Positions 1 to 64,000 of a DNA stretch of 64,000 nucleotides are shown here, piece by piece. The stretch spans positions 1-64,000 of the IMG/VR virus record IMGVR_UViG_3300010347_002008. The stretch is one strand, 5' to 3'. The DNA comes from a virus. Taxonomy: Duplodnaviria; Caudoviricetes. The notes under the pieces were generated by a model. That model saw only the letters and a list, made by a program, of their open reading frames with translations, was not told where the DNA came from and made no database searches. Both the position numbers and the translations under genes were made by a program. Position 1 is the stretch's first letter; every line of letters begins with the position of its first letter.

Positions 1-305
1 ACTTCGCTAGCATTTTTATTTTTCCCCTTTTTAAAATTTAATGGAACCCCCATCTTTTTGGCCATCATCGAACCAATTTTATCATATGGACTAATATTTT
101 CCTCATTTAAAACAAGATCAAGAGAGGGATAAAATTCTTCATTAGATTTTTGAGTATAAGGACCTAGAGAAGAGTCCCCCCATTTATCCCCACTTCCTGA
201 TGAGTTTGATTGTGGGGGTGTTGCATTACCCATTCCTGGAGTATTATTTAAAGTGGACATTGGGGTACTTGCTCCACCCATGACATCTTCATTCATAAGT
301 AACAT
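1..305 (-). CDS. Partial hypothetical protein (MLLMNEDVMGGASTPMSTLNNTPGMGN..., runs off the window start)
   Basis: Hand translation: open from ATG at 305 to position 1. AATATATAA motif and A-rich leader upstream. Contains LNE-type sites. Confidence 0.75.
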   Translation of the reverse strand, partial: MLLMNEDVMGGASTPMSTLNNTPGMGNATPPQSNSSGSGDKWGDSSLGPYTQKSNEEFYPSLDLVLNEENISPYDKIGSMMAKKMGVPLNFKKGKNKNASE

Positions 306-320
306 ATTTTTTATTATATA

Positions 321-863
321 TTACTTTATCAAAACTGCGTTAATTCCTGGAATAGTTTTTAGATGATTTATGGTAAGATCATTATCATCGTAGATAGTGA
401 TCTTAGAATAATATGGTTTGATTTCAGAAAGAATTATTTTTTCTTTTAATTGTGGAATATCTTCAGCCCTAACATCTGGACTGCCAACACAATAGATATT
501 TTCAGCAGGAAGATTATTAATTTCATTTCTTCTTAAAAATTCAATAATTGCTGGTTTAACAGTTTCTCTTCTTGCTGTTATGATAAAAATAGGAACATAT
601 GATCTTGCTTCTTCTGCAGCGTCATTATAAATATGAAGTAAATACCAAGCAGGACCTTTTTTAGCTTTAATAAATTTGGCATTATCAAATTCGCTGAAAT
701 CAAATTCTTCATTAGGTTGTTTGATATAATGATTGAACTCATCAGCATCCATGGATCTTATGTATTTACCATCTCGGTATAAATGGGATCTTGCTGAATC
801 TTTCACAAGAGTATCATCAAAATCAAAGATTACGGCTTCATTACGCACAGTTTTTGCCCTCAT
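321..863 (-). CDS. HAD-superfamily phosphatase (PNKP 3'-phosphatase-like) with MRAK...NE leader
   Basis: DFDDTL motif I, ITAR motif II, YDDN motif IV. Start moved from 905 to 863 (MRAKTVRNE) because GAATATATAA lies just upstream and 864-905 overlaps a terminator. Confidence 0.7.
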   Translation of the reverse strand: MRAKTVRNEAVIFDFDDTLVKDSARSHLYRDGKYIRSMDADEFNHYIKQPNEEFDFSEFDNAKFIKAKKGPAWYLLHIYNDAAEEARSYVPIFIITARRETVKPAIIEFLRRNEINNLPAENIYCVGSPDVRAEDIPQLKEKIILSEIKPYYSKITIYDDNDLTINHLKTIPGINAVLIK

Positions 864-891
864 AATTATATATTCGAAAAGCAAATATAAT

Positions 892-918
892 AAAAAAGGG
901 GTCATTTAGACCCCCTTT
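892..918 (-). terminator. Rho-independent terminator after the 936-2297 gene
   Basis: GGGGGTC/GACCCC hairpin followed by a T tract on the minus strand. Confidence 0.7.
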
Positions 919-935
919 ATAAAGAATTTTTTAAA

Positions 936-2297
936 TTATTTAACTGTTATAGTAACTTGTTTTCCACCAGAAAATTCTGTTTGTTTCATTGGAGTTTGTT
1001 TTTGTTTTCCTGCAACTAGGTTAGGAGTTTTTTGATTTTCTTCTCTTTCCATACCTTCTACACTTTCTTCTACATCCTCTTCTTCTCCAAGTTCTTCACC
1101 TTCTTCTCCTTCAAGACCTTCAAGTTCGTCTCCTCCTTCTAGGCTGAAATCTTCACCTTCTAGTTCTTCAGCACCCTCTTCTCCAGCACTTTCAAGATCT
1201 TCGTCACCTTCGATTTCTTCTCCTTCAAGACCTTCTTCGTCTTCTACTTCTATTTCTCCACCAAACATTTCTTCGATATCAACACCTTTTTCTTCAAGCC
1301 ATCCTCTTAAAGCTTCCCATGAATCAGCAGAAACTTTAATCTGATTTTCAACAGGTTCTCCTTCTTCGTCAACTACTTGTTCAGCATCTACACCTTCTTC
1401 AGATAATTCTTCAATAGCTTCTTCAACATTATCAACTGTAATGACGAATTCAGTTATTTCTACTTTTTCTTCGCCTTCACCTTCAAGCTCTTCACCTTCT
1501 TCTTCTTTTTCTTCACCTTCATCTTCAAGCTCTTCACCTTCTTCTTCTTTTTCATCTTCAGAACCTAAATCGAGATCATCAAAAGTTAATTCATCCTCAG
1601 CTTCCTCTTCTTCAGCTTCATTTAATTTCTGACCACGTTTGGCTTTGATGTTTTCGATAATCTTTTTGATTCTTTCTTTTGTAGACTCATCCATTTTTTT
1701 GTCTTCTTTGTCACATTCTTCAATTTCTTCTTTTTCTTCGTTGCATTCTTCAACTTCTTCGTCATAGAGTCCTGGACGTGGATAACCTTTTGTGCGATCT
1801 ACAAAATCATAATTACCTACTTCGTCTTCGAGTTCTTCTTCATCAAAATCTTCAAGATCTTTAGAACTTCTAATATTTCTTAAAGATTTAAGAGGAGCCA
1901 TTTCGTTTAATTTTCTACGAATGTTTTTGGTTTCTGATTCTGAAATCTGTGATGGACTTGCAAATCTCTTAGCCAATCTTTGTCCGATAGGAGACAATTT
2001 AAAATAAGTTATGCCATTTTTACTTTCAGTAACAAAGAATTTAGAATTTCTCTGTAACCACATATTTGCAGAAGCAATAGGATTCTTAGAACCTTCATTT
2101 AATCCGGCAATAAATTTTTTAAGGTCTGTCTTTGTTACTCTTTGGCTTTCAGCAACAAAAGATAGAACCTGATTTCTTAATGGGGCTGTTGCTCCAACGA
2201 CTACTGGTTGTCTTTCACCATATCCGCGTTTGAGTGTTATAGTTTTGCTCTCATTAAGATACGCGTCAAGCGTAACTGGAACATACGATCTTTTCAT
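936..2297 (-). CDS. Extremely acidic protein, probable head core/scaffold or internal protein
   Basis: 453 aa; basic N-terminal domain, long Glu-rich C-terminal half, several LNE| sites typical of prohead-protease substrates. Confidence 0.5.
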   Translation of the reverse strand: MKRSYVPVTLDAYLNESKTITLKRGYGERQPVVVGATAPLRNQVLSFVAESQRVTKTDLKKFIAGLNEGSKNPIASANMWLQRNSKFFVTESKNGITYFKLSPIGQRLAKRFASPSQISESETKNIRRKLNEMAPLKSLRNIRSSKDLEDFDEEELEDEVGNYDFVDRTKGYPRPGLYDEEVEECNEEKEEIEECDKEDKKMDESTKERIKKIIENIKAKRGQKLNEAEEEEAEDELTFDDLDLGSEDEKEEEGEELEDEGEEKEEEGEELEGEGEEKVEITEFVITVDNVEEAIEELSEEGVDAEQVVDEEGEPVENQIKVSADSWEALRGWLEEKGVDIEEMFGGEIEVEDEEGLEGEEIEGDEDLESAGEEGAEELEGEDFSLEGGDELEGLEGEEGEELGEEEDVEESVEGMEREENQKTPNLVAGKQKQTPMKQTEFSGGKQVTITVK

Positions 2298-2367
2298 AAC
2301 ATTAAATTTTATTTTTTTATTATATATTCATGTTTGAAATTAATAAATTGCATAGTTTAACATAACA

Positions 2368-2685
2368 TCATTTTTTCTTCTTCATCTTAAGAAGAGAGTC
2401 AAGTTGTTTTTGTTGACTATCAATAACTTCTATATGTTTTCGTAGGTCACGAACAACAGAAGTTGTATCTAATTTTGAAATAGAAGAACTTTTTCGAATT
2501 TTTAACGAATCTTTTTGTATTTCAGCAATAATTAGTGTAGGTTCTTCAGCAGGGGCGGGTGTTGGTAAAGGCATCATTGTATCGATTTGAAACATGACGC
2601 TATCATTTGCGGGAATTTCTTTTTTATAAGTATTGCCACAAGATGAAATTACAAAAAGTAAAATAACTAGTAAAATTTTTTTCAT
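2368..2685 (-). CDS. Lipoprotein, candidate o-spanin
   Basis: MKK + hydrophobic stretch + lipobox ISS-C; Pro-rich linker; helical C-terminus; 4-nt overlap with an upstream TM/coiled-coil gene. Confidence 0.55.
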   Translation of the reverse strand: MKKILLVILLFVISSCGNTYKKEIPANDSVMFQIDTMMPLPTPAPAEEPTLIIAEIQKDSLKIRKSSSISKLDTTSVVRDLRKHIEVIDSQQKQLDSLLKMKKKK

Positions 2686-2903
2686 TTTTCTTTCATATAT
2701 TGAATGATTTGGCCATTTAACTCAGATTGCTTAGTTATATACTCGTTGATTTTTTTTACTTCTTGTTTGAGCTCATTTATTACTTGAGTATTTTGTTCTA
2801 AAACAACTTTCATTTTAGTTTTATTTGTAGTGGAAGTTACTATCCAGCCAATGGATGTTGCAAAAAATAGAATAATGAATACAATATCTCTAAATTTTGT
2901 CAT
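2682..2903 (-). CDS. N-terminally anchored membrane protein with coiled coil, candidate i-spanin
   Basis: One N-terminal TM segment (IVFIILFFATSIGWIV) followed by a heptad-like helix; ATGA overlap with the lipoprotein gene. Confidence 0.45.
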   Translation of the reverse strand: MTKFRDIVFIILFFATSIGWIVTSTTNKTKMKVVLEQNTQVINELKQEVKKINEYITKQSELNGQIIQYMKEK

Positions 2904-3028
2904 AAATAAATCCCATAGGCTCTTATCAGTTTTAGGGTGTAATCTCTACTGGTTGTCTGGACATCAATATAGGAGTCATTGAATTTCCAGGTTCTTTACT
3001 TATTATTGTTTCTCCAGCTTGTAATTTT

Positions 3029-4453
3029 TCAATTTTCCAATTTTTCATAATATTCTTTGTCTATTTTTTCTTTGTCATCTAAAAGATATTCGTATTCTTT
3101 TTTGTCTATTTCTTCTACTTCTCCAAATAAATTAGCTAAGTACCCGATAATATCTAATTTATTTAAACGATTATCAAATTGAATATCTTGAATAGCTTCA
3201 TCACCTTTTACAACTCTTGTGGTCCATTCATCATCTTCATCTTCTTTGTAGATTTTTGCAACTACTTCTTCATCTGTATCAGGTTCTAAACGAATATAAA
3301 AAACGTATTCATCTTGAGGTTCATCTTCATCCTCATAATTCATTAATTCTAATTCTGTTTCAATATCTTCTTGTTCAACAAGTTGGGGAACATAAGGAGC
3401 TTTATCTTCAGCTTTTAGGGTTTCGTCTACTATTTTCTCCTCTTCCCCTGGAGTAAAAGGGTCAGGTCGATCCTCCGTATCGACAATTTCGTCACTTATA
3501 TTACTATAATCTTTATCTTCATCATAATCCTCGATAGTTTCGGGAACACCCATAAACATTCCATCTTCTTCATCAGGTGATGGAAGAGCTATTGTGTCTT
3601 GAGGAATCGCAGGAAGTTCTTCAGGAACTTGTTCTTCTTCACCTTCTCCATCTACGTTAATATTAATATCAATGTCTACATCTTCTGGATTATCTTTAAC
3701 ACCTTGATTATCGTAATTTTCAATATAATCTTTAATATCGGTTAATTTCTGAAGTTCCTTTTCTAAATCTTCTAATTCAGTTTGTATTGAACTAGTTATA
3801 TCGTCATAAATGGATTCAGCAACTCTTGTTGGTGTTCGCATATTTGCATTAAATTTTCCTATGTTATCCCCTCCGATATAGCTTTCGTTTTCGTCATCAC
3901 CACCCCAAGCTTGGCGAATTTTATTAAATTCAACCCCAGTATCTTTCCAATTGGTTTCCATTTCAATAATCATAGAGGCAACATTTTCTGCTGTTTCTCC
4001 CTTCTTAAAATATTTTTTTATAAGAGGTTTATATTGGTAAACTAATCCTTCACCATCATGATATGTTTCATCGATGCTTGCGATTACTTCTTCCATAAAA
4101 TTTTCAAATTCTGGATTTGGAGTAAATGATTCATTAGTTCCTTCTTGTGGTTTAGCTTCTGTAGTAGTTGTTTCTGCTGGTTTTGTTTCAGCAGCCTTTT
4201 TGTCTGGTTGTGCTTTTTCTTTTTCTTCTGATTTAACACTCGCAGCGGCGGATTTAGCTTCTATTGCGATTAAATTCTTTTGCAAGATATTCATCTCCGA
4301 ATCTAACTGATTAACTTGTTTCATTAAGTTATCTCTACGAGTCTGTTTATCAGCCATCTGCTTCTTAACTGCAAGATATTGTTGTGCGAGAGTTGAATCT
4401 GTAATACTTACATCTTCATTGATTCTCTTTACTTTCATATAGACTTTTGCCAT
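3029..4453 (-). CDS. Acidic protein with N-terminal coiled coil, probable internal head protein
   Basis: 474 aa; leader ending in RINE|; internal NE|S and AE|S sites; D/E-rich; late-type motif upstream. Confidence 0.5.
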   Translation of the reverse strand: MAKVYMKVKRINEDVSITDSTLAQQYLAVKKQMADKQTRRDNLMKQVNQLDSEMNILQKNLIAIEAKSAAASVKSEEKEKAQPDKKAAETKPAETTTTEAKPQEGTNESFTPNPEFENFMEEVIASIDETYHDGEGLVYQYKPLIKKYFKKGETAENVASMIIEMETNWKDTGVEFNKIRQAWGGDDENESYIGGDNIGKFNANMRTPTRVAESIYDDITSSIQTELEDLEKELQKLTDIKDYIENYDNQGVKDNPEDVDIDININVDGEGEEEQVPEELPAIPQDTIALPSPDEEDGMFMGVPETIEDYDEDKDYSNISDEIVDTEDRPDPFTPGEEEKIVDETLKAEDKAPYVPQLVEQEDIETELELMNYEDEDEPQDEYVFYIRLEPDTDEEVVAKIYKEDEDDEWTTRVVKGDEAIQDIQFDNRLNKLDIIGYLANLFGEVEEIDKKEYEYLLDDKEKIDKEYYEKLEN

Positions 4454-4467
4454 GATAAGCTTTTATT

Positions 4468-4890
4468 TTATTTATTTATTATTGGTCTCTTAAGTGCTTC
4501 TTTATAAATATTTGGATATTCTGATTTAATTTGCTTATAAATTTTTCTCCATTTAAATCCTTGATTATCTAAATCATACAAATCTCCTTCATCGATCTTA
4601 TGTATTACATCATATAAATAACCTTCTCTCATTGATTTCCATCCATCCCAACCATTAAACATTATCCAATATGATAAATTATCTAAAAAATCTTTTCCTA
4701 TAACTAAAATGTACATTTCAGAAGAAAAATTCCATACACGAGATTTTATAGCTTCTCTTTCTATAACAAAATTTATATAATGTTCTTTTAAATTTGAAGG
4801 AAAAATATCCTTAGCATTTGTAAGAATTTCTTTGTCTGATTTAGGTTTTAAAATATCTCCAATAGATTCATATATGAACTTGGCCCTCAT
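4468..4890 (-). CDS. Hypothetical protein with MRAKFIYE leader and DILKPKS motif
   Basis: ORF track; N-terminus MRAKFIYE|SIGDILKPKSDKEI. Confidence 0.8.
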   Translation of the reverse strand: MRAKFIYESIGDILKPKSDKEILTNAKDIFPSNLKEHYINFVIEREAIKSRVWNFSSEMYILVIGKDFLDNLSYWIMFNGWDGWKSMREGYLYDVIHKIDEGDLYDLDNQGFKWRKIYKQIKSEYPNIYKEALKRPIINK

Positions 4891-6716
4891 TATACGAATT
4901 TATTTTCTTTAAAATCAACAGATATAAATTGACCGCTCCAAGTTCGGTATTCGCTTGACATTGAATCAAATAATCCCCAAATAGACGGAGGTGTTACTTC
5001 TTTAAATTTTACGATCAATTTATCTTCAATAGCTCTAAAAGCCGGAAGTTGATCTTTATTATCCATTTCTCCAATATTGAAATCCTTTTCAACTCCAATA
5101 CGACCACCCATAACTTCATCTTCAAAATATAACTGTATCGCAAATTGTGATTTTTTTCCAGTATCTGTTATAAGAGCTATTGGTTCAAATTTTGGACGCA
5201 AATATTGAAACAACTCAGTTAAACTCCAAGATTGCATTAAGAAATATGCAATGACAACATCTTTATTTTCAATAGCAACTGCGTCTAGTTGTGCTTTAAT
5301 AAGATCATCGGTAAATAAAAATTTATTACCTTTCATTCTTCTTTCATTAGAAACGGAACCAATAACCACGGGACATTTCCAATTCCGATGCATAGACCTT
5401 ATATTTTCCACTTGAGAAGTTGTAAATGGACGACATTCAGTTATGTATACTACGACTTTTTCTTTTCCTTTAACAACATCTAGCATAGCAGGTTCAAAGG
5501 CCTTTTGAACAGATGCGATGACTCTCATATTGTCAATATCGGATAACTGTCTATGAGTCATTGCGCCAATAACAACATTATCAGATCTAACTTCATTGAT
5601 TGTGTTTTCTACTAATAAACCTACTTGAGGTTGGGTTTCTACTTCTTCATTAATTACATGCTTAATGACATTCACAAATGTATTGAATTTATTTACAGCT
5701 GATTCTGATAACAATCCAAATTCCTTTTTAGGTTTACGTAATGAAGATATAATAATTCTAAATAAAGCTTCATAAATTTTTCCGCCTTTCTCAAGAATAT
5801 CGATAGTTTTCTTATTTTTAATTAATAACAAATTCAATCCTCCATAATATCCATATGCTGGTGGCGTTAAATAATCTGGTTTAACACTTTCAACTATATT
5901 TGGAAATTGATCACAAAATTTATTAAAAATATCAGAGGTCAATTCTAAATACATCTCATCAGATGTTTTGCCTTCTAATACTGGAATTTGATAATTATCC
6001 ATGAATCTATTTAGATTCAAAAGTATTAAGTCATAAAAATCTCTTGACGATTCTTCTTTTTCATATGCTTCATTAAGAATATCAAATTCATATGAAACTA
6101 TTTGAGCTAGATCTTTATCCCTCTTGATTATAATGCCTTCTATAATATTTTCTTTTGAATATGTTTCTCCGAATAGACGGGTGATTGTTTTAGCAAAATT
6201 TTCATGCCATTTTTCTAGATTACCCTCAGCATAATTTTTTAATACGTTCTTTTGTTCTTCATTTAATATTCCTGCAAAAATAATTGGGGGTCTTCCAAGA
6301 CCCAATGTTGTAGCCCATTGATTTACTTCATCATACTCATAAACTTCCACAACTTTATTATTCTTACGTAAAGTGATGTCTGTTAGAACATATTTTGGAA
6401 TTTTTGAATATGGAATTCTTATAGGGCGTTCAACTGGAGTATAAGCCACTCCAAATCTTAAACCTTCAGGAAGCATAATATCTCCAATTATTGTTGATAA
6501 TTCGATAATGGCGTCTTCCCACACATTAGTTAGTGTTCTCTCAATTAGATTTAATTCAGTATTGTCCTTTTTAAAGAATACTAAATGATCTCCGTGCTTT
6601 TCAAAAAGGACTCTATAAGTATCTAACTTCTCAGTGATTATTAAATCTGAATTTAATAACTCATCGACATATTTCTCTCCTCTTTTTTCTAAGAGATACG
6701 TAAGCGTGTTTAACAT
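4890..6716 (-). CDS. RNA-ligase-like domain fused to a degenerate cytidylyltransferase-like (HIGH-fold) domain
   Basis: ITEKLDT (ligase motif I-like) and EGIIIK (motif IV-like) in the N-half; YITECRPFT resembles a degenerate GRFQPFH motif in the C-half. Confidence 0.5.
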   Translation of the reverse strand: MLNTLTYLLEKRGEKYVDELLNSDLIITEKLDTYRVLFEKHGDHLVFFKKDNTELNLIERTLTNVWEDAIIELSTIIGDIMLPEGLRFGVAYTPVERPIRIPYSKIPKYVLTDITLRKNNKVVEVYEYDEVNQWATTLGLGRPPIIFAGILNEEQKNVLKNYAEGNLEKWHENFAKTITRLFGETYSKENIIEGIIIKRDKDLAQIVSYEFDILNEAYEKEESSRDFYDLILLNLNRFMDNYQIPVLEGKTSDEMYLELTSDIFNKFCDQFPNIVESVKPDYLTPPAYGYYGGLNLLLIKNKKTIDILEKGGKIYEALFRIIISSLRKPKKEFGLLSESAVNKFNTFVNVIKHVINEEVETQPQVGLLVENTINEVRSDNVVIGAMTHRQLSDIDNMRVIASVQKAFEPAMLDVVKGKEKVVVYITECRPFTTSQVENIRSMHRNWKCPVVIGSVSNERRMKGNKFLFTDDLIKAQLDAVAIENKDVVIAYFLMQSWSLTELFQYLRPKFEPIALITDTGKKSQFAIQLYFEDEVMGGRIGVEKDFNIGEMDNKDQLPAFRAIEDKLIVKFKEVTPPSIWGLFDSMSSEYRTWSGQFISVDFKENKFV

Positions 6717-7324
6717 ATTTTTATATTTTTTAAGGTTTTTGAAATTTTTTCTTTAGATTTCAAGGAATGTTTTTTTCCAAACATTGGATTATTTTTACCA
6801 ATTGTTGCCTGTGTAATTAATTTAATTGATTCTTTTGAATGACAATGACCCTTAAATGGGGAAATTCTTCCCACTTCAGATTCACCAATTTTTCTTTTGT
6901 GATTTTCTGATAATTTTCTATTTTTTAAAGCCTCACTTAAATGTTTTTTATGTTCTTCAGTAAATTTTTTTCCTTGATGAGATTTTTTCATCTTTTCTTT
7001 GGTCAAATTAGAATGATTTTTGTTATACATTCCAATAAATTCATTAATATTTGATCCTCCTCTCTTGTTTAAATTATATCCATTTGGATATAATGTATTA
7101 TATTCATTAATATATTTTTCTTGCGCTTCATATGCTTCTTGTCTAGTATTAAATGTATCGATTACTTTTTTAATAAACTTTTCTTTTCCATATTTTTTTA
7201 TGGAATTTTTTAAATATGTTCCACTTCCTAAATACGAATCATTTGAAATGTTTTTGCAAGATCTGTCACCAACATATTGTTGGCCTGTTAATATATTAGT
7301 TGTTATATAAACGTAATGTATCAT
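6710..7324 (-). mobile_element. Free-standing GIY-YIG homing endonuclease with NUMOD3-like repeats
   Basis: HYVY...YVG, YLGSG, KYGKEKF, GYN motifs; C-terminal HS.E.K.K.S repeats and NPMFGKKH. Confidence 0.9.
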
Positions 7325-7610
7325 ATTTGACTAATTTTTAATGATTGATTTGTCCAATCCCATTTAATTGGTTCTTTTTCGCCAAAATATTTTATTTTAT
7401 AGTTCTTTAAATATTCTTCTACATCTACATAAAAGTCATCATCCCATCCATCTGCAAACCAAAATTTTAAAAATTTTCCATTAGCGCAATACCTCTTCTA
7501 TCAGGCTGTGGATGTCTAGGAGACTCCCACTTATCCCATATTGCGAATATATCATCCGCAATTCTAACTTGCTCGTTGCTCCAGCTTTCATTGATGAATT
7601 TTGCTCGCAT
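7321..7610 (-). pseudogene. MRAKFINE-leader gene split by a -1 frameshift at an A-AAT-TTT-TAA site (pseudogene, sequence error or programmed shift)
   Basis: Frame 0 gives 47 aa ending at TAA 7467-7469. The -1 frame continues LKFWFADGWDDDFYVD... to TGA 7321-7323, which overlaps the next ATG; fused length 96 aa. Confidence 0.65.
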
Positions 7611-7630
7611 AATTGTTTTATTTATATATC

Positions 7631-7660
7631 AAAAAAGAAACGCTCCTCTTAAGGAGCGTT
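7631..7660 (-). terminator. Rho-independent terminator
   Basis: AACGCTCCT/AGGAGCGTT hairpin followed by TTCTTTTTT on the minus strand. Confidence 0.8.
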
Positions 7661-7687
7661 GGGCTAAAGATACTATCTTTAGGGATG

Positions 7688-8038
7688 TTATGCAAACTTA
7701 TCTAGATATTCAGGTTCAATTTTTGTTCCTCTTGCGTCCATTGCATTCATTTGTCCATCAGGACTTACTTTTACGCCGATTATTTGTCTAAAGCCTACTG
7801 TAGAATTATCAAGAATTAAATAAAAATTATAGAATACATCTTCGTCTCTTCCACCAAAACCTTTAACTATCTCTTTAATATCATCACTTCTTTTTACTTG
7901 GTAAATAGTAAATTTATCAGTTTCTTTTATAGTTTCCAGTGGTTTACCCTCAAGACGTCTTCTTATCTCATTAGTTACATCTTCTTGAGATTTTGGCTTT
8001 AGAATAGAATTGATACCTAACTGTTCTCTAACTATCAT
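7688..8038 (-). CDS. Hypothetical protein with ILKPKS motif
   Basis: Start moved to 8038 (MIVRE|QLGINSILKPKSQEDV), giving an ATGA overlap with the upstream small ORF. Confidence 0.7.
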   Translation of the reverse strand: MIVREQLGINSILKPKSQEDVTNEIRRRLEGKPLETIKETDKFTIYQVKRSDDIKEIVKGFGGRDEDVFYNFYLILDNSTVGFRQIIGVKVSPDGQMNAMDARGTKIEPEYLDKFA

Positions 8039-8154
8039 TTCTTTTTTCCTCCACAACAACCGCGCATTCGTACAACCTTAGTAGAAACAGGTTTTGGAGG
8101 TGCGGGTTTTGGTTTAATATTTTTCTTGGTAATTACCCGTAATAATCTTCTCAT
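8035..8154 (-). CDS. 39-aa basic Pro-rich peptide ending GCCGGKKK
   Basis: Hand translation MRRLLRVITKKNIKPKPAPPKPVSTKVVRMRGCCGGKKK; fills the gap exactly and is translationally coupled to the next gene. Confidence 0.6.
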   Translation of the reverse strand: MRRLLRVITKKNIKPKPAPPKPVSTKVVRMRGCCGGKKK

Positions 8155-8160
8155 AATAAG

Positions 8161-8961
8161 TTACTCTTTACCTGATTTTTCTGCTGCTTTGGAAACTTTT
8201 ATGCTTGGATATTTTCTCTTTACTGCCCCAGATACTTTTTTAACTAATGATTCGAGAGAACCTGTGTACCATGAAGGAGCTGATTTATATTGATTTGCCC
8301 TTGCCAAAGCATTTCTAGCCTGTGCTACACTATTAATAGGAAAATGATCTTTATCATCTTTTACACTTTTACTTCCAGCAGGAAAAACAACATCACCTCT
8401 ATTTCTTAAAGCAGCTTTTGGATCTTTCTTTTCATTTAGAGCATCCACTTCTTTAGCGCTTTCATTAAGTTCTAATCTTATTTCTTTTACAAAGTTATCT
8501 GTAGAAAGTTTTATAGATTCTTGAATAATATCAGAAATAATATCTGGAGAAAGAATATCTGCAACCCCTTTAGCTTGTACTTCAGTATACATTTCATCAA
8601 TTATATCATATAATTTCCATTTGAGCTCTGATTGACGAAGTGCTTCGCTAATAACTAAAGATGTCTTATTCTTTAAGAAATTTCTCTTCTGAAGAACAGT
8701 TGAACTCTCACTTAATACATCGGATCTAATCTGTAAGAATTTCTTGCCTTTTTCAGATAACCCCTCTTCCTCGGTCCAATAGGAATTTAGTTCGGCTAAG
8801 AAGGTGACCTGTTCCTCCTCATTCAATGTATAAAAGTCAGATATTCTATACTTATCTAGAAGTGTACTATAAACGCTCTTAAACTCACCTAAAACCTTGT
8901 TTTCGAATAATTCTGTGGCCTTAGTTTGCTTTTCTTTATAGACATCATAAAACTTTCTCAT
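8161..8961 (-). CDS. Probable head-associated protein with C-terminal DHFPI...ARNALAR domain (DUF6582-like, from memory)
   Basis: LNE|S and LNE|K sites precede a basic HFPINSVAQARNALARANQ domain. Confidence 0.55.
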   Translation of the reverse strand: MRKFYDVYKEKQTKATELFENKVLGEFKSVYSTLLDKYRISDFYTLNEEEQVTFLAELNSYWTEEEGLSEKGKKFLQIRSDVLSESSTVLQKRNFLKNKTSLVISEALRQSELKWKLYDIIDEMYTEVQAKGVADILSPDIISDIIQESIKLSTDNFVKEIRLELNESAKEVDALNEKKDPKAALRNRGDVVFPAGSKSVKDDKDHFPINSVAQARNALARANQYKSAPSWYTGSLESLVKKVSGAVKRKYPSIKVSKAAEKSGKE

Positions 8962-9027
8962 AATAAGAATTTTATTTTATATATTATATATTATTCATCA
9001 AAAAGTGAAAGTTCTCCTGAATTTTTT

Positions 9028-9043
9028 TGGCACAATTTTTGAA
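9028..9043 (+). promoter_or_regulatory. Sigma54-like -24/-12 element
   Basis: TGGCAC-AATTT-TTGAA with GG at 9029-9030 and GA (not GC) at correct -13/-12 spacing, 44 nt upstream of the 9087 ATG. Confidence 0.4.
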
Positions 9044-9086
9044 CTATATATTATATATCTGACTGTTAAAATAGCCGCTTGAAAAA

Positions 9087-10277
9087 ATGAAAAAACTCTT
9101 ATTGACAATCGCTTTATTAATCACAGGATTAATTGCGACAGCCCAAATAGATACGACAGGAATGTCGGACTATGAAAAATATTACTATATTAAAAATGGT
9201 GATATTGATACTACCAAAAAAGTACAAACTAAAAATGTAGAAAATGACGATCTTTATTATCAACCTTCAAAGGATCAAAAACATGTTACAACGATATTTA
9301 ACAGAAAACCAAAACAACCTAAACCAGAAGGATATTATAGAGGTTATAATGATGGATATGAAGAAGGTGTAGAAGATGTTTCTCGTCTTTTCGATGATGA
9401 TTTTTCCTATGCAAATAGATTTTACAGATTTAATTACGGGTTTGGATTCTCATATTATAGCCCTTATTGGAGATTTCATTATGGATATTATGATCCTTTC
9501 TGGTATGATCCGTTCTATAATCCGTTTAGATGGGACCCATGGTATTGGGATCGTTATTATTATATTCCTTATTATTCCTATAATTATTGGTACACACCTT
9601 ATAGATATGATTACTGGTATGGTTATAACTATTATCCATACACATACAATTACATCTATATAAACAATCGTACTCCTAACAGAGGTTATGGAGCTTTAGG
9701 AAGTCGATATTATTCCTATCAATCTCCAAATAAAAATATATCCACTTCCAGAAATACTTATCAAAAATACCCTACTACATCTTCAAAGGGTTCTATTTAT
9801 GAGATCAATAGAAGAACTTCTACATCTACATATAGTAAGGGAGTTACTCAATCAACTAATGTTCAAACTAAACAAGAGCCAAACGTAACTAGAAGAACAG
9901 AGGCTTATAAAAAGCCAACTTATAATAGTGTTGAAAGATCATATACACCCTCATATAGTTCTCCGAGAATGAGTACAAAACCTCAATATAATAACACTCA
10001 AATTAATAGATCATATAACTCATCTACAAGTAAATCATATTCGGCTCCTACACAACCTAGAAGTACAACACAATCTAGAACATATACGCCGTCACCGGCA
10101 CCTAGTCGATCGACATACTCGGCCCCAAATACTAGTTCGTCATATTCAACTCCTAGTAGAAGTTCTTCGAGTAGTTATAGTAGTGGAAGTTCAGGTTCTT
10201 CAATGAGTTCAGTTTCTTCAATGAGCAGAAGTTCTGGAAGTACAACTAGTTCTGGCGTGAGTAAAGGAAGGCGATAA
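9087..10277 (+). CDS. Secreted Tyr/Trp-rich protein with Ser/Thr-rich tail, resembling a Bacteroidota envelope protein family
   Basis: Sec signal peptide ending IATA|Q; DDLYY motif; YYDPFW/YDPW repeats; disordered S/T/R-rich C-terminus. Confidence 0.7.
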   Translation: MKKLLLTIALLITGLIATAQIDTTGMSDYEKYYYIKNGDIDTTKKVQTKNVENDDLYYQPSKDQKHVTTIFNRKPKQPKPEGYYRGYNDGYEEGVEDVSRLFDDDFSYANRFYRFNYGFGFSYYSPYWRFHYGYYDPFWYDPFYNPFRWDPWYWDRYYYIPYYSYNYWYTPYRYDYWYGYNYYPYTYNYIYINNRTPNRGYGALGSRYYSYQSPNKNISTSRNTYQKYPTTSSKGSIYEINRRTSTSTYSKGVTQSTNVQTKQEPNVTRRTEAYKKPTYNSVERSYTPSYSSPRMSTKPQYNNTQINRSYNSSTSKSYSAPTQPRSTTQSRTYTPSPAPSRSTYSAPNTSSSYSTPSRSSSSSYSSGSSGSSMSSVSSMSRSSGSTTSSGVSKGRR

Positions 10278-10340
10278 AACTAAAAATAAAAATGTAATAT
10301 AGTGAAGGAAACTTCACATTCAAGTGGTGGTAATAAAAGA

Positions 10341-10364
10341 AAGAGGGGATTTTAATCCCCTCTT
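10341..10364. terminator. Bidirectional hairpin terminator between convergent genes
   Basis: AAGAGGGGAT-TTTA-ATCCCCTCTT perfect inverted repeat overlapping the 10352 stop codon. Confidence 0.75.
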
Positions 10365-11050
10365 AATGTTTCAAATACTTTCTTGGCTTTATAAGACTCT
10401 TTAATACCTAATCTTTCTCTTTCTCTTTTCTTCATTAATTCGTCGAATTCTTTGTTTTTTCTTTCTACGTCTTTTCTTATTTCACCCCCGTATTTTTCTT
10501 CTATCTCATCAGCCAATTTATCCGTTCCATAAATAAACCAATTTGTGCCACCATCAATACAAATAGATGAACCCATTCTTCTATCCCATGCATGATCTAA
10601 TCCTAATAAGGTAGATGCATAATATTGTCCTGGTGTGCCATCCCAATATTGTGCATTTGGGATTCCAGTCATTGTGCCTTTATCATCATCTGTTCTTTTT
10701 TGAACAAAATGCACAACAAAATGTCCTTCTTTATCTTTTTTAACTACCGCACCATATTCCTGATTTCCTGTTCCATATAATTTAGTGTCCATTAAATTAG
10801 GCAATTTACCAACTAATTTATTTTGCATATGTATAGCCTTAATTGTTGCATCTAATAAGGCTTTACTAATCCAACGGTTCCAACTTGAATCATCTTTATA
10901 AGTTTCTTGATATTTTGCAAGGCCTTCTGCTAATTCTGCTAATGAAATATTATGCTTTCTTGCAAACCACGTAACTTTAGATAAATCAGAGGTATAGTCC
11001 GACGGAAAATCCGCATCATATATTAATTCATGAATAATTTCGGAAATCAT
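10352..11050 (-). CDS. Hypothetical protein with C-terminal leader-like motif (KE|SYKAKKVFE|T)
   Basis: ORF track; AATATATAA motif upstream. Confidence 0.75.
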   Translation of the reverse strand: MISEIIHELIYDADFPSDYTSDLSKVTWFARKHNISLAELAEGLAKYQETYKDDSSWNRWISKALLDATIKAIHMQNKLVGKLPNLMDTKLYGTGNQEYGAVVKKDKEGHFVVHFVQKRTDDDKGTMTGIPNAQYWDGTPGQYYASTLLGLDHAWDRRMGSSICIDGGTNWFIYGTDKLADEIEEKYGGEIRKDVERKNKEFDELMKKRERERLGIKESYKAKKVFETLRGD

Positions 11051-11072
11051 TTAAAGCTTTATTTTATATATT

Positions 11073-12605
11073 TTAAAGCTTTACTTTAAATCTTTTGAAT
11101 GGAAATCTTTTATCTTTATAAATGCGTTCTCGCTCTTCGGAATGGCGCATTAAGTAATTTTTCTTTTGAAAGCCTGATCCGTATTCAAAATTATCTGAGA
11201 AATCAATAACTTGAATTTTTTCTTTACCCTCCATTAAACGCATACCACGACCAAGAATTTGTCGTACAATATATTCTGATTTATTTGACTCAACAATATA
11301 GATATTATGAACATTAAGAATATCGATACCTTCAGAGAATGTTCCGATTGAAGCTATTAAAATAACATGTTCTTCATCTTCCATTCTCTTTTTATAGTAG
11401 TCCCTATTATCGGCTTTAGTCCCTCCGTCAATGTAATATACATTTTTATCAGAGTTTTCTCTTAACCAATCATAGATGTTTCGACCATAAGAATTTTTAA
11501 TATCTGAAAACAAAACTAAGGAGTTTTTTGTACTCTTATTAATTGTTTCACAAACATATTTAAATCGTTTACGGTCGTCTCTAGCTGTATCTTTTTCTAA
11601 TGCTAAGAGTTTGGCTCCATCTTTTAAATCAGCGCTGACATTTCTAAGATCATAAAGTTTCTTTTTTAAATCCGTAGTTAAATAATCTAATTCAATTCCA
11701 ATTACATGAACAGGGGTTGCATTACCTGTCGCAATTAAATCTGCAGATAAAAGTTCATATACTTTAGGACCTAAATAAGACTGTATCATAAAGGAATCAC
11801 AAGATCCTTCCTTGGGTAATGTTCCCGTTAACCCAAATTTATATTTAGCATTATGACATTTAACTATAATGCTTTTTATAGAATTGGCCCTGGCATGATG
11901 GGTTTCATCGATACATACTGCATCAAAATTCTGAAAATATGAGAGGTCTTTTTTTGCTAAAGATTGAAATGTTCCGAATACAATATTTACATCTTCTTCA
12001 GTTTTCTTTGCTGCCGCAAACACACACTTACTTTTCCAATTTGGTTTTTTGTTACAACGATCTTCATACTCGTAGAATTTTTCTTCTGTTTGAGTTACAA
12101 GGTTTATGTTTGGAACAACATAAATCATTCGTTTAATTATGCCTTTATCTAACAAATATTTAAATATCATAAAGGCAATAAGTGTTTTACCCCCAGAAGT
12201 TGAAATTTCTTCAGTGCAATAGCTGTATTTTAGAACTCTTTTAGAAGCTTCTGTTTGATAATCTCTAGGATAGAAATCTTCGGCATCTTTGAAATAGTCT
12301 TCTACCCAATCATCAAAATCTTGACCATTGTAATCTCTATTGGTAAAGAGTTCGTTTGCTTCTTCAATTTCTAAAGGAAAGCTATATTTGTCAGCAAATT
12401 TTTTTATTTCTTGCCACAAACCTATCGGAATTCTATTATACTTGTCAATGAATTTGACTTCTCCATCCCAATGAGGTATTTTTTTCTTGATAATGAACCA
12501 ATTATCAACACGTTTAGTGAAACTATATTGAATTTGTTCTAATTCAAGAGCTGTACTATCAACGACTTGCAAAAATTTTTTATCAGCTGTTATTTTTAGA
12601 CGCAT
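11073..12605 (-). CDS. uvsW: UvsW-like superfamily 2 DNA helicase
   Basis: TSGGKT (Walker A), IDETHH (DExH), GLTGT (III), QILGRGMR (VI); RDYQ Q-motif; 510 aa, close to T4 UvsW size. Confidence 0.92.
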   Translation of the reverse strand: MRLKITADKKFLQVVDSTALELEQIQYSFTKRVDNWFIIKKKIPHWDGEVKFIDKYNRIPIGLWQEIKKFADKYSFPLEIEEANELFTNRDYNGQDFDDWVEDYFKDAEDFYPRDYQTEASKRVLKYSYCTEEISTSGGKTLIAFMIFKYLLDKGIIKRMIYVVPNINLVTQTEEKFYEYEDRCNKKPNWKSKCVFAAAKKTEEDVNIVFGTFQSLAKKDLSYFQNFDAVCIDETHHARANSIKSIIVKCHNAKYKFGLTGTLPKEGSCDSFMIQSYLGPKVYELLSADLIATGNATPVHVIGIELDYLTTDLKKKLYDLRNVSADLKDGAKLLALEKDTARDDRKRFKYVCETINKSTKNSLVLFSDIKNSYGRNIYDWLRENSDKNVYYIDGGTKADNRDYYKKRMEDEEHVILIASIGTFSEGIDILNVHNIYIVESNKSEYIVRQILGRGMRLMEGKEKIQVIDFSDNFEYGSGFQKKNYLMRHSEERERIYKDKRFPFKRFKVKL

Positions 12606-13137
12606 CTCGTTTTTTTCCTAATTTTGCTTTTCTCATATTTTCGCAATGTTCTTTAGAAAATATTATTCCCTTTCTTCCTTCGCTAATATGTTTTTTATGT
12701 TCTTCCGTCTTTTTTCGTCCTAAAAGTTTTTGGCTCTTTTTTCTTTTTTGTTCTTCAGATTGAATTATTCCTCGATGAGATTCTCTTAATTTTTGAATAT
12801 GTTCTTCTGAAAAAATATAAGAATGACCAGGAGTACCATCTCCTCCTTTAGTCATATTATATCCATTTTTGGGATTTGTAGTTTTATGTAATTTTATCCA
12901 ATATTTTTCTCTTTCTGAAAGCTTATCATTTAGTTCCTTTAGTGATTCTGATGAATGTGTTTCAATTATTTCAAACTTAAATTTTTCAATGCCATATTTT
13001 CTTAAGGCATTAGAAAATGACCAATTAACTTTTCTTCGATAATGCTCTAATATGCGTTTTTGTAGAGAGCGAACAGTTTTTCCATAATATAATTTATTTG
13101 ATGGAGAAATGGCGCGATATATTATTCCATTATGCAT
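12583..13137 (-). mobile_element. Free-standing GIY-YIG homing endonuclease with NUMOD3-like repeats
   Basis: GIIY...YYGKT, R.. .H, KYG..KF, REKYWI, GYNMTKGG motifs. Confidence 0.9.
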
Positions 13138-13144
13138 TATTTCA

Positions 13145-13315
13145 TTATTCTTTACTTCCTAAAACTTGTATTTCGCTTTGATTGCTTGTTTGTGATTCAT
13201 CATCAAATTTGATAATTACTTCGTTGTTTTTATTTTTAGTTATATCTTTTATGTATTTTATTTTTGCATCATGTATTACTATTTGACCTTCACGTAATTT
13301 ACCATAATATTTCAT
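13145..13315 (-). CDS. 56-aa hypothetical protein (MKYYGKLREGQIVIHDAK...)
   Basis: Hand translation; fills the gap between neighbours on the same strand. Confidence 0.55.
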   Translation of the reverse strand: MKYYGKLREGQIVIHDAKIKYIKDITKNKNNEVIIKFDDESQTSNQSEIQVLGSKE

Positions 13316-13334
13316 TTTTTAAGATTATTTTTCA

Positions 13335-13646
13335 TCAAGATAATTCATCTTTAGTTGTTTGCCCGAGATAATCATATTGATCTCCACCTAATCCTGAAGA
13401 AATTGATTGCCATCCTAAATCTTCTTCTTTTGGCATTACTTTTCCGCAAGTAGAACACACTAATGTATGTGGAGAAATATGACCAGGCGCCCACATATAA
13501 TTAACATATTCAGTTTTCACATGTTTGCACTCTTCTCGAATCAATTCGATTTCTCTTTCATATACTTTAATCATATCATAACAATCTTCAAGTCTTTTCT
13601 TGAGATTTCCATCTATGATTTCCTGTTCATTTATTATGTGTTCCAT
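13335..13646 (-). CDS. Hypothetical protein with possible Zn-binding residues (CKH...CSTC)
   Basis: ORF track. Confidence 0.7.
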   Translation of the reverse strand: MEHIINEQEIIDGNLKKRLEDCYDMIKVYEREIELIREECKHVKTEYVNYMWAPGHISPHTLVCSTCGKVMPKEEDLGWQSISSGLGGDQYDYLGQTTKDELS

Positions 13647-13648
13647 AA

Positions 13649-14152
13649 TTATTTACCTCTACTTATTTGTTCAATTTCAACCTTATATTTTATACCATAT
13701 ATTATATTATCGATGGTGCCAATTGTTTGAGAAATAAATTTTGCATGATTCTCAATTTCCTCTCTCTTCTCTACAATATCAGACATTTCCGAGAGAATTT
13801 GTAACTCTTTAGTTCTTTCATTTGGAAATCTAACTTGAGATTTAAATGAATAGTGCTGATATTTTTCTGACCATTCTTTAGTGTATGCTCTACTTACCTT
13901 TTTGAATATGGAAATAAGATAATGATAATATTCAACAGCCCTTTGACGCTCTGTATAAATATCAACCATTAGTTCACTAACTTTAAAGATGTCCTTCATT
14001 CTATCTGACATCTCTTTTATTCTACCAGAATATTCAATTCTTTCTCTCGCAAATCTTGCTTCAAGAGTTTCTTTTGGTTTATCTGGTTCCTTTGTCTCAT
14101 TTGAATCATTTGCATCAAAAGAGCTTAGAATTTGTTGAAGAGTCTCTTGCAT
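13649..14152 (-). CDS. uvsY: UvsY-like recombination mediator
   Basis: All-helical 167 aa; C-terminal FISQTIGTIDNIIYGIKYKVE resembles the UvsY terminus; located near uvsW as in T4-like phages. Confidence 0.6.
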   Translation of the reverse strand: MQETLQQILSSFDANDSNETKEPDKPKETLEARFARERIEYSGRIKEMSDRMKDIFKVSELMVDIYTERQRAVEYYHYLISIFKKVSRAYTKEWSEKYQHYSFKSQVRFPNERTKELQILSEMSDIVEKREEIENHAKFISQTIGTIDNIIYGIKYKVEIEQISRGK

Positions 14153-14303
14153 TTCTTTTAATATTCACTATATTTATTTTACCCTTTTTTCCTTTGGGTT
14201 TTAACGGAATTTCGTAATTAAAATCGGGAATTTCCTCATCGATTTCAAACCTAAAATCTAAGTGAGTTTTTAATCCCCTACTTTTTCTTTTTATCTTCTT
14301 CAT
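14115..14303 (-). CDS. Small basic hypothetical protein
   Basis: ORF track; same strand but overlaps both neighbours. Confidence 0.35.
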   Translation of the reverse strand: MKKIKRKSRGLKTHLDFRFEIDEEIPDFNYEIPLKPKGKKGKINIVNIKRNARDSSTNSKLF

Positions 14304-14541
14304 TTAACTTAAACCTTATATTTTTATCGGTCCATTTTTTCGGATCAAAGGGTTCATAAATAACTTGCCATTTTTTTGTCTTAACTATTCTTCCTGTACC
14401 ATTACATTCTTTGCATGTTTCAGAATAATAATCATATTCACCTTTATGATAATCGGCTAATTCTGACCATTTAAAAACACCTGTTCCATCACACTTTTTG
14501 CAAAGCATGATCTCATGTTCGGTTCTAAATTCGTCTCCCAT
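14278..14541 (-). CDS. DnaJ-type (CxxCxGxG) zinc-finger protein
   Basis: CKKCDGTG and CKECNGTG. Confidence 0.8.
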   Translation of the reverse strand: MGDEFRTEHEIMLCKKCDGTGVFKWSELADYHKGEYDYYSETCKECNGTGRIVKTKKWQVIYEPFDPKKWTDKNIRFKLNEEDKKKK

Positions 14542-14543
14542 AA

Positions 14544-15659
14544 TTAAATATCAATTATATCCAATGGATCATTACTAAAATAATGATCAAATAATGGAAG
14601 TTGTTTTCCTTCTTTTTTGGCAAATATTACGACATCGTTTAAATCCCATTTTTTTCTGTATGGTAAATTCATGTCTTTTTTTAATTTTTCCCAAAGAAAA
14701 ACAGACTTTCCTTCTTCTATTATTTTAAGCGTTTTTTCTGTCCCGGTTTTGTCATCATCAAACCAATATCGTACGGGAAGATCTAAAGGAAATGCTTTAT
14801 TTGCACCGGTATTTGCAACTGAATTTTTAAATAAAAAGGAATCAAATGGACCTTCAAATATAGTGATTGGCTGATTAAAATTTAATTGCATTATCCCAAA
14901 TAATTGAGATATTGCATCCATTTCATCTGCAATTTTTCCAACTATCTTTTCCTTGCCTAAAAGTTCATATAACTTTGATAAATTAAAAGTAATATATTTG
15001 ACATCACCTTTAAATAATCGTTTTTGGGCTCCAATTATTTTTCCAGATGGAGTTAAATTCAATATTAATAAGTAATCTCTTGTAGGACTATAAAGAAATT
15101 TTTCTTCTTTGAATTGTAATCTTCTAACTAACCATGACCAGACAGGAGACTCTTTAACTTCGGTTAAACCAAATTTCATTTTGAGCTCCTGTCTGTCAAT
15201 GGCATGTCCCTCTATGGTCTTCACATCTAATAGGAGGGATATATCATATTTCCCTCCAGATGTGGTGGTAAAATCTCCTAAATTATTTGAGATATAATTG
15301 ACTACATCTAATTCTAAATCAATTTTGTAATTTTTGAAGAATTGATCTACTCTCTTAAATTCTCCACAATTAAAACATTTATAATAACCTTTGTGTTTTC
15401 CTTCTAAAATAATATTTCCACGTTTCTTAAAAGAGCTTTGCATTGAGTCTCCGCAAATTGGGCACGCAAACGATATGCGATCACGATGAATTTTAATTTG
15501 TTGTTTAGGAATTATATCAGGAAAACGCTGTTTCAAAATTCCATTTAACAAGTAAATAAGTCGTTCTACATATTCCTCCTTTGATATAGTTTTATCGAAA
15601 TCTATATCAAAATTTGTATTAAGATTTATGTTTACATTTTTCTCCATGCCATCGACCAT
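14544..15659 (-). CDS. gp61: DNA primase (T4 gp61-like)
   Basis: N-terminal CPICGDS...CFNC zinc finger; Toprim EGPFDS, WFDDD, KWDLND. Start may be 15647. Confidence 0.9.
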   Translation of the reverse strand: MVDGMEKNVNINLNTNFDIDFDKTISKEEYVERLIYLLNGILKQRFPDIIPKQQIKIHRDRISFACPICGDSMQSSFKKRGNIILEGKHKGYYKCFNCGEFKRVDQFFKNYKIDLELDVVNYISNNLGDFTTTSGGKYDISLLLDVKTIEGHAIDRQELKMKFGLTEVKESPVWSWLVRRLQFKEEKFLYSPTRDYLLILNLTPSGKIIGAQKRLFKGDVKYITFNLSKLYELLGKEKIVGKIADEMDAISQLFGIMQLNFNQPITIFEGPFDSFLFKNSVANTGANKAFPLDLPVRYWFDDDKTGTEKTLKIIEEGKSVFLWEKLKKDMNLPYRKKWDLNDVVIFAKKEGKQLPLFDHYFSNDPLDIIDI

Positions 15660-16266
15660 AATTTCCTATGTTTGTTTTAATTCCACAAAATTCACAAGTT
15701 TTTTCTATTTTATTAATGGCGTCCCAAGCGGGTTTTCCGAACATAGGATTTTTAGCTCCCATTTTTGAAATACTAATTTTGTGTCTCGTGTTAGGATTTA
15801 GTATTTTACCTTTTGTGCTTTTTGATAATTTTATTTTTGATTCATCACTAAGTTTTTTTCCTTTTCTTTTTTCAGACCATTTTAATCTTGTTTCTTCTGA
15901 ATATACGTTTGTTTTTCCTTTATTCCAAGATGGCTTTCCCTTTTTAGATAAACTCATTTTACGTTTAGATTCCTCGGAATGAACACCTCCCCAATGTATT
16001 CCACCTGATGGTGAAATATTATATCCGTTTGGAATTAACGTATTAAATCTTTCTATATAAAACAATTAGGCTCCTTCCGCTTCTTCCTTAGTATTAAATA
16101 GTTCTAAAATTTGTTTTGTAAAATTTTCTTTTCCGTATTTTTTAATAGCTTTTCTAAAGGCGACACCACTTCCCAAATAATTATCATTTAAATTATTTGA
16201 AGAGTGGTCGCCAATATATTGTTTACCATTGACAACATTAGTTGTTATGTAAACATAATGTATCAA
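15619..16266 (-). pseudogene. GIY-YIG homing endonuclease broken by one in-frame TAA
   Basis: ORFs 16066-16266 and 15619-16065 are in frame; TAA at 16066-16068 aligns with Gln in the 6710-7324 paralog (EAYEAQEKYI vs EAEGA*LFYI). Confidence 0.85.
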
Positions 16267-16556
16267 TCTTCTAAATAAATTTTAGATACAGAAGATAAAC
16301 AAACAACAGTTTTTGCAGTATTAGAAAATGGATTATTTTGTTCCCATATTTCTATGAATTTTTTATAAAAAACATCAGTTGAATCGTTTGAAACTATATA
16401 AACAACACAAAGATCATCTCTTTCAGCTGATTTATAATAATTTCCAAATATACCAACACCTGATTCTGTTTTAACTACATCGCCATGTTTAAACCCCCAT
16501 ATAGGATATCGCTCTTCGTGAAGAGCGATATCCTCTTGTAATATTAAGGGATTCAT
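16263..16556 (-). CDS. Hypothetical protein
   Basis: ORF track; coupled to neighbours. Confidence 0.7.
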   Translation of the reverse strand: MNPLILQEDIALHEERYPIWGFKHGDVVKTESGVGIFGNYYKSAERDDLCVVYIVSNDSTDVFYKKFIEIWEQNNPFSNTAKTVVCLSSVSKIYLED

Positions 16557-16558
16557 TT

Positions 16559-17545
16559 TTACAGATTATTTAGGACATCATCAAGACTTCCTTGAATTCC
16601 TTGGTCTGAATCTAATTCAGGCATTGTTAGGTCAGGAAATTGTGTTGATTCCCCACCATCTTCAAGGTCATCAAGATTAAGTTCTTGTGATGTTATAGAA
16701 GCTGCATCTGCAGGAGCGCCTGTTTTGCTCTTCTCCTTATTTCCCTTTACGTCTGCAAAGTTCTGCGACTTAGTTGCTTGACCAGTCACTGCGGCAATTA
16801 CGTGATTAACGTATTCATAAGTATCTTCATCCCATTCCTGGAATGCATACTTACTAAGATCAGGAGAGTTTTCTTTAACCCATTCAAATACTTTTTTCTT
16901 ATCACTTTTTGCAGTGATTGGAATAAGTTTGCCTTCTGCATTAGGAATACATAATGGAATCCTCTCTTTTTCTCCGCTAAGGAATTTTGACTGATCATAA
17001 TTATTATAGCCAGAAACCTTAGTAATTACAAGCGCAAAAGCTTTTCCGGTGAGTATATCAAATGGATCATGCTTTTCACCTATAATAGGTTTAAGTTCGG
17101 CATTGATCTTTTCCCAGATCTTAACTCCATAACGATACACTAATATTTTACCTTCCAATTCTGGCTGCTGTTTATCTTGCAGAACTTGAATTAAGGAAGC
17201 AAATGTGTGTCGTCTAGAGAAAATAGCTGCTTTATTCTGCATAGCTACATTATCACTCTTCTTAAGTTTCCAATACATATCCTGAAGGATTGATTGTTTA
17301 CCTACTGAAGATGGACAGTCTACTGTGCGACCTCGTTGAGTAACTGGATCTTCAAGCCATGCTACCCATTTTTCTTGAATCGAACCGTATGTGGGATCTT
17401 GCCACCAGGGTATAAATCTAATTATTGCGCGGTAGATTCCGCCTTGACCCTTGTCTGCTGATGGAGTATATTCCTCAGCGTTTTTCGAAGTTGGCTCTTT
17501 AATCTCTACATTAGGATTAAATAGAGCATCATAATTTTCATTCAT
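16559..17545 (-). CDS. gp32: Single-stranded DNA-binding protein (T4 gp32-like)
   Basis: YRAIIRFIP, CPSSVGK, GKILVYRYG.KI, YNNYDQSKF motifs; acidic tail ending DDVLNNL. Confidence 0.9.
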   Translation of the reverse strand: MNENYDALFNPNVEIKEPTSKNAEEYTPSADKGQGGIYRAIIRFIPWWQDPTYGSIQEKWVAWLEDPVTQRGRTVDCPSSVGKQSILQDMYWKLKKSDNVAMQNKAAIFSRRHTFASLIQVLQDKQQPELEGKILVYRYGVKIWEKINAELKPIIGEKHDPFDILTGKAFALVITKVSGYNNYDQSKFLSGEKERIPLCIPNAEGKLIPITAKSDKKKVFEWVKENSPDLSKYAFQEWDEDTYEYVNHVIAAVTGQATKSQNFADVKGNKEKSKTGAPADAASITSQELNLDDLEDGGESTQFPDLTMPELDSDQGIQGSLDDVLNNL

Positions 17546-17607
17546 CTTTTTACTCTTTTTAGTTTATTACTCTTATTAGACTTTTAGGTACCTTATTAGT
17601 CCGTTTA

Positions 17608-17636
17608 ATTATATTATATATTCACGAACCTGTCAA
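17608..17636 (-). promoter_or_regulatory. Exact sigma70 consensus promoter upstream of the SSB gene
   Basis: TTGACA (17631-17636) - 17 nt - TATAAT (17608-17613) on the minus strand. Confidence 0.7.
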
Positions 17637-17699
17637 AAGTTTTCATTTTTCTGTTAAATTTTTTTAACAGATAATGATTTAATATTAAATATATTGCAT

Positions 17700-17849
17700 C
17701 TATTTTTTAACAAATTTTTTGGTTGGTTTTTTACCTTTAAATGTTATTATAAAGTAGATGAATTTTACCATATTCCATGCCATTGCACCTAGTAAAATAG
17801 CAAAAAATATGTAAACTGGTATGAACCAAGGATTTTGTAATTCAAACAT
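17700..17849 (-). CDS. 49-aa membrane peptide
   Basis: Hand translation MFELQNPWFIPVYIFFAILLGAMAWNMVKFIYFIITFKGKKPTKKFVKK; hydrophobic core, basic tail; overlaps the upstream stop. Confidence 0.6.
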   Translation of the reverse strand: MFELQNPWFIPVYIFFAILLGAMAWNMVKFIYFIITFKGKKPTKKFVKK

Positions 17850-18246
17850 CTTCAAAAATTTTTTTTAAAATTTTATCTTTGCCTATCATGATGGCAGTCA
17901 ATCCTAAAGATCCTCCTTCAAGTATAGCAAATTCTTCTCCATAAATAAGTGCTTTATTAAAGCAACTTCCTCTTACAGTAAAATCAACTTTTTTTCTAAC
18001 TGAGTTTGTCATAAAACACCTTTGTACTAAAGTTCTGTATAATGAATTTTTATCACTTATAATATATATGTTGTCAGCCAGTTCATCTAGTTTTGATATT
18101 ATATACGCATATGTTTTTAGTTCCCTCTTTACAGGTTTATAATCTTGAATGAATTTTTTTAATGGATACGCATCTTTTAAATATTCATTAATAGATTGTT
18201 CTATTTGTTCTTTTGTTTTAGGAACTAAAATATTTTCTATGCTCAT
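17842..18246 (-). CDS. Hypothetical protein with variant motif (ENILVPKTKEQI)
   Basis: ORF track. Confidence 0.75.
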   Translation of the reverse strand: MSIENILVPKTKEQIEQSINEYLKDAYPLKKFIQDYKPVKRELKTYAYIISKLDELADNIYIISDKNSLYRTLVQRCFMTNSVRKKVDFTVRGSCFNKALIYGEEFAILEGGSLGLTAIMIGKDKILKKIFEDV

Positions 18247-20216
18247 GAGCCAAATCTAAAAAAGCCAATAATTCTAAGAAGAGGTGTAAAGCTCCCTGTC
18301 AATTTAAGTATTTTTTCATTATATTGAAAAACAATTCCTTCTACAGGAACAACAGAATGAATTCCTCCTGACTTTTCAAGACGCTCAAGATGCTTAACCA
18401 TCTCTTTTATTTTTTTGTTAAATGCTTCAACACCTTCTACATCTTTTTTCTCCATAAAATGTTTTAGATGATCCATTGCTCTACTTAATTTGTCTTGAAT
18501 ACTTTTAGTAGCCTTATCGGAATCCATGGTAGCAAGTCCTTCTAGGTTTTTTAGAACCGTTACTCCTAGGGTTGTGAATATGTCAACAAATGGTTCTAAT
18601 ATAGATTCTGTAAGATCCTTTACATCTTTCTCCTGTTCTTTAACCCATTTTTGTAAATCCTCGGATTTATCTTTTAATAATTTGTTTATTGTTATAGTTT
18701 TATCTCCTTTCCCCCAACGTTTAGCAAGAGTTTGTTTAAATTCTTCATCCGCCTCTTCGGGTAAATTTTTATCAATATACTTTCTTGTTTCTGCTTCTAT
18801 ATAATCGGCTATTGTTGATGTATCTTCTAAATTGTTATCAGTTTGAAGTACCATTAATTTACGAATCAATCCTTCTCCTATATTATTTGAATCTGTTATA
18901 TATTTTATAATTAGAGGATCTGTTTTTTTGATTAAGAAAGTATTATCTACTTCTCCTTCACGTTGTAGTCTATCTATTTCTTCTATTAATTCAGTAAGTT
19001 TTCCTTTTTCAATTATCTTAACGATTTTGCCGTCTTTATCTAATTCTCTTAAATGATGAATTCGTAATTGATTTCTTTCATAAGGAATTACATTCTCATT
19101 ATCAGTATAAAGAATTTCTATGTTTAACCAACGCACGCCTTCTCCAAAAATCTTTTTAAGGTTTATATGTGTTGAATCAAAAATATTTTGAAAATCTTCC
19201 ATTGCAGCAACGAACGCCTTTCTTACACTTTCTGGGGATCCTCGATCAGTAAAATAATAATCCATCTCATCAATGTCCATGGCTTCTTCACCAAAATTTT
19301 TTAAATGTTTGGTTGAACGTGCTGAATATACTACTCCATCTCTACATGTAATTAAGATGTTTTGACCATCTAACTTTTCAGTTATATTTTCTAACTCGCC
19401 ATGAAGAGATTTATTTATAATATCTCTTAATTCTTCAAACGTTAAATCTGAAGCTTCCCATATATTTTGTATGTGTCCTGCTGCTCCGCCCATTTCGTAA
19501 ATTCCTTTTATTGTTTTATATTTGTCTGATGGATAAATATCTTCTTTTCCTGTTCTAACACCTTCGCCAGCTTCTTCTAAATCATCAGGAAATACCGGGA
19601 AATCTGCCTCTTTATTATCTGATTTATTTAATGCATCCCAAATAAATTTTATCTTTTTATCGGGTAATTGCGGGTAATTTTCTTTAAATTTTTCATAATC
19701 TCCAGAAGCTAAATCTTCTCTAGTTCTTGTTGCAGAAATTGGTTCTCCATTAGAATAAGTTAATGGATCTGCGTTTATGAGTAGCTCTACAATTTCAACC
19801 CCCTTTGGAAGATTTTTCCCAAACTTTTCAGGAGAATAATTATTTACGAATTCTTTAACACGCTTATAATCGTTTCCCTTTGTTGAGGAAGCTAAAGCAT
19901 ATTTTCCAGGAGTTCTCTCGGGTTTTTCAATCCAGCGATAACATGATAAAATTGGAGAGTACGAATCTTTATCTAATACTACATCAACATTCATTCCAGA
20001 TAAAACATTTCGAGCAATATAATATGCCGTATCCGCAGAAATATCATCTCTTTTTCCTGGACTTATAAATAAAACAACCTTCTTAACTTCTGGTTTTTCT
20101 AAATATCTTTTAATAAAATCAATATGAGCCCCTGTAAGAGGTTTAAAACCTCCTGGATAAAGGATCGTAATCCTCTCTAATTTATCACCATATTCCTTAA
20201 GAGATTCAAATTTCAT
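18243..20216 (-). CDS. Cytidylyltransferase-like (HIGH-fold) domain fused to an RNA-ligase-like domain (DUF6267-like, from memory)
   Basis: YPGGFKPLTGAH and ISATRTRE in the N-domain; YE|MGGAAGH, ITEKLDGQN, EGIVF...KLTG in the C-domain. Confidence 0.65.
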   Translation of the reverse strand: MKFESLKEYGDKLERITILYPGGFKPLTGAHIDFIKRYLEKPEVKKVVLFISPGKRDDISADTAYYIARNVLSGMNVDVVLDKDSYSPILSCYRWIEKPERTPGKYALASSTKGNDYKRVKEFVNNYSPEKFGKNLPKGVEIVELLINADPLTYSNGEPISATRTREDLASGDYEKFKENYPQLPDKKIKFIWDALNKSDNKEADFPVFPDDLEEAGEGVRTGKEDIYPSDKYKTIKGIYEMGGAAGHIQNIWEASDLTFEELRDIINKSLHGELENITEKLDGQNILITCRDGVVYSARSTKHLKNFGEEAMDIDEMDYYFTDRGSPESVRKAFVAAMEDFQNIFDSTHINLKKIFGEGVRWLNIEILYTDNENVIPYERNQLRIHHLRELDKDGKIVKIIEKGKLTELIEEIDRLQREGEVDNTFLIKKTDPLIIKYITDSNNIGEGLIRKLMVLQTDNNLEDTSTIADYIEAETRKYIDKNLPEEADEEFKQTLAKRWGKGDKTITINKLLKDKSEDLQKWVKEQEKDVKDLTESILEPFVDIFTTLGVTVLKNLEGLATMDSDKATKSIQDKLSRAMDHLKHFMEKKDVEGVEAFNKKIKEMVKHLERLEKSGGIHSVVPVEGIVFQYNEKILKLTGSFTPLLRIIGFFRFGS

Positions 20217-21969
20217 TTTTTGATTCGTTTAATTTTGTCAAATTGTATTTTTCTATATTCTCTGACAAATATTTTAAAAATGGATAGTAATTATTTGATA
20301 CATATGTTTCCGAATCTTTATAGTTTGGGTTAGCTGTCAATATTTGTTTATTTCTTTCTTTATGCATTCTTAAAATACCATCATCAACTAAATCATCAAC
20401 AAATTTTAGTCCAAATTGATCTCCGCGAGTCACCCTAAAATCAGATCTATCAATTTGTCTATCAGTTCCGTCTAACAAACGTAATACTGCCTTCACATGA
20501 CTTGGCGGATAATGACTATTTTTATGATGATTAATATAATCTATTGCTTTTACGAAGAATAAAAATTGATTACGTTTAATTCTTTCTTGAACAATTCTAA
20601 ATATAGATTTATGGGATAGTTTATAATATAATAATTCAATTATTTTTTCAAAGAAATATTTGTTATGAAGAAACTTAAACTCTTTCTCCATCTGTATCAT
20701 TTCTTTGTGTCCCTGCCCCGAATATTTAGGTAAAACATATGGAAGATGTCCATATTTATTCATTAACTCTCCATACTTGGCCTCATCTAATATTTTCTGA
20801 TAATCTTCAGACGAAATATAATCTAATATCCAATCACTATAGGATTTGGCTAGATTAGTTGCTCTCCATCTATTTTTCAAATTTGTTTTAGCAGTATCGA
20901 TGATAGTTTGTCTAACCTTTTCTTTAGGTAAAAGTTTTAACACTCCTGATCTGTGCAATTTTTCTAAATCATATAATGTTAAGTTCTCTTTTTCAATATA
21001 CTCATTTGCATCTTTAATAACGTCTTCTTCTGCTTTTGGTTTCAAGACATCATTTATTCCTTCAACAAGAAAAGGGTATTTTTCTGCCACCTCCAATGGC
21101 AGATCTTGTTTCATGCTCTTGAGATTAACTTGAAACTTGGTCATTATTTCGTTTAACCTAGCTTTATGAATAAAATCTTTTCTATGAATTATTTCCCATA
21201 ATGTTTCAAAAGAATTAGCAGAATCAGGTTTATAACCATCTCCTAAGGCAATATCAACTACATCTTGTGGATCATTTGTGATGAATTCTGATCCTAAAAC
21301 TGTACCTTTTTGAACTATATTTCCCTTTTTGCCCATAAAAGATCTCTTAATGTTCCAAACTCCAGTCGGAAACCTTATGGCTAATGAAGTATATTCTTCT
21401 GCCTGCCCCTCAAATAATTTAGTAACTTCTTTTGTGGATTCTGAAACTAGAGCCATTAACAGTGCATTTCTTGTGGCTCCTTTATATTTTGATTCCCCTT
21501 CTGCGAGATTTGGTGAATGATACATAAATTTAGCCCATTTTAAATCAGGAGAAGGCATTAAATCTACTTGAGCATATCCTTTTGATTCATCACCACATAT
21601 AGGAACTTTGACAGATACTTGGTCAAATCCTTTTAAAAGTGTAGTTTCAAAACCATGTTCTTCATTCAATATTTGATTAATGGCTTCTGAAATTTCTTCA
21701 AATTTCATTCCATTATCCAAAAATCTTTTCGCATCAATAGCTACATCAATATCTCCAGATTTTTCCCCTTTAGGTTTTTTTCCATAAGATCCTATTGGAA
21801 GTGCTTCATTTCTTTCAATAAAAATAAGCGGAAGAATGTTTAGTTCTACCCATTCATATGTTGGTTGAACTTCATCTGTTTCTAATGGACGAACGTTCTT
21901 AACAGCTTTGCCACCCATCTTTTTTATCTTTTTTAATGTGTTAAAAATGTTATTTAAATATTGACCCAT
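20206..21969 (-). CDS. Pol-beta-family nucleotidyltransferase with a second domain after an internal KPK motif
   Basis: GSYG...SGDIDVAID and AQVDLM catalytic-type motifs; internal VE|GINDVLKPKAEEDV. Confidence 0.7.
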   Translation of the reverse strand: MGQYLNNIFNTLKKIKKMGGKAVKNVRPLETDEVQPTYEWVELNILPLIFIERNEALPIGSYGKKPKGEKSGDIDVAIDAKRFLDNGMKFEEISEAINQILNEEHGFETTLLKGFDQVSVKVPICGDESKGYAQVDLMPSPDLKWAKFMYHSPNLAEGESKYKGATRNALLMALVSESTKEVTKLFEGQAEEYTSLAIRFPTGVWNIKRSFMGKKGNIVQKGTVLGSEFITNDPQDVVDIALGDGYKPDSANSFETLWEIIHRKDFIHKARLNEIMTKFQVNLKSMKQDLPLEVAEKYPFLVEGINDVLKPKAEEDVIKDANEYIEKENLTLYDLEKLHRSGVLKLLPKEKVRQTIIDTAKTNLKNRWRATNLAKSYSDWILDYISSEDYQKILDEAKYGELMNKYGHLPYVLPKYSGQGHKEMIQMEKEFKFLHNKYFFEKIIELLYYKLSHKSIFRIVQERIKRNQFLFFVKAIDYINHHKNSHYPPSHVKAVLRLLDGTDRQIDRSDFRVTRGDQFGLKFVDDLVDDGILRMHKERNKQILTANPNYKDSETYVSNNYYPFLKYLSENIEKYNLTKLNESKNEI

Positions 21970-21983
21970 TTTTTTGCTTATAT

Positions 21984-22640
21984 TTATTTCTTTTTAAAAG
22001 GTTTTGATTTGACAATACTATTTTTGTTTTGTTCTTTCTTTTTTTCTTCTAAATTTACAACTCTTCGAATTAATTCATCTTTTTGACCATCTTTATGATA
22101 TGAATAAACCCCTTTAACAAACAACACATCAAATGGCTCATCTAAAATTTTTTTATATTTTTTTCCTGTTCCTTTTTTTACATATGCTATTGTCATGTGT
22201 GGTTCATATTTTGGAAAGGTTTGTGTATTTGGAAATGATTTCATAAACATATCACGATAAGTCTGTAGTTGTGCTGTTACAGGAACATTATATTTTACAA
22301 CATCATATTCAGGATTTTCAAAAATATCAATCTCTTTTATTTGTACTTTGACTGGTTTTAGTTTTTGTTCCATCATGTCAACAATAACAGATGGGTCAAT
22401 TTCATCTTCATGAATTCCATATAAAATAGTTATATGAGGATTTTCTTCTAATCCATAAGAATCATCACTAGGTTTTATAAAAACATCGTCTTCTTCAATT
22501 CCGTTTAAATGGTTTTCTTTCCAATCTTTAATTTTATTTGGTTCCATCATGACACAACCATAAACTTGTTCTTCTTGATTTTTCTGTTCAAGAAGCCAAT
22601 TATCAATAGTTAAAAATTTAGTCTTCATCATCTTCTTCAA
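21984..22640 (-). CDS. 2H phosphoesterase (LigT/Acb1-like fold)
   Basis: Two HxT motifs: PHITILYG and PHMTIAY. True start probably 22628-22631. Confidence 0.85.
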   Translation of the reverse strand: MKKMMKTKFLTIDNWLLEQKNQEEQVYGCVMMEPNKIKDWKENHLNGIEEDDVFIKPSDDSYGLEENPHITILYGIHEDEIDPSVIVDMMEQKLKPVKVQIKEIDIFENPEYDVVKYNVPVTAQLQTYRDMFMKSFPNTQTFPKYEPHMTIAYVKKGTGKKYKKILDEPFDVLFVKGVYSYHKDGQKDELIRRVVNLEEKKKEQNKNSIVKSKPFKKK

Positions 22641-23844
22641 AATCTGGGAAATTTGATTTAAAATCGTCTCTTACATTTATTTCTTCATCATCGGTTATTT
22701 CTAATAACTTACTCTCTAATTCACTAGTAAATTCCCTTGGATCAGTATATAATGTGGTTTGTAATTGCGAACCATCTGTATTCATATAAAAGAAATCTGA
22801 ATTTATTTCGGAATATCCGGATGCCTCATATTCATATTCTCCTGTTTTAATATTAACTATAAATTTTATGTATGTAGTTAATTGTAAATCTGAACCATCA
22901 TCTTTATAAAAATTGAATACTAAGTTATCTCCTCTTAAAGAAATTGCATCTTTTTCAAAGACCCCTCCTGTGGCTGGGTCAGAAACTCCTTCACGAATGA
23001 ATTTTAATATTCCTCCTGCTTGTTCAATAGCCTTCTCCATTTCTTCAGGAGATTTCGGTTTAAATACTTGTTCTGCTACACCTTCTGTTAATTCGTCTAA
23101 ATATTGAATTGCATATTTTAAAAATAATTTATAAGCCTTTCCTCCCAATTCTTTATATGTTTTTAATAATGGATGATCCGGTGGTCTTCTTAGCATTCTT
23201 CCTCTGAACATGGGGGGTCTCATCATTTCTGGAGGCGGCATCATACCTCTTGGAGGTGGGGGCATTCTCTTAGGTGGTCCTGGTTCATATGAAGCATCCT
23301 TTAACATTTTTAATATATCTTCTTTTGAATGAAACTCCGACATTTCTTGTACAAAACTAAAAGCCATGGCCATTATTTCTTGTTTATTTCCAAAATAATC
23401 TTCTTTGGTTTTAAATGTAGGGTTTTGTTTAACTTTCATTCTATCAACTTGTTGCAAGTGTATAGTTTCGTGCCCAAATCCAGACCACAGTCTATTCAAT
23501 AGAGAATCTAATCTAGCTCTAGACATCTTAACAATCTTATCATCAAAAGTTTTATCAACATAAAGAGTAATTTTATTTGTTGAGGGGTCAAATCCTAATA
23601 AACGGATTCCTGCTTCAGGAACCATATTAGCTTTTTGAAATTCTCTTTTTTCTTCTGCAGGAATTGCAGCCATGTGTTCGTCAAAATCAACAAGACCTAT
23701 ACCCAATGGATTTAATTGTTGATTCAAATCATAAAATGGATCCCATGTTTCAGATGTTGCTACATTGACAAAAATCTCCTTAAATTGATTAAACAGATTT
23801 TCACTGGGACTTATTTTTGCTTCATTTATAAATTTAGCTCTCAT
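22618..23844 (-). CDS. MRAKFINE-leader protein with HExxH zincin-like motif, Pro/Met-rich linker and second domain
   Basis: GHETIHLQQ...QEIMAMA; PPKRMPPPPRGMMPPP; internal TE|GVAEQVFKPKSPEEM. Confidence 0.6.
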   Translation of the reverse strand: MRAKFINEAKISPSENLFNQFKEIFVNVATSETWDPFYDLNQQLNPLGIGLVDFDEHMAAIPAEEKREFQKANMVPEAGIRLLGFDPSTNKITLYVDKTFDDKIVKMSRARLDSLLNRLWSGFGHETIHLQQVDRMKVKQNPTFKTKEDYFGNKQEIMAMAFSFVQEMSEFHSKEDILKMLKDASYEPGPPKRMPPPPRGMMPPPEMMRPPMFRGRMLRRPPDHPLLKTYKELGGKAYKLFLKYAIQYLDELTEGVAEQVFKPKSPEEMEKAIEQAGGILKFIREGVSDPATGGVFEKDAISLRGDNLVFNFYKDDGSDLQLTTYIKFIVNIKTGEYEYEASGYSEINSDFFYMNTDGSQLQTTLYTDPREFTSELESKLLEITDDEEINVRDDFKSNFPDFEEDDED

Positions 23845-23880
23845 TAATCAAAGACTTTATTTTATTTATTCAAAATAAAA

Positions 23881-23900
23881 AAGGAGTGTTTCCACTCCTT
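23881..23900 (-). terminator. Rho-independent terminator after the amidase gene
   Basis: AAGGAGTG-TTTC-CACTCCTT hairpin with T tract on the minus strand. Confidence 0.75.
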
Positions 23901-24636
23901 ATATTAAATTAGGAAGAGTTTTTAATAATGAAATTAGGTTTGGATCGGGGTGACAGTCTGATTTTTGAGGATATGGTCTATATGATACATGTGTCCAAAC
24001 TCCTGGGGTACCTCCAAGGGCTCTTGGAGAAATATCCCACATGTCTTCATTATAGTTTAATGGAATGTTATATGTTTTATTCCATAAAAGTATTATTTCA
24101 CCAAGAGAATGAAGTTGATTATAAGTATATGCTTCATATATTTGTGATCCTCTAAATCCCATTGGATAAACACTAGTAGGAACATCAACAACACTGTCAT
24201 AAACTGTGTATAATTTACCATTACGTTCTGTTAGTTGTCCCCAATTATCAAGTTCTATTGCTATAGATCCTTTATCTAGGGAAGAATTTCCACAACCTAA
24301 ATGATAACCCCAATATTTAGAAGAAAATAATTGATTTATTTTTCCATTTCTTTCAATAATTACACAAGTAGCAACATGTTCTTTGAAGGTTTTCCAATGT
24401 TCTAAATCTCCACTAATTCCGGGTCCACTTATAGTGTGATGAATTACAATTTGTTTTTTAGTGAAATACTCTTTATAATATTTCACCCATTCAACTTGAA
24501 CCAAGTCTTTATCATCTAATGACAAAGGTTTAAGATCTGACCAATCCCAGGTTGCTTTCGGAGGTTCAATAGGAACAGGTGGTGTAATAACAGGTTCGGG
24601 CATAGTTTTTTTATTAAATAGTGGTATGCAAAACAT
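23899..24636 (-). CDS. N-acetylmuramoyl-L-alanine amidase (Amidase_2-type), probable endolysin
   Basis: IVIHHT, HVATCVIIERNG, SIAIEL, THVSYR...KSDCHP zinc-amidase motifs. Confidence 0.85.
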   Translation of the reverse strand: MFCIPLFNKKTMPEPVITPPVPIEPPKATWDWSDLKPLSLDDKDLVQVEWVKYYKEYFTKKQIVIHHTISGPGISGDLEHWKTFKEHVATCVIIERNGKINQLFSSKYWGYHLGCGNSSLDKGSIAIELDNWGQLTERNGKLYTVYDSVVDVPTSVYPMGFRGSQIYEAYTYNQLHSLGEIILLWNKTYNIPLNYNEDMWDISPRALGGTPGVWTHVSYRPYPQKSDCHPDPNLISLLKTLPNLI

Positions 24637-24657
24637 TTTTTTATTTATATATCAAAA

Positions 24658-24680
24658 ATAAAGGGGTTTTAGCCCCTTTA
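24658..24680 (-). terminator. Rho-independent terminator
   Basis: AAAGGGG-loop-CCCCTTT hairpin followed by a T-rich tract, immediately before a GATATATAAATAA motif. Confidence 0.7.
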
Positions 24681-24874
24681 TTTTTGATATAAAAATTAAT
24701 AATATTAAAGTTTCTCAAGTATTATTATTTGGTCTATATCACCTACACTTGTACCAGGATCCTGTAGTGCCAAATGAATCACTGTACCAAATGTTTCCTA
24801 TAGCATAGTCGCCAGCAAAAATTCGATTGTTTACTTCAATGAGTGATTACGTATGCCATAAATTATGATTTATT

Positions 24875-25285
24875 TTATTTATTCTTTCTTTTAATAAATC
24901 TTTCGCATTTTCCTTTCCAAGCGGAATTACCCCATGAATTAACTGCTAAGGTTTTTGTATTATTTAATATTCCCCTATTTTCTGTCCAATCATCATCAAG
25001 ATGCCAAATAAAATCTGTATTAGATTTAAAAAAAACCCATTTATCTATAAAATTAGTGAATATGATTCTATCTCTGGGAATTCCTAGTTTGTCTGCCACT
25101 TCAAAAAGGTCCCTATTTGCCATTTGAGCATATTCAGGAGTAGTATGATAAGCTACCAAATGATGTTCGAAATCATAACGTGAAGTAACTATCCATACTT
25201 CTATTCCTCGTTCAATAAGTTCTCTGGCGTACTCTTGAATATGAGGCCTATCTAGGGTACTATCGAAATCAAATGACACTTTCAT
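24875..25285 (-). CDS. HAD-superfamily phosphatase-like protein
   Basis: SFDFDSTL, IVTSR, HLDDD motifs. Confidence 0.75.
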   Translation of the reverse strand: MKVSFDFDSTLDRPHIQEYARELIERGIEVWIVTSRYDFEHHLVAYHTTPEYAQMANRDLFEVADKLGIPRDRIIFTNFIDKWVFFKSNTDFIWHLDDDWTENRGILNNTKTLAVNSWGNSAWKGKCERFIKRKNK

Positions 25286-25290
25286 AGTGA

Positions 25291-25298
25291 CAAATATA
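25291..25298 (-). promoter_or_regulatory. Bacteroidota-type -7 promoter box (TAnnTTTG)
   Basis: TATATTTG on the minus strand, 5 nt before the ATG at 25285. Confidence 0.5.
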
Positions 25299-25306
25299 AT
25301 AAAAAA

Positions 25307-25618
25307 TTATGGAAGTCTTAACAATTTTTCTATTCTTTCTGAAACTTTATACCCCTCTTCTGTTCTTTCAATGAAGCCGTTTTCATAAAATATTTTAGCT
25401 GTGAACACGCCAATTTCTTTGGCGTCCTTAATAGCTTCCTTTATTTCTGTTTCAGACAATATTGGGGTTGCGTTTGTTTCATCTTTTTTTAATATTCTGG
25501 ATTTTATTGATGAACGAATTAAATTTTTAGATACAAATATAGATACAGATTTGTCAAATTCACCATTTTGAATTCTTTCATCTATCTTTTTTAAGAATAT
25601 TTTCGCTTGTTCAGTCAT
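25307..25618 (-). CDS. Hypothetical protein
   Basis: ORF track. Confidence 0.75.
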   Translation of the reverse strand: MTEQAKIFLKKIDERIQNGEFDKSVSIFVSKNLIRSSIKSRILKKDETNATPILSETEIKEAIKDAKEIGVFTAKIFYENGFIERTEEGYKVSERIEKLLRLP

Positions 25619-25766
25619 AGCGTTTTTATGTATTTATCTGGTTATATTGCTTTAACAGCAAATTATGTTAAAATTTAACAAAAATTTAACGAGGTTTTGA
25701 GAACCGTGGGCCCGAGATTCATAAAATAAGTACCTAAGCTCTCCAGGAAAAAACTACCTAAATATA

Positions 25767-26384
25767 TTACTTATGTATCTTTTCCCGGAGGGTCTCGAGA
25801 GTCCAGTACGCATCAACAATATCGTCAAGATGAACAAGCCAGTTTCCTTTCTTAGTCTTAAATTCCTCCTCATTTCTTTTTAAATAATCACTAAATTCGG
25901 TGGGGGCATTTTTGAAGGCTTCAATCATATCTGCTTTCTTTTGTCCCTTTTTAGAACATCCAGCAGTTTTTTTGATTGTGATAGGAGCATAAGTATACAT
26001 ATTATCTAAGGAAACCCTATCTGAAAGAACATCCATAAGAATGTATTTATACCCTCCTAATTGTAAAACCACATCTCCAGAAGATCCGTATGATAAACCT
26101 TCAAAAGCTAAATAAGTTTCATCATCGATAAAAGGTGAAATGGAATTTAGTATAAGTTTAGCTAAATATTTTGAATTCTCAACTTCATAACGAAGTTTTT
26201 CTGAAACATTATCTCCTTTATCTTTATCATCAGTTCTTTCAACTAAAAGAATAGGAGCATCCTTATAAGTATTTTTATTGGATTCCGATAATCCATAAGG
26301 CCACGATATAAAATAATATCGTTCATTTTTTAGAATACAAGCAGCTGGTTTATTGATTGAAAAGTCAAATCCTATTAATGTCAT
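25767..26384 (-). CDS. RuvC-like Holliday junction resolvase
   Basis: IGFDFSI (first acidic), AFEGLSYGS, KK.AG...K..M, DDIVDAYW. Confidence 0.8.
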   Translation of the reverse strand: MTLIGFDFSINKPAACILKNERYYFISWPYGLSESNKNTYKDAPILLVERTDDKDKGDNVSEKLRYEVENSKYLAKLILNSISPFIDDETYLAFEGLSYGSSGDVVLQLGGYKYILMDVLSDRVSLDNMYTYAPITIKKTAGCSKKGQKKADMIEAFKNAPTEFSDYLKRNEEEFKTKKGNWLVHLDDIVDAYWTLETLREKIHK

Positions 26385-26395
26385 ATATTTGAATA

Positions 26396-26662
26396 TTAGA
26401 TATTTATATTATAATAATTTGACATCAAAGTTTTGATTTCATCTATTAATTCTTCTTTAGATAAATTACTAAAGAAAATTTGAGGAGTCATTTTAATAAG
26501 TTCAGCCTTAGATATTAATTTATCATGATAAAGTTGCTCAGCAAAATTCCATAGAATATCTGCTAGTTGAATTTCATCTAGTTTTTCAAGATCCTTAATT
26601 TTAATATTTGATTTAGGTTTTAAAATATCTTCTAATTTTTCAATAACAAGTTTGGTTGACAT
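26396..26662 (-). CDS. Hypothetical protein with leader and DILKPKS motif
   Basis: MSTKLVIE|KLEDILKPKS. Confidence 0.75.
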   Translation of the reverse strand: MSTKLVIEKLEDILKPKSNIKIKDLEKLDEIQLADILWNFAEQLYHDKLISKAELIKMTPQIFFSNLSKEELIDEIKTLMSNYYNINI

Positions 26663-26982
26663 TATCTAAATTTATTTGGAAATATAGTTCTCCATTCATG
26701 CCCTCTAGGAACATCAGAAACCTTAACACCAAAAATTTTCTGTTCAGGACACGGATCATTACCATCTATTAAAAAATTATTGTTGCAAGCCCAAGTTTCT
26801 ATGTTTCTGCTTATTCTCTGTCCTACATTAAATGGAAATCTAATTCGTGAATTTAAATTATCTACTCTAGATATTCGTCCATCAAGATTTTTATACACAA
26901 CAAAAGACAATGATGGATTTATTTTATGTGTAAAAGTAATTTTAACATCACTAAATCCTTCATTTACAAGTTTGGCTCTCAT
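26662..26982 (-). CDS. Hypothetical protein with MRAKLVNE leader
   Basis: ORF track. Confidence 0.8.
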   Translation of the reverse strand: MRAKLVNEGFSDVKITFTHKINPSLSFVVYKNLDGRISRVDNLNSRIRFPFNVGQRISRNIETWACNNNFLIDGNDPCPEQKIFGVKVSDVPRGHEWRTIFPNKFR

Positions 26983-27977
26983 TATAATTTAAATTTATTT
27001 TCATCAATAAATTTTCTTAAATCATCAGGAATTTCATCATTATGAGCATAATCTTTGTTCCACATATATTTAGGAATATAAACAGCCCATACTCCAGATC
27101 CTTCTTGATGTTGATATTGATGTGCTGCTCTAATTTTCATCATCGGAACTTGTGATAAACTACCTGAATCATATTTATTTAATTTAACTAAATTTTCAAT
27201 TCCCATTCTTCTTTTATGAACTGTTTCTCCGCCAATTTCCTTTTCAATAAATTCAGGATAACCGATAAAAGCATATACATCATAATATTCATCTCTTAAA
27301 GCTTCTTCTTCAGAACGAGTTTCTCTATATAAAGATAATTTTAACTGTTCAATATCCTTCTTGTTAAATAATTTATTATCTCCATATCTTCCACTCTCAG
27401 GGATAGTTATGTTTGCAGCTTTGTCAAGTATGTTACTTCTTCCATATTTTTCTCCCATTTCATGAATTAATTCTTGAAGATTATCAACTTCTCGACGATC
27501 TATAGCTCCTTTAATTTTAAATAGAAGCATTATTTGATTTGTTTCTGGGTCAACTCTTGGGTCATCTTCAACATCTCTAAATAAGTCAGGCCATGATTTA
27601 AAGAACCTCCAAACTAACATAGCCTTTTCATTAAAATCTTTTTTGTTTAAAATATAATCTTTTAATTCCTTTAATAACCCATCATCTTTCATTCCTGAAA
27701 AAATATCAGGGAGTTGTTTTTCAATTTCTTCAATATAATTGACTTTTTCAATAACATCAATTTTTTGTAATTCTTTCTTTACTTCATTCCTAATATCTGC
27801 AACAACTTCAGGCTGCTGTAAAAGACCTTTATACATTTGCCCGTGTTGTTTCTGCATCTGTTGAATCCTTTTAATTTTTTCAGATACAGACATGTTTTTA
27901 ATTTGATTTAAAACCTCCACTGCTGTTTTTGGTTTTAAAATATCTCCTAAGGCCTCATATACTTTTTGTGCTTTCAT
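26982..27977 (-). CDS. Helical hypothetical protein with leader and DILKPKT motif
   Basis: Start moved from 28022 to 27977 (MKAQKVYE|ALGDILKPKTAVEV), removing the overlap with the upstream gene. Confidence 0.75.
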   Translation of the reverse strand: MKAQKVYEALGDILKPKTAVEVLNQIKNMSVSEKIKRIQQMQKQHGQMYKGLLQQPEVVADIRNEVKKELQKIDVIEKVNYIEEIEKQLPDIFSGMKDDGLLKELKDYILNKKDFNEKAMLVWRFFKSWPDLFRDVEDDPRVDPETNQIMLLFKIKGAIDRREVDNLQELIHEMGEKYGRSNILDKAANITIPESGRYGDNKLFNKKDIEQLKLSLYRETRSEEEALRDEYYDVYAFIGYPEFIEKEIGGETVHKRRMGIENLVKLNKYDSGSLSQVPMMKIRAAHQYQHQEGSGVWAVYIPKYMWNKDYAHNDEIPDDLRKFIDENKFKL

Positions 27978-27987
27978 ACTAAAAATA

Positions 27988-28776
27988 TTATTTATAAACA
28001 TATCCTGCAATATGTCCTCCATAAGGAAGTATTAATTCTCTCATCCATTTCAAAGGAACATAATCAACCATTTGCCAACGCCCAATATTATTTCCATTTT
28101 GGTCATGATAGAAATTTTGTATTTGGCCAATTTGATAACTAGGTTTGGTGCCAGTTGTAAATAATAATCTATAATTAAAGAACTTTCTTTTTGTTAAATC
28201 AATTTCTTCTTTGGGTTTTGGCTTTAATATACTTGAAATTCCAGTTGATGGTGTTTCAACTCCTTGTAAATGAGTATAATCATGACCCTTTGGATCCACC
28301 CATACTTCCACAGTACTATCAGGTTCCCATGTATCATAAACATTAAAAAGTGGACATTCGCCTGTTCTTAAATCAACTTTTCCCAGAGGAAGTATAGCAT
28401 TTCCTCTAAATCGACCACTTCTTCCTGAAACTTGGATCAGTATATAATGTGGTTTATATTGTTGTTCTTTAGGAAGTTTACTACCTAATATTGGATGATC
28501 TTTAAGAACCTCAAGTCTTTCAGCCGGTGGAGGCCCTTCATATCCTAATTCCTTTGCTTTATCATAGAATATTTGAACTATTTCATTCCAACCACCATAA
28601 ACCTCTGCAGCAGCTTCTGCTCTTCCAATTGCCTTATTAACATTAGTAAGAGTTTTTGCCATTTGACGTGCCAATGCAACTTCTTTTTCAAAATCTCCTC
28701 CAGATTTCTTAGCAAAGTCCTTCACACGTTTAAGATCTTTTGGTTCGTATGCTTCATTTACAAATTTAGCTCTCAT
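27988..28776 (-). CDS. Hypothetical protein with MRAKFVNE leader and internal ILKPKP motif
   Basis: ORF track. Confidence 0.8.
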   Translation of the reverse strand: MRAKFVNEAYEPKDLKRVKDFAKKSGGDFEKEVALARQMAKTLTNVNKAIGRAEAAAEVYGGWNEIVQIFYDKAKELGYEGPPPAERLEVLKDHPILGSKLPKEQQYKPHYILIQVSGRSGRFRGNAILPLGKVDLRTGECPLFNVYDTWEPDSTVEVWVDPKGHDYTHLQGVETPSTGISSILKPKPKEEIDLTKRKFFNYRLLFTTGTKPSYQIGQIQNFYHDQNGNNIGRWQMVDYVPLKWMRELILPYGGHIAGYVYK

Positions 28777-28810
28777 ATCATTGTTTATTTTTTACCAATT
28801 AATAATTATT

Positions 28811-29140
28811 TTATTTCCCAAGCGCAATACCCAATGCCGTAGTTACTAATCTGCTAGTCATTAATTTTCCTAATGTACCATGTTCGTCAATTCCTAAAAC
28901 TCTACAAATAGCTTTTCCAATAGCAGGACCAACTAGAACACCAACAACACCTCCTGCTATGGATCCTAAAACACCTTCATCAATTTCTTCTCCTTTTTCA
29001 AGTTTTTCAACTAGTATATTATATAGTTTTTCACCTTCTTGAATTTGTTCAGGGGTTAATCCTTTTACTTGTTCTGCTTCAAATATCTTCGTTGTAGAAG
29101 CATATTGAAAATCATAATAAGTTAATAGTTCTTTTGCCAT
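28811..29140 (-). CDS. Small protein with acidic N-part and Gly-zipper hydrophobic C-part
   Basis: EIDE|GVLGSIAGGVVGVLVGPAIGKAICRVLGI...ALGIALGK. Confidence 0.75.
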   Translation of the reverse strand: MAKELLTYYDFQYASTTKIFEAEQVKGLTPEQIQEGEKLYNILVEKLEKGEEIDEGVLGSIAGGVVGVLVGPAIGKAICRVLGIDEHGTLGKLMTSRLVTTALGIALGK

Positions 29141-29158
29141 AACTATAATTATTTTTTA

Positions 29159-29938
29159 TTAAAAATCATCATCATCTTCATAATTCCCAAAATGTGGTTC
29201 TCTTCTTTTGTTTCCAACACCAATCGAGTGTTTAGTAAGTAGAATATCCAAAACATCATTAACCTCTTCCGGATTTTCAGTTTCAAAATATTCTTTTAAG
29301 GCTTTATCAAATTGTTCATCATTTATATAATCTAAAAAATATTCAATTACATTTTGTTGATAAGGTATTAATTCTCTAATAATTTGTCTTAATTGTTCAG
29401 GCTCCATTTTTTCCATTAGAACCTCTACAAATATTTCTTCATCTGCCCCTGCATCTATTAAATATCTTACAACATCTTCAGGATTCATAAATTTATCTTT
29501 AACCGCCCGCATTTTTTCTTCAGCATCATATTGGTCAAGATACTTTTGAATGTCTTCTTTAGATTTGGGTTTCAAAACATCTGTAATAGATCCCTCGTTA
29601 ACCTCTTCTTCATATTGAACAAATCTTTCAAGAATATCTACGGCTTTGTCTAAATCTATTTGTTCAATATCATATCCTAATTGTTCAAGTGTACGGATAG
29701 CTAATCTTTCTAATTCTGATCTATCGCGAACATAATAATCTCTCAATCCTGCTGCAGCAGCATCACGTAATTGCCATTGCCACCAAGTTTCATCCATATT
29801 TAACTTAGCTTCTTGGTTCAATTCCCATTTAAATATGGGATCTTGCCATTGCCACCAAGTTTCATCCATATTTAACTTAGCTTCTTGGTTCAATTCCCAT
29901 TTAAATATGGGATCTTCAGTTACATGTTTTGCTCTCAT
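29159..29938 (-). CDS. Acidic protein with MRAKHVTE leader, 24-aa duplication and internal VLKPKS motif
   Basis: ORF track. Confidence 0.8.
   Translation of the reverse strand: MRAKHVTEDPIFKWELNQEAKLNMDETWWQWQDPIFKWELNQEAKLNMDETWWQWQLRDAAAAGLRDYYVRDRSELERLAIRTLEQLGYDIEQIDLDKAVDILERFVQYEEEVNEGSITDVLKPKSKEDIQKYLDQYDAEEKMRAVKDKFMNPEDVVRYLIDAGADEEIFVEVLMEKMEPEQLRQIIRELIPYQQNVIEYFLDYINDEQFDKALKEYFETENPEEVNDVLDILLTKHSIGVGNKRREPHFGNYEDDDDF
29771..29914. repeat. Perfect 72-bp tandem duplication (in frame)
   Basis: 29771-29842 is identical to 29843-29914; encodes DPIFKWELNQEAKLNMDETWWQWQ twice. Confidence 0.95.
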
Positions 29939-30255
29939 CCTAAAGCTCTTTTCATTAATTCATCTGTGATTTCATTCACATGATCTTGTAAAATATCACT
30001 TAAAATCCAATGTATTTTTTCATTGTTTGTTCTTCTCGAGGAACCACTCCAAAAAGAAATATAAGTATCAATTAAATCTTGGTCATCAATTCCTCTCTCA
30101 ACAAATTCATCATACAATTTTTTCCAGTTTTCTCCAAATAATTCTACAACAATGGCATATTTATTCGTTATTGATCCTTTATCTATTAATTCTTCTACAA
30201 TCTTTTTTGGATCCTTAGGTTTTAATATGTTAATGCTTTCTCTTACTAATTCCAT
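29935..30255 (-). CDS. Hypothetical protein with ILKPK motif
   Basis: MELVRE|SINILKPKDPKKI. Confidence 0.75.
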   Translation of the reverse strand: MELVRESINILKPKDPKKIVEELIDKGSITNKYAIVVELFGENWKKLYDEFVERGIDDQDLIDTYISFWSGSSRRTNNEKIHWILSDILQDHVNEITDELMKRALG

Positions 30256-31040
30256 TGTAAATCTAAATCAATTTTTTCTTTTTGCCAATCTTCTTGTACC
30301 CAAATATTAAGTAATATTTTAACACCTCCACTACAATTTGGACCTAGCCCATCAGATATAAAATTTCCTTCAATATTTTCATCTATTGTATATACGGCAA
30401 TTTGTCTTTTCCAATTATTTTTATATGCTTCTAAAACATAATCAATTAAATTATTAATTATGTTATCGGTGTTTTTAGAAAATTTTGTTAAATCCCAATC
30501 AGGTTCCCAAACATATAAAGCAATTAAGTTTCCTTTAGCTTTTTGTATTCTTTGCCTAATCGCGTCAATATCCATAATCTCTCTAATATATTGATCTATT
30601 TCTTCTTGAGATTTAGGTTTTAAAACTTCTTTAACATTTTCAGACAAATATCCTGGAACTAATTTACTTAATGCTTTATCGATACTTTCTTCTGATAATG
30701 AAGATAACATCATCTCAACTAAGTCCATTGATCCCATTTTTGCTTTTAAATCTTCTTTAGAAAATACTAAATTTTCATCATTATCAGCAAAAGGAGATTC
30801 GTCAAAGGCACTGTTATTATATAATTCTAATAATGTTTCCCAAATACCAGTATCACTTAATGTTTCATCTAAAAAATCAAGAAAATCATCATAAGATCCC
30901 CAAAATTTTGACATACCTGTTTCAAAAAGAAGTTTCTCTTTTTCTTCAACATCCATACGAGAAAAGGCCTTTTTAATTTCTGATTTAGGCTTGGGCTGTA
31001 AAATATCTTCTAATGATTCTTTGACAAACATTAAGGACAA
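30246..31040 (-). CDS. Two-domain hypothetical protein, each domain opened by a KPK motif
   Basis: FVKE|SLEDILQPKPKSEI and LSE|NVKEVLKPKSQEEI. Confidence 0.75.
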   Translation of the reverse strand: MSLMFVKESLEDILQPKPKSEIKKAFSRMDVEEKEKLLFETGMSKFWGSYDDFLDFLDETLSDTGIWETLLELYNNSAFDESPFADNDENLVFSKEDLKAKMGSMDLVEMMLSSLSEESIDKALSKLVPGYLSENVKEVLKPKSQEEIDQYIREIMDIDAIRQRIQKAKGNLIALYVWEPDWDLTKFSKNTDNIINNLIDYVLEAYKNNWKRQIAVYTIDENIEGNFISDGLGPNCSGGVKILLNIWVQEDWQKEKIDLDLQWN

Positions 31041-31058
31041 TATATTTTTTATTATATA

Positions 31059-31634
31059 TTATCTACCCTTAATATCATAGTTATCATTGTCAATTCTTCT
31101 TTTAATCTTAAAACGGTTATAACGAAGATTTAAAGTGAAGGTGTTAAATTCTGCGGCAGTTGTTGCATAAGAAATATCAAACTGGGACATACCGAGAGGA
31201 ATTATTTTATCAAAAGAAAATGCGACTAATTCAAACCCATGATGATCCAAAAAAGAAACATACATTGGATCCCAAAAAGGCTTTTTAACTTCATAAATTT
31301 GAATGAACAATTCTATCTGTTCAAACAAAATCCAATATGTAATAAATCCTTCAGATAGTTTAAAAGTAAGTGTCAAATTCTTATCAAATAACGGTTCAAG
31401 CTCCTTACCAGGGCGATAAGCAATACGAAACTGCTGTTGTCCTTGTTCAACAGGAGATAATTCGATAGAAGGAAAAGTAAGACTCTGTACAGACGCATTG
31501 ATAAAGTCTTCCAAATTTTCATAAGGAAGTTTTAATCTCTTTACAACAGGAGTCCATTTCTGATGAATTTCTGGATAAAAGAAACTCTTTGGGAATCGTA
31601 TGATGAATTGGTTTTGTAAAGAATTTAAAATCAT
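31059..31634 (-). CDS. Tail tube-like / baseplate tube-fold protein
   Basis: 191 aa; SVQSLTFPS, LTLTFKL, FNTFTLNLRYN pattern resembles the gp19-type tube fold; at the edge of the tail module. Confidence 0.5.
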   Translation of the reverse strand: MILNSLQNQFIIRFPKSFFYPEIHQKWTPVVKRLKLPYENLEDFINASVQSLTFPSIELSPVEQGQQQFRIAYRPGKELEPLFDKNLTLTFKLSEGFITYWILFEQIELFIQIYEVKKPFWDPMYVSFLDHHGFELVAFSFDKIIPLGMSQFDISYATTAAEFNTFTLNLRYNRFKIKRRIDNDNYDIKGR

Positions 31635-31668
31635 TTGACGATATATAATTTAAAATATATATCTTTGT

Positions 31669-32584
31669 ATGAAAATTATTTGTCAAATTTGTAATAGAGA
31701 ATTTTCTCGTCTTTCTGATCTTTCTAAACATGTAGGGGTTTTTCATAATTCTCAAAAAGATTATTATGATCTTTACTTAAAATCTCCTGATGAGGGTATA
31801 TGTGCTGAATGTGGAAACCCCACAAAATATTCTAATAAATGGCAACGAGGTTATCTTAAATATTGTTCTCAAGAATGTGAAAACAAAGGATCATTTAAAG
31901 AATTTGAAAAAACTAATTTAATTAAATATGGAGTTAATAATCCAAATAAAATAAAATCTGTTAGAAATAAAATAAAACAAACTAATATTAAAAAATATGG
32001 TAATTCTTGTCCTATGCAAAATGATAAAATTCAAAATGAAATAAGAAATAATAATCTTAAAAATTTAGGGGTTGAATTGCCTTTTCAATCTAAAGAAATT
32101 CAAGAAAAATCTTCCTTAATAAGAGAACAAAAATACGGGGCTAAATATACTTTGCAAAATAGAGAATTGTATAATAAAGTAAAGTCATCTATAAATAAAA
32201 AGTATGGATGTGATTATTTGATGCAAAATACCGTTCTGTTTGAAAAAGCTTTTAAAACTAGAATAAAATTAAAATCTTATAAAAATACTGAATTATTATA
32301 TCAAGGTTCGTATGAATTAGATTTTTTTAGAAAAATATTATGATAAATTTAATATTTAGCGAGGTCCGTCAATAAAATATAAACATAATAAAAAACAAAA
32401 AATTTATCATAGTGATTTTTTAATTCCATCCAAAAATTTGATAGTAGAATGTAAAAACTCTTATTTAGCTAAAAGAGATAAAAATATTTTAATAAAAAAG
32501 AAAAAAGCCTCCTTAAGAGAAGGCTTTAAATGGATTATGATAATCGATAAAAACTATTCAAAATTTGAAAAAATTATTGATTAG
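31669..32584 (+). pseudogene. Degenerate Zn-finger + KYG-repeat + PD-(D/E)xK homing-type endonuclease
   Basis: C2H2 (CQIC...H...H), CAEC...YCSQEC, KYG repeats. An extra T in the T7 run at 32322-32328 shifts the frame; the restored frame has TAG at 32357-32359 then RGPSIKY...YHSDFLIPSKNLIVECKNSY to TAG 32582-32584. Confidence 0.8.
32504..32527 (-). terminator. Probable terminator for the tail operon, embedded in the endonuclease pseudogene
   Basis: AAAGCCT/AGGCTTT hairpin followed by a T tract on the minus strand, about 50 nt after the 32574 stop. Confidence 0.5.
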
Positions 32585-34379
32585 CTTTTAATGCAGCATT
32601 TTCTTCTTGCAAAGATTTTACTTGTGTTTCAAGATCTGCAATTTTTGTATTTAAACTATTTACATCATATATTTCTTGATACTGTAATACAACTTGATCA
32701 TAGTTTCTATAACTGTAGAATAATCCTTCATAGAAAATATATTGTGTACCATCAGAATTTTTAATTATGATTGAATAACCATTATTAGTTTGACTCAATA
32801 ATTTTGCAACTTGATCAGCCATTAATTTAAATTCTAATTGTCCTAATGTGGTATTCATATTTGTTGAATAAGTTGGATTCACTTCTATTTTAGTTTTATC
32901 ATCTAATGTGAATGATAAAGCATAATTATAAACACCAGATAAATCAACATTTTCTCTTTGAATAGGATCTGTGTTTTGATTTAATCTTTCAAATTTAAAC
33001 AAATAGGTTGAATCACCATCCTTAAGGAATAATGGTCCCGTCCCTTGGGGGAGGACTTCGTTATTCATGTTTAGCACCACATTAGTTGTGTCATAAAAGA
33101 TCTTTACATACTTAGTTTTTTGTGGTCCTGCACCTGAAACAATGTTTGCAACTTCACCAGGAATCTTGTTAAATACTTTATAAGGAATATAATTGTCAAT
33201 GTTTATTCTTGTAAATGTTCTTCCATACTTTTTAGGATCTGTAGATGAAAAAGAAGCTTTGCGAATGATTTGTGAACCATCCATTCTGTTCATTAATCTA
33301 CAAATGTATTCAATATTATATGAAGAAGCAATATCAGAGTTGATAATAATTGGTCTAAACTTATTAGGTGTCATAAAGTTACTCTCTTGAGTAAACTGAA
33401 ATCTTTGTGTCATCAAGGTTGTTCCAGGAGGAATCAATTCATAAACTTGTATTTCATGAATTAACACCCATTTAGCAGCCTCTGTTCCATACTCTTCTGT
33501 AAATTCTTGATAATTGTCATTTGGGTTATTTGAAGTGAATAAAGGAATTCTGCCACTTTCAATATCGCCCATGTATTCACCAATTATAGTATCTTTCCAT
33601 GTAGCATAATATTCAATGTAATCTCCGGCTGTAGATTCCGCAATAAAACAATTGAAATTATCTGCATTAGAAGTAACCGGCAATTGTAATTGAACTTTTT
33701 CTGAAATAACATATTGATAGTTATCAATCTCAGGAATTGTACTATATTGAATATAAACATCTGACAACTCTTGTATTTCTAATGAATCTTCAATTGGAAT
33801 TCCTGTAGGATATGATGAAACTTGATGTCCCAAATGTTGTATAGAAGGAACTTTAAATTCTACATATTTGTCATAAAATCTGTTTCCTAAGTATAAAGGT
33901 TCAACAGCAAATTTAACTACATAATTTCCTCTAACTTGTTTTATCCAAGTAAAGTTCGATAAATCAACTAAATAACCTGATACATCTTCTGCACGAATTT
34001 GTAAAAGAAAACCTGCTATATCATCAAAATTATATCCAGAAACAATATGAACTTTTATAGTATCGTGAGCATAAGGAAGAATTTGTCCAATATTTACTGA
34101 TGAATCAAAATACGAATAATAAAGTGATGGATCAAAAGGATCATCATTATTAATGTACCAAGTTGATCTACTTGAATTAGTAGGAACAGACTGCGTGGAA
34201 AGCATATTGTTTGTATTTCCAGGAGCCTCGTTTGTATAATATTGTTTTACACCCCAAACTGTTTCAGCTAAAAAAGGATTACCACAATTTATTGCAACAT
34301 CATCACGATTGAATTCATACTCTAAAAGTAAGAAATCATTGAGCTGTACATATTTGGAAATATTTGTAGCCATAATCAA
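32574..34379 (-). CDS. Putative virion structural (baseplate/tail) protein with C-terminal coiled coil
   Basis: 601 aa, beta-rich, in the tail module. Confidence 0.55.
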   Translation of the reverse strand: MIMATNISKYVQLNDFLLLEYEFNRDDVAINCGNPFLAETVWGVKQYYTNEAPGNTNNMLSTQSVPTNSSRSTWYINNDDPFDPSLYYSYFDSSVNIGQILPYAHDTIKVHIVSGYNFDDIAGFLLQIRAEDVSGYLVDLSNFTWIKQVRGNYVVKFAVEPLYLGNRFYDKYVEFKVPSIQHLGHQVSSYPTGIPIEDSLEIQELSDVYIQYSTIPEIDNYQYVISEKVQLQLPVTSNADNFNCFIAESTAGDYIEYYATWKDTIIGEYMGDIESGRIPLFTSNNPNDNYQEFTEEYGTEAAKWVLIHEIQVYELIPPGTTLMTQRFQFTQESNFMTPNKFRPIIINSDIASSYNIEYICRLMNRMDGSQIIRKASFSSTDPKKYGRTFTRINIDNYIPYKVFNKIPGEVANIVSGAGPQKTKYVKIFYDTTNVVLNMNNEVLPQGTGPLFLKDGDSTYLFKFERLNQNTDPIQRENVDLSGVYNYALSFTLDDKTKIEVNPTYSTNMNTTLGQLEFKLMADQVAKLLSQTNNGYSIIIKNSDGTQYIFYEGLFYSYRNYDQVVLQYQEIYDVNSLNTKIADLETQVKSLQEENAALKANQ

Positions 34380-35039
34380 TTAATTTTTTAATTTAAATGA
34401 AAGTTCAAATTCTTCGAAAATTTGACCCTCATCATATTCATCAAATGAAATAAAACTCTCGTTAGCTTTATCTTTTTTATTTTTAACTTTATCTTTAGAA
34501 TCCTTCCATAATCCTGTAAGATCATTTAAAAAAATCCCGCCTTTTGATAATATTTTATGTATAACTCTTAAAACAAAAAGTATAATAGCGATTTTTAAGA
34601 ATAACATACCTCCCCAGTGCCATTCATTTTCGGCTCCTCTAAGAACTTTATCCATAAAATCCGCCTTTACAACATATGTATTCTGTATAAATCCCCAAAC
34701 TCCAGCAACAAGAGAGGCAATAGTTCCAACATTTAATATTTGCTGCATTCTCTTTGCTTTTTTTCTACTAACTAAAGATGTTCCGGCAGTTTTAAGCACA
34801 TCGTTGGCTGTATCAAGAACTTTTCCAGCAATTTCCTTTCTTTTTTGTTTTCCCTTATCAGTGCCCCATTCCTCTTCAGAAACTCCAAGTTCTTGCTGAA
34901 CTTTTCTTAATAAATCTTTTAATTCTTTTTCATGTTGACGAAGTTGTTCTTGTCTTTCTGGATCAAGATCATCATCACCTCTTAATGATGTTTGTTTTTC
35001 TTCTTTTTCGTCTTCAATATCTAATAAATCTCCTGCCAT
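34380..35039 (-). CDS. Protein with two hydrophobic segments between charged termini
   Basis: IASLVAGVWGFI and WGGMLFLKIAIILFVLRVI; C-terminal NE|SFISFDEY motif. Confidence 0.65.
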   Translation of the reverse strand: MAGDLLDIEDEKEEKQTSLRGDDDLDPERQEQLRQHEKELKDLLRKVQQELGVSEEEWGTDKGKQKRKEIAGKVLDTANDVLKTAGTSLVSRKKAKRMQQILNVGTIASLVAGVWGFIQNTYVVKADFMDKVLRGAENEWHWGGMLFLKIAIILFVLRVIHKILSKGGIFLNDLTGLWKDSKDKVKNKKDKANESFISFDEYDEGQIFEEFELSFKLKN

Positions 35040-35053
35040 TACATTTAATTATT

Positions 35054-35917
35054 TTACCATTGATAAATTGTATAGCCAAATGAAGGACCAACAACAATTG
35101 TAGGTTTCTTCTGAATAAAATCGTATGTTGGCATAATACCCAAATTAACACTAAACCCAGTAAACCAGTGTGAACGTTTTGGAACATCTAATAAAACCCC
35201 TTGCATATTTGTTACACTAAATCCAGGATATTTACTATTTGCAAAAACTCTTAATCTTCCATTTTCCCATTTCTGACCCCATACTAACTCTATCTGTGTT
35301 GCTCTGGAAGTCATTTCGGTTCCTAGATGTTTAACTTCTACATCTCCTAATTCAAAATTAGATCTTGCAAAAATAGCTGGTTCATTATCAGGAGTTAATA
35401 AATATCTATCCTTAGCCCATACTAATCTAACCTTTGTTTGTCCTTTAAATAAATCATAATTTGTTGTATCTTTGTCATAAATATAATGAAGAGTCCATGG
35501 AACTAAATATGTGGAGTCGTTTAATTTTATAGGTTCTTCTAATAAATCTTTAAGATGTGCAATATACTTTCTAAGATCAGTCGTATCCTGTTGTAATAGA
35601 ATAACAATTTTGTTTAATGATATAACCTTTCCTTTTTGTTTTTGTAACTCATCATACAAATCCTTATTAAGTTTTTTCAATTCCTTTTCAGAAGCTATGA
35701 AACCGTCAATTGTAAATTGAAGTTCCCCTGTTTTAAGTCTTTCTTTCTTAAGAGTATCTGTCAAAGCAGAATTATTTTGTTCAGTTCTCTCTAAATCTTC
35801 TCTTAATTCTCTATTTCGCTGACACATAGTAGCCAAGAATATAACTAAAACAATAGCTACAACATATCCAAAAAATTTTGAATTAATAAAGTTCCAAATT
35901 GCTTTTAAAAATTTCAT
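35054..35917 (-). CDS. N-terminal TM + coiled coil + C-terminal amphipathic beta-strands (envelope-spanning, spanin-like candidate)
   Basis: FFGYVVAIVLVIFLATMC anchor; heptads; ends TGFSVNLGIMPTY...TIVVGPSFGYTIYQW. Confidence 0.55.
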   Translation of the reverse strand: MKFLKAIWNFINSKFFGYVVAIVLVIFLATMCQRNRELREDLERTEQNNSALTDTLKKERLKTGELQFTIDGFIASEKELKKLNKDLYDELQKQKGKVISLNKIVILLQQDTTDLRKYIAHLKDLLEEPIKLNDSTYLVPWTLHYIYDKDTTNYDLFKGQTKVRLVWAKDRYLLTPDNEPAIFARSNFELGDVEVKHLGTEMTSRATQIELVWGQKWENGRLRVFANSKYPGFSVTNMQGVLLDVPKRSHWFTGFSVNLGIMPTYDFIQKKPTIVVGPSFGYTIYQW

Positions 35918-35927
35918 ATATAATTTT

Positions 35928-38003
35928 TTAATTTGCTTGAATTATTATCAACATAGGATAACCATCTACACCACCAGCACTACAATCCATTTGTCCATAT
36001 CCAGATGCTGGGTATGACCCAACAAATGTTGGTCCCCACCCCTCTCCGGATCCAGTTAGATCGTATATTGTTACTCCGCTAATAGAAGGAGTAGGAAGAG
36101 ACCACTGCCAATCAATTGGAGCACTATCTGTAAATCTCATCGATGTATATAAAGTATCACCATAATAAATAGTTCCATAATCAACTTGCCAATATCCAGA
36201 TCCACCATATGATGATTGATAATTAAGATTTATAGGAAGACTATACTCTGTTCCTCCAATTTCTATCCAGACCTCAACACCCCTTTGATATATTGTTAAA
36301 GAACCTACAGGGGTTGTGCCACTAACAAATTCAATAGTACCATATCTCTGATATTCAATGTCATTGTCTTCATCCAATGTTATTGTAATAGGAGTTAAAG
36401 TTCCAGCAGGACCTGACATCGGAGAAATTGAAACCCATGGAGGATATGAATCTATAGACCATGGACATGCAGCATTTGCTGAAACATCAACAGTCCAAGG
36501 ATTGGAACCTCCAACATTTCCATTTCTAGAAGCATCAATGTAATAATATGGCCATGAATATGAATAAAGTTTTGAATTTCCAGTTAACCATAATTCAGGA
36601 CCTATAGCTCCTCTTGGTTGGTAAATTGAAACATCTTTATAAATTGTATTTCCTGGTAATAGATGAACTCTAATTTTTCCAACACGTGAATTTATAGATT
36701 CATTAGCTATTACGTCAACTAAAATTGATCCATCTAATCCTCCAATACTTGTGCATCTAATATTATACATAAAATCAGATGGATTAGATAAAATAGAGGC
36801 ATTCCAAGTAAAGTTTGCGTCAACATCAAATCCTAAATCAAACGCAGCATCCGATGCACTTAATACATAACTACTTGGATTAACATAAATGGCGCCTTTA
36901 AATAAATTCTGCACTTCAGAATTTCTTGTCCATCCAGTATCTGTATATAATTTCATGTAATATGCGTATGTTTTTGCCGGAGATAGTCCTGTTATAGTTA
37001 CATAACTTCCGGGAGTGCTTGAAACATTTGAAAATATTAAAGGTCTTAATGATACATCATTTATGAAACTAAATGTTTTTCCATTATAGGGATAATTATT
37101 TTCATAGAAATATAAATCACCATAAACATTTGTTGCTCCATTTACAAAATCAGATAAATTCCAGTTTATTGAACAATTAGTAGTTCCCATTGTTCCGTAA
37201 AAACTGGTTGGAGACGATTGAAAATTAGGATCAAATATTGAATTGGCTTTTATTTCATAATTTGTTAAAATCGCACCTACACAAGTATCTTGAGTAAAGG
37301 TATTTTTTCCTAATTCTTTCTTTTGACGTAATAATGAAACATCAAAAATTAAGTTAGTATTTCTTAATAAACCAGTATTATCCAAGTTTCCAATATGAAA
37401 AGCTTTTTCTACTTCATTGTAAACTATAGCTAATGCTTTATGATTATCTTGAGGAGCATTTTCCCCAGATGTATATACTGTAAATGCATTATATTTTAAA
37501 GCAGCGTCCGATTTAATATTTGTATATTCAATTCTTGCAAAATTCTTGGGTTGAACATCATAAATATTTTCTGGAACAGCTGTATAATCAATAGCACCTG
37601 AAACAGTATAAACATTATCAATGATAAATTTTGGAGATGAATTACTATTAAAATATCTTTCAAATCCATTACTTGTATCTTTGCCTAGAGGAACAAAAAA
37701 ACCTCCCATATTTAAGCTAGCAAATTTGTATTGATATGTATCAGTTTCGGCATTTATTTCATATGCTAAACCATCACTATCAAAAAACAAATCTCCTGTA
37801 ACATAAACACGCCCATCAGGTAAAGGTTCATCTGCAGGCCAGAGAGTTAAATTGTTTGCTATTTTATTATTAATAATTGTAGTTTGTGTATTTGGATTTA
37901 AGCTTGTAAAATACATAGCAAGGCCTTGGCGACCATCTTCTCCTCGGTCTCCTTTTGTACCATATCCAGGTTTACCTGGTGCGTATTTGAATTTTTCGCT
38001 CAT
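35928..38003 (-). CDS. Tail-associated protein with FN3-like and BACON-like domains
   Basis: Short Gly-x-y stretch; ITGLSPAKTY (FN3-like); PWVSISPMSG...RYGTI and SRVGKI (BACON-like). Paralog of 38048-40024. Confidence 0.65.
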   Translation of the reverse strand: MSEKFKYAPGKPGYGTKGDRGEDGRQGLAMYFTSLNPNTQTTIINNKIANNLTLWPADEPLPDGRVYVTGDLFFDSDGLAYEINAETDTYQYKFASLNMGGFFVPLGKDTSNGFERYFNSNSSPKFIIDNVYTVSGAIDYTAVPENIYDVQPKNFARIEYTNIKSDAALKYNAFTVYTSGENAPQDNHKALAIVYNEVEKAFHIGNLDNTGLLRNTNLIFDVSLLRQKKELGKNTFTQDTCVGAILTNYEIKANSIFDPNFQSSPTSFYGTMGTTNCSINWNLSDFVNGATNVYGDLYFYENNYPYNGKTFSFINDVSLRPLIFSNVSSTPGSYVTITGLSPAKTYAYYMKLYTDTGWTRNSEVQNLFKGAIYVNPSSYVLSASDAAFDLGFDVDANFTWNASILSNPSDFMYNIRCTSIGGLDGSILVDVIANESINSRVGKIRVHLLPGNTIYKDVSIYQPRGAIGPELWLTGNSKLYSYSWPYYYIDASRNGNVGGSNPWTVDVSANAACPWSIDSYPPWVSISPMSGPAGTLTPITITLDEDNDIEYQRYGTIEFVSGTTPVGSLTIYQRGVEVWIEIGGTEYSLPINLNYQSSYGGSGYWQVDYGTIYYGDTLYTSMRFTDSAPIDWQWSLPTPSISGVTIYDLTGSGEGWGPTFVGSYPASGYGQMDCSAGGVDGYPMLIIIQAN

Positions 38004-38047
38004 ATTTACTTTATTTATATATTTTATTTATAAAAACATATCATCTA

Positions 38048-40024
38048 TTATGGAAAATGTGATGGATGTGAAGTATTTGTAGATCCAGCTCCCCTTGTAG
38101 TAGAACAACTGTTATAAGCATTAAGATATTTTTTCCAATAATAATATCTATTTGTTCCTATTTGAACATTTCCAGTTCCTGAAATTTTTGAAATACTCGA
38201 AATATATGCATATCCCATTGACTGTACCCATCGATCACTTTCGTAATCACAAGAAGGTCCTTGTACAATCGGATGATCGTAAGACCCCTCTCTCCAATAA
38301 CTTTTTATATAAACACTTGTGTCAATTGAAGGAGATATAGTAAATGTATTAGTCACTAAATTATATCCAGTTTGATTTGGATCAAAATTTGGATCTCTTC
38401 CACTATTTTGTGAAGAAATATTTGCTTCCGCAACATTTGTTTGCTTCGTCCAAATACCCCCACTTTTTCTCCATGTTTCAACCCATATATGAACTCTACG
38501 ACCAGTAGTTACTCCCCCTGCTGCAGCTCCCCACGCACCCATTTGAATGGTTACAGACGCAGATACATCAATAGTAGCCGATGGGGAACTTGTAAATACT
38601 AATTTTCCGTATGAATCAAATGCTACATAAACTTCTAATGGTGTCTGATTAACCGTTATTATTTGAGGAGAAGCTTCTGAATAAACATTAATATAACCTG
38701 TTCTGGATGTAGTGCCAGTAAGTTTAACTAAACTCACATCAAATGTAAATTCTCCAGGTCCAGCGCCTGAACCTCCTGACACATCAATCCACGTATAACT
38801 TCCTCGGTTGGCATTCCATCCTGTAAATGAATCTGTTGAAATATCAACACCATAAACATAAGTTCCTTTGTATGATTCGTATGGTGTAAATTCTCCTAAA
38901 TAATTAGCATTTAATATTTTAGATGCCGGATCTAAAATTGTCATAGTTGCAGGAGATCCAGTTTCTATAGTTTCTATTTTTAGAGATTGTCTTTCCCACC
39001 CGTCCTTTTTAAGTATCATATAATATTCATAAGTTGTTCCGATACTTAAATCATTTATGATTACATAACCGGAAGGATCAACATCATGAATAATTAAAGG
39101 CTTAAATATAGAAGCATTAATGGCCCAAGTTCCACTTGCTGCTTGTTTTTTATTAAAAACAATGGTACCTTTAATAGATGGATCATAATATCCTGGAGTA
39201 AAATCTTCAAGATTCCAGACTAAACGAGCATATTCACCAAGAGGCTGAAGAATAAATGAAGCTGGTTGCTCCTCAAATATTGGATCAAATAAAATATTTG
39301 TAGCCTTTTCTGCATTTGATATTACAGTTCCACTTGGAGTATTTGTTTTAAATCTATTTGAATCTTGACGGTTTACTAATAATAATGAAACATCCAATGT
39401 TAAATTAGTGTCTCTAAGATTTCCACTTTCTAAATTTCCAATTCTAAAACCATCATTATCTTTAAAAATAGCTAACGCTTTATGCTCATCAATATCTGCT
39501 TGTTCAGCGCATGAATATAATGTAAAAGCTGATACATCTGTAAATTCAATACGAGTGAAGTCTTGCAAATTAATTCCATAAATATTTCCCAGAACTAAAT
39601 AACTAGATTTTGTCGAAAAATTATTATCTATCAAATAATTAGTTGAGGCACTATGAATATTTGAATATCTTTCAAATCCTGTGATAGTATCATATATAGG
39701 GGGAACGTGAGATTCAAAAAATTCTGACTTTGATAACGCTGCTCCTGTATTTGTAAATTCATCCTCTGAAGCATCAATTTGATAAATATAACCTCTTGAA
39801 CTTACAAATAAATCACCAGATTGATAAACTCTTCCTCCAGGAAGCTTTACTCCGGGGGTTGATGACCACATAACATAATCATTACGTATGCAATCTTCAA
39901 TGCGTAATAAATCAAATACAGGATCAAAGTCTGTGAAATACAATGCAAGACCTTGAAGGCCTGCAGATCCATCTCCTCCTTTAGCTCCGTATCCTAATAA
40001 TCCTGGTGAATATTGAAATTTCAT
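38048..40024 (-). CDS. Tail-associated protein with BACON-like domain, paralog of 35928-38003
   Basis: Shared N-terminus (KF.Y.PG..GYG.KG..G..G.QGLA.YFT); TWIDVSGGSG...SRTGYI...ITVNQ. Confidence 0.65.
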   Translation of the reverse strand: MKFQYSPGLLGYGAKGGDGSAGLQGLALYFTDFDPVFDLLRIEDCIRNDYVMWSSTPGVKLPGGRVYQSGDLFVSSRGYIYQIDASEDEFTNTGAALSKSEFFESHVPPIYDTITGFERYSNIHSASTNYLIDNNFSTKSSYLVLGNIYGINLQDFTRIEFTDVSAFTLYSCAEQADIDEHKALAIFKDNDGFRIGNLESGNLRDTNLTLDVSLLLVNRQDSNRFKTNTPSGTVISNAEKATNILFDPIFEEQPASFILQPLGEYARLVWNLEDFTPGYYDPSIKGTIVFNKKQAASGTWAINASIFKPLIIHDVDPSGYVIINDLSIGTTYEYYMILKKDGWERQSLKIETIETGSPATMTILDPASKILNANYLGEFTPYESYKGTYVYGVDISTDSFTGWNANRGSYTWIDVSGGSGAGPGEFTFDVSLVKLTGTTSRTGYINVYSEASPQIITVNQTPLEVYVAFDSYGKLVFTSSPSATIDVSASVTIQMGAWGAAAGGVTTGRRVHIWVETWRKSGGIWTKQTNVAEANISSQNSGRDPNFDPNQTGYNLVTNTFTISPSIDTSVYIKSYWREGSYDHPIVQGPSCDYESDRWVQSMGYAYISSISKISGTGNVQIGTNRYYYWKKYLNAYNSCSTTRGAGSTNTSHPSHFP

Positions 40025-40029
40025 AATTA

Positions 40030-43000
40030 TTATTTTTCAGTTAAAGTAAATGATACAAAATATGAAAAACTTCCAGTTTTAGGAATAGTTATCTTATAAA
40101 TGTATTCGTCATTTTCATAAACTAATTGGCCATTAAAATTCTGTTTATTGTCATTTATAAACCCAGTTCCTAAAGTGTAATATAATACTTTAGAATCATA
40201 AGGTTTATAATAAAAGTTGACAAGTATTTTTGGCTGACTAATATTATAATAAGTTAAAACGGTGTTTTTTACATAACCATCAATTATATTGTCTGTATTA
40301 GAAAATTCGGACCAATTAGATAAGAATGTATTATTTGTTTTGAACATTGATAAAATGGCTCTTGTTAAATTATAGGAAAAAACATATTCTGTTGAACTTT
40401 CAGTATAAGTAGCCAAAGTAACATCCCAGTTTTGTAGTGTAATTTGGTTCGGAAATTTTGGTAATTTAGATCCAAAAAATGAAGGTAACTCATCTAAAGA
40501 TTCATATCCACTTACATCAGTTACTATTGAACCATTCCACAATTTAAAATAATTAGCATCCCATAAAGCTTTAAACACGTTAAAATTAGATACGTAAGAA
40601 ATAGCATTTCCGGCACTAACATCTGCTTGTGTAACTTCTTCAACAACTTTATTATACCATAATTGCGGAATATTATTGTAAGCACGCAAATTTGTATTAC
40701 TAAAGGTAAAGTCTCTATCAACAATATTTACAAAATCTGCATTTTCGTCTGATTTAAATTCAAGAATGTTATTGAAACTAGGTTTAAACCATCCGTTATA
40801 TGTTGTCATTCCCATATATGATCTTGGTGGATTTATCTTTATAGTTATAGGATTAATGTTTGAACCAAAATCAAAACTATTATAAACTTCATTTCCTCTA
40901 ATTATATAGTACATGACATAATTATATGAAGTTGATAACAAAAATTTTAATGTTGCAATATTTGTTGTATTGTTTACATACCAGTTCTTATTGTTATTGT
41001 AGTTATATCCGTAGTTTAGAACGTAATTTCCATATGTATTTGAATTTTGGAAGTAATTGTAATCTACATATTGTGAGAATGTTTGATAATTTTTGTGTGA
41101 ATCCACATTGAATGTTAATCCTGATAAAGTATTGGTTCCAAATGCGTTCCATGCAGAATTAAACAACCCCTTGTTTAACTGAGCATATGGCTGAACAGTT
41201 CCATTATTATATGTAAGTGCAACATCATAATATCTTTCAATTCCTTTATTAATTGTGGAGTTATTTACTATAAACGGGGTTTTTACAAAACAATATGTTG
41301 ATGATTCAATAGTTGTGCCTGTAACAAATCCTAAATCTGATGGATCTAATAAAGATTTCCCTGGTAAAAATGTGGAGTAACGAATATTATAATTAAGCTC
41401 ATCATTACCCTGATACCAGATCATCAAGATAGTCTTTGTATTTTCATTTATAATAACTTCTATAGGACGCTTATTATCTTTATTTCTTGAAGGAGTTGAA
41501 ATAAATGAGAATCTATATCGATCATATGACTTTATATCCAATGTATTTTTTGCCGCATTTTCAACCTTTATTGATAAATTCAATCCCATGAAAATAACAT
41601 CTATAGTATTTTTATATTGATTGTAGTAAACAATAGATGATCTTGTTTTTGTTGCATCTACATTATAATTAGAATAAACTAATTTTGAAAAATAATCATC
41701 ATAAGGATATTTAAACATCAATTCCTTAAAGGTGTAGTAATCAGTTCCATCATAAACTACATCATTAATATCATAAAATACATAATCTTGCCAAGCTCTT
41801 CCACATGGTGTTAAATATTTAAACACAGGATAAGAAATTTCCTGAGTGAAATTCTCATCGTCAGGGATAAAGTTAGTACTTACATCAAGTATATTATCAT
41901 TTAAAATTAATCTAAATGGATTATTACGACAGTCATTTCCCAAACCATTCCATTTTGAAACTAAAGGAATAGTTAATCCATAAGTTAAAAGTGTACTAGA
42001 ATCATAGTAATCAGCAATATTTTCTTCATTTCCAGCTGCTCCACTCTTATAGCTCTTATATGTATAAGATCCATTAAGTATACCATAAGTAATTATAGTG
42101 TTTGATGTTGCCTCGAAATAAATACTAGAATCAAAGGTATTCATCAATGTTAATGGGGTATATGGAGTAGTTATCCCATTTTGAGTTTTATTTCCATCTC
42201 CTGTTTGTACAATATAAGATCCTGGCAATTCCAATGTATAATTAGAACCAGCAGCAATTGAAATGGAGTAAGTACTTAGGTCACAATCTCTATTGTATTT
42301 GTATTGACTAGTAAATCCTAAATTTTGATTATCATAAACAGTATAATCAATATCTTTAACAGGGTTTATACCCATTAATGATAAGTTCAATGGATAAATG
42401 TTGTATGCATTAAATTTAGATTTAACTAATTGTATTTCATATGAGGTCATGACTAATACCTTGTCAGTCTCATGAAGAGGATCTTTAACATATTGATAAT
42501 AATTATTCGATACGTCAAAGTGTAATAATCTTCGATACCATAAATCTGTTCCTTGATATAATGTTGGTTCCTCAAATTTATCTAATACATTTTTAGAAGC
42601 GTCGAAACTATAAAGGTTGTTTGTTTGGCGATCAATAAAATCAACAATTATATTTTGACGATTTCCATAAATTTCAAAATCTATAGGTCCGTATAATGCA
42701 CTAATATCAATAATGTCAAAATCACTTGAAGATGGTGTAAATACTCCAAAGAAAGTAATATCTTCAGGTTTGGCAGCAGTATTGAATCCAGAACATGGAT
42801 CGCTAAAATCATTTAACGTTGGGGCAGAAATTCTTTGGAATTTCCATCCGTCACTTGTACAAGCATCATCATTTAAAATAATTGAAACCCAATTATTTCC
42901 TCTTATTCCTGATCTAAAATATGTTCCTTCGTAATCCCCAAACCTGTCAAATGCATTTTCAATTTGTTTAATCTGATATTGAATGTCACCATTCATATCA

Positions 43001-44718
43001 AAATATGTACGATAAACAGTTGGATGATAACCATTTTCGTCTATAGACGTTGTACAATATGGTTCACATTCCATTCCGCTAGCGTCTATGCTATAAACTT
43101 CCCATATTTTATTTTGAGCCACATTGATAACTCTTAAATGTTCACCCTGTTCAAGTGGGTTATTTAGTGTTAAAGTAATAAATGGATTTATATTGGTCTT
43201 TTCTGCAGTAACGCTGAATAGGTTTTTATATGGTTTACTTACATAAGGATTCGAAATGTTAGTTTCGTTTACTTGATTAACATTTGTAATTCTTCGTAAT
43301 TGAACTTCATCGTTTAATACAAATATTCTATTTCGATATTCATCTGTTACATAACCATTTATTGGATCAAATATAACAGAAGAGTTCATAAATACGCTGC
43401 TGTCTTTACCGTCCAAAGATATAATCTCAATAGGACCCGATGATGAATCTGAATAATATGCAAGCTTATATAATACGTTTTCTGTTAAATAAAATCCAAA
43501 ATATCTATGCATTGTATATAGACTAACGTCTTCATCACTAAATACATACTCAAGATTTACGATATTAGGACATAACAACGTATTTCTTTCAAACCCCTGA
43601 GATACAAAAGCATTTAAATCTGTGAAATTTTGTGCCTTTTGATTAAAGAAATATGTTGTTTCAGATCTTCCCGTAACAATACCTTTATCTACAGCTATGC
43701 CATACCAAGTATTTGGATCTGATTCGGCCTTTACAAGACTTGGATCAGTTAAAGATAAGAATACCGGAGCCTGAATTTTAACAACATCTGCCATATGTGT
43801 TGCTAAATATTTTCCTAGAGGAGCCTCAGGTTTTAAACTCCAACTTCTTATTAAATCACTATCTTCTAAATATTTAAAGGCTAAATCTTCTAAATTTGAA
43901 CTTGTATATGTTGATGGATTGTATACACCTCCTAATCTAAAAATTGCAAAATAATCTGGCAATTTAGAATTTATCCATAGAGGCGCTAATAAACCGTTAT
44001 CCTCAGGATATAATTCATCACGAATTAATCTAGCACCATAATTATAAGTTACGTTATATTGATTTTTGTAATCAGTTTTTGGAATTCCTATTTCTAAGGT
44101 ATTTTCAACGTCTACACGATAAAGTTCTCCTAATGGAAGCGTTGAAAAAACATTTCGAATATCCCCAGCCAAAGCGCTGTTTCCAGAAACAACTTGATGA
44201 CGATATTTTTTATTGGAAAGAATATCAGAAACTTTAAATGTGTCAAGATATAAATAATTACTAGGATCAATAACAAGCTTAATATTCCCTGTAAATTTAG
44301 GATTGGTTCGCATCAACATATATGATGCTTCGTCATCAATTAAAAGATCTTCATTTGTGTAAGTATTAATAATTCCTTCACCTACAATAAATGGTCTGTT
44401 TTTTATTGATACATCTATTGTTTCAATTTTATTTGAAAAATCGGAACTATCATAAATATTGAAACTTAATATCGTATCAAATTTGTAATTTTTATTTGTG
44501 AAAATTTGAAATGAAGCAGCGTCCATCAAGGAGTTTAACACAAGTGAAAATCCTAAAGAAACCTCATATTTATTAATGTCCAAACCATTAACATATAAAA
44601 TATTTTCTCCGATATTACAAGAAGGACAAATCCATTGTTCTGTTCCATCGAAAATAAAATTTAAAAATGCTTCCGGATTTTTGGAAGTTAATATTGCAGT
44701 GTTATTAAATAGCTTCAT
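40030..44718 (-). CDS. Large virion structural protein (baseplate/tail-associated)
   Basis: 1562 aa, N/Y/S/T-rich, inside the tail gene cluster. Confidence 0.55.
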   Translation of the reverse strand: MKLFNNTAILTSKNPEAFLNFIFDGTEQWICPSCNIGENILYVNGLDINKYEVSLGFSLVLNSLMDAASFQIFTNKNYKFDTILSFNIYDSSDFSNKIETIDVSIKNRPFIVGEGIINTYTNEDLLIDDEASYMLMRTNPKFTGNIKLVIDPSNYLYLDTFKVSDILSNKKYRHQVVSGNSALAGDIRNVFSTLPLGELYRVDVENTLEIGIPKTDYKNQYNVTYNYGARLIRDELYPEDNGLLAPLWINSKLPDYFAIFRLGGVYNPSTYTSSNLEDLAFKYLEDSDLIRSWSLKPEAPLGKYLATHMADVVKIQAPVFLSLTDPSLVKAESDPNTWYGIAVDKGIVTGRSETTYFFNQKAQNFTDLNAFVSQGFERNTLLCPNIVNLEYVFSDEDVSLYTMHRYFGFYLTENVLYKLAYYSDSSSGPIEIISLDGKDSSVFMNSSVIFDPINGYVTDEYRNRIFVLNDEVQLRRITNVNQVNETNISNPYVSKPYKNLFSVTAEKTNINPFITLTLNNPLEQGEHLRVINVAQNKIWEVYSIDASGMECEPYCTTSIDENGYHPTVYRTYFDMNGDIQYQIKQIENAFDRFGDYEGTYFRSGIRGNNWVSIILNDDACTSDGWKFQRISAPTLNDFSDPCSGFNTAAKPEDITFFGVFTPSSSDFDIIDISALYGPIDFEIYGNRQNIIVDFIDRQTNNLYSFDASKNVLDKFEEPTLYQGTDLWYRRLLHFDVSNNYYQYVKDPLHETDKVLVMTSYEIQLVKSKFNAYNIYPLNLSLMGINPVKDIDYTVYDNQNLGFTSQYKYNRDCDLSTYSISIAAGSNYTLELPGSYIVQTGDGNKTQNGITTPYTPLTLMNTFDSSIYFEATSNTIITYGILNGSYTYKSYKSGAAGNEENIADYYDSSTLLTYGLTIPLVSKWNGLGNDCRNNPFRLILNDNILDVSTNFIPDDENFTQEISYPVFKYLTPCGRAWQDYVFYDINDVVYDGTDYYTFKELMFKYPYDDYFSKLVYSNYNVDATKTRSSIVYYNQYKNTIDVIFMGLNLSIKVENAAKNTLDIKSYDRYRFSFISTPSRNKDNKRPIEVIINENTKTILMIWYQGNDELNYNIRYSTFLPGKSLLDPSDLGFVTGTTIESSTYCFVKTPFIVNNSTINKGIERYYDVALTYNNGTVQPYAQLNKGLFNSAWNAFGTNTLSGLTFNVDSHKNYQTFSQYVDYNYFQNSNTYGNYVLNYGYNYNNNKNWYVNNTTNIATLKFLLSTSYNYVMYYIIRGNEVYNSFDFGSNINPITIKINPPRSYMGMTTYNGWFKPSFNNILEFKSDENADFVNIVDRDFTFSNTNLRAYNNIPQLWYNKVVEEVTQADVSAGNAISYVSNFNVFKALWDANYFKLWNGSIVTDVSGYESLDELPSFFGSKLPKFPNQITLQNWDVTLATYTESSTEYVFSYNLTRAILSMFKTNNTFLSNWSEFSNTDNIIDGYVKNTVLTYYNISQPKILVNFYYKPYDSKVLYYTLGTGFINDNKQNFNGQLVYENDEYIYKITIPKTGSFSYFVSFTLTEK

Positions 44719-44728
44719 TCTTTATTTT

Positions 44729-47017
44729 TTAAGATAATGCTTCATATACTGAAGGATCTAAATTAACGAGTGCTTGGATCCATTGTTGCAATGTTTTTGT
44801 TAATTGATCAGGCTCTGACAATGGAAGTCCGGTTGGTTTAGTTATTGTAATATATGTATTTGGGGCTAAAGAAGATAATTGACTTTGTAAGTCAGTTGTT
44901 TTTACTTCTGATACTATTCCCGCAGAATCTTTGACGGGAAGGTCATATGAAATATTAACAGCCTGATGTTTGAAATATGTTCCAGACCCGGCTAATGGGT
45001 TTGGAATACTATCATTTAAGTGAGTATAAACTCCTGCTGAATTTAATGTTTCATCTAATTTTATGGCTTGTTCATCTGCCGCTGCATCTTCTAATATATT
45101 TACAACTTGATCTGATCCTTCAAGATTAGACGGAAACTCCATAATAACAGTGCTTGACCAATCAGATTTTAATGGATTTAATGGCCATCCAGCTTCAGAA
45201 ATAGATCTAATCTTTATTTCAACCTTTTCTCCTTTTGTTATTGGAATATCTACTTGATTAATATTTACTTGTTCACCATCTGCAATATCTTCTTCTTCCC
45301 AAGAATATGTTCCTGTACTTGCATCTAAAACTTTTTTCTTAATTGGAGATGATACGATTGTCCAGTCTGTAAATGTCCCTCTAACAATCTGTCCAGTACT
45401 TGGGTCGGCATGTTCAAAGGTGTTTAGGGAAATTCCAGTGTTATCTAACTTTAAGTATCTATATGCTATTTCAAATTGAATAACTTGTTGTGGAGGTGTT
45501 CCCTTAGGATCTGGGATAGAAAAGAATCCTCTTATCCTATATTTAGGATCAGCCATCACAGCTGAATTTTCGTATGCAATTGTGGCAAGAGATCTAACTA
45601 ATGATTGATATTCGACTGTTTTCTTTGATAAATCATTAATATTAGCTGTTATTTTTGAATTCAAGTCAGCTCTTTGAGCTACATCAGTTAATTCAACTAA
45701 TTGAGCTTTTTGTTGTGCAATAGTAGTTTTTAAACTATTGATAATTGTTTTTGTAGATTCTATTTGTGTTTGTGTATTTTTGATTGCCTCTGTATCAAGA
45801 GCGGCATTCATCTGAGTGTTTATCTGTTTAACTGCAAAATCACTAGCCGTAAATGTTGGAGCATCCGGTTTTACACCATAGAATGCAGGAATAAATTTTT
45901 CTTTTGCTTGTCCTTCAAGTTGTTTTCCAAAATCAGAAACTGTATTAAAATAATATGTTGCAAAATCAGTTGTACTATCCACAAGGGTTAAATCATTTGT
46001 GTAGAAATTAACTGATGTACCCCAGTTGTCTGCAATAACGTTAAAATCATCATTAACACCTTTGAAGAAAATTATATCACATTCATTATATCCTACCGGA
46101 ACTTGAACTAATTTTTCTTCAAATGGAGTCGAGTATATGTAAAAATAATCATTAATGGTTGGTTTGCCCATTCCCACAAGAGCAATAAGTTTAACTCTTT
46201 TCTCAGTAATTTCAATAGATTCAATTTTGTAAATACTGTCTCCATATCTCAATTGATCACCTATTTTCAATTCAACGTTATTAACAACTGTAAAATCTGT
46301 TGTTAATCCAAAATTAACTGTATCTAAATAGAACCATTCAGCATTATTAATAACACCCTTATTAACGATTAAAAATTTACCTGTATATTCAGTAGGTTTT
46401 AATGGAAGTTCTTCAACTTGTTCATCAAGCCAGTATCTCTTTCCATTAACATTCATTATATTAACAACTTCTTCATATGTAAATTGCTTTCCAATGAAAG
46501 TGTCTTTAAACCATTGTGTTTGTTCATCATTATAATTATCAAATATAACTCTTCTAACAACTACTCTATCAGAACGATCATCTATTTTCCCCTTTAATTC
46601 AAATTCAACATAAAGTTGAGGTTCCATCATTGATTCAAAGAACCAATTACTTCTAGCATTGAATTTTGTAGGTGCAGGTATTGCAGTTATTGGTGCAGGA
46701 GATTTTGCAACGGGAACCGTAGTAACTTCTCTATAAGTTCCATCATTTAATAAGACAACTCCTTGACCACTAACAAATACATCAACAGTATTCGAAATTC
46801 TATTTAATTGATTTAAAATATAGTGATATGAAGGAATGCTATATGTATAAATAGAAGCATCTCCAGTTATCGGGTCATTCCCTGCAACTTCAACTACAAC
46901 TGAATCATTTTCAGTTGTGAGCGAGTTATTTAACTCAACCATCGAATTAAGAGCTATATTGACGTTGTTTGTAAGGTCAATAACTGATTGAGCAAATGAG
47001 TTAGTACTGTTTAACAT
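44729..47017 (-). CDS. Putative virion structural protein with central coiled coil
   Basis: 762 aa; NWFFESMMEPQLYV motif; heptads around residues 410-480. Confidence 0.55.
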   Translation of the reverse strand: MLNSTNSFAQSVIDLTNNVNIALNSMVELNNSLTTENDSVVVEVAGNDPITGDASIYTYSIPSYHYILNQLNRISNTVDVFVSGQGVVLLNDGTYREVTTVPVAKSPAPITAIPAPTKFNARSNWFFESMMEPQLYVEFELKGKIDDRSDRVVVRRVIFDNYNDEQTQWFKDTFIGKQFTYEEVVNIMNVNGKRYWLDEQVEELPLKPTEYTGKFLIVNKGVINNAEWFYLDTVNFGLTTDFTVVNNVELKIGDQLRYGDSIYKIESIEITEKRVKLIALVGMGKPTINDYFYIYSTPFEEKLVQVPVGYNECDIIFFKGVNDDFNVIADNWGTSVNFYTNDLTLVDSTTDFATYYFNTVSDFGKQLEGQAKEKFIPAFYGVKPDAPTFTASDFAVKQINTQMNAALDTEAIKNTQTQIESTKTIINSLKTTIAQQKAQLVELTDVAQRADLNSKITANINDLSKKTVEYQSLVRSLATIAYENSAVMADPKYRIRGFFSIPDPKGTPPQQVIQFEIAYRYLKLDNTGISLNTFEHADPSTGQIVRGTFTDWTIVSSPIKKKVLDASTGTYSWEEEDIADGEQVNINQVDIPITKGEKVEIKIRSISEAGWPLNPLKSDWSSTVIMEFPSNLEGSDQVVNILEDAAADEQAIKLDETLNSAGVYTHLNDSIPNPLAGSGTYFKHQAVNISYDLPVKDSAGIVSEVKTTDLQSQLSSLAPNTYITITKPTGLPLSEPDQLTKTLQQWIQALVNLDPSVYEALS

Positions 47018-47028
47018 ATTTTATTTTT

Positions 47029-47541
47029 TTATATTATTGATCCATCAGGTGTAAACGTAAATCCCACGCTTGAGTCATTAAACGATAAGAATAAATTACT
47101 TCCATCTAATGTAAATTTCCAAAGTCCTAATCCAAATGATGTTGTGAATGTCGGTTGATCGACAGGGGCCTTTAAACCAATGGAAGCTTCTAAATAATCT
47201 ATAGCAGCTTCAGCGTACGAGGCATCTGCTTTATTAATATCTTCATCGTTAATGTTCTCCATAAAGAAATCCATTTCAGCATTTAAAGACGAATCATCCC
47301 AAACAAATCCTTGACCCGCAACTTGATCTATTTTTGAACGTAAAATAGCTCCGTGTAATGCAGAATTATTGAACAGGTCAATTAAAACATCAGGATATTG
47401 AGTTTCATTATCTGTATCAAGATAGGGAATCCAATCTTTTCCTCTTTGAGCCTTAAAAATAGGAGCAGAATTTTTAGGGTCTAAAGCTTGAGAGAGATAA
47501 ATATCCTGTGCTTCGATTGGTATCATTTCATTAAATTCCAT
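47029..47541 (-). CDS. Chimeric ORF: N-terminal fragment resembling a small-phage portal fused to a tail-protein-like C-terminus
   Basis: DWIPYLDTDNETQYPDVLIDLFNNSALHGAILRSKIDQVAGQG resembles portal N-termini of Bacteroidota phages; only 170 aa. Confidence 0.5.
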   Translation of the reverse strand: MEFNEMIPIEAQDIYLSQALDPKNSAPIFKAQRGKDWIPYLDTDNETQYPDVLIDLFNNSALHGAILRSKIDQVAGQGFVWDDSSLNAEMDFFMENINDEDINKADASYAEAAIDYLEASIGLKAPVDQPTFTTSFGLGLWKFTLDGSNLFLSFNDSSVGFTFTPDGSII

Positions 47542-47577
47542 AGTTTTAATTTTATATTTATAAGGCTAAAGCCATTT

Positions 47578-49038
47578 TTAACCTTTTACCGTCCATCCTT
47601 TAGATGTTGCTATTGTTGCATCATATCCTCCAACACCTATTCCTGGATTTCCTTTTATATAAATTGATTTAGATGTGACAGTTGGTAATGAAGCAAATAA
47701 AGCGTTTAGTGCTGTATCATCTAAATTACAATATCTTACATAACAATGTTGAGCAAACTGGCCTGCTGTCGAGTTTACTAATACGGATCTTGTCACATTA
47801 TTTGCATATGTATCTCCAGATTCAACACCTATTAATAATTTAGAACATAAACAATTTATTGAAACATCTAATAATGAATCATTGTTTGTTAATCTAAATA
47901 ATCTTGCAGTTGATGTGGTTAAAACATCAAAGTTAGCAGTTTCTAAAGCTGTATTTGAATAAACTTGGCATCCTGTTGTGGGTGTTGATGTGAATGTAAT
48001 ATTTTTTAATTTTATATTATTGTAAATATTAAATGAAGCGCCAGCAGAACTTAATGATGGAACTGTTAAATCAGTTAAAGATGTATTTGTTAAATTGAAA
48101 TTAGTACAGGCAGGCAAATCTGAAGGTAAAATCAATTCTTCTACATCCGGTCCTGCTGGATTTACAGTTGTTGCTGCTGTTAAATCGTCAACAGTTATTT
48201 TTCTAACACCAGAAATACCAGTAATAGAAAATGATGTTGCATTTGCCACTCCAGTAAAACTTAATTCTGAGGCATCTGAAATACAAACAAATGGATTTAA
48301 CATTGATGTAATAGCCCCAAAGGTTGTCGGAATATTAAATTTTAATTTAGGGCATTGTAAAAAATAATCTAAATTAGTGACACTTGTCCAATCAATTGTA
48401 GGTAAAACTAATTCTTCAAGTTCAGCAGCCCCATAAAGCATATATGATAAATCAGTCACACTATTTTCAAAATCTTTAAATTTTACAGATTTTAAATAAG
48501 GACAACCAACTCCTCCACTTATATTAGAATCTATTGATTGTCCAAACATATAAGAAAAATTTGTAAAGGCTTGTAAATCTAATTCAGAATAAGCAGCTAA
48601 AACAGGAACAGTTGTTACATAATGATTAATCCCATTTGTAATAAATCTGAAGAATGTAAATATATCTTTTCCAGATATTCCATCTAATGGTTCTATCACA
48701 CATTTATAAGTTGTATATCCTTCAGAACAAGGGGTTCCTTCTCCTTTTACATATGTATGTGTTATAGGCACTCCACTACCTGCATTTTCAATTAACCCAT
48801 CACCCCAATCAATTTGATATTCAGGATAAACTGCAGTTGTTGCAAAAAATGCAAACATAACAGGTTCATCTCTAAATAAGAAAACAAGTTTACCATCGCC
48901 TTCTTCATATATTGATGGCCAATCACTTGGATATGTCCAACCACAAGATGGACAAGGCGTAGGTGTTGAAGTTGACACACTCAAGATTTGATCGTTATAC
49001 TTGAGTATTTGATCGTTATATTTTAATATTGAACTCAT
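47578..49038 (-). CDS. PKD-like + BspA/leucine-rich-repeat surface protein
   Basis: IDWGDG...THTY; repeated S/T-V-T-x-L/M units; C-terminal LNALFASLP...IKGNPG...IATSKGWTV. Confidence 0.65.
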   Translation of the reverse strand: MSSILKYNDQILKYNDQILSVSTSTPTPCPSCGWTYPSDWPSIYEEGDGKLVFLFRDEPVMFAFFATTAVYPEYQIDWGDGLIENAGSGVPITHTYVKGEGTPCSEGYTTYKCVIEPLDGISGKDIFTFFRFITNGINHYVTTVPVLAAYSELDLQAFTNFSYMFGQSIDSNISGGVGCPYLKSVKFKDFENSVTDLSYMLYGAAELEELVLPTIDWTSVTNLDYFLQCPKLKFNIPTTFGAITSMLNPFVCISDASELSFTGVANATSFSITGISGVRKITVDDLTAATTVNPAGPDVEELILPSDLPACTNFNLTNTSLTDLTVPSLSSAGASFNIYNNIKLKNITFTSTPTTGCQVYSNTALETANFDVLTTSTARLFRLTNNDSLLDVSINCLCSKLLIGVESGDTYANNVTRSVLVNSTAGQFAQHCYVRYCNLDDTALNALFASLPTVTSKSIYIKGNPGIGVGGYDATIATSKGWTVKG

Positions 49039-49048
49039 TAGTTATTAT

Positions 49049-49270
49049 TTATATTTCAATTTTTTCTCCAATAAATCCAGGAATTTCAACTTTAAAATAT
49101 TTTTCATTCCCTGTTAAATCATAATCATTATATGAATCTGTCAAATCATTTTCAAATTGCCAACGACCAATAAGACCATCCGTAGGAAAAGCAGGCGCAG
49201 CAGCTACTTCCATCCAAGTATATTGATGATTTATCTGAGCAAATTCATTATTATAAAGTCCGTAACTCAT
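49049..49270 (-). CDS. Truncated LamG/concanavalin-like domain fragment
   Basis: GLIGRWQFENDLTDS...LTG is the first strands of a LamG-type domain, then ends. Confidence 0.5.
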   Translation of the reverse strand: MSYGLYNNEFAQINHQYTWMEVAAAPAFPTDGLIGRWQFENDLTDSYNDYDLTGNEKYFKVEIPGFIGEKIEI

Positions 49271-49284
49271 TGAATATTAATATT

Positions 49285-50094
49285 TTAATATTTAGTATCG
49301 TAAACCCATTTAATTGTCTCCGCATCTAATACGCAAGGCCATATTCGTATTCTCTCCATTGTTCCTCTTGTAAAAAATTGTTCATCCCAATCCTGACAAT
49401 TTATAAATAATCTTTTTGCAATTAAATTACTTTCGTGCACATCTAAAGGCGGCCCCACATCAACATATTTCCATCCCATTGCACCATATGTTTGAGTTTG
49501 AGCCCATAAACTTCCATCAATATAAAGTTTGATATAATTTTCTGTTTTTGTTGACCCATCCCACGTTGCGGTCAACATATGTGGTCCCGTATTATGAAAA
49601 TTAAAACTTGCATCAGCTATAAAATATGGTGTATCATAAGATGTATGTATTTTAGCTCTTGGATGATTTCCTGTATATGTGTCTAAAGTAAATCCTATTT
49701 TTTCCCCTAATGATGTATCACCCCATAAATAACCCATACTATTATTAATATGTGATGTTGTTGTTTGACCTTCTCTAACCCAAATTGAATATGTAAATCC
49801 TTTATTTGCATCAAAACAAGCCATTGTCGATGCGTTTGTCCCTGCAATCCAATAATATCCTGATACATCAACATCAATATAAAGAGATGATGTATCATCT
49901 AAAATAGCACTTTCTCCAAAGACATATTCAATTCCTGTTTCTGTTCGTAAACTTGCTCCTTGATTATTAATTCTTGTATAATCTCCATCTAAATCCCATC
50001 CATAAGCAAGACAAGTTGTATAAAATGAAGAATCAGGAGTAAAAGGAATAATCCTATTTTGTTCCAAAATTCCGTGTCTTAAAAATTGACTCAT
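49285..50094 (-). CDS. LamG/concanavalin A-like lectin domain protein
   Basis: AYGWDLDG, FTYSIWVR, HMLTATWDG, LYIDG, RIRIW. Confidence 0.8.
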   Translation of the reverse strand: MSQFLRHGILEQNRIIPFTPDSSFYTTCLAYGWDLDGDYTRINNQGASLRTETGIEYVFGESAILDDTSSLYIDVDVSGYYWIAGTNASTMACFDANKGFTYSIWVREGQTTTSHINNSMGYLWGDTSLGEKIGFTLDTYTGNHPRAKIHTSYDTPYFIADASFNFHNTGPHMLTATWDGSTKTENYIKLYIDGSLWAQTQTYGAMGWKYVDVGPPLDVHESNLIAKRLFINCQDWDEQFFTRGTMERIRIWPCVLDAETIKWVYDTKY

Positions 50095-50104
50095 TTTCTA
50101 ATAA

Positions 50105-53100
50105 TTATTTAAGATTTCCCCATCCATAGAATACTCCACTTCCTTTATGAACAACTGAAGCACTTGCATATCTGTCTCTTAAAACAACTGAACTATCTGT
50201 CGTTAATAATGTTGACGCATTTAAAGTGATATTTCCACCACCAATATTAACAATTGTTGATTGAAATCCTGTTGCTAAACTATTTGGATATGTTAATGTA
50301 AATGTTCCTGAAGCTTCAATTATAAATCCATTACAAGATGCTTCAACTGTATAAGCTGATGTTTTATAAACAAATCCTGTATTGCTACCTACAGCACCTT
50401 GACTTCCAATAGTTCCTTGTGCTCCTATAGTTCCCTGTGCACCTACTGAACCTTGGCTACCTACAGCACCTTGACTTCCAATAGCACCTTGAACCCCAGA
50501 TGCTCCTTGAATTCCTTGTGCACCTTCAGTTCCTGCAGTTCCTTGAGCGCCTTCAGTTCCAGCAGTTCCTTGTGCTCCTACTTCTCCTTGAGTTCCTTGA
50601 GCACCTTCAGTTCCAGCAGTTCCTTGAGCACCTTCAGCACCTTGAATACCAGCTAAACCTTGAGCACCTGCTTCTCCTTGAGTTCCTTGTGCGCCAACTT
50701 CACCTTGAGTTCCTTGTATTCCTTCTACAGATGATGCAATAAATATTTCATTAGCTGTTTGAGAAACTATAATCCCTGTACTTGCATTTATAGATCTTGC
50801 ATAAAGAATTGGTGCTGTTGTTGCATTAAAAATTTGTGCATCACCAACTTCGTTATAAACAGAAGTGACAGCTTCTCCAACATTTAATTTATTAGCTAAT
50901 GAAGCATCAACATATCCTTTATGAATTAAAGAAAGTTCAGCTAAATCATCAGGAGCTGCTACTGTATATTCTAATTTTTTATCAATATAAGTGGCTCCAG
51001 GTGTGACATTAACTGTATTTACACTTGGTGTTCCACTTGAATATTGAGTGGCTGTTAACGAAATAGAAGCCTGTTCACCACTTTGTTGATCACTACCCTG
51101 AAGATATAAACTACCTACGCCACAATTATCTCCGTCAACCCCTCCTTTTGCATCAAGCAAATACGTTGGTCTCTTGATATAATCAGGCGCTTGATTATAA
51201 ATAGTTTTTGACTCATTTATATAATTTAAATCAGGCTCATCTTCATTAAAGATTTTATTGGCGACGATAAAGTTGTTAGCGTCATCAGTGACAACATTGT
51301 ATTTGTTTAAATATGAAGGGTCATAAACTGTGCTTGGAATCTCAGCATCTAATTTTGTTGAATAAAGATCAACTATTGATGGGTCTTGACCAATATGTGC
51401 AAAACTCGCATCTATTTGTTCTTTTGTATAGAATGAAGCATCTATTTCATCTTTAGTATAGAAATAATCTTCAGCATCAAGTAAAAGAGTACTAATATCT
51501 TGTGTTGAAACATCTAATGAACCTTCATCCCAATAAAAATCTGTTCCAAGACTTGTTTCTTTAACAAATGTATTTTTCGCATATCCTTTTGATATTAATG
51601 CAGATGTATCAGTTGTATTTTCATCAACCCCTTCATAATGTATAGCAGCATTAGCTTCTATCCTCTCATTATTTAATATGAACCAAGGACCATTTGAAGC
51701 ATCTTCATCATTGTAAATTTTAACTCTATTTAAATCATTTGAAATTTCAATTCCGTTTACAAAATAAGTTTCTGCATCATATCCATACATTGATATTGTA
51801 TCACCGTCATTAACAATTTGTGTTACGTGGGTTTCGCCATTATTCCATTTATAAACATCTACTTTATTAGAATACAAATCATCTATTGAAGCATCACGCA
51901 CTGCATTAATAGTCACTGAATATTCAGAATCATCAAAAGTTATTCCATCCCCAGCAATTAAACCTTTAGCAACTGCAGTTGCCTTGTTATCTACAACATC
52001 TAAATATAAAAGACCAACATCTCCTGAACCATTTCCAACTCCAAATAATGCAGTATCGTAAAGATCTTGAATAGATGGGTCTTGACCTGATGGTCCTATT
52101 TCATCAATTCTTGTGCTTAGGTCTAAAGTATAATCATATAAATAAGGTATTGAAGCATCTTGACCAGATGGACCTATTTCATCAATTCTTGTCGAAAGAT
52201 CTAAAGTATAATCATATAAATAAGGTATTGAAGCATCTTGATCAGGACTAAAGTTGTCTATTCTTGTCGAAAGATCTAAAGTATAATCATATAAATAAGG
52301 TATTGAAGCATCTTGACCTGAAGGACCTATTTCATCAATTCTTGTGCTTAAGTCTAAAGTATAATCATAAAGGTTTTCAATAGAAGAATCTATTTCTGAA
52401 TATCTTTCTAAAATATCATCAATAGAGGCATCCCTTGCTAATAAACTTCCATCAATATAATTATAATCCATTGAAGTCACACTTACATCCAAGTAGCCTG
52501 AAGCATCCCAAACAAAGCCTGGGCCTAATGCTGCAGTTCCGGTAATATCTCTTGCAATATCATTTACTTGATATTTAAGAGCAGTAACATCATTCATCAA
52601 TTGGGTTTGTTGTCCTTGAAGAAGAACATATTGTCCAGAGATGTAATTTAAAGTTGAGTTTTGTTGTGTTAAAATACTAACCGCACTTGAAAGATTTTGG
52701 AAAGCAGCTTGCCATTGATCAGCCATTATTTGATCGCTTGTTGCAGCATCAACAACTATGGCACCCGTATCATCAATCATATTGTCGGTCTTAATATTAA
52801 GACGTAATGAATATGATGTTCCGAAACCAGTAGGGCCACTTTGTATTTTTTCAAGAGATGGAAGCAAAATTCCTTCATATCCTTCGACAATTTGAGATGA
52901 ATTTCCAGAAGGAGCATCAAGGAACATAACTCCTAATAAATTTGTTGCTAATATGGCATCTCTTGTAGAGTTATAAATTGAATAATAAATTAATACAGCA
53001 TTAAAATTAAATCTATCATTAACTGCGTGGGTTGTGGCTAAGGTGTCAAATGTTAATGTTGAATCTCCAAATATTGTTCGTAAATTATCAATCCCAAATT

Positions 53101-54067
53101 CGAGATTTATACAATCAACTTTAGACCTTTTAAAATCTATAGTGTTAGGTCCCGTATATCTTAATACAGTATTATAAACCCCTGAATTTATATAATTTGA
53201 AGAGTCTGTTAGATACGCATTTTTTGCAGAAATAGGATCCTTTCCTTCTGCAGAATACCACCATCCTGGGTATGTTCCTGTTGAGTCATCATATTCCATA
53301 TAATATGGTTCAGGACCAACTTGAGTTGATGAATCAACAAAATCATAATAAGCTAAATAACTTAAACCGTCTGGGTGGGGTCTTGTATATGATTCTCGTC
53401 CTAATATATTTTCTCCTAGATCTCCTATTTCCATTCCATGACGATAATTATCATCTTCTACTTGTTTAAAGTATGCTCTCGTCTGTCCATGAGAAGTAGG
53501 AACTAAAACATAAGTTTCATTATAAGTTCCAAATGTATCAACTCTAACATTTCCTGCTGATACTGGTCCAATATATTGTACAACACGGCTATAATCACTT
53601 GAATCTACTTCTTCCGTCCAATAACGTACACCATTTCCAGCAATTGACGGATCTGCCCATCTTATAGCCCCGGTTTCTTTTAACCATTTCCAAAATACAC
53701 GTTCTGAAACTGTATTACTTAATTCAGGATTGTAAGTTTCTTGATTTAATAAATTTGCTTCTAAATTTAAAGCATAGTTTTGAAAAGACTCAGCAATAAG
53801 AACACGACCATCTTTTATAGAAGTTGTTCCTTGCTCATATTCCCAACAACCTACAATATTTCTGATATTAAAAGTATTGAAAATAGTTCCTGTACTTGCC
53901 TCAGCAATGTTTGGTATATTTAAAAGTGCAAAGTGAGAGATCTTAACGACGTTGTTTCGCTCATTAATATTTAGGCCAATGTCCTCAACAGCAGAACTGA
54001 ATGTGTAAATAGTTCCGCCTGTAGCTCTCATTCTCTTCACAAAAGGTGTAACTCGATTATTAGCCAT
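50105..54067 (-). CDS. Tail fibre/baseplate-attached fibre with coiled-coil repeats and collagen-like segment
   Basis: 1320 aa; 26-aa repeats (YLYDYTLDLSTRIDEIGPSGQDASIP); about 38 Gly-x-y triplets near the C-terminus. Confidence 0.75.
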   Translation of the reverse strand: MANNRVTPFVKRMRATGGTIYTFSSAVEDIGLNINERNNVVKISHFALLNIPNIAEASTGTIFNTFNIRNIVGCWEYEQGTTSIKDGRVLIAESFQNYALNLEANLLNQETYNPELSNTVSERVFWKWLKETGAIRWADPSIAGNGVRYWTEEVDSSDYSRVVQYIGPVSAGNVRVDTFGTYNETYVLVPTSHGQTRAYFKQVEDDNYRHGMEIGDLGENILGRESYTRPHPDGLSYLAYYDFVDSSTQVGPEPYYMEYDDSTGTYPGWWYSAEGKDPISAKNAYLTDSSNYINSGVYNTVLRYTGPNTIDFKRSKVDCINLEFGIDNLRTIFGDSTLTFDTLATTHAVNDRFNFNAVLIYYSIYNSTRDAILATNLLGVMFLDAPSGNSSQIVEGYEGILLPSLEKIQSGPTGFGTSYSLRLNIKTDNMIDDTGAIVVDAATSDQIMADQWQAAFQNLSSAVSILTQQNSTLNYISGQYVLLQGQQTQLMNDVTALKYQVNDIARDITGTAALGPGFVWDASGYLDVSVTSMDYNYIDGSLLARDASIDDILERYSEIDSSIENLYDYTLDLSTRIDEIGPSGQDASIPYLYDYTLDLSTRIDNFSPDQDASIPYLYDYTLDLSTRIDEIGPSGQDASIPYLYDYTLDLSTRIDEIGPSGQDPSIQDLYDTALFGVGNGSGDVGLLYLDVVDNKATAVAKGLIAGDGITFDDSEYSVTINAVRDASIDDLYSNKVDVYKWNNGETHVTQIVNDGDTISMYGYDAETYFVNGIEISNDLNRVKIYNDEDASNGPWFILNNERIEANAAIHYEGVDENTTDTSALISKGYAKNTFVKETSLGTDFYWDEGSLDVSTQDISTLLLDAEDYFYTKDEIDASFYTKEQIDASFAHIGQDPSIVDLYSTKLDAEIPSTVYDPSYLNKYNVVTDDANNFIVANKIFNEDEPDLNYINESKTIYNQAPDYIKRPTYLLDAKGGVDGDNCGVGSLYLQGSDQQSGEQASISLTATQYSSGTPSVNTVNVTPGATYIDKKLEYTVAAPDDLAELSLIHKGYVDASLANKLNVGEAVTSVYNEVGDAQIFNATTAPILYARSINASTGIIVSQTANEIFIASSVEGIQGTQGEVGAQGTQGEAGAQGLAGIQGAEGAQGTAGTEGAQGTQGEVGAQGTAGTEGAQGTAGTEGAQGIQGASGVQGAIGSQGAVGSQGSVGAQGTIGAQGTIGSQGAVGSNTGFVYKTSAYTVEASCNGFIIEASGTFTLTYPNSLATGFQSTIVNIGGGNITLNASTLLTTDSSVVLRDRYASASVVHKGSGVFYGWGNLK
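50385..50725 (-). repeat. Collagen-like (GAQGTx)n coding repeat
   Basis: Continuous Gly-x-y with 9/18/27-nt periodicity. Confidence 0.9.
52080..52385 (-). repeat. About four 75-78 bp coding tandem repeats
   Basis: Unit ...cctatttcatcaattcttgtgcttaggtctaaagtataatcatataaataaggtattgaagcatcttgac...; differences mostly synonymous; one unit one codon shorter. Confidence 0.9.
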
Positions 54068-54116
54068 ATTATTATATTAGTTTTTTTATATATTCAATAG
54101 TATCAAAAAGTCACAT

Positions 54117-55436
54117 TTATCCAGCTAATCCAACTTGGCCGACAACAGCATATCTTTTTGACGGAGGTTTACCGTCTGGATATATCAAACTTAAATCAAT
54201 TGTGCCAATAGTATCTTTCCAAGCCGTCTCGATATTTCCCGAAGGATCTCCTTTATAAAAATGTTCCCCATTTAAATCTAAGTTCCACAAAGTGAAATTT
54301 TTAATATTTGTCCAACTAACTGAATCCCATCCTCCAATCCAAGTAGATCCTCTTGAAGATCCCGTTCCTGCATTAACTTTGCTCTGAATAGCTCCATTAA
54401 TATAAAGACTAACATCACCAGCTGCAGATGCTCCGTTATAATAAAAATCTATATGATTTTTTTGATTTGGAAGAAAAATAGGACATTGTTTAACTGTCGA
54501 GCCATAATAATATTGTATAGAGGTGTCAGAAATAAATCTTACTCCCATATTATTAGTTCCTCCTAATACTATCATAACAGAGGTGCCAGTTCCGATGTTT
54601 GTAGAGGTGTCCATATAACAATCAAAGGAAATTCTATAATCTGAAGCAGAAGGAGGTGCTAAGCTAGTATTCGATTTCAAAAATACACTTCCATCAAATT
54701 TTAATAATTGTGTTGGTCCATAATTAATTAAAACAGAAACATCATACGCTGTTGACGAACTAAAAATATTTAATATCTTTGCTATATTGGCATTGGAAGA
54801 ACCGTCTGTGGGTGGAGAGTTTCGATATTTATCGAGCCATATTGCAGTTGTATAATTAGGCAAAACTTGATTCCATCTAGTTGCTAATTTATCAAGTATG
54901 TTATCTACAGTTGTTGTATCTAATGAACAACTTACACAATTAATTTGGAAAAAATGTCGGTTTAATGTTGTTGGGAATATAATAGTCTGCAAATTTTTAT
55001 TTCCATATATTTGTGATGAAATAGGGTTTTTTATCTGCATAAGATCGGGGTTAGTATTAGCATCAAATACTCCACCTAAATTACTTAATGTTGATAGATC
55101 TAATACACCAACTATTTTATCATTATCTATTCCGATTTCTAAAATTCCGACACTTCCAGTTGTAGATCCTTGATAAACTTTTACAGTTTTATTTCCGCTC
55201 AATGAATAAACATGAGTAAATTTATTGGAATTCAATATTGATCCATCACCCAAATCCCACCATAACGTTCCAGATGATGTAGCAACTGAAGGATCAAACG
55301 AAGACCCACCAACATCGTTAGTCACAAATTGCAAAAGCAGAGGACCATAGTCAATAGGAGGAGTATAGTCCAAACAAATTGGAATTTTTCCAATTGATAA
55401 CGGAATTCCCCCTATATGTAATATTGTTTTACTCAT
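54117..55436 (-). CDS. PKD-like + short LRR + LamG-like tail-associated protein
   Basis: WDLGDGS...THVY; LDLSTLSNL; TVDNILDKL; VSLYING...TWIGG...LWNLDLNG. Confidence 0.6.
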   Translation of the reverse strand: MSKTILHIGGIPLSIGKIPICLDYTPPIDYGPLLLQFVTNDVGGSSFDPSVATSSGTLWWDLGDGSILNSNKFTHVYSLSGNKTVKVYQGSTTGSVGILEIGIDNDKIVGVLDLSTLSNLGGVFDANTNPDLMQIKNPISSQIYGNKNLQTIIFPTTLNRHFFQINCVSCSLDTTTVDNILDKLATRWNQVLPNYTTAIWLDKYRNSPPTDGSSNANIAKILNIFSSSTAYDVSVLINYGPTQLLKFDGSVFLKSNTSLAPPSASDYRISFDCYMDTSTNIGTGTSVMIVLGGTNNMGVRFISDTSIQYYYGSTVKQCPIFLPNQKNHIDFYYNGASAAGDVSLYINGAIQSKVNAGTGSSRGSTWIGGWDSVSWTNIKNFTLWNLDLNGEHFYKGDPSGNIETAWKDTIGTIDLSLIYPDGKPPSKRYAVVGQVGLAG

Positions 55437-55453
55437 ATTTTAATCTTCATTTT

Positions 55454-56713
55454 CTAAAAATTAATAAATATTCCTGCTGCGGTACTTCCATCAAAATAAT
55501 GAGTCCAAGAGTTCATATAATCATCACTACGATAAACACCGCCGCCATGAGAAGCAGAAGAATCTGTAACGAAAACATATTTTCCTGACTTAGACATGGC
55601 AACATCATAATATATTGAAGCGGGTAATTCAGTTATTCGACTCCATGTTGCCCCATAATTAATAGATTTATAACAATATCCGACTACATAACCTCCTCCA
55701 CTGCTGCCTCCTCCACCATAAGCAATCATATATTTACCATCAGCCGACATAGCACATCCTCCCCAAAATTGACTATAACCCACATCTTTTAATGTCCATG
55801 TGCTTCCATAATTAGTAGAAAGATTCAAATATGGTTGAGGGGCATTTGATCTATCTGATGAGGGTATTAAAATATATTTACCATCATAAGAAATAGCACC
55901 TACAGCTGGCATTCTTTGAGACACTGTTGTTGAGTTCCATGTTGTCCAATCTGTACTAACATAAACAACTGCATTTCCGCTAGAATGATATTGTTCCCAA
56001 ACTACTATTCGACTTCCATCTCCGGAAACAACCGCACCTCCCATTGGAGATCCTGAAGGAATTTGTGTAAAATTATTCCATGTTATCCCATAATCACTAG
56101 AATATTTAGTCTGCATTATTCCTGTTTCAGACCCTGTACCACCAATGATCATATTTTTTCCTGATTTATCAACATATCCGGCTGTATAACGCATAGATGC
56201 TCCTGATAAATTAACAGAGACATCTTGACCAAAATTTCTTGAAGTAATTACTGTTCCATCTATATAATAAGTACAAGAAGAAGCCATTAAATATTTTCCG
56301 TCTTGAGATCCCCACATAAAAGAGCCGGGGCTTGTTGATCCGGGTGTAAATGGAAGCGAAACATCTCTAGTCCAAGTATTTCCACTATCCTCAGATAATG
56401 CAAGATACACTGTTCCTCTAATGGTTCCGGAATCGTTATATATAGATGCGTTTGTTACAGCATAGAAAATATTGTTTGTAGAAATATTTAAATTATAAGC
56501 GGTAATGGTAGGAAATGTCGCGGGTAACTCAGTATAAGTAATTCCTAAATCTTCTGATTCATATGTTTTTCCCGCAACAGAAACAATAATTTTTTGATTA
56601 GAACCGATCATTAATTTTAATCTTCTGGCATTTTGATTATTACCAGAATCATTCATAATCTTCATTCTATTACTTCCTTTAATACCACCATCCTGTATAA
56701 TTATTCTACTCAT
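55454..56713 (-). CDS. Asp-box (BNR) beta-propeller protein, probable receptor- or glycan-binding
   Basis: Repeated S-x-D/N-x-G-x-T-W (SEDLGITY, SEDSGNTW, SSDYGITW, STNYGSTW, SINYGATW, SDDYMNSW) and A-x-S-x-D-G-K-Y blades. Confidence 0.8.
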   Translation of the reverse strand: MSRIIIQDGGIKGSNRMKIMNDSGNNQNARRLKLMIGSNQKIIVSVAGKTYESEDLGITYTELPATFPTITAYNLNISTNNIFYAVTNASIYNDSGTIRGTVYLALSEDSGNTWTRDVSLPFTPGSTSPGSFMWGSQDGKYLMASSCTYYIDGTVITSRNFGQDVSVNLSGASMRYTAGYVDKSGKNMIIGGTGSETGIMQTKYSSDYGITWNNFTQIPSGSPMGGAVVSGDGSRIVVWEQYHSSGNAVVYVSTDWTTWNSTTVSQRMPAVGAISYDGKYILIPSSDRSNAPQPYLNLSTNYGSTWTLKDVGYSQFWGGCAMSADGKYMIAYGGGGSSGGGYVVGYCYKSINYGATWSRITELPASIYYDVAMSKSGKYVFVTDSSASHGGGVYRSDDYMNSWTHYFDGSTAAGIFINF

Positions 56714-56716
56714 AAA

Positions 56717-58354
56717 TTATTCAAATTTTCCAGATTCAATCCATTTACCACCACTATCTCTTTTTTCAAAAATTAATTTTCCATTTGAGGCATCATCAGC
56801 AATATATAATCGCCAACATCTATTTGTAGCAGGGGCTGATGCAGGATCTCCTATATAGAAATAATTCATAACAGCAATACCCTGAGATCCGTCTAGGGCT
56901 CCTGATCCATTAGCAACGCCGTAAACTTTTAATTGGGTATTTCCATCCAAATTAAATTTATAACCCTGCTCGGTATTACCAGCCGATGCAGTAATATTTT
57001 TTTCAATAAGAGTAGCCACTCCAGCATCTGCTTCTAACTCAATATAATCATAAAATAATACATTTGAGCAAGGATCATCAACTGTAATTTCATTATTAGA
57101 TTCTCTCCATATTCTAGGAACAAATTCCAATCCTGTACATGCATCATTAGCCGCAACTAATTTGCCTGCTTGATACGAACTTGGAGTATCATAAAGTCCA
57201 AGGAATGTTGAAGCATTATTAACAATTGTTCTTAATGTTGTGATAGAAGAATCTTGTGCAGAATTCCATGTATATAGATAATTAAGAGATGCATCTGGAG
57301 CATTACCATATGTTAATTTTTTAGAGGTGGTATCATAATAAACTGTATAGTTTGTTTTAGTATTATCCATTCCTGAAATGAATAGATCGCTAGAAATACT
57401 TACATCTCCTATAACTGTTAATCTTGCTGCTGGATCATGATCCGGAGCGCTTGTATCTCCTAGTACAATATTACCATTGCTTGCACAGTATATAACATAT
57501 TTAGTTCCACCCGCCCTATTATAAAGCATGAAATCGTTTCTTCCATCATTTGTATCATCGGTAACCCAAATCCATGACCAATCCGGGTTGTGTCGACTAG
57601 CAAATTTTAATGATGTGGTTGTTGCTCCAGTTGGGTTTTCATTATAAAGTTGCCATGATTGTTCTCCTGTGCCACTTACTTTAAATACCGGGTTAACTCC
57701 CCCAGGCCCATATACATGAAGATAAGAAGAAGGGTTTGCAGTTCCAATACCTAAATTAAGTCCAGTAAAATATAAACTAGATTCGGCTACAATTGATCCA
57801 TCTCCTGCAGCAGTTAATATTTGATTATTAGATCCAACTACACCATTAAACCATCCAACAGTTCCGCCACCCCCACCGCCTTGAACACTTGGTTCTAAAT
57901 AACCTCCATTCCATTTAAAATAAACATCATTAAAACTGACTTCAGGAATAAAAATATCAGCAACACTTAAAGGTTTAACAGCATGCCATTTACTTGCGTC
58001 GTTAGCAGATGGGTCATATACTAATATATAGCCAGAAGAAATATCAGCACTAATTGAGACATCCAACAAAGCCGAAAGATAAGATGCCCCTCCAACTGAA
58101 AAAACTTCCCATGATGGATCTCCTGTTGCATTATATTGATATATTTGTCGTTGTCCTCCTGCTTCTGCAGAATTAAGAACACAAACTAACATACCATTTT
58201 CTAATCTAGCGGTATAAATCGAGTTTCTAGATACATCAGTTTGTACAGTTTGATAACCTCCTCTCAATTCATTTGCAAACGCAGATGGAAAAGTATCTGT
58301 ATCGGCCCAAGGTCGTATTGCTGCAACAACTAATGTTCCTTGATTGTTTGCCAT
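56717..58354 (-). CDS. Tail fibre-like protein
   Basis: N-terminal ~75 aa shared with 58379-59878; GIGTANPSSYLHV and NGNIVLG...ARLTVIG trimeric fibre-type repeats. Confidence 0.7.
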   Translation of the reverse strand: MANNQGTLVVAAIRPWADTDTFPSAFANELRGGYQTVQTDVSRNSIYTARLENGMLVCVLNSAEAGGQRQIYQYNATGDPSWEVFSVGGASYLSALLDVSISADISSGYILVYDPSANDASKWHAVKPLSVADIFIPEVSFNDVYFKWNGGYLEPSVQGGGGGGTVGWFNGVVGSNNQILTAAGDGSIVAESSLYFTGLNLGIGTANPSSYLHVYGPGGVNPVFKVSGTGEQSWQLYNENPTGATTTSLKFASRHNPDWSWIWVTDDTNDGRNDFMLYNRAGGTKYVIYCASNGNIVLGDTSAPDHDPAARLTVIGDVSISSDLFISGMDNTKTNYTVYYDTTSKKLTYGNAPDASLNYLYTWNSAQDSSITTLRTIVNNASTFLGLYDTPSSYQAGKLVAANDACTGLEFVPRIWRESNNEITVDDPCSNVLFYDYIELEADAGVATLIEKNITASAGNTEQGYKFNLDGNTQLKVYGVANGSGALDGSQGIAVMNYFYIGDPASAPATNRCWRLYIADDASNGKLIFEKRDSGGKWIESGKFE

Positions 58355-58378
58355 ATTAAATAGTTTTTATTTTATTCA

Positions 58379-59878
58379 TTAAGTAACTACAACTGTTATA
58401 TTGGATCCAGACTGTGTGTTAAGGCTTCTATAGGTATAAAAGTTTTCTGTATATGGAACTGCAGTTAAGTTTGTGACTAATAAGGATGATTCTAAGAATG
58501 TCGTAGCAAATCCACCAACAGTAAAGGCCGTTGCTTGTCCAAATCTTGTAGGATAACAATACCAGATATATTCTCCCCCACCATTTGCTATTGTAAATGT
58601 TCTTCCTCTCGCAGTTGCTAAAGCACTTGTATCAAGACCAGTAACATCAGATGATTCACCAAATGAAGTTTGTGGATCTGTGCCCCAATAAGCCTTATTT
58701 TGACCAGTAATAGTATTTGTGGCGCTTGCGCTTCCTGCAACTCTTAAATAATCTAATGATGAAGAAGGAACGCCTTTATTATTATAATAAGTACCTGTTC
58801 CTGCGCCCCAGCTTGCATTTACCGTCCATGTATTTGTTCCAAGAGCAATTGAAACGTCTGTAGGATTATGAGTTTGTGTATTTGATGTAGCCGTATAAAC
58901 ACCATCAACAGTATTTCCAGGAATTCTAAATACAAATTGCAAAGCTGCTCCTGTTAAGCTTCCATCAGTTGTTCCATCACCATTCGTTATTCTACCTGAG
59001 TTATATGTAGCAGTTAATGTTGGACCATATAATGTACCAACTTCTAAGGTTCCACTTATACCACTTAATCCTAAACTGTTTAAAAGTCCTACAGTTGCAT
59101 CTACAGTTGGGAACAATAAATCAGTCCAAATTTCATCATATGTTTTACCCCTTAAACCACCAGCTGACGTATCCTTTGGTATACCTCCTACAGCCACAGG
59201 CATTATAATATTATCAGCTACTGTTGGAGTATATCTTGATGTATCGGTTGTTGATACAAAAATACTTACATCAATTTTACCATCTACCCAATATAAACCA
59301 TATCCAATTGATGATGATTTTACAAATTGATCAAGTCCATAAACAGATCCCAAACTAACTTCAAGAGATCCATTATTCCAAACAAAATCATCACTTAATG
59401 AAGCATTTGGAATAAAAGCTGCTCTAATATATGCTAAAGATGAATCTTGAACAACTTGCCATGCTGATAAATTTCCTAAAGATGTATCAAGTCCTTGATT
59501 CCATACAGTTAAATTTCCTAATGAAGTTTCATGGTTTGAAACCCACGAATTTAAACTACTGATAGAACTATCTCTAAGTTGTAATGATCCATCAACATAA
59601 GCTAATGTTACTCCTCCGGGATTAAATAGCTCCCAAGTTGTTCCATTCAATTGATACATAGTTCTTGCACCTCCATTTGAAGCAGAACTAAGAACATATA
59701 CTAACATACCATCTTCTTTTCTATCAGAATATGTAGTTAGCAATAAGTTTCTTGAAGTGTCATTGGCAACGATATGTAAACCTCCTCGAATTTCATTCGC
59801 AAATGCAGAGGCAAATACGTCGGTATCAGCCCAAGGGCGAATCGCTGCTATAACTAATGTTCCTGAATTATTTGCCAT
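58379..59878 (-). CDS. Tail fibre-like protein sharing domains with both neighbours
   Basis: N-terminus like 56717-58354; short coiled coil; C-terminal VGGIP...GKT...LLFPTV to QSG.NI domain like 59903-61759. Confidence 0.7.
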   Translation of the reverse strand: MANNSGTLVIAAIRPWADTDVFASAFANEIRGGLHIVANDTSRNLLLTTYSDRKEDGMLVYVLSSASNGGARTMYQLNGTTWELFNPGGVTLAYVDGSLQLRDSSISSLNSWVSNHETSLGNLTVWNQGLDTSLGNLSAWQVVQDSSLAYIRAAFIPNASLSDDFVWNNGSLEVSLGSVYGLDQFVKSSSIGYGLYWVDGKIDVSIFVSTTDTSRYTPTVADNIIMPVAVGGIPKDTSAGGLRGKTYDEIWTDLLFPTVDATVGLLNSLGLSGISGTLEVGTLYGPTLTATYNSGRITNGDGTTDGSLTGAALQFVFRIPGNTVDGVYTATSNTQTHNPTDVSIALGTNTWTVNASWGAGTGTYYNNKGVPSSSLDYLRVAGSASATNTITGQNKAYWGTDPQTSFGESSDVTGLDTSALATARGRTFTIANGGGEYIWYCYPTRFGQATAFTVGGFATTFLESSLLVTNLTAVPYTENFYTYRSLNTQSGSNITVVVT

Positions 59879-59902
59879 TTTATATTTTTTATTATTTTAT
59901 TT

Positions 59903-61759
59903 TTAAGTTATTACAATTGAAATATTAGTTCCACTTTGAAGCCCATCTGTTCTCCATACGTTGTAATTTTCTGTATGACCATAACTATTGGTTACAGAAA
60001 CAGGACCAATATTATGAATACCAGTAAATGTTAAACCACCAACTGTAAATACTGGAGTTCCTGGAATTGATGATGGATAACAATAATAAATGTATTCAGC
60101 TGTAGGTGAAACATAGAATAATGTTTTTGTGTAAGTATTTGAGAATTCACTACTGTCTAATGTAATAATTTCATTGCTTGTTAATGAAGAGTTTGAACTA
60201 ACACCCCAATATCTCTTATTTCTACTTGTAATAGCTCCTGAAACTTGAGATATTGTTGCTGCCACTCTTTGTGCATCTAAGTTAGTTCCAACATTTCCTT
60301 TATTATCATAATAAGTTCCTGTTCCAATAGCATGACTAACGTCAACTGACCAAGTATATGTTGCCCCGACATTTCCAATTAAAATAGGAGTTGTAAATAC
60401 ATGTGTTGATGAGTTTAAAGTCCAACTACCTTCTGCTTCAATTGTTCCACCAGGAAGCTTAAATGTATAATAGTAAGCGTCACCAGTTAAATTAGGTCCT
60501 GGGGTTCCATTACCATTCTGTATTGCTCCAGGATTAAATGCAGCAACAAGTGTTGGTGTGTATGACGAGCTAGGCTCAGCATATGCGCTTAGTAATCCAG
60601 AATACGAAAGACTCTTAGGAGTAGAAACCGAAGCATAAACAGTTGGGAATAATAAATCCATAAATATTTGTTCTATAGTTTTTCCTCTTAGATCTCCAAC
60701 TGTGGTACCAGCAGGGATTCCTCCAACCGTATATGGCATTGATAATGAATCAGGAGCTGTAGGATCAAAAATTGCTGGTCCTACTTCTTGACCATTTAAT
60801 ATAATTGATCCATCAACATAAATATTTCCTGTTGTAGAAATATCTTGGGTAATTAATAATCCTTCGATCCATGCGTTTGGACCGTAAATGCAAACATCTC
60901 TAACTGCTAAAGGATCATTTATTTGTAATGGAGACCCATATCCTATAAGAATATTATCAGATGAATCCCTTAAGGCATTGTTAATTTGAATATCTCTTGC
61001 AATTAATTCATCACCATCCATATAAAGTGACGAATCCCTTACTGTTGTAGTAGCAGTAAATCTTGGAATATGATTAATAGTTCCTGGACCTACAATTCCG
61101 GTTCCACCCCCACCTCCGCCAGTTCCACTAGCTTCAACACTGTATTTATATTGAGTCCATGTTGTACCCCATGATGGATCGTATGCAATAGCAATAAATT
61201 CTTCATAAGCCGCTCCTGCCCCGCTTGCGTCGACAATATAACTTATATTGTTGCATGGATCCAATAAAACTTCAAGTTGATTAATCCCAATTAAAGATGA
61301 ATCAAAATAAATTCCTACAACTTGTGAAAGATTATCATTTGCTAAGAAAATTGGATTTGCGTTTGAAACCTTATAATATGGTTTCATTACGTCTATGACT
61401 TTATATCCTGCTGGTTCATAAGGAAATTTCCATGATGATGTATCAATTCCATATGTACAAGGATCTCTACCAACGGTCACGGGATCCACATACATTCTAT
61501 AGAAATTGTAATCAGCAGTGGTATTATTATCGTATAAATTAGTGAATTGTCTCTTTACAATTAAATTATCTACGACTGCAGTAACAAATTCTCCCCTTGT
61601 GCCTTTTATTCTACCAGTTGTCTCTAATGGAACAGTTAGAATCCCTAAACTACCATCAAAAAATACATCAATATATCTCTCAAATGATAAGAAGTTTGTG
61701 TTTAAAATCTTAGGAAGTTGAGGTACTGGTGTATGCAGATTTAATTGGGTCCAAATCAT
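59903..61759 (-). CDS. Tail fibre-like protein
   Basis: C-terminal ~280 aa paralogous to 58379-59878; GTINHIPRFTATTTVRDSS fibre-type segment. Confidence 0.7.
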   Translation of the reverse strand: MIWTQLNLHTPVPQLPKILNTNFLSFERYIDVFFDGSLGILTVPLETTGRIKGTRGEFVTAVVDNLIVKRQFTNLYDNNTTADYNFYRMYVDPVTVGRDPCTYGIDTSSWKFPYEPAGYKVIDVMKPYYKVSNANPIFLANDNLSQVVGIYFDSSLIGINQLEVLLDPCNNISYIVDASGAGAAYEEFIAIAYDPSWGTTWTQYKYSVEASGTGGGGGGTGIVGPGTINHIPRFTATTTVRDSSLYMDGDELIARDIQINNALRDSSDNILIGYGSPLQINDPLAVRDVCIYGPNAWIEGLLITQDISTTGNIYVDGSIILNGQEVGPAIFDPTAPDSLSMPYTVGGIPAGTTVGDLRGKTIEQIFMDLLFPTVYASVSTPKSLSYSGLLSAYAEPSSSYTPTLVAAFNPGAIQNGNGTPGPNLTGDAYYYTFKLPGGTIEAEGSWTLNSSTHVFTTPILIGNVGATYTWSVDVSHAIGTGTYYDNKGNVGTNLDAQRVAATISQVSGAITSRNKRYWGVSSNSSLTSNEIITLDSSEFSNTYTKTLFYVSPTAEYIYYCYPSSIPGTPVFTVGGLTFTGIHNIGPVSVTNSYGHTENYNVWRTDGLQSGTNISIVIT

Positions 61760-61779
61760 AATATTAGAGTTTTATTTAT

Positions 61780-61830
61780 ATATCCACTCTCTATCAAAAC
61801 TTCCTCCATGGGAAAAATATATAGATAAAC
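61780..61830. promoter_or_regulatory. Divergent late-type promoter pair
   Basis: GATATATAAATAA on the minus strand (about 61781-61793) and AATATATAGATAA on the plus strand (about 61816-61828). Confidence 0.5.
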
Positions 61831-61861
61831 ACTTAGTATTAACGCAAAAACTAAAATAAGT

Positions 61862-63097
61862 ATGAATAATTTTGAAGATTTCAACTGGGCGGAATTTGAA
61901 GGAAATCATCGAGGTGGAAACCGACTAATTCCAAACGAGAAAATCAAAGGTCAAGACAATCACAACATCTGTTATTCAAGAGCCCCCTACGCTCAAAAAA
62001 TGTTTGACCTCCTCTCTGACAACAATTCCCAAACAATTAAAAAAGATTTAACGAAAGGAGACTGCGTTGTAATTACCGACATCTATAACGTTAGGTTAGA
62101 TAAAATGTCAATAGAGCTATCTGGCGGTTTATCTGTGGATATTGATTTAAGTCGAGAAAAGAGATTTCTACAAATATTTGGTTATAATACAGTTGACCAA
62201 TTTGTGGAAGATATATTAAAGCCTCAATTTAAAGTTAAATTTTTAGAACAAGGTATTTATGCATATGTAATAGAATCTTCTCCAACAATTAAAATTTCAT
62301 TATGGCAAGGCCATTTGAAAAAGATAAGAGAAGAATTTATGAAAGAAATAGAATCACCTTCTAAAGCTTATGTTGCAAAAGTAATGGAAGCCAATAAAGG
62401 TGGTTATTTTGTTGAGGTACAAGGAATAGAGGCATTTATGCCTGGTTCATTAGCAGCTCCAAATAAGATCATTGATTTCCGAACATTAGTTGGAAAAGAA
62501 GTTATAGTGATGGTTGAAGATTTCTTAAAGGAAATGAATTCATTCATTGTTTCTCATAAGAAATATATCGAACATGTTCTTCCAAGAAAAATAGCTGAAT
62601 TAGATCTAAATCATAAATACACAGGAAATATAACAGGAACTTCTAAGTATGGAATATTTGTGGAATTTGGGGACATATTTACTGGATTATTACATAATTC
62701 TAAAATGAAAGAAGATACTTTAAGAGATTTTAGAAATAGAAAATATAATCCAGGAGATCAAATAAGTTTTTACATCAACGAAATAACTAAAGACAATCGA
62801 ATTATTTTAACTGAAGAAAGCCCGGAAGAAAAAAGAGAAAAATTCACTAAATTCATTTTAGAAAACAAAGAAAAAGTTATTGATGCTGAAGTAGCAGCAG
62901 TCATGAACTTTGGAGTAATTGTAAATGTTGGAGAGCTTTCTGGCTTAGTACCAAATAAAGAATTCAAACGAAGAAAAATAGCAGTTAAAAATTATGTAGT
63001 CGGCGATAAATTCAAAGTAAAAATAGCGGACTTTAAAGACGATAAGTTAGTCTTCGACTTAATTAGCGAAGATAAAAAACAAGAAGAGGGAGTTTAA
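61862..63097 (+). CDS. Multi-S1-domain RNA-binding protein (ribosomal protein bS1-like)
   Basis: GGYFVEVQGIEAFMPGS, YGIFVEFG..FTGLLH, FGVIVNVGELSGLVP: three S1 repeats plus a degenerate N-terminal one. Confidence 0.85.
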   Translation: MNNFEDFNWAEFEGNHRGGNRLIPNEKIKGQDNHNICYSRAPYAQKMFDLLSDNNSQTIKKDLTKGDCVVITDIYNVRLDKMSIELSGGLSVDIDLSREKRFLQIFGYNTVDQFVEDILKPQFKVKFLEQGIYAYVIESSPTIKISLWQGHLKKIREEFMKEIESPSKAYVAKVMEANKGGYFVEVQGIEAFMPGSLAAPNKIIDFRTLVGKEVIVMVEDFLKEMNSFIVSHKKYIEHVLPRKIAELDLNHKYTGNITGTSKYGIFVEFGDIFTGLLHNSKMKEDTLRDFRNRKYNPGDQISFYINEITKDNRIILTEESPEEKREKFTKFILENKEKVIDAEVAAVMNFGVIVNVGELSGLVPNKEFKRRKIAVKNYVVGDKFKVKIADFKDDKLVFDLISEDKKQEEGV

Positions 63098-63110
63098 CAC
63101 TCCCTTTTTT
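63087..63110 (+). terminator. Rho-independent terminator
   Basis: AGGGAGT-TTAAC-ACTCCCT followed by TTTTT. Confidence 0.8.
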
Positions 63111-63141
63111 ATTTTGAATAAATAAAATAAATCGTTGATCA

Positions 63142-64000
63142 ATGCAAGCTAACTTTGTATACGAAGCTTTACAAGATATATTAAAACCTAAATCCAAGGA
63201 AGAAGTTACCGCGGCTTATAAAAAAATCGAAACCGATAAGGCTTTAGAATTGGCGGTGGAACATAAAAATTTAGAAGGGGTTTTTGATGCTTTACGAAGA
63301 GGAGCTTCATGGAATAAAAATGATTCTTATCAGAGTTTAGAAGATAGTTTGCTTTTATTTTTGTCAAAAAATAAACAAGAAATTTTATCAGGTAATCCAT
63401 CCCATAAAACATTAGGTGTTTTATTAAAGCGGGCTTCTCAAAACGGATTTATTGATTTAATTAAATGGGCTTTAGACAAAGGGGCCCCTATAAATTTTCA
63501 AGATCAAAATGGAAGTACTCCACTTTATTATGCTGCTAAGTATGGTCATTTTGAAGCCCTTAAATTTTTGATTGAAAACGGGGCAGATTTAGAATTAGAA
63601 AATAATGAAGGGTTTACTCCCCTATTAGCATCATTAAATCCTATTCAAACCGGACCAAATTCTAATTTCATAAATCCGCAAAGTGTGTGGTATTTAATTG
63701 ATAACGGTGCTGATATAACCCATAAATTAAAAAATGGGTCCAGCATTTATGTATTTTTAAAAGGAAAATTATTGGATAGATTTTTGGATGAAACAGATTT
63801 AAAACCTAGTGATGAAGAAACGATTTATATAATTCATCGAGGTTCCATTAAAAATATAAAAAAATTATTAGATAAAGGATATTTAGATCTAAATAAACCC
63901 ATATACATTAAATATTCCAAATGGGACAACAAACCCAATAAACCATTACTGCCAATAGATCATATTAAATTTGAGGATGAAACAGGACCAGGAAAAATGA
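63142..64000 (+). CDS. Partial ankyrin-repeat protein with leader and DILKPKS motif
   Basis: Hand translation MQANFVYE|ALQDILKPKSKEEV...; ankyrin repeats GSTPLYYAAKYGHFEALKFLIENGAD and GFTPLL; open to the window end. Confidence 0.85.
   Translation, partial: MQANFVYEALQDILKPKSKEEVTAAYKKIETDKALELAVEHKNLEGVFDALRRGASWNKNDSYQSLEDSLLLFLSKNKQEILSGNPSHKTLGVLLKRASQNGFIDLIKWALDKGAPINFQDQNGSTPLYYAAKYGHFEALKFLIENGADLELENNEGFTPLLASLNPIQTGPNSNFINPQSVWYLIDNGADITHKLKNGSSIYVFLKGKLLDRFLDETDLKPSDEETIYIIHRGSIKNIKKLLDKGYLDLNKPIYIKYSKWDNKPNKPLLPIDHIKFEDETGPGKM

Follow-up and report, generated by a model that had tools for sequence, protein, structure and literature searches.

A two-part peptide module shared by unrelated proteins of a Lak-related megaphage: a candidate capsid-targeting and cleavage signal

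INTRODUCTION

Precedents for N-terminal tags shared by several phage proteins are the capsid-targeting sequence (CTS) of T4 and the identical N termini of gp53 and gp54 of SPN3US (PMC3012670, PMC9026906, PMC5694885). Processing of the T4 CTS depends on residues 8 and 10 (PMC9026906). In the inner-head and ejection propeptides of phiKZ, 201phi2-1, and SPN3US, gp175/gp245 cuts after [S/A/G]-x-Glu, at multiple sites per protein (PMC5694885, PMC9026906).

The stretch of DNA analyzed here (the window, 64,000 nucleotides) is part of the approximately 400-kb genome of a Lak-related megaphage, an uncultured giant phage whose host group is the Bacteroidota. In an initial annotation, many unrelated proteins of the window were seen to begin with a common leader, which was interpreted as a portable, T4-like tag for loading cargo into the head. 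Here, the extent of this feature, its carriers, and its distribution are described, and the T4-like interpretation is weighed against four others.

RESULTS

Consensus, frequency, and predicted shape of the module

All 13 N termini listed in the initial annotation were located correctly, at positions 863, 4890, 7610, 8038, 23844, 26662, 26982, 27977, 28776, 29938, 30255, 31031, and 63142; for three of them (863, 8038, and 27977) the true start is an internal methionine. The shared feature proved to be larger than first noted. The leader, M-[RK]-A-K-x-[IV]-x-E, makes up only the first of the module's two halves, and most leaders run on into [SAG]-h-x-D-[IV]-[LF]-K-P-K-[ST]-x-E-E-[IV], giving a full consensus of about 25 residues, M-K-A-K-F-[VI]-[NY]-E-[SAG]-[ILV]-x-D-[IV]-[LF]-K-P-K-[ST]-x-E-E-[IV]. 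There is also a leader-only class, MRAKF[IV]NE without the KPK part. A sister contig of 260 kb, G001, from the same species was used for comparison. The module stands at the start of approximately 63 of 316 open reading frames (ORFs), i.e., about 20% of the proteins, and additional copies lie inside longer proteins (Table 1), including Met-less internal modules in longer ORFs at window nucleotides 21048, 23067, 28230, 29578, and 30626. M[RK]A[KRQ]x[IVL]xE was found 22 times at position 1 in G001 (0.01 expected); the core [ILVF][LF]KPK occurred 45 times (0.83 expected from shuffled proteins), and the leader DNA pattern gave 16 matches, compared with none for the reversed control pattern.

Table 1. 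Positions of modules, leaders, and promoter-like 16-mers in the window
Feature	Gene or protein	Position	Strand	Remark
Leader MRAKTVRNE	321-863, HAD-like phosphatase	837..863	-	Leader directly abuts DxDxT motif
Full N-terminal module (leader + ILKPKS)	4468-4890	4825..4890	-	
Leader MRAKFINE	7467-7610	7587..7610	-	
N-terminal module MIVRE...ILKPKS	7688-8038	7976..8038	-	
Short N-terminal module MSIENILVPKTKEQI	17842-18246	18202..18246	-	
Internal module LVEGINDVLKPKAEED	20206-21969, 587 aa	20998..21072	-	
Leader MRAKFINE	22618-23844, HExxH protein	23821..23844	-	
Internal module	22618-23844	23020..23094	-	
Promoter-like 16-mer GAATAAATAAAATAAA	22618-23844	23856..23871	-	11 nt before leader gene
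N-terminal module MSTKLVIE...ILKPKS	26396-26662	26582..26662	-	
Leader MRAKLVNE	26662-26982	26959..26982	-	
N-terminal module MKAQKVYE...ILKPKT	26982-27977	27891..27977	-	
Leader MRAKFVNE	27988-28776	28753..28776	-	
Internal module	27988-28776	28183..28254	-	
Leader MRAKHVTE	29159-29938	29915..29938	-	
Internal module	29159-29938	29528..29602	-	
N-terminal module MELVRESINILKPK	29935-30255	30187..30255	-	
N-terminal module MFVKESLEDILQPK	30246-31031	30954..31031	-	
Internal module	30246-31031	30576..30650	-	Separates helical half from alpha/beta half
Promoter-like 16-mer GAATAAATAAAATAAA	Leader gene at 63142	63116..63131	+	After terminator hairpin, 10 nt before gene
N-terminal module MQANFVYE...ILKPKS	Ankyrin protein, 621 aa	63142..63228	+	

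Conservation is not uniform along the module. It is strongest in D-I-L-K-P-K-S-x-E-E-I, i.e., downstream of the presumed cut after Glu, and the M-K-A-K-F stretch is conserved at true N termini only. Between the two lies a pattern of V/I/L at position -7, Glu at -5, and S/A/G at -4, which is retained in internal copies. AlphaFold2 predicts a helix for residues 3 to 11, a break at KPKS, and a second helix for residues 16 to 31. Three parts make up the module: the N-terminal M-K/R-A-K-F, the aliphatic-x-Glu element followed by Ser/Ala/Gly, and a predicted amphipathic helix joined by a K-P-K turn to a second helix, which S-x-E-E would cap.

Carriers of the module

The recognizable cargo types comprise ankyrin, HAD, nucleotidyltransferase, HExxH, cupin, XPD-like helicase, and DarB-like helicase-methylase proteins; HExxH-like motifs are present in two carriers. 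A 1425-aa helicase-N6-methylase with a leader-like start adjoins the portal gene. The ankyrin gene starting at 63142 reaches position 65007 of the record and contains two further internal modules beyond the window, and more module copies are located at 64 to 80 kb of the record. For most carriers, searches of Pfam and PHROGs were uninformative; an ESM Atlas search returned nothing useful, a literature search for the module motif gave no match, and the fold prediction for a two-module protein of 261 aa reached a pLDDT of only 45. The initial annotation had described the downstream domains as unrelated, and this was borne out: with the module masked, BLASTP sorted 72 carriers into 67 groups, all singletons or small. 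A paralogue family was rejected as the origin of the shared module, as the cargos, once masked, hardly resemble one another.

The module as a unit boundary

Internal copies coincide with joints between separable units. Residues 295 to 609 of a 609-aa protein begin at an internal module and align over the full length with a separately encoded protein of 315 aa in a relative, which itself begins with MRAKFINE...KPKT; two more such pairs of fusion and stand-alone proteins were found. Because the internal copy aligns with the N-terminal leader of the relative's stand-alone gene, module and domain together constitute a shuffled unit. The module was also found in 390 metagenomic protein clusters. 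The first module was N terminal in 131 of 150 metagenomic representatives, and some proteins contained between 5 and 13 modules, spaced at a median of 142 aa, resembling polyproteins. In a set of 197 internal copies, all from different metagenomic clusters, Glu was present in 89% and Ser/Gly/Ala in 83%, and polar, linker-like residues precede the internal copies of this set. In this phage lineage, the module appears to mark the beginning of every accessory domain that folds independently.

Such an arrangement could also arise if a Glu-specific protease of phage or host separated the units in the cytoplasm, independently of the head, and thereby activated effectors or timed their action. Proteins with up to 13 regularly spaced modules, the HExxH-like motifs of two carriers, and the fusion and fission of units exactly at the module all suit this explanation. 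Nevertheless, we regard it as improbable, since loss of seven residues would bring no gain to single-unit proteins, polyproteins are unusual among tailed phages, and a dedicated protease was not identified.

The distribution of the module is narrow. The relatives scanned were Flavobacterium phage MaF61, Chryseobacterium phage MA9V-2, Tenacibaculum phage PTm1, and three Lak-type genomes (Lak-A1, LR756500, and LR756501); none of the six contained the module, so that a clade-wide feature was rejected. The scan with the leader DNA pattern covered the three Lak-type genomes (1.7 Mb in total) and yielded no match. A host-derived signal was likewise rejected, as only singleton matches at chance level were obtained among 185,579 prokaryote species. 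From these scans, the module appears to be confined to one viral lineage.

Level of selection

Among identical residues of the module, the same codon was used at a rate of 0.61 (0.55 expected); the codons of the invariant K-P-K track genome-wide usage, and the third positions of Pro and Lys codons are free to vary. Because codon choice is near the genome-wide expectation, selection acts on the peptide and not on the DNA, and a cause at the DNA or RNA level was rejected, the codon analysis revealing no constraint other than that on the peptide. That a conserved DNA sequence at gene borders drives module shuffling by recombination is hardly conceivable under these circumstances: units are indeed shuffled at the module, and a terminator-promoter cassette is common to the upstream regions of two leader genes, but a same-codon rate close to that expected from codon usage and free third positions in Pro and Lys codons speak against such a DNA cassette. 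When two strains were compared, the divergence of carriers was no different from that of other genes.

The codon data bear equally on a role in expression or stability, in which an A-rich start and an N-terminal helix would aid translation initiation or block degradation, with the internal copies as leftovers of fusion events. Bacteroidota lack Shine-Dalgarno sites, start contexts of the genes here are A rich, and the restriction of M-K-A-K-F conservation to true N termini would be expected of such a cap. This reading is nonetheless distinctly improbable in our estimation, given that internal copies are as well conserved as N-terminal ones across clusters less than 50% identical, that codon usage reveals no constraint at the RNA level, and that the module is missing from core genes for replication and structure.

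Genomic context

Carriers are found in several baseplate operons and in operons with replication genes, and one adjoins the terminase operon. The promoter-like 16-mer of Table 1 lies upstream of carriers in six of eight cases (P = 0.001), the promoter classes being predicted only. A host-type promoter motif precedes the carrier gene 321-863, and other carriers are situated behind predicted host-type motifs or among replication genes. The predicted classes of promoter-like motifs in this phage are GAATAAATAAAATAAA and ATATATAAATAAA.

Head protease and capsid genes

Lak-A1, the only Lak phage tested, possesses T4-type head and baseplate genes, including a Gp23-type capsid gene and a Peptidase_S77 gene (57.6 bits). 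No match to PF03420 (Peptidase_S77) was obtained in G001 or 47 related fragments, which leave approximately 20 to 35% of the genome unsampled, and neither a capsid gene nor a clear S77 protease was found in the 316 kb of phage sequence available for the head-gene search (G001, G044, and 45 other fragments; approximately 20 to 35% of the genome unsampled). This phage does encode a diverged, gp21-like homologue of 184 aa with 31% identity to the S77 protein of Lak-A1 over residues 28 to 165; it scores below the Pfam thresholds and has no Ser at the aligned position of the nucleophile. A search for homologues of the Lak protease returned Lak relatives only, and the annotation of Tenacibaculum phage PTm1 offered no route to the head genes of this phage.

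DISCUSSION

A possible load-and-cut signal

The reading that we tentatively favor, at somewhat less than an even chance, is that the module serves as a capsid-targeting signal for loading and cleavage. The module would be recognized by a maturation protease that is specific for Glu and resembles T4 gp21, and it would tether its carriers to the head core during assembly; the cut after Glu would remove the leader of 7 to 9 residues and split fused units. The effectors set free (ankyrin proteins, phosphatase, nucleotidyltransferase, helicases, and the DarB-like helicase-methylase) would ride inside the capsid and pass into the host together with the DNA. While cleavage, head loading, and injection of the carriers are steps that we infer, the observations from which they start are direct: the motif, its portability, its selection at the peptide level, its role as unit boundary, its predicted helix-turn-helix shape, and the T4-type head genes of Lak-A1. 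The frequency above chance, the unrelated cargo, the fusions that match stand-alone genes, the proteins with many modules, and the HAD leader, which immediately precedes the first catalytic motif, appear to fit such a signal, as does the location of carriers in baseplate operons and beside the terminase operon and the portal gene. The aliphatic-x-Glu-small pattern likewise matches that of sites cut by T4 gp21-type prohead proteases. Of the T4-like tag proposed initially, portability, peptide-level selection, and this pattern have held up, whereas the position of the strongest conservation, after the presumed cut, does not suit the comparison.

This last point, in which the module departs from the T4 CTS, is one of several that argue against loading and cleavage. 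Head cargo amounting to about 20% of the genes would be far above that of any studied phage, and some carriers share operons with replication genes or follow a promoter motif of host type. The gp21-like homologue is below the Pfam thresholds and lacks the aligned Ser, with no capsid or clear S77 gene in 316 kb, and the tag is absent from Lak phages although the protease is present (Lak-A1).

Alternatively, the module might serve for docking and stay uncleaved: its helix-KPK-helix hairpin would bind a single partner shared by all carriers, and proteolysis would play no part. That partner might be a host factor or, on the phage side, a hub protein, or else a chaperone or the shell of a compartment; a separate copy would belong to each accessory domain, and Glu followed by a small residue would be plain helix. 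That the most conserved segment is a predicted helical hairpin, that domains retain individual copies of the module even when fused, and that carriers are distributed across several operon types are in line with docking, and loading by short helical tags is established elsewhere (P22 scaffold helix-turn-helix, encapsulin, and microcompartment peptides). Docking leaves unexplained, however, why Glu and the small residue are nearly invariant, with an aliphatic residue at the second position before Glu, why there is a leader-only class, and why a polar linker lies ahead of internal copies, and we consider it unlikely, though deserving of attention.

The load-and-cut reading in its widest form, that one two-part peptide code loads dozens of unrelated effectors and cuts multi-unit precursors in the head, such that about one-fifth of the genes form a shuffled arsenal delivered by the capsid, is doubtful. 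If loading and cleavage do occur, much of the dark gene content of megaphages would be explained as injected effectors, phage cargo would evolve through shuffling of tagged domain cassettes, and a compact, sequence-defined packaging tag with cleavage site, distinct from that of T4, would be available. Even if capsid loading is wrong, a 25-residue module heading about 20% of the proteins is unusual in a tailed phage and needs explaining, as does its placement at the domain joints of proteins with up to 13 units within one viral lineage.

Comparison with known systems

The closest counterpart is the T4 CTS of IPI to IPIII and Alt, which is cut by gp21. Both are short N-terminal peptides common to otherwise unrelated accessory proteins, both end in aliphatic-x-Glu before a small residue, and both are associated with cargo that looks like counter-defense or takeover enzymes; T4-type head and baseplate genes are shared with T4 by Lak-A1, the one Lak phage tested. 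The leader up to Glu measures 7 to 9 residues here and 10 to 20 in T4, and a second, stronger conserved block follows Glu here, whereas the T4 CTS lies before the cut. Internal copies at domain joints, approximately 60 carriers per 260 kb instead of 4 to 5 carriers in T4, and their scattering across many operons further set the present module apart.

With the propeptides of phiKZ, 201phi2-1, and SPN3US, the module shares its occurrence in giant phages with many head proteins, cuts that all follow Glu, at several sites in one protein (both presumed here), and, in SPN3US gp53 and gp54, identical N termini on diverged paralogues. The residue two positions before Glu is small there but aliphatic here, propeptides mostly exceed 100 residues compared with leaders of 7 to 9, and carriers are paralogue families there but unrelated proteins here; the KPK hairpin is lacking there, and no carrier gave a Pfam match to a phiKZ-type family (e.g., PF12699).

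Polyvalent proteins and those of the P1 DarB type resemble the carriers as large multidomain effectors, here including the 1425-aa helicase-N6-methylase, that presumably accompany the DNA; that polyvalent proteins are processed into their domains was reportedly proposed by Iyer et al. in 2017. What differs is the single defined module of 25 residues at the joints, which also heads single-domain proteins. Helical cargo-loading tags, finally, such as the C-terminal helix-turn-helix of the P22 scaffold and the encapsulin and microcompartment peptides, are usually C terminal or uncleaved. They have no sequence relation to the module, and the likeness, seen in predicted structure only, lies in being short, movable between proteins, and largely helical; such tags bring varied cargo into a shell made of protein.

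Sequence, constraint, and predicted shape of the module

All N-termini with which the initial annotation had illustrated its claim, an M-R-A-K-x-[IV]-x-E leader on many unrelated proteins as a candidate capsid-targeting sequence, were found at their coordinates. Alignment of 20 copies revealed this leader to be the front half of a longer module with the consensus x-x-x-x-E-x-x-x-D-I-L-K-P-K-S-x-E-E-I, the second half being termed the KPK part. In the residue profile of 31 canonical copies from the conspecific contig G001, with position 0 assigned to the initial residue of I-L-K-P-K, V/I/L is located at -7, E at -5, S/A/G at -4, I/L/V at -3, D at -1, I/V at 0, L/F at +1, K-P-K at +2 to +4, S/T at +5, E/D at +7 and +8, and I/V/L at +9. 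Leader-only proteins (MRAKF[IV]NE without the KPK part) and KPK-part-only proteins also occur, and Met-less copies lie within ORFs, five in the window and further ones in the 64- to 80-kb part of the record. With the module profile, the record yielded 25 copies and G001 yielded 58; the leader, the KPK part, or both stand at the start of about 63 of the 316 ORFs of G001. An N-terminal scan of G001 placed the leader far above the level in shuffled proteins (22 observed versus 0.01); for the core motif, 45 were observed versus 0.83. One 30-codon ORF beyond the window consists of the module only (MKAQKVYEAIGDVLKPKT...), followed by a stop, and could represent either a remnant or a free peptide made up of the module.

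The invariant Lys-Pro-Lys codons match genome-wide usage, and identical residues in different copies share the codon in 61% of pairs versus 55% expected from codon usage. On these figures the constraint acts on the peptide; that the module is a DNA recombination cassette is hardly probable at all. The AlphaFold2 model of an 89-residue carrier (pLDDT, 70.6) features two helices, residues 3 to 11 and 16 to 31, interrupted at K-P-K-S; the model of a two-module protein was of too low quality for use. The first helix is predicted to be amphipathic, which the hydrophobic residues at -7, -3, 0, and +1 fit, and S-x-E-E would act as a helix cap. That the module is an uncleaved docking hairpin is a rather doubtful reading.

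Cargo and internal copies

With the modules masked, 72 carrier proteins displayed next to no mutual BLASTP similarity, in line with the unrelated downstream domains noted initially. The cargo comprises ankyrin repeats (several proteins), an XPD-like helicase, a cupin, a HAD-like phosphatase, HExxH proteins, and a 1425-residue ResIII-helicase plus Eco57I-type methylase whose gene adjoins the portal gene; the module is not present on replication or tail/baseplate proteins. The leader of the HAD protein, 9 residues long, directly abuts the DxDxT motif.

Residues 295 to 609 of a 609-residue protein, a stretch that opens with an internal module, match a stand-alone 315-residue protein over the full length of both (34% identity; E = 4e-36). 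The stand-alone protein, from a related contig, has an MRAKFINE leader plus KPKT module as its N-terminus; two more such pairs were found. Judged from these alignments, module plus domain is one unit. When 1.84 billion representative proteins were searched with a profile, 390 clusters were obtained at E <= 0.001. Among the best 150 of these, derived from metagenomic proteins, 131 possess an N-terminal module and 122 at least two modules, with a median spacing of 142 residues. The 197 internal copies in these 150 clusters retain Glu (89%) and Ser/Gly/Ala (83%) as well as Asp and K-P-K-S, and the residues ahead of them are polar and linker-like; M-K-A-K-F is conserved at true N-termini only. The metagenomic protein P0172 (1591 residues) carries 13 copies of the variant N-E-S-V-R-D-K-M-T-P-K-S-x-E-E-I between ankyrin and other units. 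As readings of the module, a cytoplasmic polyprotein processing signal is unlikely and an expression or stability cap decidedly improbable. The portable tag proposed initially and its cleavage-like site are well supported at the sequence level.

Candidate promoter motifs and operon setting

The motif ATATATAAATAAA, which includes the T4 late-promoter core, TATAAATA, lies 5' of tail, baseplate, portal, and many other genes and is a candidate phage promoter class. Of the 9 occurrences of the 16-mer GAATAAATAAAATAAA, 8 lie ahead of a gene start, and six of the eight genes downstream of it in G001 are carriers of the leader or KPK module (Fisher p = 0.001). The genes at 23844 and 63142 have a common terminator-promoter cassette, in which a terminator-like hairpin stands before the 16-mer. 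Host-type TTATATTTG motifs are located 5' of a few genes, including 321-863, and TTTTTTATTATATTTG, a Bacteroidota-type TAnnTTTG promoter motif, lies upstream of both HAD-like genes, which suggests their early expression via the host polymerase. Carriers are located within baseplate operons and in operons with replication genes. No Shine-Dalgarno sites were found in the window.

Coordinates of motifs, genes, and regions
Feature	Location	Remark
ATATATAAATAAA	5' of window 61759 (-), 38003 (-), 49038 (-); G001 40697, 78109, 100882, 251454	6-14 nt ahead of tail-fibre, baseplate, other genes
GAATAAATAAAATAAA	window 63116-63131 (+), 23856-23871 (-), 24869-24884 (-), 4462-4477 (-)	8-11 nt 5' of start codons
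TTTTTTATTATATTTG	5' of window 863 (-), 25285 (-)	
Second HAD-like gene	window 24875-25285	without leader
MRAKHVTE gene	window 29159-29938 (-)	24-residue segment (DPIFKWELNQEAKLNMDETWWQWQ) exactly duplicated in tandem directly after leader
Module-only ORF	L003:8180-8272 (+) (record 68180-68272)	
609-residue protein	L003:9683-11512	
gp21-like gene, G001	186440-186993 (L116:1370-1923)	split by apparent frameshift
gp21-like gene, relative	L218:1405-1959	intact, 184 aa
BACON tail-like proteins	window 35928-38003 (-), 38048-40024 (-)	
S1 protein	window 61862-63097 (+)	411 aa, three S1 RNA-binding domains
GIY-YIG homing-endonuclease-like ORFs (IYVTTN..NGK..YIG)	window 6710-7324 (-), 16066-16266 (-); record 77416-78138 (+)	many further in G001
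Phage beta-helix protein	G001 237209-238804 (L080:17209-18804)	C-terminal type IX secretion sorting domain (Por_Secre_tail, 35.9 bits)
No alignment with G001	window 47242-52531	tail-fibre region
No alignment with G001	window 29398-30237	leader-gene island

Relatives, host, and distribution

The record, an IMG/VR virus entry whose bases 1-64000 form the window (79,876 bp in all; CheckV completeness, 20%), is spanned entirely by G001 (259,840 bp; 90-99.9% nucleotide identity), and the 59,913-bp contig G044 carries the sequence on beyond the terminase. The window has a G+C content of about 30% and uses the standard genetic code (stops: TAA 62, TGA 18, TAG 8). Its helicase and gp6-like baseplate wedge protein are 39% and 42% identical, respectively, to those of Prevotella Lak megaphages; Flavobacterium, Chryseobacterium, and Tenacibaculum jumbo phages have wedge proteins that match more remotely. 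A Bacteroidota host is suggested by the BACON domains of tail proteins and by the TAnnTTTG-type motifs. About 45 IMG/VR contigs have the module, many in multiple copies; it was not found in the Lak-type genomes Lak-A1, LR756500, and LR756501 or the phages MaF61, MA9V-2, and PTm1, and the leader DNA pattern has 16 matches in G001 versus none in the three Lak-type genomes. The prokaryote genomes scanned gave isolated single matches only, at about the estimated chance rate.

Possible relation to head assembly

Lak-A1 encodes a Peptidase_S77 protein and a Gp23-type capsid protein. The Lak protease has a 184-residue homologue in the phage under study (31% identity over residues 28-165), which is Pfam negative and lacks Ser at the aligned Ser position; a search of 316 kb turned up no capsid gene. 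That the module is a cut-and-load signal is a tentative reading, held at somewhat less than an even chance. From the T4 and giant-phage precedents and the gene neighbourhood, carriers might be loaded into the head; caution is advised because the conserved block sits after the Glu, carriers are very numerous, no protease is verified, and Lak phages are without the tag. In giant phages, many head proteins are cut after Glu, and diverged paralogues may retain identical N-termini (PMC5694885). T4 internal proteins have a common 10-residue capsid targeting sequence, whose residues 8 and 10 (Ile, Glu) control cutting by the prohead protease gp21, after which the propeptide leaves (PMC9026906, PMC3012670). 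The module resembles such a gp21 site in its aliphatic-x-Glu-small pattern.

Follow-up and report, generated by a model that had tools for sequence, protein, structure and literature searches.

A conserved K-P-K peptide behind Glu sites as a candidate capsid-cargo tag of an uncultured T4-like jumbo phage

In phage T4 the capsid targeting sequence (CTS) of the internal proteins IPI, IPII and IPIII and the short propeptides of gp24 and Alt are removed by the S77 prohead protease gp21 (PMC3012670, PMC5694885). Similarly, the ejection and inner-body propeptides of phiKZ, 201phi2-1 and SPN3US are processed by the protease gp175/gp245 at the motif S/A/G-x-E, and SPN3US gp53 and gp54 have the N-terminus MANFVKSKLARESVE in common (PMC5694885). 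The phage analysed here, through the first 64,000 nucleotides of its 79.9-kb contig (the window), resembles both systems in part. As in the T4 CTS, a short N-terminal leader ending in hydrophobic-x-Glu is found on diverse, fast-evolving accessory proteins, and the start of T4 gp24, MAKINELLRE|S, resembles M-K-A-K-F-V-N-E|S of this phage. The portal of the phage is also of the T4 type, and its relatives have the S77 protease and the Gp23 capsid protein. Comparable to the leaders here, many head proteins of phiKZ and SPN3US, paralogues included, have common N-terminal propeptides that are cleaved behind a Glu, in some cases at more than one site; the gp53/gp54 N-terminus resembles the starts MQANFVYE... 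and MKLVKESVED... of this phage. In contrast, the T4 signal precedes the cut and is discarded, with nothing conserved after it, while here D-I-L-K-P-K-S follows the predicted cut and would be retained. Unlike in T4, multi-unit proteins also have the signal inside the chain, where one unit gives way to the next, and it is carried by about one gene in seven, compared with a handful in T4. The phiKZ/SPN3US propeptides, often longer than 100 residues, are discarded as well, and a retained tag and chains of unrelated units are not described there. Cleavage and packaging are demonstrated for T4, whereas this phage is known from sequence alone.

A profile of the tag, built from an alignment of the copies and run over the window, matches at exactly 13 places with 25–48 bits, and nothing else exceeds 8 bits; all 13 copies of the original prediction were recovered where it had listed them. 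The back-translated [IV]-L-K-P-K core is observed 11 times against 0.34 expected from dinucleotide-preserving shuffles, none of 100 reaching 11, and 1000 rounds of residue shuffling within ORFs yielded 0.17 on average and never more than 3. In this shuffle test, proposed together with the prediction, the core would be rare by chance (about 0.2–0.3 expected against 11 observed). The codons of the tag vary synonymously, with CCT, CCA, CCC and CCG for Pro, ATT and ATA for Ile and TTA, TTG, CTT and CTA for Leu, and the mean nucleotide identity between copies over its 21 codons is 53%. Selection therefore acts on the peptide, as had been claimed. The Glu site claimed ahead of the motif is present in most copies, lying 4 residues before the core and with a hydrophobic residue two positions before the Glu. 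N-terminal and internal copies both occur as described, although their division had to be corrected: given likely start codons, 8 of the 13 are true N-termini (4890, 8038, 18246, 26662, 27977, 30255, 31031 and 63142) and 5 are internal (21048, 23067, 28230, 29578 and 30626). The whole contig holds 25 copies.

The copies lie on the minus strand, except the one at 63142 on the plus strand, and are given here as tag, profile span and score. The leader MRAKFIYE followed by the tag opens the 140-aa protein at 4468–4890 (4825–4890; 4798–4890; 48.2 bits), and the leader MKAQKVYE with the tag (27912–27977; 27885–27977; 40.5 bits) opens the ORF at 26982–28022, whose likely true start is 27977. The likely start of the ORF at 7688–8059 reads MIVREQL...SILKPKS (7976–8038; 7955–8044; 31.8 bits). 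N-terminal tags are also carried by the 88-aa protein at 26396–26662 (26597–26662; 26573–26662; 30.7 bits) and, with the short spacer MELVRESINILKPKD, by the 106-aa protein at 29935–30255 (30199–30255; 30175–30255; 25.5 bits). The ORF at 17842–18246 displays a short form directly at the Met, MSIENILVPKT, without a preceding Glu site (18202–18246; 18175–18246; 31.4 bits). The protein at 30246–31031 starts with the variant MFVKESLEDILQPKPKSEI (30975–31031; 30951–31031; 36.7 bits) and has a second tag, LSE|NVKEVLKPKS, between two predicted domains (30597–30647; 30567–30653; 40.1 bits). On the plus strand, the leader MQANFVYE with the tag (63142–63207; 63142–63237; 42.9 bits) opens an ankyrin-repeat protein of ~621 aa that extends past the window and has 2 further internal tags at contig positions 64165 and 64579. 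The remaining copies are internal. LVE|GINDVLKPKA occupies residues ~300–317 of the 587-aa protein at 20206–21969 (21019–21069; 20992–21072; 28.8 bits), while LTE|GVAEQVFKPKS (23038–23088; 23014–23106; 29.9 bits) belongs to the 408-aa protein at 22618–23844, which has an MRAKFINE leader at its start, an HExxH motif and a Pro-rich linker. The 262-aa protein at 27988–28776, starting MRAKFVNE, has a weak Glu site (GVE...SSILKPKP; 28201–28251; 28171–28263; 32.3 bits), and the 259-aa protein at 29159–29938, starting MRAKHVTE, contains VNE|GSITDVLKPKS (29549–29599; 29525–29617; 38.7 bits). None of 10 tagged window proteins reached curated Pfam cut-offs, and two weak matches fell below threshold.

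The motif profile search that the prediction had called for, run on metagenomic proteins, returned 466 clusters (E<=1e-3; 1.84 billion representatives searched), single proteins carrying as many as 9 copies; a near-identical 260-kb relative holds 65 copies. The full tag of ~17 residues reads hydrophobic-N-E-S-hydrophobic-x-D-[IV]-L-K-P-K-S-x-E-E-I. Over 321 copies, P3 is I/L/V in 63%, P2 is N in 45%, P1 is E in 83–92% and P1' is S/G/A, followed by the consensus x-D-[IV]-L-K-P-K-S-x-E-E-I. Conservation is strongest after the Glu, in D-[IV]-L-K-P-K-S-x-E-E-I, and in the K-P-K part Pro reaches 100% and Lys 98%. The N-terminal tags are preceded by a leader of the type M-[KR]-A-K-F-[VI]-[NY], which continues E-[SAN], with E in 92% and [VI] at P3 in 82%. 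Internal copies retain hydrophobic-N-E-S while the rest of the leader decays. Copies are separated by a median of 138 residues, and 131 of the 321 (~40%) lie at extreme N-termini, some directly after the Met. Some genes begin Met-S-I-x-[DN]-I-L-x-P-K, without the Glu site; their start nearly coincides with the predicted cut, and loss of the Met would leave them with the N-terminus of cut tags. Two established rules do not fit these sequences. The strict T4 CTS rule, with targeting only in the removed leader, conflicts with the invariant Pro after the Glu and with the Met-direct forms, which keep the handle without a leader. The phiKZ/SPN3US cleavage motif, with a small P3, does not match the I/L/V at P3 in 63% of internal copies or the V/I in 82% of N-terminal ones.

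The units behind the tag are non-homologous, ~140 residues long (120–170) and occur singly or chained. Their folds differ, including ankyrin repeats, GNAT, an all-alpha domain and an alpha/beta domain, among others. A Pfam census of 133 tagged proteins, 43 of them with ankyrin repeats, gave cargo domains only (ankyrin, GNAT and similar) and none for the tag. The units are not basic and their pI is no different from that of other proteins; the T4 internal proteins are basic. In 644 pairs of homologous units, one member stands behind an N-terminal tag and the other, in a different protein, behind an internal tag; the tag thus marks the start of autonomous units. In an AlphaFold2 model of the protein at 30246–31031, residues 1–17 and 130–139, covering both tags, have pLDDT below 50, and helices begin at the Ser after K-P-K. 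The tag is accordingly predicted to be unfolded, and S-x-E-E-I, as the start of the first cargo helix, is consistent with an N-cap. The idea of a domain-opening signal exposed by proteolysis was thus upheld in part, in that the tag opens autonomous units, is predicted to be unfolded, is selected as a peptide and has a Glu site fitting the T4-type rule. Tag-only remnants also occur, as a 30-residue ORF at contig position 68177 and as clusters of 29–54 residues.

The phage has a T4 gp20-type portal, gp32 and UvsW. In the nearest relative with a complete genome, the genes for an S77 protease and the Gp23 capsid protein lie beside the portal gene, and relatives with a 39–42% identical portal have the S77 gene next to it. 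In 58 distinct S77 homologues from related phages the protease domain is directly followed by [RT]-[VIL]-N-E-[SAQ]-[YFL]-G, in which [VIL]-N-E-[SAQ] is invariant; T4 gp21 has I-T-E-S at the same column of a MAFFT alignment. The capsid protein of the S77-bearing relatives begins M-x-x-L-I-N-E-[AS]. The Glu site of the tag fits both the T4-type rule L/I-x-E and this S77 boundary motif. In contrast, the relatives lack the K-P-K half at their protease and capsid-protein sites, and the tag profile has no match to capsid N-termini, so the role of the K-P-K half is purely one that we infer. A search for PF03420 in the 260-kb relative and 10 further tag-bearing fragments, all from incomplete genomes, gave no match, and neither an active prohead protease nor a major capsid protein was found for the clade, the 260-kb relative being ~64% complete. 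A single S77 homologue came to light in the clade (L027:9804–10388, phrog_207); with Arg/Pro where T4 gp21 has Ser-Ser, it lacks the Ser nucleophile, and in the 260-kb relative it looks frameshifted.

Leaders of the tag type stand at the start of 57 of the 316 genes of the 260-kb relative, against 2.7% at internal Met positions, and are also found on many proteins without K-P-K. A promoter-like motif, ATAAATAAAATAAA, lies at 63118–63131 on the plus strand, 24 nt upstream of the start codon of the tagged gene at 63142, and on the minus strand ahead of the genes starting at 58354, 38003, 23844, 11050, 8961 and 4453. The genes that share it, at a distance of 21–28 nt upstream of the ATG, comprise ~10 with a leader or tag, a tail-tube-like gene and one for a collagen-like fibre; as judged from a few structural genes only, it would be a late promoter.

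In a sister clade the handle is replaced. The loci of phages with a 49–76% identical portal (L173–L194) contain 35 tags of the form FERG-x-DPK, with the same leader and Glu site, and none of the KPK type, while F-E-R-G-x-D-P-K has 0 matches in the contig and in the 260-kb relative. Each lineage has one tag or the other, KPK occurring at a portal identity to this phage of at least 77% and FERG at 49–76%. Like KPK, the FERG tag lies directly behind the leader and hydrophobic-x-E|S, at N-termini and internally, ahead of variable units, and it differs in the handle, N-F-E-R-G-x-D-P-K-x-x-M-x-I-G. This split suggests a co-evolving, phage-encoded reader.

We assign a probability of roughly 0.45 to the KPK peptide being a portable, cut-and-keep capsid-cargo tag of an uncultured T4-like jumbo phage, a variant of T4 capsid targeting whose cleavage, packaging and receptor we infer. 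The first half, hydrophobic-N-E|S, would be the cutting site of a T4-type (S77) prohead protease, and the second half, hydrophobic-x-D-[IV]-L-K-P-K, would remain attached after release and give the protein a flexible handle at its N-terminus. Each cargo unit would carry one tag and be encoded singly or in a polyprotein. The tag genes may be expressed together with the late structural genes, and, as the prohead assembles, the handle may then dock each unit to a partner inside it that is specific to the lineage. Leaders would subsequently be stripped and chained units split by the protease, and the freed pieces would enter the next host along with the DNA. A larger claim is more tentative: a programmable system that loads, cuts free and injects any tagged protein, with dozens of effector modules unrelated to one another, many of them joined into true polyproteins, a retained handle behind the head-protease site and interchangeable lineage dialects co-evolving with a prohead receptor. 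If true, the clade would package a large, rapidly reshuffled protein kit, taking up about one gene in seven and far exceeding the small set of internal proteins in T4, and deliver it along with the DNA, and a tailed phage would use polyproteins for packaged cargo; to our knowledge, polyproteins in tailed phages are known only as head-maturation cleavage. The tag would then allow the proteins that uncultured jumbo phages inject to be catalogued from sequence alone, lead to new counter-defence or host-takeover effectors and, at 17–22 residues, be a possible tool for loading foreign proteins into large capsids, while the KPK and FERG dialects would form a natural experiment for finding the receptor. 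Even if the cargo reading is wrong, KPK is an unusually strong undescribed linear motif, with 466 clusters.

The same conservation and predicted disorder would be expected of an uncleaved linear motif whose partner would be a hub in the cytoplasm, of phage or host origin, such as a chaperone, a compartment or a factory for replication or transcription, its likeness to a protease site being incidental and multi-unit proteins simply carrying several copies. This explanation is unlikely, though it deserves serious weight: most tagged units are domains that bind proteins, ankyrin repeats among them, an active protease was not found in the incomplete genomes of the clade, and the dialects, which imply a co-evolving reader, are silent on its location. 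Against it, internal copies retain hydrophobic-N-E-S as the leader decays, and this equals the protease-boundary motif of the relatives; many proteins that lack K-P-K start with a leader of this type, and tag genes and tail genes have the promoter-like motif in common. Less probable again is a linker and helix cap without any reader, spread with gene cassettes by recombination between tag coding sequences and kept for folding or expression. Units do shuffle at the tag, the AlphaFold2 model fits a linker plus the start of a first helix, and tag-only remnants occur, but a linker needs neither the near-invariant K-P-K, maintained over 321 copies despite synonymous drift, nor the conserved hydrophobic-N-E-S, and its wholesale exchange for an equally conserved peptide in the sister clade is unexpected. 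The two invariant lysines and the proline could also be plausible sites for an enzyme modifying Lys, Pro or a nearby residue, one maturase serving many precursors; this is improbable, as no family is consistently beside the tagged genes in 22 tag-bearing contigs, a weak test given that these are largely collinear. Co-translational separation by ribosome skipping or stalling, like the 2A peptides of eukaryotic viruses and with no need of a protease, would explain a short conserved peptide with an invariant Pro between units but is barely credible, since D-[IV]-L-K-P-K-S does not fit D-[VI]-E-x-N-P-G-P, skipping is purposeless at the 131 extreme N-termini, and we know of no such mechanism for bacterial ribosomes.

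In the 22 contigs, the commonest untagged neighbour of the tagged genes resembles a GIY-YIG homing endonuclease, its sequence being judged by eye. Phage P1 packages DarB, a methyltransferase-helicase that protects the injected DNA and whose loading depends on other Dar proteins, not on a shared linear tag. A similar architecture, taken as a lead only and with no sequence relation to the tag, is found beside the portal of the 260-kb relative, where a 1425-residue helicase and Eco57I-type methylase protein has the leader-type start MIVCES.

All 13 copies of the KPK tag, a peptide of about 17 residues made of a Glu site and a K-P-K half, that the original prediction had placed in the window are real and correctly positioned; under a profile built from them they score 25–48 bits, and nothing else in the window matches. 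The back-translated core was observed 11 times in the DNA versus 0.34 expected from shuffling, while shuffling of the residues yielded 0.17 on average and at most 3 in 1000 trials. Codons of the conserved residues differ freely among copies, which upholds the proposed synonymous variation, and with likely start codons the claimed N-terminal and internal placements account for 8 and 5 copies, respectively. The tag occurs 25 times on the 79.9-kb viral contig of which the window is part and 65 times in a 259,840-bp IMG/VR relative, G001. Searching 1.84 billion representative proteins with the profile returned 466 clusters at E ≤ 1e-3, with 45–51 bits for one tag copy and up to nine copies per protein; 10 of 10 clusters looked up are of metagenomic origin. 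Searches of full-text literature for ILKPK-, LKPKS-, DILKPK- and FERG-type strings gave chance matches only, a comparative review of jumbo phages makes no mention of such a tag, and a Pfam scan of 10 tagged window proteins returned nothing useful.

The window has a G+C content of 30% and encodes a UvsW-type helicase, a gp32-type single-strand-binding protein and, at about 32–62 kb, tail-fibre proteins. G001, with an estimated completeness of 64%, is 90–99% identical across the entire contig and additionally carries a T4 gp20-type portal, a large terminase, a tail sheath and a tail-tube-like gene. Together these genes identify the phage as an uncultured T4-like jumbo myovirus. Remote matches are to Lak megaphages, Flavobacterium phage MaF61 and the 462-kb uncultured phage LR756500.1, the closest complete relative (portal about 40% identical); the cultured or complete relatives MaF61, LR756500.1 and Lak-A2 contain no tag.

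Across 321 copies the internal consensus reads [ILV]-N-E-S-[IVL]-x-D-[IV]-L-K-P-K-S-x-E-[ED]-I, in which the Pro is conserved at 100%, the second Lys at 98% and the Glu at 83%. N-terminal copies display an extra M-[KR]-A-K-F-[VI]-[NY] leader ahead of the Glu; in internal copies the leader positions are unconserved and the hydrophobic-N-E-S is conserved. Gene starts of the type Met-[SAG]-I-x-D-I-L-K-P-K, free of the Glu site, also exist (for example at 18246 in the window). Conversely, the minus-strand gene starts at 28776, 26982, 23844, 29938, 7610 and 4438 carry the leader without the K-P-K half, reading MRAKFVNE, MRAKLVNE, MRAKFINE, MRAKHVTE or MKVKRINE, and three of these genes have the K-P-K tag internally, behind the first domain. 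Copies within one protein are spaced by a median of 138 residues. In the AlphaFold2 model of the 30246–31031 protein (mean pLDDT 76) both tags lie in segments with pLDDT below 50 and set apart all-alpha and alpha/beta domains, with helices starting at the Ser that follows K-P-K; Foldseek returned no PDB match for either domain of this model.

The first half of the tag resembles a head-protease site. T4 gp21 cuts by the rule L/I-x-Glu, which the Glu site fits, and the proteases of T4 and giant phages all cleave after Glu (PMC5694885). In LR756500.1 an S77/S80 protease and a Gp23-family capsid protein adjoin the portal, and among 80 fetched homologous protease loci 58 distinct sequences present [RT]-[VIL]-N-E-[SAQ]-[YFL]-G directly behind the protease domain, the position at which phiKZ-type proteases cleave themselves (PMC5694885). 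T4 gp21, when aligned with MAFFT, shows I-T-E-S in the corresponding column, the capsid protein of the relatives begins M-x-x-L-I-N-E-[AS], and T4 gp24 begins MAKINELLRE/S. From this boundary motif, the gp21 column and both N-termini, hydrophobic-N-E/S is most likely what the protease of this group recognizes, and the first half of the tag is that same site. Leader-type starts occur in 57 of 316 G001 genes, versus 2.7% at internal Met positions, and about half of the 57 contain K-P-K. The T4 gp23 sequence N-K-W-K-P-L-L-E had suggested that the tag mimics the capsid-protein N-terminus, an idea rejected on negative profile scores for 68 capsid homologues, T4 gp23 and gp24.

Neither an active protease nor a capsid gene of the KPK clade turned up. 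PF03420, PF04586 and PF07068 gave nothing convincing in G001 or 10 other fragments, the gene following the portal is not a protease, the flanks of 42 portal loci contain neither gene, and 80 S77 loci from IMG/VR contain no tags. Iterated searching yielded only an S77/phrog_207 homologue in the tag-bearing clade (L027:9804–10388, plus strand, E = 3e-13), small and situated among replication genes, in which the serine nucleophile is missing and Arg-Pro stands where T4 gp21 has Ser-Ser; its G001 counterpart at 186440–186990 appears frameshifted. It may be a dead paralogue by analogy with SPN3US, where one has been noted (PMC5694885). The head module probably lies, as we assume, within the missing third of the genome. 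Adjoining the G001 portal, L070:12950–17227 (minus strand) encodes a 1425-residue protein with ResIII helicase and Eco57I-type methylase domains and a leader-type start, MIVCES; the architecture recalls DarB of phage P1, a packaged anti-restriction protein.

The reading we favour, at a probability of roughly 0.45, is that of a capsid-cargo tag that is cut and kept: the prohead protease would trim off leaders and separate chained units at the Glu site, and the K-P-K handle, retained on every unit, would dock it to a prohead component. The nearest described system is the capsid targeting sequence of T4 internal proteins with its gp21 processing. Unlike in T4, the conserved part lies after the cut and would stay on the protein, the tag is also internal in multi-unit proteins, the scale is far larger and lineage-specific dialects exist. 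Internal proteins of T4 are basic; a similar basicity of tagged units was looked for and discarded, their pI being no different. Complex prediction for a relative's S77 protease domain with the tag scored 0.00, a result that counts neither for nor against the reading. A docking motif acting uncleaved in the cytoplasm, under which the resemblance of the Glu site to protease sites would be incidental, is less likely.

Comparison of pieces from 398 tagged proteins, split at the tags, revealed 644 homologous pairs in which the unit stands behind an N-terminal tag in one partner and behind an internal one in the other. The cargo domains are mutually unrelated; ankyrin repeats occur in 43 of 133 tagged proteins and GNAT domains in two, and most have no family. 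Tag-only remnants also exist, as library clusters of 29–54 residues holding nothing but the tag. Unit pairs, unrelated cargo and remnants thus indicate that the tag opens units that are autonomous and can be exchanged, rather than surviving as a relic of one ancestral domain. Ankyrin repeats, the commonest cargo, are unusual for phages; one such protein of about 621 residues (63142–63999 and beyond, plus strand) has three tags. The tag also lies within the 587-residue protein 20206–21969 and within the protein 22618–23844 (minus strand), whose first domain contains an HExxH motif (GHETIHLQQ) and is followed by some 40 residues of Pro/Met/Arg-rich linker, then by the tag and by a second domain; the protein, which lacks a Pfam match, may be a metalloprotease. 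At 29159–29938 (minus strand) an exact 24-residue tandem duplication (DPIFKWELNQEAKLNMDETWWQWQ) immediately follows the MRAKHVTE leader. Just past the window, a 30-residue ORF (L001:8177–8269, contig 68177–68269) consists of leader and tag alone; a separate small membrane-protein gene comes next, and another IMG/VR contig has this mini-ORF too. A gene judged by eye to be GIY-YIG homing-endonuclease-like (YVY..T....KQYIG.HS) occurs in many copies, interspersed between tagged genes in G001 and in tag-bearing loci (e.g. L054, L071:3179–3916).

The tag differs between lineages. KPK tags occur in portal loci whose portal is at least 77% identical to that of G001, and are absent from loci and 43–74 kb contigs with 49–76% identical portals. 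The latter group (sister-clade portal flanks, L173–L194) carries 35 copies of N-F-E-R-G-x-D-P-K-x-x-M-x-I-G, N-terminal and internal, with the same leader or Glu site in front; none occurs in the window's contig or G001. That the two handles occupy one slot and exclude each other speaks for a co-evolving reader that the phage encodes, and against either a generic linker or a host target that is conserved. It is probable, and much safer to state than the cut-and-keep reading, that the tag is a portable linear motif which a phage factor specific to the lineage reads. A linker without any reader, low-confidence tag segments between domains notwithstanding, is improbable; a site recognized by a modifying enzyme, for which no consistently linked enzyme family was found in 22 tag-bearing, largely collinear contigs, is still more so, and ribosome skipping is very unlikely.

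No single upstream DNA motif is shared by every tagged gene. A subset has ATAAATAAAATAAA, of which G001 contains about 25 copies (≤1 mismatch), placed 21–28 nt upstream of the ATG in about 20 genes, including the tail-tube-like gene beside the sheath, about 10 leader or tag genes and one gene for a collagen-like fibre. Within it lies ATAAATA, the core of the T4 late promoter TATAAATA, and ATAAATAAAATAAA may be a T4-type late promoter. Shared by tag and structural genes, it suggests co-expression of the two and nothing further. With ≤1 mismatch allowed, ATAAATAAAATAAA is found in the window on the plus strand at 63118–63131, before the gene start at 63142, and on the minus strand at 58366–58379, 38018–38031, 23856–23869, 11058–11071, 8971–8984 and 4462–4475, before the gene starts at 58354, 38003, 23844, 11050, 8961 and 4453, respectively.

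Follow-up and report, generated by a model that had tools for sequence, protein, structure and literature searches.

A D-x-S/C motif that looks like a selected tag on the outer tail proteins of a Lak-related megaphage clade

What could place the same short sequence, an Asp followed two residues later by Ser, in tail proteins of unrelated folds? The window analysed here (64,000 nt, positions 1 to 64,000 of IMG/VR record IMGVR_UViG_3300010347_002008) lies on an 80-kb contig that represents about 20% of a Lak-related megaphage genome of about 400 kb. A preliminary description of this DNA, based on counts by eye, claimed that the proteins encoded at 32574–61759 are pervaded by D-x-S and D-x-C and proposed that these mark a modification coating the tail. 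All of its counts for two distal ORFs were reproduced: 14 of the 37 Asp residues of 56717–58354 are followed by Ser at +2 and two D-x-C accompany them, and 59903–61759 holds 11 D-x-S among 34 Asp, with three of its four Cys in D-x-C. Its gp32-like control (ORF 16559–17545) has 2 D-x-S among 25 Asp, as described, and the motif does recur in every unit of the 26-aa fibre repeat (Table 1).

First, we compared the tail ORFs with composition-preserving shuffles, a control that had been proposed genome-wide and was run here on the contig. In the pooled tail module, Ser at Asp+2 was observed 154 times against 55.5 expected (2.8-fold, z = 13.2), an excess that no other residue pair at spacings of 1–4 equalled, whereas the 65 other ORFs of the contig were at baseline (50 versus 58.5). 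The full motif, D-[VAPSGTC]-[S/C]-[ILTVA], was enriched about tenfold (79 versus 8.1), with Pro at x enriched 2.2–2.8-fold. D-x-C was weakly in excess in the window alone (9 versus 4.1), and D-x-T (57 versus 54), N-x-S (66 versus 63) and D-S at +1 (52 versus 55.6) were not enriched in the tail module. When each protein was shuffled separately, 10 tail ORFs reached P ≤ 0.003 (2.3- to 5-fold excess), and no contig ORF outside 32574–61759 showed a significant D-x-S excess. The excess is weak at 32574–34379, and three ORFs of the tail range (34380–35039, 35054–35917 and 47578–49038) are not enriched. The last of these ORFs is an internal negative within the module.

Table 1. Tail-module features of the window (counts are D-x-S, observed versus expected, unless stated otherwise)
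Position	Strand	Feature	Observation
32574..34379	-	601-aa protein, homologue of MaF61 ORF102	weak excess, 6 vs 2.7
35928..38003	-	BACON-containing paralogue, 691 aa	8 vs 4.0
38048..40024	-	BACON-containing tail protein, 658 aa	12 vs 4.3; AlphaFold model made
40030..44718	-	conserved tail protein, 1562 aa	20 vs 8.7
44729..47017	-	conserved baseplate/tail protein, 762 aa	7 vs 3.7
47029..47541	-	170-aa protein	6 vs 1.5
47578..49038	-	Cys-rich 486-aa protein, weak LRR-like match	not enriched, 3 vs 2.6
49285..50094	-	ConA-like (Laminin_G_3) protein, 269 aa	7 vs 1.4
50105..54067	-	long fibre protein, 1320 aa	31 vs 9.4
52080..52369	-	78-nt (26-aa) tandem repeat, 3.8 copies, unit LYDYTLDLSTRIDEIGPSGQDASIPY	two D-x-S per unit
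54117..55436	-	439-aa protein with PKD-like domains	11 vs 3.3
55454..56713	-	419-aa protein, weak BNR-like Pfam matches	7 vs 3.0
56717..58354	-	three-module fibre protein, 545 aa	14 vs 3.5; AlphaFold model made
58379..59878	-	fibre protein, 499 aa	11 vs 3.0; four-residue motif 9 vs 0.6
59903..61759	-	distal tail/fibre protein, 618 aa	11 vs 2.9

The proteins concerned span BACON, PKD, BNR-like, ConA-like and collagen folds. Several have recognizable relatives: MaF61 ORF102 sits among genes annotated as baseplate genes, the 762-aa protein shares 40% identity with its Lak orthologue, homologues of the conserved N-terminal 510 aa of the 1320-aa fibre occur in Lak, MaF61 and PAU, and the N-terminal module of the 618-aa protein is common to relatives. 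That the excess is an artefact produced by composition, repeats or a bias in the DNA is scarcely credible. The tandem repeat, which the 1320-aa fibre contains together with a collagen-like stretch, does supply part of that protein's count, but only about six D-x-S are redundant in this way, and about 148 versus 55 remain without them. The excess also survives the shuffles and affects 12 ORFs, with a parallel excess in non-homologous genes of relatives. Moreover, the Ser codons of the motif (TCA, AGT and TCT) are mixed and match general codon usage, and hence selection acts at the protein level with no DNA-level signal. Shuffles, codons and spread over ORFs thus refute this reading.

Next, the specificity of the motif was defined on 95 tail proteins pooled over the clade, in which D(+2)S occurred 1,046 times against 405 expected (2.6-fold, z = 32). 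Enrichment was confined to Asp at position 0 and to Ser or Cys at +2; other pairs stayed at or below baseline (N-x-S 0.9, E-x-S 1.0, D-x-T 1.03), and neither D-x-D (0.72) nor D-x-N (0.74) showed enrichment. D-x-C reached significance in this pool (53 versus 27.6), in which orthologues are not independent. A small residue at +1 combined with an aliphatic one at +3 was found in 49% of D-x-S and 49% of D-x-C, versus 15% in the background and only 13–18% of D-x-T, D-x-N, D-x-D and D-x-G. The Ser/Cys exchange at +2, from which a nucleophilic acceptor had been proposed, is therefore genuine, because D-x-C has the flanks of D-x-S and D-x-T does not. Aliphatic residues occupied +3 in 57% of sites versus 36% in the background, with Ile (2.2-fold), Leu (1.7-fold) and Thr (1.6-fold) enriched there, and the flanks alternated between hydrophobic and polar residues.

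This specificity bears on a structural alternative in which nothing is attached. The Asp and Ser/Cys side chains, both on one face of an extended segment or strand-to-turn junction, would form a hydrogen-bonded staple or cap in beta-rich fibre domains, as the clade's preferred way of starting or ending strands. A generic turn or cap motif would be expected to show an excess of Asn at position 0 as well, and of Thr, Asp or Asn at +2, yet none of these is enriched; the exchange typical of generic Asx- and ST-turns is absent at the ratios given above, and such narrow use of Asp and Ser/Cys is not what general turn propensities would give. In two medium-confidence AlphaFold models, however, most of the confidently placed sites map to strand interiors, strand edges or hairpin turns, with one at the start of a helix; recurrent columns of the C-terminal domain (NIDGSTV and YVDSSGD) resemble hairpins, and Pro or Gly is adjacent in about 36% of instances. 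Many sites are predicted at turn or cap positions in which a hydrogen-bonding staple is plausible, and the alternating flanks together with the predicted strand, edge and turn placement also fit exposed positions.

We then examined relatives and unrelated phages. All relatives showed a D-x-S excess, their non-homologous variable fibre genes were enriched 2–5-fold, and the distal tail ORFs of Lak-A2 carried the four-residue motif at 10–15 times expectation; the Lak-A2 orthologue of the 762-aa protein was not enriched (5 versus 6.7), and LR756501 had a marginal motif excess only. D-x-S was at baseline in the baseplate and long tail fibres of T4 and in MaF61, crAss001, LR756500, LR756502 and two jumbo contigs. 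Within the clade, 292 non-tail proteins were at baseline for D-x-S (261 versus 268) and for the four-residue motif (29 versus 23.6), and the major capsid protein, taken from relative G002, had 1 D-x-S versus 1.2 expected. The proposed coating is accordingly narrowed: tail, baseplate and fibre proteins carry the motif but the exposed major capsid protein is not enriched, which means that the tag is not spread over the entire virion.

The 370 metagenome homologues of the three-module fibre protein split into motif-rich and motif-free groups. D-x-S counts in motif-rich and motif-free proteins were, respectively, 32 versus 8.9 and 4 versus 5.7 for the N-terminal domain, 22 versus 7.2 and 5 versus 8.2 for the middle domain, and 131 versus 44.5 and 11 versus 8.9 for the C-terminal domain. 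Because homologous domains of other lineages lack the motif, these folds do not need it. Among ten orthologues of the 1562-aa family, 52 of 92 motif columns occurred in a single sequence only and the excess was present in every conservation class, which shows that sites turn over while motif density is kept. Residues inside the motif were not better conserved than Asp or Ser elsewhere (0.61 versus 0.62 and 0.60 versus 0.56). A structural role would agree with the swaps seen in orthologues, where motif Ser is replaced by Asp, Asn or Thr (often Asp or Asn) and Asp by Asn, and with the somewhat higher share of D-x-S (58%) than of D-x-T (47%) in columns common to at least five sequences of the 1562-aa family. 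It accounts less well for the lack of excess in the fibres of T4, crAss001, MaF61 and other huge phages, and for the parallel gain of the motif by unrelated folds and non-homologous genes in one clade, and we regard it as unlikely, though by no means negligible.

Alternatively, rows of exposed, unmodified Asp and Ser/Cys, with Tyr or Asn often beside them, could bind directly, as weak multivalent contacts to host capsule or LPS sugars or to bridging cations. Per-ORF counts limit the excess to parts that touch the host and show it rising toward the distal fibres, and on the face shared by Asp and Ser there is enrichment of Tyr, Thr and His at −2 and likewise of Tyr and Asn at +4; both observations would suit such contacts. 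The conserved inner baseplate proteins are enriched too, however, the exclusion of Thr and Asn is hard to explain, and the second Ser of the MIDAS motif D-x-S-x-S is absent (Ser at +4 6.2% versus 9.3% background). We know of no sugar- or cation-binding motif of the D-x-S/C form, and consider direct binding improbable. Together, these results establish the motif as a genuine signal that lies at the protein level, runs through the whole lineage, is specific to tail proteins and cuts across unrelated folds. It looks like a tag under selection, carried by the outer tail, baseplate and fibre proteins of a clade of Lak-related Bacteroidota megaphages.

Such a tag would most likely be a sequon for a phage-encoded cytoplasmic modification of the Ser or Cys side chain, plausibly glycosylation, a candidate to which we give a little less than an even chance; the lack of motif depletion in non-target phage proteins and the lack of enrichment in the exposed major capsid protein count against it. 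Bacteroidota O-glycosylation uses the sequon D-(S/T)-(A/I/L/V/M/T) and acts in the periplasm. Like that sequon, the motif is short and scattered over many unrelated proteins, with Asp before a hydroxyl residue, an aliphatic residue after it and, probably, the same host phylum. Here, however, Asp lies at −2 with an obligatory small spacer and Cys is used but Thr is not, and the host-type tripeptide D[ST][AILVMT] is if anything low in the tail ORFs (22 versus 37.4). Phage tails generally assemble in the cytoplasm, and inspection by eye revealed no obvious signal peptides on the tail proteins, which would set them apart from substrates of the periplasmic Bacteroidota system.

The Campylobacter PglB sequon, D/E-x-N-x-S/T, also has an acidic residue two positions before its acceptor, and N-x-S/T/C tolerates Cys in place of Ser. 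N-glycosylation differs in its Asn acceptor, of which there is no sign here (N-x-S 0.9-fold), and in forbidding the Pro that is favoured at x; the enzymes of both N-linked systems, moreover, sit in the membrane, work on the outer side of the cytoplasm's boundary and draw on lipid-linked donors. The earlier judgement that the motif matches neither the Bacteroidota nor the N-x-S/T sequon agrees with the baseline counts of D-S at +1 and N-x-S. Precedent for dual Ser/Cys specificity comes from the glycocin transferases SunS, ThuS and GccA (GT2), cytoplasmic GT-A enzymes that recognize short peptide motifs; their substrates are small ribosomal peptides rather than virion proteins, and no orthologue of these three enzymes was identified here. 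Virion O-glycosylation by phage-encoded glycosyltransferases has been described in mycobacteriophages (Freeman et al. 2023, PMC10527164, as cited in PMC12619734), with glycans at the C-termini of capsid and tail-tube subunits and no dispersed sequon described there (PMC12619734). The two cases would have in common transferase genes beside structural genes, seen here in relatives, and an outer-virion glycan, here only proposed; they differ in that the capsid protein is not enriched here and the four-residue motif is instead dispersed among tail, baseplate and fibre proteins, in a phage that infects Gram-negative hosts.

Finally, a search for transferases, as the preliminary description had suggested, found none in the window or its contig, which covers about 20% of the genome, but many in close relatives, in which glycosyltransferases lie beside the capsid gene (G001, G002, L042 and L044). 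A one-strand sugar-synthesis island of up to about 28 kb adjoins that gene; relative G001, whose 762-aa and 1562-aa tail proteins are 99.8–99.9% identical to those of the window, has this island. It encodes three GT25, GT2, two GT8-like and one GT47-like transferases, a sugar C-methyltransferase, other methyltransferases and a radical SAM/SPASM protein, and N-terminal motifs, read by eye and not from Pfam, point to an aminotransferase and a dehydratase as well. In huge phages, large islands of this kind could instead be used to modify DNA or the host surface. The presence of glycosyltransferases as such does not follow that of the motif: GT2 genes occur in LR756500 and LR756502, and a distant GT47-like gene in LR756502, although both phages lack the motif, whereas in Lak-A2 neither GT2 nor GT47 accompanies it. 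Nor are GT2 genes conserved within the clade when G001 is compared with G002.

A 243-aa enzyme that matches Pfam Glyco_transf_25 is conserved in the clade. It occurs at 59–100% identity in 32 IMG/VR contigs, and among 50,697 GenBank phage records full-length matches were confined to 15 Lak phages, with partial matches in LR756501/3; five motif-negative phages with complete genomes, and contig G007 (67% complete), gave no match to the GT25 HMM. GT25 and motif therefore co-occur in the clade and in Lak, but in one related group of lineages only (clade, Lak and, weakly, LR756501), which amounts to roughly one evolutionary event. The GT25 family comprises LPS glycosyltransferases and the human collagen galactosyltransferases COLGALT1/2, and thus includes protein-glycosylating enzymes; its known protein-directed members act on hydroxylysine, not Ser, and action of the phage enzyme on D-x-S is purely our inference.

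An enzyme-read tag might also carry another chemistry, such as Ser or Cys oxidized to formylglycine by a radical SAM/SPASM enzyme, phosphorylation, acylation or nucleotidylation. Anaerobic sulfatase-maturating radical SAM/SPASM enzymes take Ser and Cys but not Thr, which is the equivalence seen here; the radical SAM/SPASM gene opens the island in G002, and the contig has several nucleotidyltransferase- and ligase-like genes. The probability of this reading is low: the radical SAM match is weak (E about 1e-5, 266 aa), its gene has sugar-modifying neighbours, a setting in which enzymes of this type usually have sugars as substrates, the motif here does not have the sulfatase form C/S-x-P/A-x-R, and a search of G000, G001 and G002 found no Pkinase domain.

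For the favoured sequon, the most plausible chemistry would be O- or S-glycosylation with sugars from the clade's own island, with the tag read by a phage-encoded cytoplasmic enzyme for which the conserved GT25-family transferase is the best single candidate. If this is true, the tag would be the attachment signal for a phage-made sugar coat on the tail.

We called ORFs on the entire contig of 79,876 bp to which the window belongs, and in each protein compared Ser two residues after Asp (D-x-S) with 1000 composition-preserving shuffles. Ten minus-strand ORFs within 38048–61759 were enriched (p <= 0.003, ratios of 2.3–5), and across the contig no ORF outside 32574–61759 reached significance in the same per-protein test. 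Pooling the 17 ORFs of 32574–61759, which make up the tail module, gave 154 D-x-S sites against 55.5 expected (z 13.2), by far the strongest signal in that pool among all residue pairs at spacings of 1–4; D-x-T, N-x-S, E-x-S, S-x-D and D-S (+1) were all at expectation, and the remaining 65 contig ORFs held 50 D-x-S sites against 58.5 expected. The by-eye counts in the preliminary description proved exact: 14 of 37 Asp residues with Ser at +2, plus two D-x-C, in the 545-aa fibre protein, 11 of 34, plus three D-x-C, in the product of 59903–61759, and, for the gp32-like control, 2 of 25. The tail enrichment that it reported also survived the contig-wide shuffling, with the rest of the contig at baseline. 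Ser codons inside the motif are mixed and mirror overall Ser codon usage, which rules out a DNA-level or codon origin and places the signal at the protein level. The 26-aa fibre repeat, said to carry the motif in every unit, is real and carries two per unit; a repeat artefact was rejected as the cause of the excess, because the repeat adds only ~6 redundant counts. The D-x-S excess is thus confirmed and sharpened. Elsewhere in the tail module, the C-terminal part of the 1320-aa fibre contains a collagen-like Gly-x-y stretch with 9/18/27-nt periodic repeats. A 486-aa Cys-rich protein (13 Cys, weak LRR-like match) lies mid-module with no motif excess and may not be a virion surface component.

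The anatomy of the motif was resolved on a clade pool of 95 tail-module proteins (66 kaa), drawn from the window together with its relatives. In this pool, which includes orthologues so that counts are not fully independent, D-x-S occurred 1046 times against 405 expected (z 32), D-x-C 53 times against 27.6, and D-x-T at 1.03x. Small residues fill the middle position (Val 3.4x, Cys 3.0x, Ala 2.9x and Pro 2.2x, then Ser and Gly), with Asn, Phe, Leu and Arg depleted, and position +3 is Ile, Leu or Thr; the wider pattern is hydrophobic at -1, +1, +3 and +5 and polar at 0, +2 and +4. In the window's tail ORFs the resulting D-[VAPSGTC]-S-[ILTVA] was found 79 times against 8.1 expected, and elsewhere 6 times against 5.6. 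A small residue at +1 together with an aliphatic one at +3 marks 49% of D-x-S and 49% of D-x-C sites over a background of 15%, but only 13–18% of D-x-T, D-x-N, D-x-D and D-x-G sites. The Ser/Cys exchange first noticed by eye is therefore genuine: Cys truly replaces Ser, sharing its flanks, and Thr does not.

The tail motif lacked a defining feature of the host O-glycosylation sequon, the N-glycosylation sequon, MIDAS and the generic Asx-turn, and so lies outside each of them; for the two sequons this agrees with the initial reading, D-S (+1) and N-x-S being no commoner than expected. No published description of the motif was found in the literature. The host-type sequon D-[ST]-[AILVMT] was below expectation in the tail proteins of 35928–61759 (22 versus 37.4), a deficit that may be a side effect of the small-residue preference after Asp, or avoidance.

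Tail ORFs of every relative showed a 2–5x D-x-S excess, including fibre genes non-homologous to those of the window; examples from relatives are a 1372-aa protein with 40 sites against 8.5 expected and a 1341-aa one with 42 against 9.8. No excess was seen in the relatives' opposite-strand genes, in 292 non-tail clade proteins (261 versus 268) or in the T4-type major capsid protein of the relative G002 (1 versus 1.2), and the sheath family PF04984 was not detected in the relatives. Adjoining the G002 capsid gene is a 145-aa collagen-like protein with two D-x-S sites against 0.2 expected, which could be a head fibre or decoration protein also bearing the tag. D-x-S was flat in the T4 baseplate and long tail fibres, in crAss001, in the Flavobacterium phage MaF61, in the huge phages LR756500 and LR756502 and in the jumbo contigs L030 and L033, which rules out a general trait of tail fibres or of Bacteroidota phages. 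In the Lak megaphage Lak-A2 the four-residue motif was enriched 10–15x in distal tail ORFs, the core orthologues showing no excess, and the huge phage LR756501 had a marginal motif excess.

The 762-aa and 1562-aa proteins and the N-terminal part of the 1320-aa protein have syntenic orthologues in Prevotella Lak megaphages and more distant ones in other huge phages and Flavobacteriia jumbo phages; on this synteny of tail genes the phage sits close to the Lak megaphages. The window's contig is ~20% complete by CheckV estimate, and its 79,876 bp include no recognised capsid, terminase or portal gene. G002 is a 405-kb IMG/VR relative with terminal repeats. G001, a 260-kb contig, encodes 762-aa and 1562-aa proteins 99.8–99.9% identical to those of the window, with distal fibre genes swapped. 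Upstream fibre genes are likewise rearranged or replaced between the two, only modules being common, and the first 512 aa of the 1320-aa fibre are 100% identical; from this comparison, the fibre cassettes look recently recombined. One G001 product, 387 aa long, combines FN3 domains with a C-terminal sorting domain of type IX secretion and is apparently exported by the host T9SS, which fits a Bacteroidota host. Two NUMOD3-containing homing-endonuclease-like genes occur, one in the window and one in L001, the second also with a GIY-YIG-like N-terminus.

Locations of the features discussed (positions without a locus name are those of the window)
Feature	Location	Strand
762-aa protein	44729–47017	minus
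1562-aa protein	40030–44718	minus
1320-aa fibre	50105–54067	minus
545-aa fibre protein	56717–58354	minus
269-aa ConA-like protein	49285–50094	minus
Collagen-like stretch	50405–50716	
486-aa Cys-rich protein	47578–49038	
Fibre regions compared	L002:1–10000 (G001); 47029–61759	
145-aa collagen-like protein	L040:13353–13790	
387-aa FN3/sorting-domain protein	L023:125–1285	
NUMOD3-containing genes	6710–7324; L001:15617–16339	
Sugar island, G002	~276–304 kb (L040:1–13400, L069)	one strand
Sugar island, G001	1–18 kb (L043)	one strand

The enriched proteins are diverse in fold, since their Pfam domains include BACON, PKD, ConA-like and collagen domains and weak BNR-like matches. Searched with full HMMER, the 545-aa fibre protein had 370 homologues, and their D-x-S ratios are bimodal. 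In each of its three domains the excess is present in homologues from motif-rich proteins and absent from those from motif-poor ones, which have unrelated residues at the aligned motif columns; the folds therefore do not require the motif. Among ten orthologues of the 1562-aa protein there are 92 distinct motif columns, 52 of them occupied in a single sequence; the excess appears in singleton columns as well as in intermediate and conserved ones, and Asp and Ser inside the motif show no greater conservation than those elsewhere. This alignment points to selection for density while positions turn over. A word-indexed search found no relatives of the 269-aa ConA-like protein, and there were no viral loci for P0084. 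In two AlphaFold models (pLDDT only ~64), confident sites lie in beta strands (in the interior or at an edge), in hairpin turns and, once, at a helix start, and recurrent motif columns in the C-terminal domain look like hairpins. The modelled motif positions appear exposed, which is equally compatible with a sequon and with a hydrogen-bonded cap. A structural idiom of the latter kind, free of any modification, is a rather unlikely explanation in our judgement, and a tag that itself serves as a direct binding surface is improbable.

Nearly all ORFs of >= 190 aa were scanned with Pfam and PHROGs, and no transferase emerged in the window or its contig. In the relatives, several glycosyltransferases lie in a one-strand sugar island adjoining the capsid gene. 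By Pfam, the island encodes three GT25, GT2, two GT8-like and GT47-like proteins, a sugar C-methyltransferase, other methyltransferases and a radical SAM/SPASM protein; N-terminal motifs read by eye add a putative GDP-mannose dehydratase, DegT-type aminotransferase, epimerases, SAM synthetase and fucosyltransferase. GT1 and Pkinase families are absent from G000 (the window's contig), G001 and G002. GT2 was rejected as an enzyme tracking the motif: motif-negative huge phages have it, Lak-A2 lacks it, and there is no conservation of it between G001 and G002. The GT47-like gene, which is in G001 and G002, absent from Lak and found as a distant copy in motif-negative LR756502, was rejected too. 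The 243-aa GT25 occurs in 32 IMG/VR contigs at 59–100% identity. Each of the 15 Lak genomes has a full-length orthologue, LR756501/3 match it in part, and nothing else among 50,697 GenBank phage records matches it; the GT25 HMM had no hit in five complete motif-negative phages or in the 67%-complete contig G007. By its distribution this GT25 tracks the motif, a suggestive correlation that amounts to about one evolutionary event because the positive lineages are related.

The best reading, to which we give not quite an even chance, is that in this tag the outer tail carries a modification sequon, for which Ser/Cys glycosylation by the clade's own enzymes is the most plausible chemistry; modification by non-glycan chemistry has a slim chance. 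The fullest version is more doubtful: Lak-related Bacteroidota megaphages would use a previously undescribed sequon, D-(small)-(S/C)-(aliphatic), at which cytoplasmic phage enzymes would glycosylate hundreds of tail, baseplate and fibre serines; the glycan, made by the phage, would probably be a methylated deoxy- or amino-sugar, and the stand-alone GT25 would initiate. If true, it would rank as the first case, among phages of Gram-negative bacteria, of a sequon-directed system for virion glycosylation. If purely structural, the motif would still be an unusually clean example of a sequence idiom that spans a clade and was imposed on unrelated folds in parallel. If it is a modification sequon, these huge phages would coat their host-recognition machinery with a self-made glycan, which would matter for host range, for evading tail-binding factors and proteases of the host or environment, and for the annotation of megaphage structural proteins; the tag would moreover be of biotechnological interest as a short, portable means of Ser-specific glycosylation in the cytoplasm, and the large sugar-gene islands that recur in huge phages would have a function.
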